Below, one piece after another: positions 1-64,000 of a DNA stretch of 64,000 nt; within the stretch, counting starts at the first letter, position 1, and the number at the start of each line of letters is the position of its first letter. The DNA is taken from contig NW_002060944.1 of assembly GCF_000150275.1 (NCBI RefSeq), positions 7,317,388 through 7,381,387 on the forward strand, written 5' to 3'. Made by a program: the position numbers and the translations under genes. Below the pieces are notes generated by a model. It did not search any database. It was not told the origin of the DNA and worked only from the letters and a program-made list of their open reading frames with translations. The DNA is from Trichoplax adhaerens. Its lineage: Eukaryota; Animalia; Placozoa.

Positions 1-3000
1 CCAAAATATAGGGTACATTCAAGAATCTAATGCCACCGTCCCGTTACTTGATCCAAGATCGTTGATCTAGATAGCTACAAATAAATATTATTTTCTACTG
101 ATAAGGCTGTAATTATCGTAATAATGATTTCTTTTCATTATTTCTCTTAGATAATAACGGGCGAGGTTGGGGTAATTATCGACGCTCATACCGTAATAGA
201 TAAACTATAGACTATTTTTTTAATGTTTTTGGAAATTATGATCATTAATAACAAGATTACATCAAATATGCAAGATCAATTGGAGATCAGGTTGAAATAT
301 CTAATAAGATATAAATTTGACATAGAAGCGAGGGCACTGTATCAAAATTACAGATACTCCTATATTTTAACCAATGGATAGATACGTTACAGAGCAAGAT
401 AATTATGTAACTAAGATTCTTGGAGTTCTATCGTATAGACTATAATTTAATTATAGAATAATAATTGTTCCATAATTTAAAAGGTTGCGGTCTATATGCT
501 TTTCGTAACAGGGCTTTAATTAGAAATTATTTTTGATTCTACGCAAAGTTGTCTGTTTGCGGCATATTTACTCCTATTTGTTATTATTCATTGGTTGTTT
601 AATAGAGCACAAAGTCTCAGCTGGATATTTCCTAGATTGAGCTGCCTTCTCAGCCAATTGATAGTCTCGACAAGATTTTTCACGTGATGGTACACGCAGA
701 TCTCCACTGTTCTGAGAATCAATCGGGAGAGGCAGGAAAAACTGAGTTATACTTATACGTATGCTCGTTTGGCATGCATATCCATTTAAGTAGCTTAAAA
801 TTTCTTGCTAATAACCCTTGTAGTTGTTGAACGTGTTATATTGAAACTATTGATAAAGGGAACGATAATTTATTTCTTAATAAAATTAAACAATAAATTA
901 TCAAATGATGGTAAGTACTTACTTTACCAAAGCATATATTATAGGAACTTTTAAGTTGATGTATAGCTCGCGATCCCAGAGTAAAAGTTGTATCTAGTTA
1001 TTTTAGTATTCCTACGTCAAAAATATAGATAAAGGAAATGATAATTTACTACTAACTAAAATTGGCACAATAAATTTTGCTATCAATGATTGTAGACCCG
1101 TACTTTACCGGAATATACACTTTAATAATTACTAGTATCGATTGCTGATGTTACTAGTATAAGCACATACATTGAAGTTGAATGATCCAATATTTAGATC
1201 TAGTTTTATTTCATGGCTATGATAGTCATAAACATTTGATATTTTAGTTCTAGGTTGTCAATACACTTTAGTCTTACCGTGCTAACAATTTCTTTACAAT
1301 AAAGTTTTAGGAGCCACGACAGTTCAACGTTGGCACTGTCATGTTATTGCAGATTATATCCTGCTATGAGCAGCATCGTATCCCGTCAGGAAAACATTTC
1401 CGTGTTTATCACGATTTAAAACAGGCATTGCCCTGACGCTGCCAAATAAATGAGAACAAAAATCACTTCATAAAATAAAATATATCAAGATGATAAACAA
1501 TAAGGAGGATTATAAAACTAGAAGCGTAAATTAGTCGGCTAATAAAGGCTGTTTGAGATCCTTTACTCTAAGTTGCTTGTAGTAGAAAATTTTTTTATCA
1601 TGTTTAAATCTTGATTGAAGTAATAATGTAATAAAAATATTTTAAGCTATATTTTATTATCTGCTAATTGCAAGATGGCTTTATAGATTAAACTATTTAA
1701 GGATAGGAACATAGTTACGATATTTCCTTATAGAATTAAATGATCGCGATATCATAATGTATGAGGAAGGAAATACAATAAAATTTTACTTTCTTATGAT
1801 TAGGCATTGTCATATTGACGGAAAGTCAAATAAGAAACAATAATTGATGATACTACTACCATAAGGCTTAAAAGGCAGTTTATCGTTATTAAAGAAATTC
1901 GATATTAATATCCAATAATTAGCTGCAGATATGATAACAAACAGAGATCGCCATGTTGCTATCAAGTTTTCTGACAGTTTCAGAAAGTATTCATCGCTGA
2001 TTTGAAGCAAAACCGTACTACTATACTTTTGTCCGAGTAAGATATCCCAATCACAATTATTAATCATCACTTTGATAACAATAAGAATCGTCTGTAACTG
2101 TATTATAATTACTTAATTATATATAGTTATTGATTTACGTCATAGATAACAATCAATTGCTGAGACTCTAGCAAGTTCTCTGCTGTAATTCATGTTTTTA
2201 ACAGGTGGTGATGTAGCATGTAGTAAGTGAATTAATGGAAAGGTTGATTTTAAAATGAGCCGGGTTCAGCGTGGAAGAAATTCTACTGATCTAACTTTAT
2301 ATAAATTTTCGAAAGCTCTGTTATATATATAAGTTCACAAAAATTATCTATGTGTAGTACTACTGGTGAGAGATACATGAACAGTGATGCCATTGATGTA
2401 CAATTATTCAATGGGCGCGTATACATGATTTATTGCGCTTTAAATAAGCATAATAATAATAGATCAAAGGAATACACGGTAGACTTATGTCGTGTATCCG
2501 CTGCGCCATTGTATCCATTATTTGCATTATAATAACTAATATAACCTACTGCTGTTATATTATCAAAATTTTACTAGAAAACAACAATCCCATCTCATAT
2601 ACAGTTTCATAAGTCATAACGAATTAGATACTATTTTTCCTATGTTGTCGAACTTTATTTTAAGCGTTAAATAAATATACTTCTGTATGTCCATGCATTG
2701 TTATAGAAATTCTTGTAATGTGCCAAGTTATATCGTTGTCGTTGACAATGCTTTATGATCATTGATATCAAGGGCACTAAATTTGATAATTTAACCTATG
2801 CTTAATCTGTTTAATTTTACTGATAGGAAAGTTTAATTGAGCGCTAGATCAGCAGACGAAATTATTTTTCTTTTTAGAATGACGCAGATCGATAGCGATT
2901 TTCATAGCATGCCATTGTGATTACTCACCACTAATATCAAGCTAACAGGTTGTAGGGATGTTTGAGTTCAGCATGGGGCCTACAGAGGAGGAATGATGAG

Positions 3001-3381
3001 CCTAAATACATATAAAGCACAAAAGTTAGATTTGGTTCTAGACAATAAGGCACGACGACGTCTGAACCTATCATTAAAACATGAAAAATAGAATGCAGTT
3101 AGGAGTAGTTAAGCCACTAACATACTCATACAGTACATAGAGTTAAACTGATGAAACTACACGATTAATGAATGATAATTGTGGTATTAAATGACAATAG
3201 TTGAAGCTATTAACAATGATGTGAAGGGAAATCACTTAGACTCTATTTGTCGCATCATAAAGTATAATTTACGAGTGAATTATACTGACGTTGGTTACCG
3301 AGTTTAGTCATTTATGATGGGCAGGCAAGAATTGAAATCTTGTCTAGTCAACAGGTAGAATTTATCTAAAATTGAGAAAAA

Positions 3382-3478
3382 ATGAAGAAAAATTCTGTGT
3401 CCATCTTCCAATCGCCATTATTAAAGCTCTTTCTGCACATAATTTTGATATCGCTATGCCTACCTAGCCCAACTTTAG
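3382..3478 (+). CDS. Gene A first coding exon, signal peptide [32 protein letters not shown](G)
   Basis: ATG, basic N-region, hydrophobic core, ends TTAG|GTAAG in phase 1. Same 97-nt length and TL-G ending as the first exons of genes B and C. Confidence 0.8.
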
Positions 3479-6400
3479 GTAAGTTTGAAACAATTTCATT
3501 TTATGAGTGCATTCTCATTTTATGAGTACATTCAAAAATGCCGATCATTGAAAAACGTGAATCCGTGGTTGGGCGTATATTAGTTATCATCCTCATCATT
3601 TATATCTGAAATATTATTACCCACAACTGAGTTAAACCGATGTCGTTTATGACTCTCCTAGCATGAATATATGTATTCATTATTAGTTTTGAATAGTTGT
3701 TGTACTCTTAAACTTCTTGTATGTGCTTACTTCAAGATTACTCTTGATTAAGATAATCTGGGATTTATTTTATAAAAATATTATCAATCTAATTATGGTA
3801 TATTAACTTATGTAGTACTCAAAGATAGATCATGCTTATAGGATCGATCGTGAGATTACAGAATTAATTTATATCACAAAATAGAGTTAAGCAAGAAAAA
3901 GGAATTTTCGGCATTTTATTTTTGAGGCGTTTTATTAGTGCTTAAAAGTAGAAATATAGCTGATGAATAGAAAATAAAATTATTTCGGTACTCAACAGAT
4001 TTTTTCGTCATAATGAATAACATGATTCATCTAAATCTATTTTGAAAGAGAAGATTTAGGTTCAAACTAATATTTTGTATCCATTAATGTAAAAAATATC
4101 TTTCCATCATGAAATGGAAGGTCTTAAGTGCACGCACATGATTGAATTTTATGTGTAAAGAGAAAAGATATACTTTTAGCTTACCTATAAAGTTACAGAT
4201 CTTAGAGTTGTTCACTACAGTAATCCATTACCATTCTATAACCAAGATATCCATTCTTGACAGTTTATTAAGAAAGTATTTCAGGCTAGCATTGGAATCT
4301 TACGGCGTAAATTAAGTTACAATGAAGTCACAGATCCTAGAGTCGTTTCATTACAGTAATTGCACTACCGTTTTCTAGCTAGCATATCCATTCATTACAG
4401 TAGGTTATCAAGAAATTATCCCAGGCTAACATAATTTTCTATCTTCTAGTATCAATTAGATTACCTCTAATGTCATAGATCCTCGAGTTGTTTCACTACA
4501 GTAATCGTATTTCCGGGATATTTACAGCAGTTAATTAACAAATCATCCCTCGCTAATAATACTTTCGATCTTATATAGTATCAATTAAATTACTTCTTAA
4601 GTTACAGATCCTAGAATCGTTTCACTACAGTAATCGCATTACCATTCTTGACGGTAGTTTATCAAGAAAGCATCGTGTGCTAACACTGTTTTTAATCTTA
4701 TATTGTGAGGTAATTTTCTACGCTGTGATTTCTAATCAATTTTATACTTTTTACTGTATGATTAGGTGATATTCAAAATTCTAACGTGCTAGTCAGTGAT
4801 TTCAGTTTCCGATCGAGCCAACTTGCTGATGGTAAGTATGAACTCTAGATTTACCTCATCTATCTTGTTAAATAATCATAATTCTCTGGAGACAATAACT
4901 ATCTACGAATATATAAAGCGAACTCATAGCACGCCTGTACTGCCAACGAAAGCAAGTCAAGAGGAAATCTTTATTACTATTTGCATTATGATGTTGAGCC
5001 TTGAGTGAGATTATCGGCTATATTAATGTATAATCATTTATTTGAAAACGTTAAGGCTGAAATTATTTTCCTTGTAGTATTAATTTGCGCAAATAGCGAT
5101 TTTACGGGTGCTGACTGTATAAATCTTATGACGCTTTTTTTTGTTGGTAGTGCCATACAAGTTACCGTAAATTAAATTAAATTAATCCGTAAAAGATATA
5201 ATTTAATAATCCGATTAATTCCATTCAACTACTGTGATGGATAAGTGTCTAACTTGACGATGATAATTGGGTTTTTAGCTTAAAATTTTTGTTACGTGGC
5301 TACCGCTGTCGACGTCCAGGAGTTGTAAATGTTAAAGCCTTATGCTCGCTTTATTACCCAACTATCGATATCATTTATTGTAAGCGAAATCGTCAACATA
5401 GAATTGATATTATTATGATATCGGTATCGATGATTGAAATGAATCGAAAGAATGATACTTCCATACTATGACTACGAATGGCTACTGTACTTAAAATGCA
5501 ATTCTGAATTAATTACCTTCAGCAGGCGAAGGATTGAAATAAGGTCACATAGTAGGGTACTATAGCATGTAGTACTCTATCGTTTATACACTAGAGTATT
5601 ATGGCCGCCCGTAGAAAAACGTGGCTGGGGATTTCTTTCTTTCTTCTTATACTGAGATCTAACTTACTCAGTATTCTATCGTGTATTGTATGAGCTGTAG
5701 ACTATTGTATGCTACAGTGATTGTAGGGTATAATTTCACTACCGCTGCTAAGATCGTCGGTATTCGCCATTTTGCGCAGCCATTTGTAAGCGGCGCCAAC
5801 TAGGCACTTCCAATTTAGTAATGGAACTGAAAATGGAATTTTTTTATCTCCGAATTTATCCTATTGATTATCGAGAGGTTATTTGATTGAGATTTTACCG
5901 TTAATAAAGAATACTTGTAAAATAAACTGATAGGATAGATCAAAAGGCAAGGTAAGGTTGTTGGATTTACCTTGGAAAAATTTCACTACGTTCTCGAACA
6001 TGTTTTACTTAGCCAATGATTTCAAGTGTTTCATATTCTAAAATGACAAGCTCGTATCATATATGATGAAGAATACAATGTTAACTGACATTAAACTACT
6101 TATTTTTCAATATAATTTTATTAATCAATTGCATTAGAATGGATATTCAATGTGGTCAAGCGTCCTTTCTTTGACTTTATTATATATGATCGCAAAATAA
6201 GCTTTTTTATTTCCCTTTCAGACCTTGTTACTTCAAATGCTCGAGATGAAGATACGCAATCGATCCTTTCCTACCTGACTAGTACACAATTAGGTATGAA
6301 AGTATAGTATGGCAATATCGATAATACTTTGGGCTATTTTACCTACAGCATAGTAATTATAAAATGGACATCAATAGGAAAGTATAGTGTGTAATAAATC

Positions 6401-9400
6401 ACTGAATAACATACTAGAGATACCAGTATTAACCTCCATTTTCTTGCTAGCAGCACAAACACAGAGCGATTATACTTCAACGTCTGGCGTGATATCGAGA
6501 AGCCAAGTGGATAGTATTAGCACGCCGATCGACGATCAGCTTTCAATCGCAATCTATTGCCAATAGTTTGGATGGCCTGGCATCGAATCCACCAGAATCG
6601 ACTATAGCGGAAGATATTATTTCTACTGCGGTCTCAGATCTATTACAAACCTCCGTACAAGCTATCGTAACTAGTCTAGTTAACCAAGAATCTTCATCTC
6701 AACTTGATGTTACCGCGATATCCTTCCAGACACTTTCAGCGATAGAGAGTAACATTCCTTCTGATGCTGTCACGACTGCATTCACAACTTTAACCAATCA
6801 ATCGGAATCGACTGCAATAGATGGTATTGCCTCTACTGTCATTTCAGAAGATCTGCAGATTTTATCACTAGCCGCCACCACCGGGCCTATTGACCAAGTG
6901 CCTTCATCTCAGCTTGATCAAACCATTACATCATTTCAACTAATTTCACTGCTAGACAGTGAGACTGCTTCTGATAGTAATATCCCGGCTACATCAACAG
7001 GTTATAGTTCTATTTTTATGAACAAAATATCATACTACTATACATGTGCGGCATATCCAGTACTATAGGCGTACTTAAAGGATTGTAAAAGTCCATACTT
7101 GTATCGAAATGATGTACCTATTATGTATATGGATACAAATATATCGGGATTAATTAAAGTTATAAAATATGAAAAGATTATTTCTACCATTACATACTTT
7201 TGGAATTTACATTCCTACTGTTAGGATGCTAAATTTCCATTATACGCGGTCAATATCTTAATTTAAATATTTCATGTTGGTCTTACGTATATTTATAATG
7301 ACACTTTCTCCTTTCTTTATTTCAGTCGAATTATCTCAGCAGAGTTCATTTATTTTTGCAGCGGATACAACTATATCAATACTTGCAAGCATCTTTGATT
7401 CTTCGATAGGTAATGCTTTATAGTTTGATATACTTAAATTTTAACTTAACTCTTTCAATACAATAGATCATTAAAATTTTTAATTTTCTAATCAATTGTG
7501 TATTCAATAGGTGCTAGTCAAGGAAGCATCATATCTAACGTACCGAGTATTTTAGTGTCGTCTGTGGATGAAGATGAACTAATTTCTACGGTGGTATCGC
7601 TGGAGGCACAAAGCCAGAGTGATGTCGACGTCACTACAAATTTGCAACAAAGTTCTTCAGCAATATTGCAAGACTTGTCATCACAATTATCCATAGTTCC
7701 GCCAATATCTAGCGAGATTATATCCATAGCAGGTTAAAATAGACTCGTAATAGTTATAATAGGATTAGAAATATTACAGAAATTTGCGTGTTTATTTTAA
7801 AAAATTGATGTCTTCATTCATGGGCAATTATGCAAAGGAGGCTGCTTTAACCATATGCGGTACATATAATTGCTAAAATAATTTATGACACTTTATCATT
7901 TGCACTTTGTTATTAAAGATATAACTAGCCAAGAATCAAGCCAATCAACATTAATTGAGTCATCAATGATATCAGAATCAATAATTGCTACACCATCGTT
8001 ATTAGATGATTTACTAACATCGACAGCATTACCAACGGAAATAGAAAGTCAAAGCGAGATGGAAACAAGTACTACAGATGAGCGTAGTACACGTATAACA
8101 TCAGAAGATATACCGGCATCATCTTTGGACGATAGAGAAATAACAACGAGTGTTATAAAATCGACAGGTTAGAACAGATTTTATATATAACATATAATAG
8201 AAGTAAAAATCCGAATATCTTCATATAAATAAGAATTACATATAATAAAAATCTTTTAACGTTTTATTTTATGTAGACGATATTAGTAGTATAGCGACAT
8301 CGATAGAGAGAATATCGATTACACCATCATCTATCGATATTATTGATAGCTCTATCGCTTTCGATAGCAGTATACAATCACAAGCTATTAGCACAATAAT
8401 ATCAGAATCGATACTTGCAACGCCATCGTCGTTAGAAGACATACTAACATCGACAGTACTACCAAGAGAAATAGAAAGTCAAAGCGAGATAGAAACAAGT
8501 ACTACAGATGAGCGTAGTACGCGTATAGCATCAGACGATATACCGGTATCATCTTTAGACGATAGAGAAATAACAGCGAGCGTTATAGCATCGTCAGGTT
8601 AGAATATGTTGTAGATATATAGATATAGAAGTAAATATTCGACTGTAATAAATTTCCTAAATCTTTTATTTTATGTAGACGATATTAGTAGTATAGCGAC
8701 ATCGATAGAGAGAATATCGATTATACCATCATCTATCGATATTATTGATAGCTCTATCGCTTTCGATAGCAGTATACAATCACAAGCTATTAGCACAATA
8801 ATATCAGAATCGATACTTGCAACGCCATCGTCGTTAGAAGACATACTAACATCGACAGTACTACCAAGAGAAATAGAAAGTCAAAGTGAGATAGAAACAA
8901 GTGCTAGAGATGAGCGTAGTACACGTATAACATCAGACGATATACCGGTATCATCTTTAGACGATAGAGAAATAACAGCGAGCGTTATAGCATCGTCAGG
9001 TTAGAATATGTTGTGGATATATAGATATAGAAGTAAATATTCGACTGTAATAAATTTCCTAAATTTTTATTTTATATAGACGATATTAGCAGTATAGCGA
9101 CATCGATAGAGAGAATATCGATTATACCATCATCTATCGATATTATTGATAGCTCTATCGCTTTCGATAGCAGTATACAATCACAAGCTATTAGCACAAT
9201 AATATCAGAATCGATACTTGCAACGCCATCGTCGTTAGAAGACATACTAACATCGACAGTACTACCAAGAGAAATAGAAAGTCAAAGCGAGATAGAAACA
9301 AGTACTACAGATGAGCGTAGTACACGTATAACATCAGACGATATACCGGCATCATCTTTAGACGATAGAGAAATAACAGCGAGCGTTATAGCATCGTCAG

Positions 9401-12400
9401 GTTAGAATATGTTGTGGATATATAGATATAGAAGTAAGTATTCGACTGTAATAAATTTCCTAAATCTTTTATTTTATATAGACGATATTAGTAGTACAGC
9501 GACATCGATAGAGAGAATATCGATTATACCATCATCTATCGATATTATTGATAGCTCTATCGCTTTCGATAGCAGTATACAATCACAAGCTATTAGCACA
9601 ATAATATCAGAATCGATACTTGCAACGCCATCGTCGTTAGAAGACATACTAACATCGACAGTACTACCAAGAGAAATAGAAAGTCAAAGCGAGATAGAAA
9701 CAAGTACTACAGATGAGCGTAGTACACGTATAACATCAGACGATATACCGGTATCATCTTTAGACGATAGAGAAATAACAGCGAGCGTTATAGCATCGTC
9801 AGGTTAGAATATGTTGTGGATATATAGATACAGAAGTAAGTATTCGACTGTAATAAATTTTCTAAATCTTTATTTTATATAGACGATATTAGCAGTATAG
9901 CGACATCGATAGAGAGAATATCGATTATACCATCATCTATCGATATTATTGATAGCTCTATCGCTTTCGATAGCAGTATACAATCACAAGCTATTAGCAC
10001 AATAATATCAGAATCGATACTTGCAACGCCATCGTCGTTAGAAGACATACTAACATCGACAGTACTACCAAGAGAAATAGAAAGTCAAAGTGAGATAGAA
10101 ACAAGTACTACAGATGAGCGTAGTACACGTATAACATCAGACGATATACCGGTATCATCTTTAGACGATAGAGAAATAACAGCGAGCGTTATAGCATCGT
10201 CAGGTTAGAATATGTTGTGGATATATAGATATAGAAGTAAATATTCGACTGTAATAAATTTTCTTAATCTTTTGTTTTATATAGACGATATTGGCAGTAT
10301 AGCGACATCGATAGAGAGAATATCGATTATACCATCATCTATCGATATTATTGATAGCTCTATCGCTTTCGATAGCAGTATACAATCACAAGCTATTAGC
10401 ACAATAATATCAGAATCGATACTTGCAACGCCATCGTCGTTAGAAGACATACTAACATCGACAGTACTACCAAGAGAAATAGAAAGTCAAAGCGAGATAG
10501 AAACAAGTACTACAGATGAGCGTAGTACACGTATAACATCAGACGATATACCGGTATCATCTTTAGACGATAGAGAAATAACAGCGAGCGTTATAGCATC
10601 GTCAGGTTAGAATATGTTGTGGATATATAGATATAGAAGTAAATATTCGACTGTAATAAATTTTCTAAATCTTTTATTTTATATAGACGATATTAGTAGT
10701 ATAGCGACATCGATAGAGAGAATATCGATTATACCATCATCTATCGATATTATTGATAGCTCTATCGCTTTCGATAGCAGTATACAATCACAAGCTATTA
10801 GCACAATAATATCAGAATCGATACTTGCAACGCCATCGTCGTTAGAAGACATACTAACATCGACAGTACTACCAAGAGAAATAGAAAGTCAAAGCGAGAT
10901 AGAAACAAGTACTACAGATGAGCGTAGTACACGTATAACATCAGATGATATACCGGCATCATCTTTAGACGATAGAGAAATAACAGCGAGTGCTATAGCA
11001 TCGTCAGGTTAGGCTTACTTGTTCATGTATATGCATAGAAGTAAATATTCGACTGTAATAAATTTCCTAAATTTTTTATTTTATATAGACGATATTAGCA
11101 GTATAGCGACATCGATAGAGAGAATATCGATTATACCATCATCTATCGATATTATTGATAGCTCTATCGCTTTCGATAGCAGTATACAATCACAAGCTAT
11201 TAGCACAATAATATCAGAATCGATACTTGCAACGCCATCGTCGTTAGAAGACATACTAACATCGACAGTACTACCAAGAGAAATAGAAAGTCAAAGCGAG
11301 ATAGAAACAAGTACTACAGATGAGCGTAGTACACGTATAATATCAGACAATATACCGGTATCATCTTTAGACGATAGAGAAATAACAGCGAGCGTTATAG
11401 CATCGTCAGGTTAGAATATGTTGTAGATATATAGATATAGAAGTAAATATTCGACTGTAATAAATTTTCTAAATCTTTATTTTATATAGACGATATTAGT
11501 AGTATAGCGACATCGATAGAGAGAATATCGATTATACCATCATCTATCGATATTATTGATAGCTCTATCGCTTTTGATAGCAGTGCTTTCGAGTCTCCTA
11601 TTGTATCTGGCACTGCTATTGGTTTGTCCAAGTCAGTAGTCTTGCTAGGAGATTCATTGACTACGCTATCAGTTTCGGCCTATTCTTTGGCTTCTGTCAG
11701 TATTGATTCGGTAATAATTGAATCAAGTTCTACAAGTATTTCTACGCAATCTGATGTTGGAATAATAACTACTGCGACAACACAACCCGAATATTCAGTA
11801 ACTTCAAAACTAGCTACTTCGCATTTAGGAAGATCGTATAGCAGTAGTTTTGGTATTGAATTGCCGAGTACGATCAAGTCTATTATTTCGTCGGGTACAG
11901 ATATCATTTCGACTCCTTCTATTCAGCAGACCGATTATTTAGCAACTTTGTCGTCAGTTTTTACTTATCCATCGAATTCTGATGGCACCATTGAATCTTC
12001 TGCAGGAGCAGGTGTAGGTGTTATTTCGACTACATCTGCCCATCAATCCGAATTTTTATCAGTATTACAAACGTATTCTGCTTCTTTATCAACACGTATT
12101 AGTAGTTCCGCAGTTTTGGATTTGTCATTTACTAAATTTCCTGTGATATCTACTACTGATGGCTCCGTAACTGGGGTTACACTCTCTAAAAAAGGCTCGA
12201 TAGCTGTAACATCGGATTCATCACAGCAAACCAGTTACACAGAAATTTTACCCTCTAATTTTAACAGTTCTAGCTTAACTAGCGAGTTATTTGGTGTAAC
12301 CACTTCCTTGCAGCCAGGTACTATTAGCATTTTGGTCGAATCTACGCTGAAATCACAATATTCGACAACATCAGCATTTTACTCAGTTTATTCGCCAAGC

Positions 12401-15400
12401 GTTGATGGTAGTATAACAGTCGAAGGTTTACTAAGTTCTACGACATCTTCCGTATTGCCGAATTTCCATACAAGTACAATTGAATATGTTACATTATCAC
12501 AGTCACAGTCCTCTACTCTCTTAAATTTTGGCAGTAGTTCGCCAAGTATTGATTCATTAGGATCCGTTACAGCTGCTACAGCTTTACTCTCAAACTTAGA
12601 TTCAACTATATCTTTGCAGTCGTCAGAATATATGACAGCGTCGGCTTCGGTTCCTCTGATTTTATCTTCTACAGCTTTACTCTCAAACATAGATTCAACT
12701 GTATCTTTGCAGTCGTCAGAATATATGACGGCGTCCGCTTCGGTTCCTCTAATTTCATCTTCTACAGCTTTACTCTCAAACTTAGATTCAACTTTATCTT
12801 TGCAGTCGTCAGAATATATGACAGCGTCCGCTTCGGTTCCTCTGATTTTATCATCGTTGCGTAATACAATCGATTCTTCTGCGGTTGTTAATCTAGCTAG
12901 CTCGGTCAAATATACATCATCAGTTTTCGATGTAAGGTTAACTTCCTCTATGTATTCATCTGGTTACTCGACGACTAAAGTACCAATTGCCAGCTCTGGT
13001 AAAGTAGCAGCGATTGCATCTAATTATCTAACTGATAATATAACTTTCGTATAATTATTTTTTGTTAAAAGTTTTTAAACATATTTCTTGAAATCAGATA
13101 CGGTATTCTAGTTACTTATGATTCCATAAAATTCTTCTGCAACTCATATAGCCTCGATTGCTTCGATTGATTCGATTCCTGGAACCAGTTACCTTACGAG
13201 TAGCTCTGCAATGATTTCAACGCAAATACTAGAATCAGCGACAATTGTGCCATCAACCATATCAGAAGGTGTGTAACAGTATGACTATAACGATTTTAAA
13301 GTGTAGCCACGGATGCCGCTCTTTGCTTACAAAGAATTTATTTGATAATTGTTTAAATATTAAGTAACGATGAATAGTTTAATGATCATGCGTTCATCGA
13401 ATTTACAGCTATAGTAACTTCTTCAAAGTTACCTGGCGTTTATGATTGTTCCGTCGATATTAACTTATGCCACGTTAACGCAATCTGTACTAACACATCT
13501 GGGTTGTATAATTGTTTATGCGAATCTGGATTTACTGGAAATGGCACATATTGTACAGGTTTGAAAGCTATTTAAGCAGTTATAAAAGCTACGTTATAAT
13601 ATAGCAACATTTTAGTTTTATTAGTTAATATTGCAAATATTAAGTTTCAATTTCCTAATTGTGGATGAAAGTGAATGTAATGCCACTATATTCACGTTTA
13701 CGAGGGTCATTAGCGTTAATTATATATAATTTAAGTCGATGTTAACATTTAGCCTTTTATGCTTTCTATGCGTAGATATTAATGAGTGCTTAGATAACCT
13801 TGATAACTGTAGTACTAATGCTACGTGCATTAATACCAGTGGTTCATTTAACTGCTCGTGTAACCAAGGGTACCTAGGAGATGGAGTTACTTGCGTTGGT
13901 AAATTCTGATTGATTAGCCATTAATAAAATGATAATCAGAATGTAATTGAAGAAATTATTATCAATGAACATTGCTTATTGATAAGTGATTCTGTTGATA
14001 GATATAAATGAATGCCAAACTGGTACAGATCATTGTCATACCAACGCTTCATGTCAGAACACTATAGGATCCTATGCTTGTTTATGCAAAATAGGTTTTA
14101 CTGGCAATGGAATAACTTGCAATGGTATTTAATCATCTTTACTTTGTTACCAGTTGTGAAGCTTATAGTTTATTGGCAATGAGTTATGCAATATCATTAT
14201 TGATAGCTTTATTTTATGTAAAAGCTATAAATTATTCTTTTACATTTATAGATATTGATGAATGTTTAATGAATCAAAGCAATTGTCATAGTAAGGCCAA
14301 CTGCATAAATTCAATTGGTTCGTATGCATGCTCTTGCATAGTAGGATATACTGGTAATGGTCGAAATTGTCAAGGTAGTAATGAAATCGCAAGTTTATGA
14401 TTTCTGCTGATATTTAATGCATTAATAATTATATTGTTCTTAAAATCTATATCTAGATATCAATGAGTGCACCACCAATAATCAATGTCATAGTAATAGT
14501 ACCTGTAATAATACTATCGGTTCCTATACATGTTCATGTATGTCTGGATTTGAGGGCAATGGTACATACTGTCAAGGTACGTTCTTTGTTTCGATATCTA
14601 GTTGTAAAGCATCTATGAATTTATTCCCAACAATATTTGTACTTTTCATTTCTAGATATCGATGAATGCTCAACCAATCAGCATCAGTGTCATCATAACG
14701 CAACATGTATTAATCTTTATGGCTCATATGAGTGCAGTTGCTCTTCTGGATTTCTTGGTAATGGTAGGAGTTGTTCAGGTTAGTGACGGGGTGGCTTCTT
14801 TTGCTTTGGTGATTATACTTTCATAGATAATATTTCAGTAGTTTATAAGTACTGTTCATCAGCTTAAATTATTGCATCTAGATATCAACGAGTGCAACAG
14901 TGGACATACCTGTAGTCGATTAGCGACTTGCTATAATACCCCTGGATCTTATTATTGTGTTTGCAACTATGGTTTGCAAGGCAATGGATTTCAATGCGTT
15001 CAAGAAGGTAATCCCAATTTTACGTAATATCCCTGACTATTGGCCAGGTTTCCATTGATTACCACAGCACGCATTGAACCTCAATCGATGCTAAATATTT
15101 TAGCTACTAGGTTATATCCTTACGGAGCACAATTTGGGGATAGATCGTTTGGTAGAACGGATCAAGGCTATAGATATCTATATTTAAGGGAGCCGATTTC
15201 ATATATGCAAACATCATACAGAGGATTATACGTAAATAGACTGAATGATACTAATGATACTTCGTAGTAATACCAATCAAACTAACTTAGTTAAATTACT
15301 GTATGATTGTAATAATCACATAAATATATGTATTTCACGACTTCCAATTGCAATATTTCCTTTTGGTAATAATTAAAGTGTGTTGATTTAATACTCAGAT

Positions 15401-18400
15401 CTCTGTTGATGGAGTTATTTCGTTGGGATTTCCATATCCGGGCTTTACAACCCGTCCGTTTCCAAGGCCACTTAACCGTGCAATCATTGCACCATACTTT
15501 GCTGATTCCGATCTTCGAAGGCAAAGCGTATCTCATGTTTACTACCAGCAATACTTAAGCTACCAACAGACTCCAATATCAGATGAAATTCTCAGGAACG
15601 CTACTAATGATGTCAATCGATTTCAACAGCTAATGGCCAACGATACTAATAATGCCTTGTATGGTATATTTCGGAAAACGGTGAACAACTTTACGGCAAC
15701 TCATGTTGTTGTCATTACTTGGTACAAATTGGTCGCTTATCCATATTGGTATTACTGGAATCGCCTTCCTCGTGAGGTAAGCTCACTCTCTTAAGAATAG
15801 CGGGATACAGTAGTTACTTATTAAGGTTTTATCTTTAATAATTTATGAGGTAGTATCACTTTCAATAATTAATTATTGATTTTGTGGTCAATTTTGCCTC
15901 TTTTAGTTATTTATAGTGCAATAATTGCGGACATGGATAAATTGTAGCGTTTATATTATATATATATATATATATATTGTAGTTGCTAATTACCCCTTAC
16001 GATTTTCTGTATAGTATAACACGTTTCAATTGGTATTGATATCAAATGGAAAGAATCTCTTCAGTTTGTTTAATTATGAAATTAACGGTTTCAACTGGTG
16101 GAAAAGAACCCCATGGATTAGAGCACGTATCGGTTATTCTTATGGATTGGCACCTTATTATTACGAAATACCTTGGTCGCAAAGAAGAAATACAAAACTC
16201 CTCAGGATTGATCAATATCGAGGCAATACAGGAGAAATTGGCAAATGGGCTTTCCGAGTGGACGATCCCGATGTCCAACATGTTAATTACGCTACTCAGT
16301 GCAGTCGATGGTATAATGCGCAAGCATATTCTATTTACTATCGGCGATCATTACCAGCGTGTCCTTGCCGAGCAGCACAAGCTATTGCGGATCCCAGATT
16401 TAGATACAACCGAAGAACTGGTTGCGCTACATCTCGATTTTCTTTTCCAGGTTGGGGATGGCGGTGGACATGGCCGTCGAGGTATAGCAACTTGTGGTCG
16501 AGACCGCCAAGGGTAATTGTTTTTCAAAATTGAAGATGGAACAAAGAAGAGCGTACGCTTGCAAATGTCATTCATTAACTTTTTTAATTTGACTATATCC
16601 CAAATTAGGTCTGGCAACGCTGTTGTTATTCTACAAATAGAAATAGGGCAGGCGCATTAATACGTTCCTATCCGACGGGCAGCTCATTTGTTTATGTTAC
16701 GCGTTCCCTTCGGCTAGCTGATGAAGAAGCTTATAAAGCATGCTGTAAACTATCGCGTTTATGCAACCTGTATCAGAATAGAAGACCAATTGATACTTGT
16801 AGAAATTACAGGCCACCTCGTTGGTGTAAGTCTACTATTTACTGTACTATATATAGTGAAATATCTTCTCTCCAGTTGCTCATCAGTTCTTGATATGGAT
16901 ATATCATAGATTAATACGCCTCCAATTCACCTGTCTGTACTTATATTCTTAGAGGCAAATTTAGTTATAAAACTGTCCTTTTATCACTGATGTAATTTCT
17001 TAAATATATGTTATAGCGTGGATGTGGGGTGATCCACATATTCAAACACTAGATGGTAAATCATATACATTTAATGGCGTTGGAGAGTACACATTGTTAG
17101 AATCGGATAACAATTTCTTCACACTTCAAGGACGTACTAGAAGGCCTTACATTACGAATACGACGCAGTTGGCTAAAGGAAGTGTTTTTTCAGCTTTTGC
17201 TATGTCTAAAAATGATTCAGATACTGTTGAAGTAAAGCTAAATGCCATTACTAATACAGTTACAATCACTGTAAATAAAAATTCTACCTACAATGATACC
17301 CATCTCCTCAATGACACTGTGTTATCGTTCAACAATCTTGAAATATCCAAACAGGACACGAAATATTTAGTTTCATTTACATCTGGTATAACGGCGGAGA
17401 TTGAGATAGTAACTAAAACACTGGTCATTTCACTTGTAACTTCTCAATCAATATTTGGAATCACCAAAGGACTATTAGGAACTTTTAACGGCAATGTAAC
17501 AGATGATTTCTTGCGTCCTGATGGAACTTACCTCAACATTAATGCTACAGACCGAGAAATTTATCATCAATTTGGCCAGCTATGTAAGTCCATTAAATAT
17601 TTAAATCTCATATGCATATCTTTATTTTGCATAAAGGCTTTTCTGCAACCTATTGCAACGATATAATATAGTGATTCAATTATTTTGTATTCATGCCTCA
17701 TCTGGGAAGCTATTTTGCCTCGATCTATATGTAAATTTAACAAATTTTCAAGCCTATTATACTACTGTACTATAAGATGCAGATTACCCTTACATTCTAA
17801 ATCATATAGACTCAATTTGCACATAATAAGGTGGTTTTCGGAGTCTTTTCCATTAGTAACGCTATAATGCCCTACAACCTTACTTTCAGCTCTTATATGT
17901 AGAACAAATGTCTCTACAATCTAAGTGGGGAAGCAATCAATCTGAATAAGCAACAAGATAGTAAGATTTAACTTCGTAAAGTAGTCTTCCTCGTACACCT
18001 TAGCAATAACGAAAAGTAACTTTACTTACCGATATCCAAGCTCTTTATTAATAGCTACTGTATGAAGATTACATACATCCTCTTTAACCACGCCTTAATC
18101 CTTTTATGGTAGTTATACAGCATACACATTATCGTTAAATCGAAAATAAAATTGAAACACTCATACAATAGTAGTTACTTCGAAAAATTTTCCATGTTTT
18201 CCTTTTCTAGATAGGCTCTTCACCTAATTACGTACAGTATTACCTTTTCGCAAATAGCAGGGTCTTGCTATCAACAACATCAGTATGACTTTAATATACT
18301 TCTGGTATTAGAAAATGGTGTAGATATTCAGAATTTTTCAAGGTCCTATTTGGATGTAACTTTTTAGAGTAATTGGCATTTTATTATGACTATTTGCATT

Positions 18401-21400
18401 ATGTAATGTTATAATCCTGCCTCAAATTGTTATTACCCCTTGATATTTACATGTAGTTCCCTAGGATAAAGAATTGTCATCACCTGTTAATTTCAACATG
18501 AGTTCTAGTAGTAGACTGAACGTTCTCTTCATAAAAAATTGCGCCTAGTTATTATTATCAGTGATGCTTATACGGTAATAGCTCATTTATCTCGTTTTAA
18601 TTGGTCGTCCGACAAGGCAATACGCTACTTGCGGTTTTTTAACGAATTAAATTTTTATGGTATCTCTACCTATTTTTAGTATATTCGAAACTTGATGATT
18701 TACTGCATATTCTTCTATTATGCATGGTTTTATTCATCCATGCATTAGTTAAAGTTTAGAATCTTTTTTCACATACTCTTAATCATCAGGCTGTTAATGT
18801 TATCTAATAAGCCTCTCAACGTATGCCTTGAAACTAGTTATATTAGATCGATAATGCGATTTAATGTTGCTTTTTGTCATGCTTTGACTTTAGGGCAAAT
18901 AAATGCGAGCTCATCATTGTTTAGTTACTCTCCTGGTATGGGAACGGGCAACTACAGCGATCCATCTTTTATACCAAACTTTTCCAAGGATATTAACGTG
19001 ATATTCGAAAATAATACAGAGATTCGCGATCAAGCAATTCAATTATGTAAAGGTGACAGCGCTTGTCTCTTTGACGCTGCGGAAACTCTAAGTATTCCAG
19101 TCGCTGTTAGCGGTAAGAACATTTCACAAGCTATTGCGACCACTCAAGCTGATATAAGTAAGTCTTTATATGCCAATAGAAGATTTTTAATAATCACTTT
19201 TTGTCACTGCAATAAACGATATCAATTCAAATTTACAGTTGTTTTCCCGCCTACAATAACTGGTCAAAGTATTTTTAATGTTACCTATGGACAGACTTTT
19301 ACTACAACATTAAATGCTACTGATCCTAATGGCAAGGAAACATTAACGGTGACCTCGGTTAATTTACCCCTTGGTGCGTCAGTTGACAATCAAACAAATA
19401 CCTTTACTTGGGATGTTAGTACATACGAGAATTTGTCCTTCGAGTTTGCTGTTACCAATTCCAAAAATTTATCAGCTATTTTCAAACCATCTGTTGTTAT
19501 GTGCTATTGTGCCAATAACGGAACGTGTCAGTACGAGTAAGTTTTTGTGATAATCCCTTGAATAGATTGAACAATTGTTTCCCTTAATGAAATAACGAAT
19601 AAATATATCGATTAATTGCGGCATGAATATTGATTACAACAAGATTTAAGAATAAAGAATTATTAGGGAACGTCTAGTTTTACTGTTTTTAATATTTTTA
19701 TGGTACCGCAATATCTTGCTACTGCTAATTTGATGACTTTGACATTGACATACGGCTTTATAGCTAACGAAAGCATGAAATTAATATTAACGCCTTTTCT
19801 TTGCAATTTCCATTCTTGAAGCGTCGAGTTTGTAACTATAAATGATACAGGATATGCTGTATGCCAGTGTAGCGCAGGATGGGTTGGTACATTTTGTACT
19901 GAAAGACTAGATGAATGTGCTGGTAGTCCTTGTTATGAAAATGTGACCTGCACCCTGGTACCGGCGCCTGGTATCGGATTTACGTGCGGACCATGTCCTG
20001 GCGGTTTGCAAGGCGATGGAGAGAAATGTTTCGGTAAGTAAATATATACCGTAAGCTTACCTTTTAAATCACCTTATAACTTTTGGTTAATGTATCGTTA
20101 GATAATTGACGTAATGAAAATCATGTTAGGTCCTACTGAATTTTTGCTTTGTATATAGCTAACGGCATAAATTATATACAACTTCATGCCAGCTAATCTC
20201 AGCTATACTTTGCTATGATTTATGTGCTGTACTCATCAAGACATTAATGAATGCGAAACTGGAGACAATCTTTGCAACCAGACTTGCATTAATACGGTTG
20301 GTAATTATTCATGCCAATGTCAAGCAGGATTTGAACTTGATACAAACAATTTGGACTGTAAAGGTATTCATCAAGTAATATTTCGGTATCGACCCATCTA
20401 TTAAATATGCTTATTAGTGTGGTAGTCAGGCTCTCTATGATACTCCAGCTAGCTGTACTAACCTAAAATTCGTTGCATAAAACTTTGATGCTCTTTCGGT
20501 AAAACTTTAGGACTTAATAATATCTTTTGTTTTAATAGTTTGTATATCTAACTTTCTATCATCTAGATATTGATGAATGTGCCATCACTCAACGCTGTCA
20601 TCAAATCTGTATCAACGATTATGGTAGTTATAGTTGCGAATGCAGACCAGGATATACATTAAATAGCGATAATAAAACATGCTCACGTAAGTTATAGCTT
20701 TCGTAAATCGATTAGGTACTTATTTATATGATAAGATTTTTATTTTTTTGCTCTTTAGCCATTGTAACATGCAATTCTACCGCAAGCAATTGCACACAGT
20801 TATGCGCTGTAATCAACAATACGATTACTTGTAGTTGCAATCTTGGATATAGCTTAGCCGCAGATCAAGTCACCTGCATAGGTATCAAAATATGCATGAT
20901 ATTTTAAAGCATAGAGTTTATAACAGTAAGAAAATTAGATCATTTAATTAATCTTTTCTCAACATTCGTGATGCAAGATGAAAATGAATGTGAGAACAAC
21001 CCTACAATTTGTGCAGATAATTGTACTAATACAGAAGGTAGCTACTACTGTAGCTGCCGCACTGGCTATCAACTTAACACTGATAGGAGAACTTGTCGAG
21101 GTAATGAACAGCAATAAGAATATTTTTAGTTCTGACGTTACGTGCAGGTTACGAAAAGATCTGACGTAACAAGACACTGCGGTACTGCTTAACATCGAGC
21201 ATGATGTAATTCTTATCATTTTGATTATTGCTTGGCAATATTTCAGATATCGATGAATGTAGCAATAGTGGATTATGTCCGAGCAATTCCATCTGTGTTA
21301 ATAGCCTCGGCTCTTTCAGCTGTGATTGTGTCGAAGGTTTTATTGCTACTGGAGGAATTTGTCAAGGTAGAATTAGGATTTGGTTAACATTTCGTACCGT

Positions 21401-24400
21401 CAAATTGACAAATTGCGTATTTCGATAAAATCTTCATGAAATTGATTTGGGCTTCACTTGATTGTAGATATCGATGAATGTATCCGTCCCGATCTTAATC
21501 TTTGCAGTCGTAATGCAATATGTGTAAATTTTGCTGGTAGTTACAATTGTTTGTGCGATAGTGGTTTTCAGGGAAATGGTATCATTTGTGCAGGTTTTAA
21601 TAACAGTGATTTTATATCTGTTCTAGTTTTTTAACGAAACTGCGAATTGAGCAATGCTTTTTAATTTTCTTCCGTTACTCTATAAAGATATCAATGAGTG
21701 CAATAACGCTAACATATGTGCAAAAGAAACTACTTGTAATAACCTCGTTGGTAGTTACCAATGTATTTGTAACAACGGATATACTGGAAATGGAACTGTT
21801 TGTACCGGTAATTTTATTGCTCGATGTCGATATTATTTTTACTCCATAAAATAGCCTTCATTAAGTTAATAGGTTACTGCAAGAGTCTGGTTCTTATCTC
21901 TAATTCTAAATTTATCGATGACGGATTTATTAGATATCAATGAATGCGATAATTCGTCAAGTTGCAGAAAGGAGGAAATTTGTCACAATACTCTGGGTAG
22001 CTATTACTGCACTTGTAAAAAAGGCTTTTATACAAAACGAAGCCCAAATGCTACCACAACAAGTTGTCAAGGTAATTAAAATTTAAAATAGTTGAAAGCG
22101 CTAAGCTATTGCTACATTTATGAAGTATATGAAATGTTGAGAAATGCATCTTTTGCAAAGGAACTAATTACAATCCCATGATTTCTACAGTAAATTACGG
22201 TCAACTTCGATATATTAATTTTGGCATCAATCAGATACTTTTAAGATGAAATATATAATTAGTGAAGATAAATACGAAAAATTAGAGGCGTTAATTTCGT
22301 TATTTGTTTCGTTTTGTTGTATGTAGCACGAATATCTTAGTTTCACCGTATGTTGTAACATCGAATATATACAGGCATACTTAAAAGTTTTCGGCGCAGG
22401 CGCTCATAGTGGACGTATAAACTTAGCATTTTCTGCGATTTTACGTATAATAAAATCATAGGTCTAATAAAGTAATCTGTAATCATTAAAACTTTGGCTA
22501 AATGTATTTCCTTTTCGCTAATAATTGCAATACTGATAGGGTCACGTGCCCAACTACATTATACTGTTTGTAGACTTAATAAATCAAAGAAAGTAGAGTG
22601 AATTCTGCAATGATATCATATATATTAGGATAGTAATGTAAAGCCACTGAGCGCACTTTTGCATAGGCTTGAGTATTTACGGATCTTTTCTCGACTTAGA
22701 AATCCGGTAAAATTAATAGGATACTAACGATAGTGATAATAATCGCTAATTAGGAATAAAATTATGCTTAGCATAAGTGCAAGCGCGAATAAATTTGGAT
22801 TTTTTTATCTCAATACCTAAAACTTAAAATTCCCTTATTAGCTGGCTTATACTACACTGGATTAATCATACTTAATGGTACGTTTACAACTGACCTGAAC
22901 AATCCCCTCAGTCAGGCATATTTATCATTAACATCCGAAGCTTATTCCAAGGTAAAAACTTATGATTAAATATTACCTTCAAGAGGTCATTTTTACAAAT
23001 ATTAAGCGGTGCTTCATAACTACCATTGACATTTTCAAATCGGTAAATTAATTCTTGATGTTTTGCGTAGGTGAATGCAGCCTTAATGGTAGACGTTAGA
23101 ACACAGTATGCGGTTCAGCAAGTCACAATTGTTAATTTGAGGTAAAACTATTTATATGGTCAACTTAGCTGTATAATTACTATTTTATGATACAAATACT
23201 TATCTAAGAATTGTTTTATAGTTAGCAAGTATGTAAGAATTTATAATAAATATCATAACACTTCAAAATTTCTCTTACCATTTATCCAGGCTAGGAAACG
23301 GAACCATACTTATCGATCTTTCTGTGACGCTATTACAAAATTCTACGTTTGTGACGCTGCAATTATTAGATGTTATCACTGGTCAGAGCGTCAAGCAAAT
23401 TCGCAGCTATCCTGTTCAATCAATTATTTTTCAAGGTATTCTATTAAAATGAATTTAAATTAATATACAAAATTTATTTTTATCGAAGTTACATAAATTA
23501 CACATCTATGTGAATCCGTATTAACCGGAGAATATAGAGTTCGATCTATTTTTTTTATAAAGTAGATCGATAGTTTGTGGATTCTACAGTAACAGGTTTA
23601 GACGAATTTTAATTGTCGATTACGAATAACGTGGTTTTCTTCGTACTTTGTACTTCTACAGGATATGTCTAAGATACTTAATACACTCTATAGTGTAAAT
23701 GCTTGCATATACTTATATTCACACAGATACGTAATCTGTACTAGGAAAAATAATAGTAAATTCAATCAGACCACCCTGAGCTTTTATAGTATAGTAGACA
23801 ATCATTCAATAGTTGTAAAGCATCACGGTAACACCGTTTATCTTCCTTTATTCATATGACATAAAAATTTAAGTAATTAAAAATTAATTAAATTTATCAA
23901 AACCATAGGTATGTAAATCGTACTCTACGATGTATACCTATCGTCCATAACTCTAACAATCTTGATCGTACTTCATATGGTATACTGTTCAATAAAGGAT
24001 AGAATAATCTGCTGGTATATGGCTGTAGTGTATTAAGACATACAGTTTTACACTACATACTATCACTGTATTGCATACACAAAACTACTGTAATTAGCTG
24101 AAATCACTACAATGGTGCTACTCATTTTGCAATAGTAGCTAGTAGATATGAGGCTTACAATAATTTACTTCCAATACTAGCGATGGACATGAATACTAAG
24201 CTCAACATGACAGTACTTTTGTAAAATAAAAACCAATTTTTCGATTAAAAAAACTGAGCGACGTCGACTTAATTATTGGAATAAAAATTCATTTCTATAG
24301 ATTACAATCAATGCGCTGATCCGCAGGCCAATTCATGTTCCAATCTACAAAACTGCACTCAAAAGCGCGGCTCATTCGAATGTCATTGTATTTCTGGCTA

Positions 24401-25882
24401 TCAACTAGACTCTCAAACCAATCAATGTCAAGGTAGATAGTTGTGTAGCTTTGAAGCCATTGTCGTATTTATTAACCCTTCTATTATGTTGTAGTACTTA
24501 TAATGATTATATTACTACTGATTTGTATCATCTTCATTTGGTCGTGAAGATATGTATTAAGGTTTCACATTCGTCTTTTATAAATGTAATATCTAGATAT
24601 CGACGAATGTTTGAATTCTTCCACCCTTTGTGCAAATAATTCTGCTTGTTTAAACACTGTTGGTGGATTTCGGTGTCAGTGTGAAAACGGATATAGTGGT
24701 GACGGCATTACAGGATGCACATGTAGGTTCATCTTTTATGGACTTCTTAATGTACACTGTACAGATCTAATAATCTGTACTAATTGATCCTTATTACAAT
24801 GGTTTATTATAGTTTCATGTCCGAGAGACCGGTGTCAAAATGGTGGAACTTGTTTCTATTCTAATGGTACCTTCCTTTGCAAGTGCGTAACCGCTACAAT
24901 TTTAACGTTAAGCAATTAGGCGATGGTAACTTACTGCTATTTACTTTGATAGAAGATGAGCATAACGTAAATTATATTTATTTCAGTTGCTTAACTGGAT
25001 TCGATGGTCCGTCTTGTGAGAGTACGAATCTGCAATTTAGTAAGTGTTGAGATCATTAAGATCGCAAATATCATACTGGAGATAGCGAACTGATATTAAA
25101 ATTCTTATTATATTGACTTATGATATTAGCTTCTCAAACCATTATCATCGCCATCGGTTCAGCTGGAGGGATTTTAATATTACTTTTAATGTTAATTGTT
25201 ATTGGTCTTTGGTATCGTCGTCGGAAAGAGTACGTAAATATAAGCTTTGTAAATATATTAATTTGTATACTAGTTTCAGCGAGAATCATCTTTGTATTTT
25301 ACTTATGGATTTATTGCCAGTGTATTTGATTTGCGATATACTATCCGTATACAAAGATAAATACAACCGTAAGATATTTTTCGTAACTATGTAGCTATCT
25401 CTATGTCATTTCTCGGTAATCTTATTTAAATATGAGTAGTCCCATACCAATTTTATGTACGAATGACAATTAAAAACTCCGTATATGTAGACTTTCGCAA
25501 TTTTCATAGTTATCTGACCTTGTTTAATATTTGTACTACTGCTAATTCGTGATATTATTTATAATAATGAATTACTTTTAATTTTTCCGGTCTTAGCGCA
25601 AAATATAAAATAGACCCACCGGATGAGAGCAACGATTTCGACTCTTTTACCGATAGTGAATCAAGCCAGGAAGAGGTTGCCGTTCCCCTTCGGCAACACA
25701 GTCAGAAACCAGAAAGACAAACAGGAAGTATTATAACCCTATTTACAACACAGCCGAGTAAAAGTAGACCAACGGATATTAGGACTGTTAGAATATCAGA
25801 GATAAATGTCGCGCAAGAACGAGGGAAACCGGAAGAAATAGATGAAGATGATGATAAAGAAGTGATAGCAAATGTCCTGTAA
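3382..25882 (+). CDS. Gene A: multi-exon MUC4-like transmembrane mucin (signal peptide, S/T-rich region, 7 EGF, NIDO, AMOP, VWD, EGF array, SEA, 3 EGF, TM, tail); roughly 3,600 aa by hand estimate
   Basis: Hand-assembled GT-AG exons: 3382-3478, 4766-4831, 6222-6293, 6451 or 6521-7000, 7326-7409, 7511-7732, 7919-8167, eight 321-nt repeat exons 8277-11409, 11490-12998, 13112 or 13152-13268, EGF exons 13409-15007, NIDO/AMOP 15104-16825, VWD 17017-17583, 18894-19157, 19239-19536, EGF exons 19822-22071, SEA 22842-23435, EGF exons from 24301, TM 25130-25229, last exon 25597-25882 (TAA). Motifs DI[ND][21 protein letters not shown] and WGDPH. Exon-by-exon collinearity with gene B. Confidence 0.9.
4180..4700. 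repeat. Degenerate intronic tandem repeat, 4 copies of about 130-145 nt
   Basis: Core approximating GTYACAGATCCTAGAGTYGTTTCACTACAGTAAT recurs at about 4192, 4327, 4472 and 4601. Confidence 0.8.
8277..11584 (+). repeat. Gene A exon-intron tandem array: 8 full units of 401-402 nt (321-nt exon, 80-81-nt intron) plus a partial ninth
   Basis: Exons start at 8277, 8679, 9080, 9482, 9883, 10285, 10687 and 11089 (TAG|ACGATATT ... TCGTCAG|GTTAG). Each encodes 107 aa [14 protein letters not shown]...ASVIASSG. Partial copy at 11490-11584. Confidence 0.97.
11490..12998 (+). CDS. Gene A large unique Ser/Thr-rich mucin exon (1509 nt)
   Basis: Acceptor at 11489 is in frame with ORF 11624..13054; phase-1 donor TCTG|GTAAAG at 12998. 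Confidence 0.85.
12578..12856 (+). repeat. Intra-exonic coding repeat, 3 x 93 nt (31 aa [31 protein letters not shown])
   Basis: ACAGCTTTACTCTCAAAC at 12578, 12671 and 12764. Confidence 0.95.
13409..15007 (+). CDS. Gene A N-terminal EGF block, 7 single-exon EGF/cbEGF domains
   Basis: Phase 1-1 exons at 13409, 13776, 14002, 14252, 14457, 14656 and 14882, each with 6 Cys; six begin DI[ND]EC. Confidence 0.92.
15104..16825 (+). CDS. Gene A NIDO and AMOP domain exons
   Basis: Exons 15104-15231 (RLYPYG..GD), 15399-15776 ([14 protein letters not shown]), 16015-16512 ([38 protein letters not shown]) and 16609-16825 (QRCCY, CC..C..Y..RRP..C..YRPP). Confidence 0.9.
17017..19536 (+). CDS. Gene A VWD domain with GDPH site, followed by Cys-rich and Ig/cadherin-like segments
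   Basis: [22 protein letters not shown]...[21 protein letters not shown]...FGQLW; then C.GDSACLFD and FPPTITG...ATDPNG...LPLGASVD...FTW. Confidence 0.92.
19822..22071 (+). CDS. Gene A C-terminal EGF array exons
   Basis: Successive exons of about 120-140 nt with D[IE][ND]EC and 6 Cys, collinear with 45200-47623. Confidence 0.88.
22842..23435 (+). CDS. Gene A SEA domain (3 exons)
   Basis: [30 protein letters not shown]...VTIVNLR|[12 protein letters not shown] matches the SEA pattern F..DL.N..S..Y..L ... R.GS[IV]V. Confidence 0.75.
25130..25229 (+). CDS. Gene A transmembrane exon
   Basis: [26 protein letters not shown] followed by RRRK stop-transfer; 100 nt, same length as gene B TM exon. Confidence 0.9.
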
Positions 25883-26725
25883 GGAGCTAATAGTGAAGCA
25901 CGTGCAGTGATGGAAGATGATAATCTAGGAAAAACGAAAAATGTGGAAAGTGTTACAATTACAATAGAGGATAAGGATTAAGGCAATGGGGCCTCAAAAT
26001 TTTAATGAAACATTAAGACAATACGAATAAACTAGAAAAGGGTATCAGTATAGAAGTGGCTCTTAAAAAATCAAATGAAAAGTCAAAGTTAAGAATGAAA
26101 AGGTATTTAGATATGTGTAAGTAACGATTAATTATATATAATTATCATCAAACGAATATCGCAGGAATCAACACTAATCGAGAGCATCGCCATATACAGA
26201 TCTAGATATATAGCATATTCATATCTAATTTTGTATAGATTTACTATGAAAGGTTATACTATGTTAATACACTAAAGCTCGGATAGAAAGTATCAAGTTT
26301 ATGAACTGTTTTAATTTTTAATAAGAAATTGTTTAGCGAAAAATTATCCTGTAGCTACTAAAATTAAACTAATACGGTGACAACATTTAAATCACTAATC
26401 CTAATTTAATTTCGTTTCTATTGGCAGAACGTTTAGTTACGAACTATTATTGTACATTAATGACTGATATGTCAAATTCTGTTACGCGCTATAAAAGTTT
26501 TATTAATATGCCATAAAATAAGCAAAACTATTGCATGTAAGATGGTAGCTATAAGTACTGCAATCTTATTTTTACATACTAATTTGAAAATCGTATTAAA
26601 ATTGTGGCATTTTGTAATTTTTTCAATACTTTATTTCTCAATTTCACTCCTATTATATAAGAATCTACCTGTTCATAGCTAACGCGAAATATAAATTTAC
26701 AAGTGACAAGTCTTAGAAGAAGACA

Positions 26726-27200
26726 NNNNNNNNNNNNNNNNNNNNNNNNNNNNNNNNNNNNNNNNNNNNNNNNNNNNNNNNNNNNNNNNNNNNNNNNNNN
26801 NNNNNNNNNNNNNNNNNNNNNNNNNNNNNNNNNNNNNNNNNNNNNNNNNNNNNNNNNNNNNNNNNNNNNNNNNNNNNNNNNNNNNNNNNNNNNNNNNNNN
26901 NNNNNNNNNNNNNNNNNNNNNNNNNNNNNNNNNNNNNNNNNNNNNNNNNNNNNNNNNNNNNNNNNNNNNNNNNNNNNNNNNNNNNNNNNNNNNNNNNNNN
27001 NNNNNNNNNNNNNNNNNNNNNNNNNNNNNNNNNNNNNNNNNNNNNNNNNNNNNNNNNNNNNNNNNNNNNNNNNNNNNNNNNNNNNNNNNNNNNNNNNNNN
27101 NNNNNNNNNNNNNNNNNNNNNNNNNNNNNNNNNNNNNNNNNNNNNNNNNNNNNNNNNNNNNNNNNNNNNNNNNNNNNNNNNNNNNNNNNNNNNNNNNNNN
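26726..27200. other. Assembly gap (475 N)
   Basis: Run of N. Confidence 1.
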
Positions 27201-30200
27201 TACACCATGTGTAATTGAATAGCAGCAATATTAAATTCACAAATGTCTACAACATTTGTGGCGTGAGACTAAAGACATCTCCCATTTTGGTAAAGTTTAC
27301 ATTAGAAAAGCTGTTACTGCATCATGAAATGATGCAAGAGTGTCCTAAATCAAACACAGGAGTATTTAAACTCTCTAGACTTTGTATAAATTACTAAATA
27401 CTATAACATATGATATTATACTACTTTGTTTGTACTGGAGCCTACGTACGGTATAAGTGTCTGCAATATATTGTAAGCTAAAATTTGCGACATAAGGAAA
27501 AAACTCGATACTTATGCTTTAATCTGCAAGACTACTTCCTAGCCTTCAATAACTGGAATCTTTATGAAGTGCACACAAACACACATCACAGTATAACACG
27601 CAAAACGCTTTTGTTGATCATTATCCGGCTTATATACTTTATTAGCCGTTTTGATCATACTTACTACGTTATAAGGATATTTTTAATAAGAAAGGTGTTA
27701 TTAAAAAGTTAAGCCATCACATATAGATATTTGAGGCAATAAACAATCTTATATATGAATTTATCTCGATTATAATTATTTACGAGCTCTATCGCTTCAA
27801 GTACTTATTTGAGATATATTACTATTCTGTCACGGTATCATAAGGATTTGCTCCTAAAGTAGCATTTCATACTTATAAGCAAGTTCAAAACAAAATGTTA
27901 TCTTAAACTATAAATCCATAGCTAAGTTATTTTTATGACTGTGATAGAGAAATACCATGCCTCTGGCTGAATAGTACGCGTAGTTTGAATAATAAAATTA
28001 TTGTTATATCCAAATTTCTGTCAGCTGGAAAAATATTGCAGATAAAAGAGGAAAGTATTATCAAGTAAATGCTGTTTCAGTTTGTCATCAAGATCAATAA
28101 ATCAAAACGATTCTGTTATTTATTTCCATTTGCAGAAGAGATCGTTTCATAAAACCAGCTTCCTAGATTAGATTATTTGGCTAATGACTGATTTTAGTAA
28201 AGTTTTACCAAATTATTCAAACATTTCAGTCTATGTTGTTGTCAAGATTAAAAGACGAATTCCATTAATTTTGATAAAAATTACATTGCAGCTAGCCCTT
28301 TTTCTAACTTTATAAGAATATCATGAAGGGAGTTGATTGTGGCTTCTTTTAGTTTCTTTCCTGTATACCCACAGAATATTGTACTGAATAATATGCTACA
28401 AATCATTTTTACTGCGAGAAATAATGGAACATTCATTGTATTATTAACCCCACACATGCAGAGACTATTTACAGCAAACTAATTATACGGCCTAGAATTA
28501 GAGTACCAGGGTGTTTGTTATAGTGCTATCTCACCGTGGAGAAGTTAGCGATGTTTAGTGATTTAGCTTTATTTAGATTACAAGATAGTTTTACTTTACA
28601 CGTCTTGTGGTGTATGTAGTTGTGACTAATTCACATTAGATTGTATATTATAACTTGATGATTCTGTGAATAGGTATATTGTAATCTAACAGTCTTGTGT
28701 TAGTTATCTGAGATCTATATTCTTAAATATTATCGTATTAATTAGGTATTTAGATATGCATCTATTGCTTGATTTTATAGGCGCTATTGATACTAATTGT
28801 AACTTCTAGCTAGTGGTAAAGGTATGCGTATATAAGGTGAGCATTTTATATAATGAAGCTAGTTTTAATTTTTAGTGCTTAACGTAATGTTAGAACGTAC
28901 AAAACACTGAGAATCTGTAGAATTAGGAATTAGTGTCCCTAATTGGTTCTTAAACGGATTTTAGTAACCTAATACGTAATTCAGGGAGAAGATTTGTAGG
29001 ATTAGCTTTATCTTTATCTCATTACAGAGCTGGTTTGTGATGGTGTTATACATGATATCCGATAGCTTATGCCAGGATAAAGTTAATACAAACTAAAAAG
29101 AATTATTCTACGGTCGAGAAGGACTGAATGAGTATTCAGTCCTAGTATGGACTTTCATACCTAGCGAGTTCATTTAGAAGAATGAATTTCAAAGTAGATT
29201 CGGATTATCAATTATTTCATATGGATATGCACATACTGCATAAAGAGCTACAATCAGCTCATCATAAGGTAGTTACTATAGATTAATTACTTCATGACTT
29301 TACTTAATATAAGCATTGCAGTAATAATAGTAAATCCGATGTTTTGCCCGGAAGATCCTTAACAATTGTAAAATGTTGAACCCCTGGCTCGAATTTTACT
29401 GATAAGGAAATAGAAATCGCTTTGACGTCTTACAAATCAATAAGAGGACTCATCGGCCAAGATCGTGTCCTGATAAAGCTAGGTTTTATTGAGGGTTCGG
29501 AAGGCATACAGATGTAAAAAGGACTAAAGGAGCATCAAATAGCTTAAAAGTACATAAAGACTAAAATATCGAAATTACCCAGTTTATTGGGCACTCATAC
29601 AGCTGCTTACAAACAAAATAAAAGTACATTGGCAGATATATAAGCCGACCATTCCTGCCATAAAAATGGTTCTAGTTTAGACTGCACTACTGTACATAGA
29701 AGCGCAGTAGGTAGCAGTTCTTAGGTTACGTAAGTGGACGTAATTTAAACTGACTAAACTAATACTAAATTGAGAAGAATGAATACGTCCTAATATGTGA
29801 CTATCGCCCTAAAGGAATGAATCAAAAATCGTACCTAAGGTAACTGTATATAAAAGCTCTTTGATAGCAAGTTATACATTACGTATTTCAGTAGGAAAAG
29901 AATAGGATAATGACTTTGACAACGCCCTGGGCCTTTGATTATATTACATTTAGAATATGGAGAGTAGACTCCCGCACAGATCCAAAATTTCAATGTCTTA
30001 ATGCAAGAAGGCGATTGTCAGTTGTCCATCATGGCTCTGCACGATATCACATCTAAACACACCTGTAAAGTAATTAAGACTACAAGTCTAGACATAGAAG
30101 AAAAAAGTTATTAAACTAAACGAATATTAGAATGTCTTAATACAATAATGCTTCTTGGATAATTATACAGCTCTGTTTATAGCTAATAATATTTTTAGCG

Positions 30201-30435
30201 AAAGCAACAATCCAACGGTCGCTTCGATTCATCCCACGGCTGCTATTTATTGACTGCATAATTGCTGTATCTGAAGACTACTGGAAACGAGCTCGAAAAG
30301 CAAAGTAGTTTAATTACTGATTTAGATCTTTATCAAAGTATGATGTATTAATGAAGATGATAAAAGACCTAGTTAGTTTTGTTTTACTAATCTCTTAATT
30401 TTAGGAAAGCTCTGATCAAATTATGCTAATTGGAA

Positions 30436-30532
30436 ATGGAGAAAAGTATTTCAACTAGAGTCTCATCGTCATTGCTTTGGCTACTGATTTACTCGCTCTT
30501 GATAACCTCATTTCAGTATAGTAAAACGCTAG
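30436..30532 (+). CDS. Gene B first coding exon, signal peptide [32 protein letters not shown](G)
   Basis: 97 nt, CTAG|GTAAG, equivalent to 3382-3478. The next 66-nt exon (30866-30931, GDILNSNEV...AD) matches 4766-4831 (GDIQNSNVL...AD). Confidence 0.82.
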
Positions 30533-33500
30533 GTAAGATCTAAAATTTTAAAATACTTATTAGAAATTATCAAAAACCTTAATCATGATATAATCAAGTA
30601 ACTACACTGAAAAAGATTGTAAGTACAAATAAATAAATTTTAGTCATCATCTACGTTATATCTGCAGCTAAAGTTTGCAAAGCTAATCCCCATTAATCTT
30701 AGTCGTAAAAATTAATTTTTAAAGATTATTTTAATACCAAATTCTAAACATAAGCTATAATTAAATTAATGATTAGTCGTTTACTATGGTTAAGAGCGTA
30801 CTTAGATGTAATCAATTTTAAATTGTTGCTTCTTTGACTACCTTATTTATGTTGGCTGTCATCAGGCGATATCTTAAATTCGAATGAAGTTCACAGTGAA
30901 TTGGTTATTCAATCAAATGAAAACGCCGATGGTTAGTATGATAGTAAATCAAATATTCCTCTACCATTTATTTACGTTATATGTACATGTCAATGTACTA
31001 TACGTACAGTCGATTTAATTTTTGAAAGGTTAGAAATACGAAAGATTTGATTCTCATTTGTAAGATTAAACTCGATTTGAAATATTGTGCTGTGTTACTG
31101 TAAGTTTCAATCAAGTCGAATGCGTCTTTCTAATTTTATTCCTGATCAATCACATAACCGCCTTTCATTTCAACCATTATGCAATTGATAGCTTTTATCT
31201 AGCAGCTTATGCTACTCTGAAGCATTAAATAGAAACTGTATGATTTTATTACTCAAATATCCTTCCTTATTAACTGCCGTTTGCTCAATTATAAATATTT
31301 TACTCGTAGTTAATAAAGCCTGAAGGGACCAAATATTTAGTGCTATTTGTATTACTTCTACTAGCGTTGATTTAAACATTTTCTTGTTTATTTAGATTTT
31401 CTAAACGATTTTAGAAGATCATACTGTATTGATCTGATGAAACTCGCTATTAATCTCTGTATCCTATAGACTAACTCCTTTATTACAATTGTTATACTTG
31501 TATAGTATCAGAATACCGATTAGTATCATCCTCATTAGCGGACGAAAAGCAGACAATTACGAATGTTATATCATTAACAGGTTAGATATTATGTTCATAT
31601 ATGAGATTATATCGAATATTGACTATATGCTGTTACGACTAAATGTGGTATACTGTATGCGCGTATACTCTAAGTATATTGAGAGTTTGACGTAGAAAGT
31701 ACGATAAATTAAGCTACACGTGATCAATACACGCATATATCTTAATTAGTATACAGTATACTGTAGTGAATATGATAATATTAAACCGTTCAGTGACATC
31801 CTATGAAAGTTATCGACCATCTTATTTATTTTAAGATGCACTGGCATCGACAATAGTACCTGCAATTCATAGGGTTAATACTGTAATTACAGCCAGTCAT
31901 CAAGTTAATATATCCGTATCGATTGAAGATAAACCAGCAATACTGTATAATCATTGAAGGAAAGACAATGAGCGCGAGCATAATATCATCAATAAGTTAC
32001 TAGACATCGTGAAAAGTGATATATTTATTGTAGTACATAAGGGATTTTAAATATAAAATAACACAAATCAATTTCTTGCATAGTTAGTATTTTTAATTCA
32101 TAAAACATATTTATAAATACGGATATTCCTTTATAGAACATGGCGATATCGAATTATCTACCCAAACTCTGTCAACATTATCATCGAACAATGATATTAT
32201 TACAAGTGCCACTACCTATAGTAGCTTCCAACTGCAAATAGGCGATGTAAATACCCAATCATCCAATGATATACCATCTTTATTACAAGATGTAAAGGCA
32301 TCGTCAGTAATATCGTTAGAGATAGATAGTCGAATTATAACAGAAATAATTACAGTAAATCAACAAGTTAGTACATTTGCAACGTCGAAAAATCACTTAA
32401 AATCATCATCATTGGAAAACACTCTAATAAGTACGACTGCAACGTTAACAGGTTAGAGGTTGTACTCATACATAATATTAATACATGGATATTAAATACG
32501 TACTGAAGTGAATAGAAATTAATAGTTGATACCTAAGCATATCGTAAATGTTTGTTAAAAAAGTGAGTTAGCATTTATAAATAATGCTGCGTAAAGATAT
32601 AAAAAATATGAAAATATTTATACTTACGTATACTATTTAACTTTCAGACTATGATACTATTGAAAAATCTAGCGATATTCTGTCGACGCTATCGCCGAAC
32701 ATTATTACAAGCTCGCCTATCTACGATAGTCTCCAGTCGCAAACAAGCTATGTATCTGCTTACTCAGTCGATACTAGTGTTAGTCGTATAATATCTTTAT
32801 TACAAGATATACTTACGTCGACAATAACGTTAACAGAGATAGAAAGTCAAAGTGCGACGTCGTTAGTTATATCAAGTCAACAAGTAAGTACTCTTATAAC
32901 GTCGAAAGATCTCTTAGAGTCATCATTACTAGAGAATAGACAAGAAACTACATCTATGTTATCGTCGACAGGTTAGAGATTATACTACATGCATATCAGA
33001 ATGTATAGACGCTGTAACGCGTGTATAAATAGTTATAGCTAACTTAAAATAGATATATACGATTAACGTAGTATTACAGAAATATAATAATAATACGCGT
33101 TTTCTACGTATATCGTAATATACTCTATAGCTTACGACGACGAAGAAGATAATACGGAAACGTCTAACGATATTCTATCGACGCTATCGTCGAACATTAT
33201 TACAAGCTCGCCTATCTACGATAGTCTCCAGTCGCAAACAAGCTATGTATCTGCTTACTCAGTCGATACTAGTGTTAGTCGTATAATATCTTTATTACAA
33301 GATATACTTACGTCGACAATAACGTTAACAGAGATAGAAAGTCAAAGTGCGACGTCGTTAGTTATATCAAGTCAACAAGTAAGTACTCTTATAACGTCGA
33401 AAGATCTCTTAGAGTCATCATTACTAGAGAATAGACAAGAAACTACATCTATGTTATCGTCGACAGGTTAGAGATTATACTAAATACTATCAGAGTGTAT

Positions 33501-36500
33501 AGACGCTGTAACGTGTGTATAAATAGCTATAGCTAACTTAAAATAGATATATACGATTAACGTAGTATTACAGAAATATAATAATAATACGCGTTTTCTA
33601 CGTATATCGTAATATACTCTATAGCTTACGACGACGAAGAAGATAATACTGAAACATCTAACGATATTCTATCGACGCTATCGTCGAACATTATTACAAG
33701 CTCGCCTATCTACGATAGTCTCCAGTCGCAAACAAGCTATGTATCTGCTTACTCAGTCGATACTAGTGTTAGTCGTATAATATCTTTATTACAAGATATA
33801 CTTACGTCGACAATAACGTTAACAGAGATAGAAAGTCAAAGTGCGACGTCGTTAGTTATATCAAGTCAACAAGTAAGTACTCTTATAACGTCGAAAGATC
33901 TCTTAGAGTCATCATTACTAGAGAATAGACAAGAAACTATATCTATGTTATCGTCGACAGGTTAGCGATTATACTAAATACATATTAGAATGTATAGACG
34001 CTGTAACGTGTGTATAAATAGCTATAGCTAACTTAAAATAGATATATACGATTAACGTAGTATTACAGAAATATAATAATAATACGCATTTTCTACGTAT
34101 ATCGTAATATACTCTATAGCTTACGACGACGAAGAAGATAATACTGAAACATTTAACGATATTCTATCGACGCTATCGCCGAACATTATTACAAGCTCAC
34201 CTATCTACGATAGTCTCCAATCGCAAATAAGCTATGTATCTGCTTACTCAGTCGATACTAGTGTTAGTCGTATAATAACGTTAACAGAGATAGAAAGTCA
34301 AAGTGCGACGTCGTTAGCTATATCAAGTCAACAAGTAAGCACTCTTATAACGTCGAAAGATCTCTTGGAGTCATCATTACTAGAGAATAGACAAGAAACT
34401 ACATCTATGTTATCGTCGACAGGTTAGAGATTATACTAAATACATATTAGAATGTATAGACGCTGTAACGTGTGTATAAATAGCTATATAGATATATACG
34501 ATTAACGTAGTATTACAGAAATATAATAATAATACGCGTTTTCTACGTATATCGTAATATACTCTATAGCTTACGACGACGAAGAAGATAATACTGAAAC
34601 ATTTAACGATATTCTATCGACGCTATCGTCGAACATTATTACAAGCTCGCCTATCTACGATAGTCTCCAGTCGCAAACAAGCTATGTATCTGCTTACTCA
34701 GTCGATACTAGTGTTAGTCGTATAATATCTTTATTACAAGATATACTTACGTCGACAATAACGTTAACAGAGATAGAAAATCAAAGTGCGACGTCGTTAG
34801 TTATATCAAGTCAACAAGTAAGTACTCTTATAACGTCGAAAGATCTCTTAGAGTCATCATTACTAGAGAATAGACAAGAAACTACATCTATGTTATCGTC
34901 GACAGGTTAGAGATTATACTAAATACTTATCAGAATGTAAAGACGCTGTAACGTGTGTATAAATAGCTATAGCTAACTTAAAATAGATATATACGATTAA
35001 CGTAGTATTACAGAAATATAATAATAATACGCGTTTTCTACGTATATCGTAATATACTCTATAGCTTACGACGACGAAGAAGATAATACTGAAACATCTA
35101 ACGATATTCTATCGACGCTATCGCCGAACATTATTACAAGCTCGCCTATCTACGATAGTCTCCAGTCGCAAACAAGCTATGTATCTGCTTACTCAGTCGA
35201 TACTAGTGTTAGTCGTATAATCTCTTTATTACAAGATATACTTACGTCGACAATAACGTTAACAGAGATAGAAAATCAAAGTGCGACGTCGTTAGTTATA
35301 TCAAGTCAACAAGTAAGTACTCTTATAACGTCGAAAGATCTCTTAGAGTCATCATTACTAGAGAATAGACAAGAAACTACATCTATGTTATCGTCGACAG
35401 GTTAGAGATTATACTAAATACTTATCAGAATGTATAGACGCTGTAACGTGTGTATAAATAGCTATAGCTAACTTAAAATAGATATATACGATTAACGTAG
35501 TATTACAGAAATATAATAATAATACGCGTTTTCTACGTATATCGTAATATACTCTATAGCTTACGACGACGAAGAAGATAATACTGAAACATTTAACGAT
35601 ATTCTATCGACGCTATCGCCGAACATTATTACAAGCTCGCCTATCTACGATAGTCTCCAGTCGCAAACAAGCTATGTATCTGCTTACTCAGTCGATACTA
35701 GTGTTAGTCGTATAATCTCTTTATTACAAGATATACTTACGTCGACAATAACGTTAACAGAGATAGAAAATCAAAGTGCGACGTCGTTAGTTATATCAAG
35801 TCAACAACTTAGTACGCTTGTGACATCGGAAGATCAATCAGTATTATCATTTCAAGAAAGACCATACTCATCAGGTTTGAATTTACCGTAAGATGTTTAT
35901 ATTGCTATTAAACTAAGTTTTTACGCTTAATTGTTAGAAAATATATAAGAAATTTTTCTGCATGCATATTTTTGTTGCTCTTTAGGATATTATAAGATGT
36001 CAGTACTATAAAAGTAAATAAGTAGAAATTACCTTATAGCAATGCTCATTTCTAAGCGTTTTTCTAATAAAATTAATCACAAATAGCTTTTTAGGAAATA
36101 TTTCTTAGTCAATAATAACACTATGGTTTAATACTATTGATTGTATATTTAATTTTAGAGATTACTGGATTTTCCGAAAAAACTCTACCTCCATCGTTAT
36201 CAACGATCAATATTATTGAAAGCTCTATTGTTTTCAAAGATTTTCAAGTTAAAAGTGGTAACGTTAGCTTATTAACACCATCGACTAGCGTACTATCATC
36301 ATTATTGCAAGATACGAAGACATTGGTATTTACTCCAACATCAGACATATTCCATTACTCAGACACTAGTAGCAGTTTCCTTGTTGCTGATTCTTCAATG
36401 ACTTCGATACCAATTGCTACCTATTCTTTATATTCTAGTAGAAATAGTCCATCTAGCGAATTGCGGAGCTCGATTCAATCTTCTACAGATAGCATTTTGG

Positions 36501-39500
36501 CTACTTCAATTCAACAATCCATGCTTACCATGATTTCGTCATCGACTCGTATATCCTCATATTTATTTTCAGATGTTAGCAGTCTGATGAAATACCCGAA
36601 TTCGGTAAAACTTGATCAAGTTATCACTTTTTCTACCCCGCAATCTGAATTTTCCACTGTATCGGAAATGTATACCACTTCGACAGGGCTCAGCCTTGAT
36701 AGTAGTTTTGCTTTTTCCCTACTTCAATCTGAGTATTCGATTGTATCATCATCTTATTTATCAATATTTAGCAGTAAAACAGGATTACTAAGCTCCATCT
36801 ATTCTTCTGCGCTAATAACTCCCGACATCTTTTCGACTACTCCAATCCAAAGATCAGAGCTGAAGCTTACCTCGACACTAACTTTAGATAGCTTGATCAA
36901 ATCTTCGATTGAGCCACCCCATGATATTGTTTCTACCACTCCAGAATTTTCCATTTCGACTACTTCTATATATTATCCTACAAGATTTAATAAGAGTTCA
37001 TCTTTCATCGATCTGCTAATCTCTGCAAAGCCTTCTTTATCATCAGATTTAGTTACGTCGATTTCATTGTCAGAGTATTCAATCATTTCTCTATCAATTA
37101 ATCAAAGTTTATCACATTCATACGATTTTATTTCCAATACCTTTTTATCCAGTATGCCATTGGCAATTTCATCACCATCCTTTTCTAAATATTCGATGAC
37201 ACTCTCAAGTTTAGGTATTGTATCAGTAGTTTGACTGTAGAGTCTACAGTAGATGTAAAATACAACTCTTTAAATCGTGTGAAATCATTGAATGCACTCA
37301 TGTATTATACTCAAATTTGACTGATTCTCTCATATATGACGTAGCTACAGACTTGGTATCCTTTCATTCAAATATCATCTCTTCTGAAGGATCCATTACC
37401 GTTATTTCCACAAGTATTGAGACAAGTTATCCTTCTACTACCTATGTGGTACATCCAATACTATTGGAATCAACAACTATTGCACCGTCGACTACTTCAG
37501 AAGGTAAACAATAGTGATTCTAACTCTATACGACAATATTCGCTTATATTGTATCTCTTTCATGAGAAAATGAGCTGTGCATTGACCTCATACTAATCCT
37601 ACCTCTATAACTTCAGTAACCTCCTCAAGGCTACCTGATATCTACGATTGTTCGATAAATACCAATTTATGCCATTCTAAAGCAGACTGTATTAATACTT
37701 CTGGATTATACAATTGCTTATGCCGTTCGGGATTTACAGGAAATGGAACTTATTGCGCAGGTGATTTAGCTATTATATCTACAACGTTGCAGATTTTAGT
37801 TCTACGTATTTGTTACACTGCTCTATTCTTACAGAATGATTCTCATATTACAAATCGCTACGGCATCATTTTACATTAGATATAGACGAATGTGCAAAAA
37901 ACCAACATGAATGTCCTAATAGATCTGTATGCATTAATAACATTGGATCTTACCAATGCCAATGCATGAGCGGATTTTCGGGTAACGGCACGCTTTGCGA
38001 AGGTAAAAATATTGCATATTGTCTCCTATTTCTTGCTACTCAAACGATTGATTATTAGTATGACTCTCAGATAAACTAACATCACTACTCTACATTAGAT
38101 ATAGATGAATGCACAATGAACCAATATCGATGTCATAATAAATCTATGTGTATTAATATCATTGGATCTTATCAATGCCAATGCATAAAGGGATTTTCGG
38201 GCAACGGCACATTTTGTGAAGGTAAAAACATATTATCTTATATTATTAATTTGCTTACTATGCTAATAATTGATTGTTAATATGATTTTTGGACGAAAAA
38301 TTTACATTATTCAATATTAGATATAAATGAATGCGTGATAAATGAAGATAGATGTCATAATAGATCTATATGTATAAATAACATTGGATCTTATCAGTGT
38401 CAATGCATAAACGGATTTTCGGGTAACGGCACATTTTGTGACGGTAAGGTTTTATCATACTCCATTAATTTACTTATTTATATGATCGAAAATAAACTTA
38501 ATTCTTATACGATCGATACTATTCTATATCAGATAAAGATGAATGTGCATTAAACCAACATGGGTGTCATAATAGATCTATATGTATTAATACCATTGGA
38601 TCTTACCAATGCCAATGTATGAATGGATTTTCGGGTAACGGCACGCTTTGTGAAGGTAAAGATATAGTATCTTTTGTTAATTTGTCCTCTACTCAGATAA
38701 TCGACTTTTAATGTGAATTACAGGTAAACTAACATTACTCTTTTACATCAGATATAGATGAATGCGCAATAAACCAACATGAATGCCATAATAGATCTAT
38801 ATGTATAAATAACATTGGATCTTATCAATGCCAATGCATAAACGGATTTTCGGATAACGGCACGTTTTGTGAAGGTAAAAATATATTGTTTTTTATTAAT
38901 TTGCCCGTTATTCGAATAATTAATTTTTAATATGATTCTCAGATAGTCTAACATTACTAATCTACATTAGACATAGACGAATGTGCATTAAACCAACATG
39001 GATGTCATAATAAATCTATATGTATAAATAACATTGGATCTTATCAATGTCAATGCATAAACGGATTTTCGGGTAATGGCACATTTTGTGAAGGTAAGGT
39101 TTTGTTATACTCTACTGATTTACTCATTTATTCAAATGATCGGAAGTAAACTTGGTTCTAAGATGAATTACCGATACTATTCTACATTAGATATAGACGA
39201 ATGTCTGGCTAATGAACATAGATGTCATAATAGATCTATATGTATTAATAACATTGGATCCTATCAATGCCAGTGCATAAACGGATTTTCGGGTAACGGC
39301 ACGCTTTGTGAAGGTAAAATGTGTTTATCTTTTATTAATTTGCTTATTATTCTAATAAGCGATTATTTAAGTTGTTAATATGATTCTTAGACGAATTATC
39401 AATATTTTTCTACATTAGATATAGACGAATGTGTAACAAATGCACATGGATGTCATAATAGATCTATATGTATAAATAACATTGGATCTTATCAATGCCA

Positions 39501-42500
39501 ATGCATAAGAGGATTTTCGGGTAACGGCACGCTTTGTAAAGGTAAGATTTTAATGTAATTTATTAACTTCCTTGTTACTCTATTACCTCGATTATATATA
39601 TACAGTATATATATAGATATATATGTTTCTAATATGATTCTCAAATGAAATATCGATATTTTTCTGCATCAGATATAGATGAATGTGTGGCAATTGAACA
39701 TGGATGTCATAATAAATCTGTATGTATAAATAACGTTGGATCTTACCAATGCCGATGCATAAATGGATTTTTGGGTAACGGTACGCTTTGTGAAGGTAAG
39801 ATATTTACAGTAATCTATTAATTTAATTATTATTCTAATGATCGATCATTAATATGATTCTTAAATGAAACATCGATATCTTTCTGCATTAGATATAGAC
39901 GAATGTGTGACAAATCAGCATAAATGTCATAATAGATCTATATGTATAAATAACATTGGATCTTACCAGTGCCAATGCATAAATGGATTTTCGGGTAGCG
40001 GCACCCTTTGCGAAGGTAAGATTTTATTGTACTCTATTAATTAGTTACTCATGTAGGCGAGTATCAATTATAATTCTAAAGAAAATCATAATTTTAACAG
40101 TATCTAATTTTCGAAAGGTTCTAGTAACTGTTTTATTTGCTAACCAAGTAAAACAAATAAAAGTGACAGTTCACGGGCACATTAAAATCTTCTCAGCAAT
40201 AAAACTTAAATTTCTCTAAAGTATTTGATGATGGCTTTCTTTTAGATATTGATGAATGTTTAGCAAACCAACATAATTGTCATAGCCAGGCGAACTGTAT
40301 CAATGGAATTGGCTCTTATGAGTGTTTTTGTAGGGTCGGATATACAGGAAATGGTACAATTTGTGAAGGTAATTTTAACTTAGTACCGTTATAGCTGAAA
40401 CTTGAATTTATATAGATTTGATTAGCTCTGATATGATAATTTGCCTTTTTAGACGTCAATGAATGCAAAAATGGCAATCGTTGCCACCCCAATAGTACCT
40501 GTCATAATAATATTGGCTCATTTAATTGTTTATGTCTAACCGGTTTTAGTGGCAATGGCACACATTGTACAGGTATATTCAGCAAAAATACAATTGTAAT
40601 TTAGCAATAAATATAATATTGAACTTCATCTGCCTGCTAGATGTTGATGAATGTGCAACAAATCAGCACCAATGTCATCAACAAGCTATTTGTAGCAATA
40701 TTCTTGGTTCATATGAATGTAATTGTCGCTCTGGTTATATCGGTAGTGGCACAAGCTGTTCAGGTTATTTAAATTCTTAGAAAGTATCAACATGTATATT
40801 TCCTCAGTTTAATAAGATATTTAAAAGTTTTAATAAGAATTATAATTTTATTGTATAAAACAAAACTCAGATATCAATGAATGCAATGGCTTACATAATT
40901 GCAGCAGTTTGGCAACCTGTTACAATACCGCTGGCTCTTATTATTGTACCTGTAATTATGGCTTGCAAGGTAACGGAATCTATTGTTTTCGGGAAGGTAA
41001 GCATCTTATCAATTTTATCGTGATTTAACTGAATAAAAATTTTCGGCGAACGACTCGACGTATAACCTAATGTTCTATGGTGACTCTATTATCTCAGGAA
41101 CTAGACTATATCCATACGGGTTGCAATTTGGTGATCGCTCATTCGGTCGCACTGATCAGGGATCGCTTTATTTATACTTATCAGAACCAATTTATTTTGT
41201 CCAGACATCGTATCGAGGAATTTATGTATGTGCTACATGATATTAATGTATAAGCTAGCATAAAATACTAATTTTAGGCAGATAAGGGTAGTCTATATTA
41301 AGCAACGTCAGCATGAGATCATTCTGTATTAGTTTGAGTGCCCCTAGAATTACCTACATATACTGCAATAGCTGGAAAAATGAAATATTAGTCATTAAAC
41401 AGATTTATACTAACCGTCAATGACTAAAGTTGTGGCTACGCTACAAGATTGTTTTCTTTACTATCTAAAACTAATCAGTCAATGGTGCCGTAAGTTTTCA
41501 TTTAGATCCTTTTTCAGTGAGGTACAACATTAATTAAACTCGTCTAAGAGAGCTCTGCATGACATAGTTAACTTTTATGGTAATGCCGTTGCATTACGTG
41601 GTCCATTTTTCGAGCTCTTATCATGATTGAAAAAATTATAATTTATTTTCATTCACAAGATATCTGCCGATGGTCTCGTTTCGTTGGGATTTCCGTATCT
41701 TGGTTTTAGACCTAGAAGATTTCCAAGACCATTTAACCGAGCTATAATTGCGCCTTATTTTGCTGATTGTGATCTTCGAAGTCAAAGTTTATCTAGTGTT
41801 TATTATCAGCAGTATTTTAGCTATCAAAATACTCCAATAGCTAAAGAAATTATTAAAAATGCCACGAATGATGTCCAACAATTTCAACAGATTGCAGCAC
41901 AGAATCCCAATAATGCTATTTATGGTGTATTTCGTGAGGTAGTAAGTAACTTTTCAGCAACTCATGTAATTGTTATCACTTGGTATAAAGTAGTTCCTTA
42001 CCCTTTCTGGTATTATTGGCGTTATCCTCCTCGTAAGGTAGGTTAAATAGTCTTTGGCAGCTATCAGTACGCATTTATAGCATTTTTGGATTATTAACAC
42101 ATCATTATTTAGAGCTAAAGGCTAATAATTATAATTAACCTTTGGTTTATAGCAATTCTTGTAGTACAAATGTTAATGAACGTATGATATGATAATGGTA
42201 AAACAGAATTAAACTAAATTCTAACCTAGACTTATTCTCTAATATCTCGAAAGCATTAACACACCAATACAGTATACACGTCTTTGCGAGAGGGAGTTTT
42301 ATACTTGCTAATACCCTATGCATAGCGATTATGCTATTATATATTCTTAATTTCGATACTTAAAGTAATACTACGATAGTATTAGACTGGTGATTGACCT
42401 TGGATTTGAAGCTATTTTCATTGCACACTAAAAATTATGTAATGTACCTATAATTAATGAAATACTAAATAATCTTGAACTAATATTACAACTAATATTT

Positions 42501-45500
42501 TTTCTCATCAAAAACATCAAATAGTATAATACATTCCAATTAGTATTGATATCAAACGGAGAAAATCTTTTCGGCTTGTTTAACTATGAAGTCAATGGTT
42601 TTAACTGGTGGAAAAGAACCCCATGGATAAGAGCACGTGTCGGCTATTCTTATGGTGTAGCACCTTTTTATTACGAAATACCTTGGTCGCAAAGAAGAGA
42701 TCAAAACCTTCTCAGAATTGATCAATATCGAGGCAATACTGGAGAAATTGGTAAATGGGCATTCCGATTAGATGATCCCGATATTAAACATGTTAATTAC
42801 GCTAGACGCTGTACTCGCTGGTATTATGCTCAAGCCTATTCTGTTTATTATCGACGAACATTGCCAGCCTGTCCATGTCGAGCAGCACAAGCAATTCTAG
42901 ATCCTAGATTTATTTATAACCGAAGAACCGGTTGTGCTATATCTCGATTTTCCTTTCCAGGTTGGGGATGGTGGTGGTTTTGGCCAAGGACATACTTCTA
43001 CTTATGGTCGAGACCGCCAAGGGTGTGTGGCTATTTTATAGTTGAATACAAATTAGAAAATAGTAGTCCCTATATTTTCTTCAAACTTGGTTGTTTATTA
43101 TTTTATAGGTCCAACAACGTTGCTGTTATTCTACTAATAGAAATACGGCAGGAGCATTAATACGTTCTTATCCAGGCGGTAGCTCGTTCACTTATGTAAC
43201 TCGTTCACTTCGGCAAAACGATGAAGAAGCTTATAGTGCGTGTTGTAAATTGTCGCGATTATGTTATTTATATCGAATTAGAAGGCCAATCGACACATGC
43301 CGATTTTACAGGCCACCTCGTTGGTGTAAGTACATTTCGTTCTATTCATTTTTCCTTTCCTTGTTATGAGTTAGAAAAAATAGTAAGCTCTCATTAATAT
43401 TGTATATCGGATAGATTTAAATGCTGGTATTTTGCTAATGTATTTCATATTATAGCATGGATGTGGGGTGATCCACACGTTGAAACATTAGATGGGAAAA
43501 AATACAGTTTCAATGGAGTTGGAGAATACACCCTAATACGGTCGGAAAATAATTATTTTACTTTTCAAGGACGTACAAAAAGACCTTTCATTGCTAATAC
43601 TACCAAATTAGCTAAAGCAACTATTTACACATCTTTTGCAATGTCGAAAAATGATTCAGATACTGTTGAAGTCAAACTTAATGAAAACAGCAATACGATC
43701 GCGATCATTATTAATAAAAATTCTACCTACAATGATAGTCATTTAATGAATGGAACAGTGCTATCATTTAACAATATAGAGATATCGAAATCAAGCACAA
43801 CTTACATTATTTCGTTTACATCGGGCATATCTGCAGAAATTCAGGCAGTAACAGAAACCTTGGTTGCATCGATCGTAACATCATCATCATTATTAGGTAT
43901 TACTAAAGGTCTACTAGGTACCTATAATGGCAATGTAACGGACGATTTCTTGCGCCCCGATGGAACTTATCTGAGTATCAACGCAACAGATGAAGAAATT
44001 TATCATCAGTTTGGTCAATTGTGTAAGCAATATCTGTGATGAGCGTCCTATTTCTCATAATGCCGTAGTTGTTTATCTTTTTATACTAGATGTATCTAAA
44101 GATGCTCTACGTAAATATGCTTTACATTTATAATCATTTTGTGATGTTTAATATGATAATCTATGAGAAAAATTTTCATTATAAGCCTTCAGTAAAATAA
44201 TTAAATACCAGAAATGTTTCCTATAGCAATGCTACACCTTATGCATTTTATGAGCGTTACATGCTAGTATTTATTTATATACGAGTGCAGTAGAACAGTT
44301 GTTTTGTTCCACTCTAAGTCTATCAGTTATTTACTTTTATAGGGCAAATCGACGGAAACGCGTCGTTATTTACTTATCCTCCTGGTAGGGGACCCGGTTA
44401 CTACAGTGATCCGTCTTTTGTACCAAATTTCTCCAAGGATATCAATTCCTTATTTGAAAATAATACTCAACTCAGAGATGAAGCTGTCAAATCTTGTAAC
44501 GGAGATGCTGCTTGTCTATTTGATGCGGCAGAAACTTTAAGTTTAGCTGTCGCTGTTGGGAGTAAGAACGTTTCAGAAAGTATCGCGACTGCACAGAAAG
44601 ATATAAGTAAGTAAACCAACTACAGCAATACCTTTCAATTCTGCTATTATTAGCAGAAATTAAACAATTTTGCATATTAAATCGTGCATTTGAGGTCATT
44701 CATTTACTTGATCGGTAGATATATTTCCGCCAACAATAACTGGTGAAAGCATCTTTAATGTAACTTTTGGCCAAGTTTTTACTACAGTATTAAATATTTC
44801 TGATGGAAATAGCAATAAGATGTTGGAATTAAATGCTGCAAATTTACCTCCTGGTGCATCAATTGATAATGAAACTTTTGTATTTACCTGGAATGTTACC
44901 ACTTACAAGAATATTTCCTTTGAATTTACCGTCATTAACTCGCACAATTTATCTGCTATATTCAAACCAGCTATCTTCATGTGTTATTGTGCTAATAATG
45001 GAACCTGCCAATACGAGTAAGCTCTCTTTACCAATGTTGAATTTGATAAAATTGATTTTAGAATTGATACAACATATTGACCTCAGAAAATATCATATTA
45101 GTACAGTGTGATGGTTTGGGTGTATAGTAATCTGTATAGTTTCTCCTAGATTTGATTTTAAATTCTTCAGTCAATTCCTTCTATAATTTGTTATTTTAGT
45201 TCCGAATCAATAACTATAAATGATACTGGATATGCTGTCTGCCAATGTGCTTCAGGATGGGTCGGTTCGTTTTGTACTCAAGATTTAGATGAGTGTGCTG
45301 GCAATCCTTGTTATGAGAATGTTACTTGTACGCCAATGCAAGCACCAGCTACTGGTTATACATGTGGACTATGTCCCGGTGGGCTGCAAGGCGACGGAGT
45401 TAAGTGTTATGGTAAGAGAAAATTTTAACACGCTACCTTGATATTTTTATATCAGTATCTGATTCATTTTTATAACCCTAATTTATAATTTATTGCTCAA

Positions 45501-48500
45501 CTTATAAACAAATTAATGCGCAGAGCCATTTATTTTTACGCTTATATATGCCTAATTGTACGCTATAGCGGTCAATAACATTGTCTTTTGCTATGTCATG
45601 ATTTTCGTATTCTCCTAGATGTTAACGAATGTGAAACAGGTGCAAGTTTATGTAACCAAACCTGCGTTAATACCGTTGGATGCTATTCATGTCTTTGCAA
45701 TGCAGGATTTGAACTTGATGCAAACAAATTTGATTGCAAAGGTATCCCTAACTCAGTTTATTCTTAAATTCGATCTTACATTACAGCTAGTATTTAAGAG
45801 AAAATTTAACTATTCTTGTCTTATGAATGTGAGAAATTGTCCACGATTATTTTTATAATATAGAATACCGTCAGAGATGTTTTTAATAGGTTTAAAATAT
45901 TTCAGATCTTTCACTATTTGATAAAGGATGCATACCGTACCTTATAGACTTGTTTTTAAGGGTCATTAAAGAATTTACTTAACATATACTGAAAAACATG
46001 CTCGGATTCGTTTTAGACATTGATGAATGTAGCATCATTCAGCCTTGCCATCAAATCTGTGTTAACAGTTTTGGGAGTTATAGTTGCGCTTGCAACCATG
46101 GATACAGCTTAAATAGCGATAACAGAACTTGTTCGCGTAAGTCACACTGTCGGCTAATAAAAGAATACAACATTTAGATGTTGCATGTAACATGATAATC
46201 CGCTCAATACTGTTATATTGACAATGATTTGCCCTTAATTATTTTAATAGCTATTATATCATGTAGCTCCATTTCAAATAACTGTTCACAAACATGTGCA
46301 GTGATTAACAATAAAATAGCTTGCAGCTGCAACGAAGGATTTAATTTAGCTACTGATCAAGCTACCTGTCAAGGTATCAAATGACTAAATTATCATTTTA
46401 AATATGCATAGCTTACGCCCATTCCTAAGAATGATTTTGTTAATAATATTACTCACCCACAATTCTTAGGAATGAGCGTAACATATATATATATATATAT
46501 AAATAATATACAATATGTATGTCTATAATTGGCTTATTTGTAATACAGATCAAGATGAATGCACTAGCAATCCTACTATCTGTGCTCATAATTGCACAAA
46601 TACGGTAGGAAGTTATAAATGTAGCTGTAGAAATGGATATCAACTTCGTGCTGATGGAAGGACTTGCCAAGGTTATTATAAATTACAAATTATATACACC
46701 GTATATGAGTATATATATATCGGCTAAATTCTAAAACTGAGGATATTTCTTTCTTCTTATATCGGGTGACGATATTCAATCGTAGACATTGATGAATGTA
46801 CTAATATAACGACTTGTCCCCTCAACACCATTTGCACTAATACTCCTGGTTCATATGAGTGCCAGTGCGTTGATGGCTTTCAGTTTATTGGAACAGAATG
46901 CGAAGGTAATGAACAGCATGTGATTAACATTTAATTCATTCCCATTATTTTATCAGTCAATTGGTCAGACGAAATTCTGCTTCTGGTTACGTCATATAAA
47001 TATACAGTCTAGTGATTTCTTAATTGAATTTAGACATAGATGAATGTAGCCGTCCGGAGCTTAATGCATGCAACCGCTATGCATCTTGTGTAAACTTTGC
47101 TGGTAGTTACAACTGTCTATGTAAAAGCGGTTTTGATGGAAATGGAATTGTTTGTACTGGTAAGCTTATGGGAAAGAATAGTATTACAGCATTATTGACT
47201 TAAATGCTAGGTAGATCTACAGCAATATTAGTTTGCTAAGTAACAGCACCTGTATAATATTATTGCTTAGACATCAATGAATGCAATAACATTAACAACT
47301 GCTCAAGCAATGCTCAGTGCCAGAACGATATTGGTAGCTATCGCTGTATTTGCAGAAATGGATTTACTGGCAATGGATTTACTTGCACAGGTGATACTAA
47401 TTCCGTTTAGATGATGGACTAAGGACTACATTCTAAGCTTTTTTGCTTGGCATTGCTATACTAATGCTAATGGCTGTATTTTGTTTAGATATCAACGAAT
47501 GCGACAACTTATCAAGCTGTAGGAGAGAGGAGATCTGCTATAATACTCTTAGTAGTTATTATTGTGCATGCAAGAAAGGATTTTATTTGGATTCCAATAC
47601 GAATAGTACAACGCATTGTAAAGGTAGGAAAATTCACCGAAAAATTAATATTAGTACTTTACTAGCTGCAGTAGCATGGTATGTTAATAGTTAAAACAAT
47701 ATTACAGATACAAATATCGCAACTATTGCATGATGTTATTGATTTTTTCTTCGCTGGAAGCGCTTAATTATGTTTTGTAAAGATATTACCATATACAAAA
47801 AGCTATAAATTAGCGTAACTATACACCCAATTAGATTTTATATCAACAGCTGCTTCATTGTAATCGTTAAGTAAAGATTTTAATAGATAAATATTACTAT
47901 TTACATCTGTTATAAAATCTATAAGGTATGTACGTAGCTGGGCTTCTGTGGATATAAACCATAAACTAAAAACTAATTTTACGTTATCTTATGATTAGCT
48001 GGCCTATACTATGTTGGAGAAATTAAACTTAATGGTAGATTTACCTCTGATTTAAGCAATAAGGGTAGTCAGGCTTATTTATTATTAACCACTGAAACCG
48101 TTAATAAGGTAGAGCTGAGAATGAAAATTTATATCCGATGCTCTAATATTCTTTTAGCTTTAATGGTATTCTATATTTCTTAAAGCTAAATGCAGCATTA
48201 TTAGCGGATATTAGAACTCAATATACAGTTCGGCAATTGATCATTACCAACGTGAGGTTAGTTCCCTATGGTCATAATTTTGCAAAGAGAGCGCTTTTGT
48301 TGATAGTACAATTGCATTAAACATCGTATTATCACCTGTATTTCTTATACTTAAAAAGGCCTGGAAGTATAGTTATCGATTTTTCTATAACGCTGCTACC
48401 AAATGCTACATCAGTAACGGCTCAATTTCTGGATAGTGTTACCAATCGAAGTATCAAACAAATCGGCAACTATCCGGTTGCGCTAATTACTTTTCAAGGT

Positions 48501-50912
48501 ATTTCGTTCAATGATTAAAATTATAACATGATATTACCAATATCATAAGATTTCTATTTATTTAAAATTTTAAGTGCTTTATGTATTTAGATACAGTATT
48601 TTACTTGCATATTCGTATACACTTGTATTTGAAATATCATGGGTGAATACGATATTTGTAAACTTTTCTTGCCCTTTTAAACAAGAATAATTACATTGTT
48701 CTAAGATTACGACATGTACCTTAAAAATTTTTTAATAAGTATTGTCAAGATGATAGCAATCAACTTAGATAATGAAGTTTAATAAATAATAGTTTAATAT
48801 TCCTATCGATTTTAATTTTATTTGTTTTATATAGCTTATTTGCATATAAAATATTATATATATTATACGCATATATAGTTCTGGCTATGTTGTCTATAAA
48901 TTCAAATAAGAATAATTAATCACATTTTGGCTACAGTGTGCATCTAAAAATCCTTATACTCTTATGGGTACGATAGATGATAATAAATAACTTAACCGGG
49001 AGATAACACTTTTAGAAAAAAAAAAATACCGTTGCTATACAGTATAATAAATGATTAACATACTATAAATTTCATTGTTACGCAGAATACTGGTAAGATC
49101 TAAGATAGTTCAAATGAAAAACAGTTATATGATTCTGCTTTTCCCCATAGATTATGACCAATGCGCCGATCCTCAAGCCAATTCTTGTTCCAAATTGCAA
49201 AATTGTACGAAAAAACCAGGGACATATGGGTGCACTTGTATTAATGGCTATCAACTAGACTTACAAAGCAACAATTGCCAAGGTAAGTTTAAAGGAGATC
49301 ATATTGTGTATGCCTATTAGATCATTCCTGTAACACTATTGAATGAAAACGCTATTATTTATTCTATGCTTACTGTTATACACTATTTAGATATCGATGA
49401 ATGCTTGGTTCCATCTAGATGTGCAAACAATAGTATTTGCATAAATGAACCAGGAGGATTTCAGTGCCAGTGCTTAGACGGATATAGTGGTAATGGCCTA
49501 ACTGAATGTAGATGTAAGTCTTGCTCCAAATACATAGTTTAGTCAATACAAGATGATTCTAATGTGTAATTCAATTAATGGTAGCAAATAAAGTAGCTTA
49601 TTTCCACTACACTTCATATTTGATTTCAATTCCTTGATACTTGAATATAAATTTTACTAACGTAGAGGTGACATCATTAATTCTAAATTATAGCATTATG
49701 TTCAAGTAATCTATGTAAAAACGGTGGAACATGTTTTTACTCTAATGGCACCTCTCTTTGCAAGTTAGTTAATTATTTTAAGTTTGTTATCATCTCTACA
49801 TTATTGCACTTTCTCCTCGCCATCATAACCTGAGATCGACTAATTATAGTAATCATGATGTGATCTATTGACAGTTGTTCAGCCGGATTTGATGGCCAAT
49901 ATTGCGAAAGCACAAGTGTACTCAGTGAGTATTAATAAATCTTGCAATAATAAGCAAGATTTGTCCTTGTCTCCTAATATCAATTAAGAATATGAAGGAA
50001 ATATTTTAAAATGGATGATCTAAAATGTGCTTTTACATTTTATTATGCATATGACTCTTCTATCAATTGAACAGCTATACCAACACTTGGAATTGCTTTC
50101 GGTATAGCTGGGGGAGTTTTGATATTGATTTTAACTCTAATCGGCGTATTTGTCTTTTATCATCGCAATAAAAAGTATGTAGCCTATGTCTGATCAATAA
50201 TAAGACTTATATTTTAGGTCGTATTGTATTTCTATTTTTTGATTAAATCACCTGTTGACATCCGGGTTTAGTTATAAGGTGATAAATGATAGAAGTACGG
50301 TAGTCTTTCTCGCTTTTGTAAATTTTAAATGTTAATTGCTTAGCAAGGGTAAGTAATATCATATGCGTAGAAACGTAGGAAAGAGATATATAGTTTAATT
50401 ATTTGAACTTTTAACTAGTTTATTCGACAATAACGCATATTATGATCACACTAAATGTTACTACTGCCTATAAGTTTTAAGCGTCAAGGCGAGTTATCTT
50501 AACTGTGTTCCCTTTGTGAAATGCAGTATATTTTAAGGCTCGTATATCTGATAATTTATAAAAAGAATTTACGAATTTTTGACAAAAATTTTTCAATAGG
50601 GCAAGAAGTAAAGCAGAATGTGGAAAAAATAGTGGCAATGCCTCAATTGCTTCCAGTGCTTCGAGTAATAGTGATGTAGATGATCCAACCCAACATCATG
50701 GACAACACCAATCACAAAGAATTGAGAGTGTTATATCTTTATTTTCTGAGAAGCGCTATCGAAGTAGCTATTATCAAGGAATTAGATCAGACGAACAAAG
50801 TAGTACTGATAGGACAAAAAGAAAAGTTCCCAAAGCAGAGAATATAGATTTAGTAAAAAATTCAAAGAAAAAAGGTGTAAAGGAGAAGCTACAACGAGTG
50901 AACAGAAACTAA
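30436..50912 (+). CDS. Gene B: multi-exon MUC4-like transmembrane mucin, paralog of gene A, with 15 N-terminal EGF domains
   Basis: Exons 30436-30532, 30866-30931, 32137-32451, repeat exons 32648-35874, about 36160-37214, 37345-37503, EGF 37617-40996, NIDO/AMOP 41098-43325, VWD 43456-44022, 44343-44606, 44719-45016, EGF 45200-47623, SEA 47999-48498, EGF from 49151, TM 50075-50174, last exon 50600-50912 (TAA). Confidence 0.9.
31836..32000 (+). pseudogene. Possible decayed mucin exon (pseudo-exon) inside gene B
   Basis: After TTTTAAG| it reads [40 protein letters not shown], resembling gene C exon 60237 (HIVPAS...QVSVSVGSED); stop codon and no good phase-1 donor. Confidence 0.4.
32648..35874 (+). 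repeat. Gene B exon-intron tandem array: 7 units of about 495 nt (336-nt exon, 158-159-nt intron)
   Basis: Exons 32648-32971, 33131-33466, 33625-33960, 34120-34422, 34570-34905, 35065-35400 and 35560-35874 (TATAG|CTTACGACGAC ... TCGACAG|GTTAG), encoding [20 protein letters not shown]...SMLSSTG. Older diverged copy at 32137-32451. Confidence 0.97.
37880..40015 (+). repeat. Gene B tandem array of ten similar 123-nt cbEGF exons (period about 220 nt)
   Basis: Exon starts 37880, 38099, 38321, 38533, 38752, 38971, 39191, 39419, 39673 and 39893; consensus [41 protein letters not shown]. Confidence 0.96.
41098..43325 (+). CDS. Gene B NIDO and AMOP domain exons
   Basis: Exons 41098-41225, 41660-42037, 42525-43022 and 43109-43325; same lengths and motifs as gene A. 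Confidence 0.9.
43456..45016 (+). CDS. Gene B VWD domain (GDPH at 43467-43478) and following segments
   Basis: [22 protein letters not shown]...[21 protein letters not shown]. Confidence 0.92.
47999..48498 (+). CDS. Gene B SEA domain (3 exons) with GSIVI motif
   Basis: [28 protein letters not shown]...IITNVR|[12 protein letters not shown]. Confidence 0.8.
50075..50174 (+). CDS. Gene B transmembrane exon
   Basis: [25 protein letters not shown] followed by HRNKK. Confidence 0.9.
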
Positions 50913-53900
50913 GCGATACTAATAATAACATAAAAAAGGAATAACCCGTAAAAAACAGGATATCGCAGCAGAAGATACAAAATTTGGCAAAGAATCGATA
51001 CCAACAGGTGTAGAGAAATAAAATTACAAAATATAAAGTGAAGCGGGAAGATAGCGCTGTAAATAAGGATATATGAAGCGAGAAACAGCTTAAATTAACA
51101 CTAGGTACTATAAAGTTAATTAGAAAAGAACTTGAGTAAAAATTAAGCTTAATTGGAAAGCAATATTGCGCCCTATAATAGTAAGATAATTTTGAATATT
51201 CAATGCTTTATTACATTATTTATTAATAAAATATGGTAGTGCGAGTAGGATACTTGATATTATAATAACTAGAAATAAGACTGCACAGTGTTACGATAAA
51301 AATCAAGTTTAGTATACAGTAATATTCTATAAAGATAATATAGATAATTCAGAAAATCTCAATATAATACTATATTATTTGGTGGTATACTACAGCAATG
51401 CGAGTATTGTATTTGATATTCTTCGCTAATCATGGCTTAAAAGTTAAACAATATTATTAAAATAAAGTTTAGGTGACAATGTATTGTAATCGAATTGGTT
51501 TTGCAAGCTAATAAAATTAAAAAAATTAAAGTTACAATATTAACATTTTACCGCCTATTTTCTTAACTAATTGCAAATGAAAAATATATAAATCTCCATT
51601 TTATGCTGATTCGCTACTTCAAGCTTTGCATAAAGAATCTAATTACGCATGGCTTAAACATCAATATGTTGGCACTTCTAGATCACTAAGATAAACTGTA
51701 AGCATAAATAGAACACAAATTCAACTACGGTACAGTACACCCAGGTTACAAAAATGTTACTTATCACACAGTTGTCGGACATTTATCTGTTTTTGTTATA
51801 CGTCATGTGTACGTTGTATTTTGTTATCCTATATTAATTTCTAGAAGGAATGCTTTCAGTAAGCTTGATGTACATCTTAAACTTTGTAAGCTATTAGCAC
51901 TAGTCTAGGTGAAATTCTAATGAAAGACTTTATTATAATTATTATAATTTTATGTTTCTACATTAAATGATTTGAGATGTGTCATAAAGGTTGACATAAT
52001 CTCAACTTTTACGAATATTTATTGGATTTATTTATCCTCACTTATGAATTTGGAGTTTATAAGTATTTTTGGGGGCTAGATTCGGTTAATTTTATCATAA
52101 AACGTGAACATGACCGTACTACTATTCACTACATTTTCCTGCTTTTTGTATTAGTTACAATTTTGGAACTATGATCTTACTATTACACAAATTTTTTTTA
52201 ATATTATAATATATAAAATGATAAAGCTTTAAAGCGTACTGCAGCTAGTCATTATGATTTAATATGATTATCAAAGCTAACTAGTTGTGTTAAGTTAGAA
52301 GTTATAGGAGGATATGCAGAAGATTTCAATTATTTCATTGATTAATTAATTATTAAACCTAACCACTCGGTGATAAATTTAAATTTGAATTACTGATAAT
52401 ATGGAAGTGTTCATAAGCCTTGGCCCACTATACAAATTTGCTAAGAGAATACTGTCCTATAAAATTTGCTACTTATTTTTATAGTTTGAACTGAAATATT
52501 TTAACCATTAAAAATAGTCAACAAATTTGAAGTAGGGCGTAGTTCATCGCCCGAAGTCACAATTGCGCATTTTTCACATCGGTATGCTGGGGCTAATGGT
52601 AACCTCTACTATAGTATCGAATGCAGTATGCGTTAGTACAGCATAATTACCTGAATGCGAGCGCCGCGGGATTCAAATCAAAACGTATTCCGCTTTCCGT
52701 TGATTCAAATATGGGTAATTATCGTCTTGATGACTAATAGGATAAAGATCGCATTCCATTGTAGCAGTCGCGCCAGCAATTATTTTATTATTTTCCGAAA
52801 ACTTTGGTGTAATATTTTTACTATTGTTATAGTAATGTACTTAAAGTACTGTACATGATAGCATTTTATGTGAGTATATCCATCTATGTAGCAGAAATCA
52901 TTATACTTCAGTTCAAAAATACAATAGCTGAAAGTTTCAGTTCCGCTAAATGTTCACCTGTGGGACATTAATGGATCTTATTAGTTGTATCAATTGTAGT
53001 ATGCAAAGATGGGGAATATAAGTACAACTTAGTAGATATTAGTAAAGTATCATAATAATTCTCTGGCATTTTATGTGCTGAATTTATCATATGCAGCTTT
53101 TAAAAATGTAATTAAAAAGCTTAATGAATTGTATAATTTATTCTAAGAAAATTATCAGCCTGACGGTTATGAATAGAATTTTGCTCCTTTTCATCATGGT
53201 ATAAATCCATATAGTAATTGGATAAAATCAGAACTTCTATGTTACTGTCCATATCAACATTTGACTTTACTAAAGTAGACGTACTTATTTGAATCATGTC
53301 ATCATTAAAATATGTCAAGTATTTAATATCATCTAACATAGTTCAAAACTAAGGATATGATAAAATTTGAAATACATTTACAACTTTTCAGTCAACTTTT
53401 ATATATACAGTATAGTATAGTACTGTAACTATACCGGTTTAAATATACTGATCAACGACAATTAATGTATTTCGCGTACTGTGCGTTGTGTACACCTCAT
53501 AGAATATTACTTAAGTGTAAGCAGAGCTGCATCATAACTGCAGAATTAATACTAGGTACATCAACTTACAGCTAAAAATTGATAGTAGTATTTGTTCGAA
53601 TCTTCTCGTTAATTAAACTGTTTCGCAGATTTCCATACTTAGAAGGATACTACTGAGAAACTACTAAAACAAAATTCACAAATTGATGATGCGAGTTAAC
53701 CGATAAAAGCTCATACAGAAACAGTAGTTTTGACTTTTGAGCTGTAGTTTCAGCATATTGTATACTTGTATCTTACTCTTCTTAGTCTACTTATTTTATA
53801 AGTTAATCATAATCAGTTGAATGATCGCATAGGGAAAAGCACAGAACGGTTACCCATGAAGGAGGGAGGAGTCAGTATTGGAATTGATTGACTATTTTAT

Positions 53901-54884
53901 TATTCCTCTCTCTCATAGCTTTAATCGTCTTTTATGTGAGCATATTTTAGTCAGCATTTTGTGGATAATACAGATGCTTTGAATTATTAAGACAATAGAA
54001 AGCGTTGCTTCGATAATAAATATTATTGATCTCATCTATTTGTTGACTCTTATGAGTTTATTTAAAATTGCTTCTTGATTCATCAAAGTGTAGGTAAGAT
54101 AATAGGATTTCAAAATGAAGGATGAAAGGCTCATTCTATAGTTTTATTTATTCATAAGATCAGACACAGAAAGCATCATCTTACGGTTCTTCTTTAAAGT
54201 AACTATAGCAACATCATGACGTTAAAGAAAGGAATATAAGTCTGTTAATTTAATTAACTTAATTTACAGCAAATAATGGCTAATTTTTCGTCTTTTGACC
54301 ATATATTGAACATCTTGATACCGCAATTACTAAGCAAATTTGCCTATATAATTTCTTATATGGAAACTATTTCATGTCTTGCTATTTGATACTGTTGAAA
54401 AGCTTTCGATATGGAAATTAGATACGAATACAATCACGTGCTATCATGAGGCTTATTGTTAAGACAATATATGTCTTTTCCCTTCGTTTCCATAATGTGA
54501 TTGATTGATTGATATAACTAGAAAAAGACCGACTACCAATGTGATACTATTGTTTATGGCAGACTAATAGTTTAAATACACTTACTAAGTGCGGTCAGTG
54601 CAGTACTGCCGCTTATCCTTATACCTACTTCTGCAGCAGATTAATCATATATATGAACTTGGTTAGAACTATTTTGTGGTATAAATGTAATTAAAATTTA
54701 AATCGAGTTAAGACTATTATCGTTGGAATCTCCGTAAGCTAGAATCAAATTTGAAAGGTACCATGACTCTTCATGTTACTTTGAATTATTTATCCTCTAT
54801 TTTCACATTTCTCTTATTAAAATGTGATATAAAGCCTGGATCTATTTTGCTATACTGTATGGATTGAATGAATTAATGGAGCAT

Positions 54885-54950
54885 TAGCTGATTTTTAATT
54901 TAGAATTAATAGCTGATTTTTAATTTAGAGTTAATAGCTGATTTAATTTG
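54885..54950. repeat. Short intergenic tandem repeat, about 2.6 x 25 nt
   Basis: TAGCTGATTTTTAATTTAGARTTAA repeated. Confidence 0.85.
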
Positions 54951-55664
54951 AAGTACCGGTACTTGGACAGCTACTACTTGATGCTAGTACTGAATAGACC
55001 GCACTTAAGTTTCAATATGGATCATGATACGATCAGTGCTATATTTGGCGGGATAGCTAACCCTTGCTTAAAATAATTATCACTATTTTATAGCTTCTCT
55101 TTAATTCATCAAATCATCTACTTTTCAATCCTGATTTGCTATATTCAAAGCCGAATACTAATTAGATGCATACGATCGAAACATTGACTTGTTAGCTGAT
55201 ATTTAAATGTTTCATCTTGCTTATATTTGACATATTCACTTGAAGACCCCTACAATTTAATACACTACTTAAATCTAAATTTAGGGCTTATAATAAAGTA
55301 CCCCTCAGCCGGATAGTAACATACTGTGAATATCATCCTTTAGAATAGGTGCTAGACAACTGCTGCGCAATAATAGTCTAGTTCCAATTTTTTGAATTCA
55401 AGTAACATTACTAAGCTTGAAATTCTCCTTTGTTTCATCGTGTGTAGATTATTTCTAACTTAATCAATACTTGGCTGTCATTCCCTATTCTTCATTTGCA
55501 ATCAAAATTATTATTTCGCCGGGCACGTCAAGGTACTGATATAAAAGTTGATAAATCAATAGTTAAAATCTACATTCAGTACTGTTTACTATTTCACCTG
55601 ATGTCTACTTTTTTACCGATGATCTCGCCATCAAATATGATACTAGGGAAAAATAGGTTGCCAA

Positions 55665-58600
55665 ATGAAGAAAAGAAAAATTGGCAATTTGACCTACAAC
55701 CTATCAAGGCTGCTTCTTTCCTATCTATTAATTCTAAATTGGAAGTATGCCCATACTCTAGGTAAGTGGAATAAGTACTGTAATAGTACAATGTAATAAT
55801 ATTATTAGATTCTAACCTCAGACTTCTCATTCCGTTCATGAATATTTTATTAATGAAAGTCAATAATGTGCTATAAAAGCAGTTCTCATTCATACGTAGC
55901 CTTTTATTTCTCTAAATATACCCTGATACTTATTTTACCGAAATTAATTTTTCAACACTAATGACACCTAACGTTAGCGAAATTGATCACCAACGGTATT
56001 TGACCCTTTATTAGCCTTTGAATAAAAATATAAAACAACACAATAAAATCAGAAATTTGATATCTACGCTCTTTTTCTTTCTCTAATATACGGGCGATTG
56101 ATGTTGATTAATTTAGTAAATAATTACTTTACTTTTACACATAGACACGCGTACTCTATATAATGTAATGGATATTTGTGTAGTATTTAGGCCATCATCA
56201 ACTTTAGATAATTATAATCTAAACTCGGTTGAATTTTTATATCTAATTGTTTCTGACTATAATAACTAATGCCCTAGTTCCAGCGTCATGATGTTAGCTT
56301 TATCTGTAATAGTCCAAGGCTAAATTTAGCATTAATGGATTTTTCAAATCATTCTAGTCGATTTAATGCCTCAATACCTAGAAAGTATTAGAGTTATATA
56401 TACAATTATACCGTATGTGAATAATGTTACCTGTCCATTCTAACGAACAGTTAGTAGTGTGAAACTGTGAAAATTCTATCATTCATTTTTTAAATAAATG
56501 ACATTGTTAATATTCAGTTAGTGTTTGCGATTTTGAGAGACGTTGCTTAATTACTCTTACTTAATGAAGCTATAAGTATTGAAGAATTGAATGAACTATA
56601 ATCGTTTACTGATAGGATAGAATTGCTAATTATATGAGTATTTATTCTGTCAAAGGCGATGATGGCGGACAAAACGGGTATTCGATGTCGGAAGCTGGTA
56701 AATTTAACTCGGAATGGATTGGAGTTGCGGAGAGTAAGTCAAAGATTGTTTTTAAATGTTTCTGTGAATTTATTTTAAATTATATTTACCTTGCTAAATT
56801 GTTAACGTTAGAAATGCCATAATTGAATTACTTCCATAGAAATCTTTAGTGTTCCATTTTTATTACATGGCTAAGAATGCTAATTGTATTAACAACTAAT
56901 GTTATTCATTAATTCTAATTCTAATTTTATGATTGATAAGGTCTATTTAGCCAAAATGAACAAACAGGAGTAGAGGTTATCTCGACAACAGTGGTATCTG
57001 AAAAACAAAATGGTAATTCATAACTTAGAATGATTATCCTCTGTAAGATGTTAACTCCCAGATACGCAGCTCTGCCTCTTCATAGTCACTCACAGTTAAA
57101 TGAATGACAGAAAAAGGGAGCAAGTAGACTCTGCTTATTGAAAGATGGAATATTTTTGGGGGACTTGGAGTTACAAATTTCTTCCTATAAATGAGTTATG
57201 AACGATACAAATACACTGAACGCGGGTTTGTTGCATACCGCTATGTCGTATGTACTAGAAATCAACAGTCTAACGCTATCTACGCACACTATAATAATTC
57301 GTACTGAATAATTATTGAGAAAATTTTTTCTCTGCTACCTTCTATGCAAATATATCTATAAATTACTGAATACTGCTTCTTTAGTAACTCATGATTAATC
57401 TCAACTTTACCAAATATCCATAGAGACTAGAGTCTCTTGCCTCTGAGAAGATATTCTACTACCTTCCGTGTTCAACGTACGCATGAGGACGGAGATAGTG
57501 ATGCATATAGAACGGTTTTCTAATTTCTTCTATCACAATTATTAATTAGTTGTACTTTAATCCACGTAATAATAAATGGAATAATTACTTGAAAAGAAAT
57601 TAAATACTGTCCTTAGTAATTGCCCTCATCCTACCTCGTAATACCCTGTTATAAAATCATAATATTGGCTTCCTATGCATTTTACGAAACTTTCTATCTC
57701 TATTGAACATAAAAAATCTTCGACTGACTGACGTACATCCCTCGCAGACATTAGATGTCTTTATTAATAGAATAAAAATATAAGCAATGTATTGTAAATC
57801 AAGTAGTGATACTCAATATGCTGATCAACCTTAAATGTATCCTAGATTAGGCCACACTTAGTATTTAATTATTATCCTTAGTAATCACCTTCATCCTGCC
57901 TCGAAATACCCTGTTATAAAATTACAATATTGGCTTCCAATGCGTTTTACGAAACTTTCTATTTACTAAATAGGAAAAATCTTCGACTGACTAGCGTACA
58001 TCACTTGCAGACATTAGGTGTGTAAGCAGTCAGTTGTAAATCAGGTAGTGATATTCAATATATTGATCAACGTTAAATATATCCTAGATTAGGCCGCACT
58101 TATTTGCGGCTTATTTTATTTGTAAAGGCCATTTGCCTAGCCAAATTCTGATCAAAGGCAGAATACTGCGCTCGCGGTTTTTCTCCTACTTTTTACTATA
58201 CTTCGTACGGTACATTAGTGCCAGCTGTAGACTGTCCGCTCACTGTACTGTACACTCAGTGTCAATCTACCGCAGTACCAACAGGTATTGGGTACAACTG
58301 CACGAGCTTCTTCCCTCCGATTCATACTCCTCTTTCCTAGACGAACCGTCTAAATTTGAAAATGGTGTCCGCCAAAAAGTTTAATCCTCTTTTTTATTTA
58401 TTGAAATTATAAGTTTTCACTTTACTTTACCTATAGTAAAATTCTACTTTATCATTATTATGCAAGAGTAAATATGATCGAGGGATATCATACTTCAAGT
58501 CTCCAATTTATTGATGAAACTGCCATGTTGCAGAAATTTCACTGGCTATACTAGAATGTAATATTTTACTTTTTAGAAGGATACTTTTTGCTGTTGGAAT

Positions 58601-61600
58601 CATTGAAGGCTAAAATTTTAGCTTTACCGCAATTAAAGTAGAAATATCAGGATATAATTGTATTTTACAACAGCAAATACTGCCAAAGGTCTAAAATTCT
58701 AGAATTACTTCAGCAGTATATGATGATCATATTTGAATGAAAATCATAGAAGGATATATATAGCCATCATCGCTGGGTTCTTAGTACAAGTGCTGTCAAC
58801 ACTTTTTTTTGTAAAAACGAACGGGTATTGAGTGCAACTTCACCGGCTTCAGACCTCAAATTCTATCTCTCTGCAGGACGAACCTTACAGTTTTAAATTG
58901 GTACCTGCAAAAATGTTTAATGCTCTTTTTCATTTATTGAAAGCTGTAAGTTGTCGCTTTACCTACGGTAAAAATTCTATGCAAGACTAAATACGTAGAT
59001 TAATTAGAATTATCGAAGGATGTCATGCATACAGTCTTAAATTTAATAAGGGAATTGAAATATTACAGAAATTTCACTGGCAGTATTTAAAAAATTATTT
59101 TAGAATTACTGAAGGCTAAAATTTTGATTTTACCGTAACTAACTCTTGTAGAAATAGGAGGATATAATTCTATCATGTAAGATGAAAATACTATCTCTTG
59201 CGCACGCATATATCCAACAACTCACAAGAAGTGACACTATTACCATATCATAGCGTAACATACAACACTATCAAAGATAAAATTCTAGAATTACCTTAGC
59301 AGTATATGTATGAAGATCATTTTTAATGTAGAATCATGGAAGACTGTCCATCCATCATCGCTTTGGGTGGGTCCGTAGAGCACATGCTGTAACAATTGTT
59401 TTAGTAATTATGTGAAAGTAAAATTTTTTGTAAGTCTTCCTTGATAAAACTAAAATTTTATAAAATTACAGTGACAGGATTTCAATGTCATTTTACATGA
59501 TTAAAGGCTATGAGTTTTTGCGGATCAATTCGATTAGATGGACTAACCTTGTTTTACCAGGCTTCAACCTGACATAGCTCGGGAACGGTATCGCGGTCGT
59601 GCCGAGACTTAATCGGGGATCAATTTGATATCACGTTTTGCTTCGCTGTCTGTTCGAAAGCATTTTATAATACAGTACTCTAAAATGGTCGCTATTGTCT
59701 AGCCTAGAGAGTTTAGGGTCTCTAGACTAACCGATACTCGTTTTTCATAAAATTAACCCAGAATTAAAGTAAATAGTTTGCAAATTTTAATTCATTTTAT
59801 ACTAATTTGCAATATTATACTATTGAAATACGTACACTTATGTATTCTATTCACTGCACTTGAAAGGAAATTAGGGATTATTTTTCCGTTAAAGGATGCA
59901 TATCTTGAAAGTTGAAACTAAATATTCTAAGAAATAAATTTAAAGTTTATGAAGGAGCAGACCTTGTCTGTCCTTGCTCAGTTTGTACAGCTTTTATTCT
60001 AATTATCGAATAGGCATCACTACGTCATAAATTCGGCCGTGTGCACTGCGTAGTACTTGTCCTACAGAGCAAACGGTAGTTAAATGTTGAGCGTTCGTAC
60101 CCGTATAGCAGAACGTTGAAAGTTTTGCCGTTTATAATTGCAGTATAAGCGCTTACGTATCCCAAGTTTTGTTATATTAAATTGATAGTTAAACTATTCA
60201 AAGCATAATATGTTTTGCATGGCTTTCCTGTCCTAGAAGACGTTAATGAATCATTATTAACAGAACACATAGTGCCAGCATCGCTCAACAATACCCAGGA
60301 TCACATTACTACTGATGGGGTAACAGCTTCATCATCGGTGCAAGTGTTAAATTTAGAACATACGCAGGTATCAGTATCTGTAGGAAGTGAAGACCAATTT
60401 GGTACAGATAGCATATTGAATTCGAAATCACAATTACAGCCCATCTCAAGTGAGACTATATTGGCCTTCGAAGATGACACCATCGGAATTAACCATTTAT
60501 CTTCACAGTACTGGAAATACACAATCTGTGCAACCGACAGCCTCATCATTGCATTTATCTAACGAACTGGAAAGTAGTCACCAAATAGCAGCAACTGATG
60601 AACAGTCTAACATCGATTATACGACTTCGCTTCTAGCTGATCAATTACATTCAAATGCTCCTACGTATGGTAACATAGATAATCCGATCACTGCTGGTAT
60701 TTTATCATCCGGAGATGAAACTAGGCTTACAGGTAGCCATTATAAGCAATTAACAAAATCTCAATTTTTGTCATCAGTACATTATGTTAAAATTTCTACA
60801 TTTTCTGATCATATCGATTCTAATTTCATCTGCATGTCTTCAGATAAAGTTTTAATCTCTATGAAAGAGTCACCACAATGGACTACGCAAAATATCCTGT
60901 ACACACCGAAAGCATCGATAATTCCTGAGAGTGATATCACAGTAGATAAAACAAGCCAAGACGATAATTTGCAAGAATTAAGAAGTACGACTACGAAAGT
61001 AATATCTAACGTTAACATAGATTTAAGTAGCATGCTTCAAAACGAAGAACAGGAAGAATCTGCGAGTACACTACAATCAGCAATAGATAATTTCGTAGTT
61101 TCATCGCCTGTTAATAATATCGAATCAAATTCTATCGATATTATATCAGATAAAATTTCAATTTATTCTGATGGATTATCACAAACGAATACACATAACA
61201 TCATGTATACACCGGAAGCATCGATACAAACAGAGAGCAACATAATAGCAGATATAACAAGTCAAGACGAAAACTTACAAGAAACACGAAGTACAACACT
61301 AATATCTGACGTCAATATAGAACTAAGTAGTACAATTGGAAAAGAAGAAGAAAAAGAATCGACTAATATCGACAACATTATATCTGCAACAGGTAATAAA
61401 GTATCGACTATAATAATAAGTACACATAATTAAGTTATACTACTGCATATAAAGTACTTGTAATCATACAACTATTATGCTTATAGTTACTGTAATAGAC
61501 ATATAATAAAATTTATGTATATAGTGTATATAGTATTAAAGACACTATTCAATATTGCAATAACTAATTAAACTCAGAATAGATTACATACTTAAGATAT

Positions 61601-64000
61601 ACGTGCTATAAATATATTACATACTATAGACATACAAGAACCAAGTAAAGATCAATCGATATTACATACGCTACAATCAACAATAGATAATTTCGAAGTT
61701 TCATCGCCTGTTAATAATATCGAATCTAGTTCTATCGATATCATATCAGATAAAGTTTCAATTTATTCTGACGGATTATCACAAACGAATACACAAAACA
61801 TCATGTATACACCGGAAGCATCGATACAAACAGAGAGCAATATAATAGCAGACATAACAAGTCAAGACGAGAACATACAAGAAACACAAAGTGCAGTACT
61901 AATATCTGACGTCGATATAGAACTAAGTAGTACAATTGGAAACGAAGAAGAAGATAAACAATCGACTAATATCGACAACATTATATCTGCAACAGGTAAT
62001 AAAGTATCGACTATAATAATAAGTACACACAATTAAGTTATACTACTATATATATATGCTAACATGCACTATACAGTACTCGTAATTACACAATTATTTA
62101 TTGTATTTATAGTTACTGTAGTAGTAGACATATAGTAAAATTTATACATAGTGTATATAGTATTAAAGACACTATTCAATATTGCAATAACTAATTAAAC
62201 TCAGAATAGATTGCATACTTAAGATATACGTTCTATATTACATACTATAGACATACAAGAACCAAGTAAAGATCAATCGATATTACATACACTACAATCA
62301 ACAACAGATAATTTCGAAGTTTCATCGCCTGTTAATAATATCGGATCTAATTCTGTCGATGTTATATCAGATAAGATTTCAATTTATTCTGACGGATTAT
62401 CACAAACGACTACACAAAACATCATGTATACACCGGAAGCATCGATACAAACAGAGAGCGACATAATAGCAGATATAACAAGTCAAGACGAAAACTTACA
62501 AGAAACACGAAGTACAACACTAATATCTGACGTCGATATAGAACTAAGTAGTACAATTGGAAACGAAGAAGAAGATAAAGAATCGACTAATATCGACAAC
62601 ATTATATCTGCAACAGGTAATAAAGTATCGACTATAATATTAAGTACATGCAGTTAAATCATACTACTGTATATACAGTACTCGTAATTACACAATTATT
62701 TATTACATTTATAGCTACTGTAGTAGACATATAATACAATTCATGTATACTGTATATATTATTAAAGACACTATTCAATATTGCAATAACTAATTAAACT
62801 CAGAATAGATTACATACTTAAGATATACGTTCTATATTACATACTATAGGCATACAAGAATCAAGTAAAGATCAATCGATATTACATACACTACAATCAA
62901 CAATAGATAATTTCGAAGTTTCATCGCCTGTTAATAATATCGAATCTAATTCTATCGATATTATATCAGATAAAATTTCAATTTATTCTGATGGATTATC
63001 ACAAACGAATACACATAACATCATGTATACACCGGAAGCATCGATACAAACAGAGAGCGACATAATAGCAGATATAACAAGTCAAGACGAAAACTTACAA
63101 GAAACACGAAGTACAACACTAATATCTGACGTCGATATAGAACTAAGTAGTACAATTGGAAAAGAAGAAGAAAAAGAATCGACTAATATCAACAACATTA
63201 TATCTGCAACAGGTAATAAAGTATCGACTATAATAATAAGTAGTACACACAATTAAGTTATACTACTGTATATACAGTACTCGTAATTACACAATTATCC
63301 ATTATATTTATAGTTAGAACTTAGAAGACATAAAAGTAAAATATATACATAGTATATATATAGTATTAAGGGCAGTATTCAATATTGCAATAACTAATTA
63401 AACTCAGAATAGATTACATACTTAAGATATACGTACTATATTACTTACTGTATACAAGAACCAAGTAAAGATCAATCGATATTACATACACTACAATCAA
63501 CAATAGATAATTTCGAAGTTTCATCGCCTGTTAATAATATCGAATCTAATTCTATCGATATCATATCAGATAAAGTTTCAATTTATTCTGACGGATTATC
63601 ACAAACGAATACACAAAACATCATGTATACACCGGAAGCATCGATACAAACAGAAAGCGACATAATAGCAGATATAACAAGTCAAGACGAGAACTTACAA
63701 GAAACACGAAGTGTAGTACTAATATCTGACGTCGATATAAAACTAAGTAGTACAATTGGAAACGAAGAAGAAGATAAAGAATCGACTAATATCGACAACA
63801 TTATATCTGCAACAGGTAATAAAGTATCGACTATAATAATAAGTACACACAATTAAGTTATACTACTATATATATATGCTAACATACAATATACAGTACT
63901 CGTAATTACACAATTATTTATTATATTTATAGCTACTGTAGTAGACATATAGTAAAATTTTTACATAGTGTATATAGTATTAAAGACAGTATCAATATGC
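55665..64000 (+). CDS. Gene C (5' part only): third mucin paralog, signal peptide plus acidic S/T-rich exons; continues beyond the window
   Basis: 97-nt first exon 55665-55761 MKKRKIGNLTYNLSRLLLSYLLILNWKYAHTL(G), ending CTAG|GTAAG; small phase-1 exons 56656-56697 and 56941-57012 (72 nt, like 6222-6293); large exon 60237-61392 with a frame switch near 60463; then repeat exons. Downstream domains are not visible, so family assignment rests on the shared 5' exon structure. Confidence 0.75.
57611..58102. repeat. Intronic direct duplication, 2 x about 230-265 nt
   Basis: CCTTAGTAAT...ATACCCTGTTATAAAAT...TTTTACGAAACTTTCTAT...AATCTTCGACTGACT...CCTAGATTAGGCCRCACTTA starting at about 57611 and 57876. 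Confidence 0.9.
58340..59362. repeat. Older intronic direct duplication, 2 x about 430-490 nt
   Basis: Shared blocks GACGAACC, ATTTATTGAAA, CAGAAATTTCACTGGC, TGAAGGCTAAAATTTT, AAAATTCTAGAATTAC and CCATCATCGCT occur in the same order from about 58340 and 58878. Confidence 0.8.
61070..64000 (+). repeat. Gene C exon-intron tandem array, unit about 600-620 nt (363-366-nt exon), at least 4 full units plus the 3' end of the preceding exon
   Basis: Exons 61630-61995, 62251-62616, 62850-63212 and about 63459-63815 (DIQEPSKDQSILHTLQS...IDNIISATG; GCAACAG|GTAAT); runs off the window end. Confidence 0.95.

Follow-up and report, generated by a model that had tools for sequence, protein, structure and literature searches.

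Three neighbouring paralogous genes of the placozoan Trichoplax adhaerens probably encode MUC4-like membrane glycoproteins whose Ser/Thr-rich region grew as an exon and the intron next to it were duplicated in tandem. The original prediction held that the repeating unit, here called the cassette, consists in all three genes of a single coding exon, symmetric in phase 1, and the intron that goes with it. Exon tables and repeat periods confirmed this, and the positions first given for the arrays (8277, 32648 and 35874) agree exactly with the exon tables.

Layout and domain order of the three genes

The window, a stretch of 64,000 nucleotides of contig NW_002060944.1, holds gene A, gene B and the front part of gene C, which exon-by-exon reading found to be colinear paralogs (Table 1). 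The nucleotide identity of gene A to gene B and to gene C is 65–80%, and the part of gene B with the NIDO, putative AMOP and VWD exons shares 73–79% with its gene A counterpart. The contig has a G+C content of 32%, and introns are about 80–250 nt long. The assembly gap between genes A and B begins 844 nt past the gene A stop codon and ends more than 4 kb ahead of the first recognisable gene B exon (32148), and it breaks neither an array nor a reading frame.

Table 1. Features of genes A, B and C in the window (positions counted from the first nucleotide of the window)
Feature	Position	Strand	Details
Gene A, older diverged cassette exon	7919-8167	+	phase 1-1; shortly before array A
Array A	8277-11409	+	8 cassettes: 321-nt exon (107 codons) + 80-81 nt intron
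Array A exons 1-4	8277-8597, 8679-8999, 9080-9400, 9482-9802	+	321 nt each
Array A exons 5-8	9883-10203, 10285-10605, 10687-11007, 11089-11409	+	321 nt each
Gene A, ninth, partial cassette (11490-11584) fused to large Ser/Thr-rich exon	11490-13051	+	38% S+T
Gene A, calcium-binding EGF block	13378-15024	+	one module per exon, all phase 1-1 (ORF map, splice table)
Gene A, NIDO + putative AMOP exons	15387-16890	+	Pfam; NIDO genome match C1413:7332783-7333650
Gene A, VWD exon	17004-17663	+	Pfam VWD 64.5 bits; GDPH at 17028-17039 (translation)
Gene A, MUC4-type C8-3 module + Ig-like stretch	18797-19537	+	PF23263, 25.9 bits (cut-off 25)
Gene A, second EGF exon set	19820-25047	+	encloses stretch 22793-23449 without Pfam support
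Gene A, transmembrane helix, tail exon, stop	25144-25882	+	helix 25144-25203, then basic residues; stop 25880-25882; hydropathy and translation
Assembly gap (N)	26726-27200		intergenic; separates gene A from gene B
Gene B, older diverged cassette	32148-32451	+	upstream of array B; 44% protein identity to B cassette; donor CAG/GTTAGA
Array B	32648-35874	+	7 exons, 324/336/336/303/336/336/315 nt; introns 147-159 nt
Array B exons 1-4	32648-32971, 33131-33466, 33625-33960, 34120-34422	+	324, 336, 336, 303 nt
Array B exons 5-7	34570-34905, 35065-35400, 35560-35874	+	336, 336, 315 nt
Gene B, large Ser/Thr-rich exon	36159-37231	+	38% S+T
Gene B, EGF exon block	37586-41025	+	TRF, splice table
Gene B, NIDO, putative AMOP, VWD exons	41642-44036	+	Pfam; GDPH at 43467-43478
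Gene B, transmembrane helix + cytoplasmic tail exon with stop codon	50098-50912	+	helix 50098-50157
Gene C, large exon, two older repeat copies without intervening intron	60420-61392	+	second copy 61067-61392 = array C unit 1
Array C, part in window	61630-64000	+	introns 233-255 nt
Array C exons	61630-61995, 62251-62616, 62850-63212, 63459-63815	+	366, 366, 363, 357 nt

In A, B and C the Ser/Thr-rich region is followed by EGF exons, NIDO, a putative AMOP, VWD with GDPH and the MUC4-type C8-3 module; further EGF exons come next, and a single transmembrane helix with a tail closes the series. The products are predicted to be type I membrane glycoproteins arranged much like MUC4. That the genes are mucin-like, as had been claimed, is borne out by Pfam matches to NIDO, AMOP, VWD and C8-3 together with the GDPH motif, the EGF exons, the transmembrane helix and the tail. 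All Pfam, word and HMMER searches were run per exon. Against a cut-off of 25 bits, which applies to NIDO, AMOP and C8-3 scores, NIDO (PF06119) had two matches in gene A, at 38.1 and 31.8 bits, and one in gene B at 26.7 bits, and a profile search of the genome found NIDO matches in A, B and C alike. AMOP (PF03782) barely passed at 25.1 bits in gene A and fell below the cut-off at 22.7 bits in gene B, matching over the first 40–45 of 143 profile positions, the domain being split by an intron and searched per exon; the next gene A exon (16609-16890) matched no Pfam family. VWD (PF00094) reached 64.5 and 65 bits, and the GDPH in each VWD exon is a putative autocleavage motif. Two further families, He_PIG and Big_9, stayed under their Pfam cut-offs in the part of gene A with the C8-3 module and the Ig-like stretch (18797-19537). 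The stretch at 22793-23449 looked SEA-like by eye, and an SEA domain there was supported neither by the exon scans nor by a genome-wide SEA scan. A hydropathy scan and translation placed a hydrophobic 20-residue helix in each of the three genes, with basic residues directly behind it. At the other end, a signal-peptide scan gave candidate hydrophobic starts (e.g., at 5601 and 31240), none of which could be linked to genes A–C, and tblastx among the 5′ regions of the three genes detected no homology.

Cassettes, reading frames and splice sites

Tandem repeats were delimited by TRF at 8262-11584 in gene A (period 402, 8.3 copies, 97% matches) and at 32653-35835 in gene B (period 495, 6.5 copies, 93% matches), and a repeat search traced array C between 61032 and the end of the window (period about 600, 5 copies). 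Directly after the window, an 11.3-kb N run (64001-75347 in extended coordinates) cuts array C, which resumes at 75419-77768 with four more exons. The copy numbers come from one assembly that is broken inside array C and may be wrong; it is unlikely that the architecture itself is an artefact. Shorter repeats accompany the arrays: a 93-bp unit occurs three times within the large Ser/Thr-rich exon of gene A (12576-12852), and the EGF block of gene B contains a second exon-plus-intron array (37868-40042, period 219–220 bp by TRF).

All 22 delimited array exons are a multiple of 3 in length, contain no in-frame stop and are flanked by phase-1 introns on both sides. Their lengths are 321 nt in A, 303, 315, 324 or 336 nt in B and 357, 360, 363 or 366 nt in C, while intron lengths within the arrays vary by 1, 2, 11–12 and 20–22 nt. 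The exon borders are AG/GT throughout, except that exon 63459-63815 of array C has lost its canonical acceptor AG; an in-frame AG is present 9 nt further in. An in-frame stop lies at, or 14 codons past, every array donor, so translation needs splicing. The cassettes are presumably spliced into mRNA.

The cassette splice sites are similar to 33 sites of calcium-binding EGF exons in genes A and B. The donor consensus of the latter is AAG/GTAA, and CAG/GTTAG occurs among them too; the A and B cassette donors read GTTAGA, with a T at +3 that is common to only 3 of the 33 EGF donors. Every EGF exon examined in genes A and B (33/33) is phase 1-1, and frame-safe skipping is therefore generic to these genes and not specific to the arrays.

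The cassettes contain 1–4% proline, 26–39% serine plus threonine, 1–4% aromatic residues and no cysteine. Being proline-poor, they fall short of classical PTS mucin composition. A folded cassette domain was not supported by an AlphaFold2 model (mean pLDDT 49, pTM 0.12), which was built on a shallow alignment of 11 rows and so does not prove disorder. The low pLDDT, the lack of a Pfam family and of cysteine and the few aromatic residues fit the view that the acidic, Ser/Thr-rich N-terminal region is probably disordered. This region may be O-glycosylated and act as an extended stalk or glycocalyx spacer.

Searches for relatives of the cassettes were blank and turned up no transcript, EST or annotated protein that carries one. 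Pfam assigned the A, B and C cassettes to no family, the only match being a chance-level one to ISP_coupler (E = 0.008, under the cut-off). HMMER with the A cassette found no match among 1.84 billion representative proteins, a word search with the A cassette and the 520-aa large exon found no protein match, and a metagenome scan with a 26-nt cassette word was equally negative. The word search was also blank for the conserved NIDO-AMOP exon, its reach being limited to proteins of 95–301 aa, and such blanks hence tell little about expression or relatives. A literature search found no paper linking Trichoplax with MUC4, NIDO, AMOP or mucin.

Divergence of the arrays and competing explanations

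Each cassette matched only its own array in a DNA search, with 88–99% identity to the query unit and no stray copies on other scaffolds, and the same kind of search between arrays A, B and C gave no match. Since the arrays are private to their genes, expansion or homogenisation came after gene duplication. The individual units of all three arrays can be told apart by diagnostic substitutions and indels, and the array ends flow cleanly into unique sequence. A full-length protein alignment of the A and B cassettes gives 38% identity with equal donor position and phase, their synonymous sites being saturated (dS 1.35). The older exon upstream of array A shares 65% protein and 85% DNA identity with the A cassette, as well as the donor CAG/GTTAGA.

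Introns had been predicted to be homogenised nearly as tightly as exons. Diversity in introns versus exons was 0.075 versus 0.013 in array A, 0.027 versus 0.018 in B and 0.126 versus 0.046 in C, so that divergence is higher in introns by a factor of 1.5 to 6 and this part of the prediction fails. The dN/dS for the cassettes was 0.2–0.8. Differences among the copies are spread about evenly over the three codon positions, which indicates weak constraint on the amino acid sequence.

In the favored explanation, a DNA segment with one whole exon and one intron would have been duplicated in tandem in each gene, and unequal crossing-over between copies is the most likely driver of array growth. Because the exon is a multiple of 3 with phase-1 introns on both sides, any copy number keeps the frame, and protein length could change in steps of 107 residues for A, 112 for B and 122 for C. 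A single ancestral cassette with phase-1 introns already in place probably gave rise to those of A and B, and once the two genes had diverged, each amplified its own version or continued to homogenise it. We infer that cassette copy number differs between individuals.

Other explanations of the arrays were weighed against this one. If they were young noncoding repeats in a long intron, the cassettes would be pseudo-exons that are wholly spliced out and their open frames leftovers of one exon. No cassette had a protein or transcript match in the libraries searched, an open frame could survive by chance for a while in copies this young, and the even variation over codon positions would be expected as well. 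However, all length variants of the exons are in frame while the introns carry indels of other sizes, each of the three arrays shows faster divergence in introns than in exons, and the frame of arrays A and C continues without a break into long open Ser/Thr exons. Moreover, the A and B cassettes and the older copies upstream of them agree in frame and splice positions despite the saturated synonymous sites. Taken together, these observations make noncoding arrays highly unlikely. The copy numbers, or whole arrays, could instead have arisen by mis-assembly of a shorter repeat, and the break inside array C and the large N runs that precede the NIDO exons in paralogs located on a different scaffold are compatible with such an error. 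It is nevertheless very unlikely, as the diagnostic differences of the individual units, the lack of stray copies on unplaced scaffolds and the clean array ends all argue against it.

A further alternative, put forward in the original prediction, is that regulated exon skipping sets the number of cassettes per cell or state, giving a stalk that can be tuned by splicing. Any subset of cassettes would be frame-safe, given their phase 1-1 symmetry and a length divisible by 3; the GTTAGA donors of A and B may be weaker sites; and exon 63459-63815 of array C either uses the AG 9 nt inward or is skipped. Nonetheless, such tuning is improbable. The phase symmetry extends to the EGF exons and points to a generic property instead of a dedicated device, and in DMBT1, the best-studied analogue, the length of long-read transcripts mostly tracks the genomic copy number, with alternative splicing being minor (PMC9038570). 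Alternative splicing of the repeat exons of MUC16 was likewise deemed unlikely (PMC3431878). It would be an equally long shot for the arrays to serve as a splicing-controlled ruler that sets the height of a surface-glycoprotein layer through cassette numbers that differ between cell types or states, with the GTTAGA donors and the acceptor-less C cassette as part of the tuning. Growth by duplication of an exon with its intron, as set out above, remains the preferred explanation.

Comparison with known proteins and significance

Compared to MUC4 and the cnidarian mucin4-like proteins, the Trichoplax genes share an N-terminus rich in Ser and Thr, NIDO, VWD with GDPH, C8-3, EGF and a short tail behind the only transmembrane helix, and their AMOP match is partial. 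In human MUC4, a 16-residue repeat lies inside a single giant exon, whereas the Trichoplax unit is an exon of 107–122 residues with its own intron and is proline-poor and acidic. The Trichoplax genes also possess many more EGF modules than MUC4, some of them in a block that separates NIDO from the Ser/Thr region. The NIDO-AMOP-VWD core has been described in cnidarian mucin4-like proteins (PMC9080433).

The contrast originally drawn with the one-exon repeats of vertebrate mucins holds for MUC4 and is incomplete as a general statement, since MUC16 and DMBT1 spread their repeats over exons. MUC16 (CA125) resembles the Trichoplax genes as a membrane mucin with many copies of a tandem repeat spread across exons and introns. 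Five exons that together span about 1.9 kb encode each of its 156-residue repeats (PMC3431878). The MUC16 repeat is a folded SEA module, while the Trichoplax unit is one exon and probably disordered. DMBT1 (gp340, salivary agglutinin) is a "mucin hybrid" in which tandem SRCR domains are interspersed with Ser/Thr-rich SIDs, and its alleles carry 7–21 SRCR domains through copy-number variation of SRCR exons (PMC9038570). It differs from the Trichoplax genes in that its repeat holds a cysteine-rich folded domain plus a Ser/Thr spacer and in that it has no NIDO-AMOP-VWD core.

More generally, the cassettes are no different in principle from the phase 1-1 exon modules of extracellular proteins, which can be duplicated, lost or skipped without a frameshift. 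Another case of a tandem-duplicated symmetric exon is kringle IV-2 of LPA. Exon-phase symmetry has also been linked with disordered regions (PMC3632108).

The exon-plus-intron repeat architecture itself is hence not new and follows an already-known route for such proteins. What the locus offers is a clean, young and threefold case of the growth of a mucin-like stalk by this kind of duplication in an early-branching animal. The MUC4 core, consisting of NIDO, a partial AMOP match, VWD with GDPH, EGF and the transmembrane helix, appears as a multigene family in Trichoplax. The Ser/Thr-rich front ends had no match in the protein libraries searched, and existing gene models may therefore lack them, which could be relevant to the cataloguing of placozoan surface or mucus proteins. 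The locus would be well suited to asking whether the genome or splicing sets the number of repeat exons.

Structure and coding status of the arrays

TRF and a repeat search together recovered all three exon+intron arrays of the AT-rich window (~32% G+C; G000:C1413:7317388-7381387, from a 105.6-Mb assembly with 1414 contigs). Exon tables, built by locating each acceptor and donor of the array exons, matched exactly the array coordinates of the original prediction. Every array exon is a multiple of three, is bordered by AG and GT, reads through without a stop in precisely the phase-1 frame, and meets an in-frame stop at its donor or shortly past it.

Arrays in genes A, B, and C and related features elsewhere in the genome
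Feature	Coordinates	Strand	Exons or content	Introns
Array A			8 exons x 321 nt	80-81 nt
Array A, ninth copy	exon end 13051		first 95 nt joined to long Ser/Thr-rich exon
Array B			7 exons: 324, 336, 336, 303, 336, 336, 315 nt	147-159 nt
Array C, start	61067-61392		unit within large exon
Array C, onward	to window end		366, 366, 363, 357 nt	233-255 nt
Second exon+intron array, gene B (TRF)	37868-40042		EGF modules	~96 nt
NIDO-bearing paralog with in-frame repeat on contig C1414	L007:2120-3715 = G000:C1414:1258684-1260279	(-)
NIDO + Pfam-supported SEA genes	G000:C1412:3927622-3993456; C1406:13268-17503; C1409:4291645-4296144

Several independent signs in the DNA indicate that the array exons are coding. 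No length variant of an exon breaks the frame, but intron lengths vary by 1, 2, 11-12, or 20-22 nt. In each of the three arrays the introns have the higher mean pairwise diversity (introns vs exons: 0.075 vs 0.013 in A, 0.027 vs 0.018 in B, 0.126 vs 0.046 in C); the proposal that introns are homogenised nearly as tightly as exons is thus roughly true for B only. The dN/dS ratio is 0.2-0.8, both among copies and against older copies. The cassettes of A and B align as proteins over their full length, as do the older, diverged copies lying immediately upstream, one per array; A and B cassettes share 38% identity in protein and 51% in DNA, and the donors of these cassettes and older copies occupy the same position and phase, with synonymous sites saturated. 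Furthermore, the array splice sites are similar to the sites at 33 EGF exons of these genes. All three codon positions are about equally variable among copies, so constraint on individual residues is weak, as is expected of a low-complexity spacer.

In array C, a small deletion (63448-63459) removed the canonical acceptor AG of one cassette; an alternative AG 9 nt inward keeps the frame and yields the 357-nt exon, and skipping would otherwise be forced. At 11008-11088, the intron that precedes the final complete A cassette carries many differences from the other seven, while its flanking exons carry none of this kind. A single exon of gene C (60420-61392) holds its two oldest repeat copies without an intervening intron. 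This stretch has no counterpart of the first ~35 nt of the array C exons, and the acceptor side of the C cassette thus seems to have been born at the first duplication junction.

Gene identity and composition of the cassettes

Pfam scans run exon by exon found NIDO and VWD in both gene A and gene B. The AMOP match was marginal and N-terminal in gene A and sub-threshold in gene B, and a MUC4-type C8-3 module was found in gene A; GDPH stands at the start of VWD in both genes. An ORF map and a motif scan placed long runs of calcium-binding EGF exons on both sides of the NIDO-AMOP-VWD core, and according to a hydropathy scan each gene has a single transmembrane helix with basic residues after it. 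The conserved exons of A and B are colinear and have 66-80% nucleotide identity; gene C, which runs past the window, keeps this colinearity with A (65-72%) in NIDO/AMOP, VWD, and subsequent exons. Judged by sequence, the three genes are paralogs arranged in tandem that encode a MUC4-like type I membrane glycoprotein; the domain scans and transmembrane helices support the mucin-like identity originally predicted. In cnidarians, mucin4-like proteins that share this core have been described (PMC9080433), and a literature search found no paper on these Trichoplax genes.

The cassettes contain 26-39% Ser+Thr, 14-18% Asp+Glu, and 1-4% Pro, with Cys absent and aromatic residues nearly absent. No Pfam family matched them, and AlphaFold2 on a small alignment gave an unconfident model (pLDDT 49). 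They would form an acidic stalk, probably disordered and probably O-glycosylated, which differs from classical PTS repeats in its low Pro content. Cassette queries had no match in a protein word search, a large HMMER search, or a metagenome word scan, nor did the large exon in a word search; a conserved control exon was blank in the word search too, with only proteins of 95-301 aa in reach, and the blanks are therefore no evidence on expression.

Origin, copy number, and splicing

Cassette DNA matches its own array only and nowhere else in the genome, and identity is 88-99% within an array vs 65-80% for the surrounding genes. The ancestor already carried a cassette exon flanked by phase-1 introns, after which each paralog amplified, or went on homogenising, its own copy. 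Independent amplification and concerted evolution both fit this pattern, and the sequence data do not separate them. The suggestion that length changes in whole-cassette steps by unequal crossing-over is a sound one.

A simple assembly artefact is argued against by private variants in every unit of the arrays. The gap at 26726-27200 lies 844 nt past the gene A stop codon and >4 kb ahead of the first recognisable exon of gene B; it falls between genes and leaves every frame intact. Weightier is an 11.3-kb N run inside array C directly after the window (64001-75347 in extended numbering = G000:C1413:7381388-7392734; L001 and L002:1-1347), absent from the gaps originally flagged. Past it the array resumes with four further exons (366, 366, 360, and 366 nt). 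Array C thus numbers nine cassette exons at minimum: eight that stand alone and one within the large exon. The true number may be higher because the N run interrupts the array.

The proposed splice tuning of cassette number is possible in principle but, in our judgement, unlikely. Phase 1-1 also holds for every one of the 33 EGF exons examined in genes A and B. The second array of gene B, with a period of 219-220 bp and 75-87% matches, has ~10 calcium-binding EGF modules, each encoded by one 123-nt exon of phase 1-1; frame-safe skipping is therefore generic to these genes. Phase symmetry in exons encoding disordered regions is likewise a described general pattern (PMC3632108). The contrast drawn with vertebrate membrane mucins such as MUC1 and MUC4, whose repeat lies inside one large exon, was incomplete, as MUC16 and DMBT1 also have repeats distributed over exons. 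In MUC16 each repeat takes five exons, the alternative splicing of which was judged unlikely (PMC3431878). In DMBT1, tandem SRCR repeats with Ser/Thr-rich SID stretches between them vary in copy number, and transcripts mostly track the genomic copy number (PMC9038570).

Repeat styles in the NIDO family

A NIDO scan found ~15-20 related genes in the genome. Some of them, on C1412, C1406, and C1409, have NIDO and SEA within open frames of 1,500-1,800 codons nearly without introns, in contrast to the intron-rich window genes. The C1414 paralog carries a classical 111-bp (37-residue) Ser/Thr/Tyr repeat in a single 532-codon open frame. Its neighbours (L005, L006, and L008) have N runs of 2.2-9.5 kb upstream of their NIDO exons, which suggests further unassembled repeats. 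The large Ser/Thr exon of gene A contains a within-exon repeat (12576-12852; 93 bp x3, 94% identity) beside the cassette array, so this gene uses both styles. The exon+intron architecture is a further case of an already known kind and, set beside the classical in-frame repeat on C1414, indicates that the NIDO family of this animal builds its repeats both ways.
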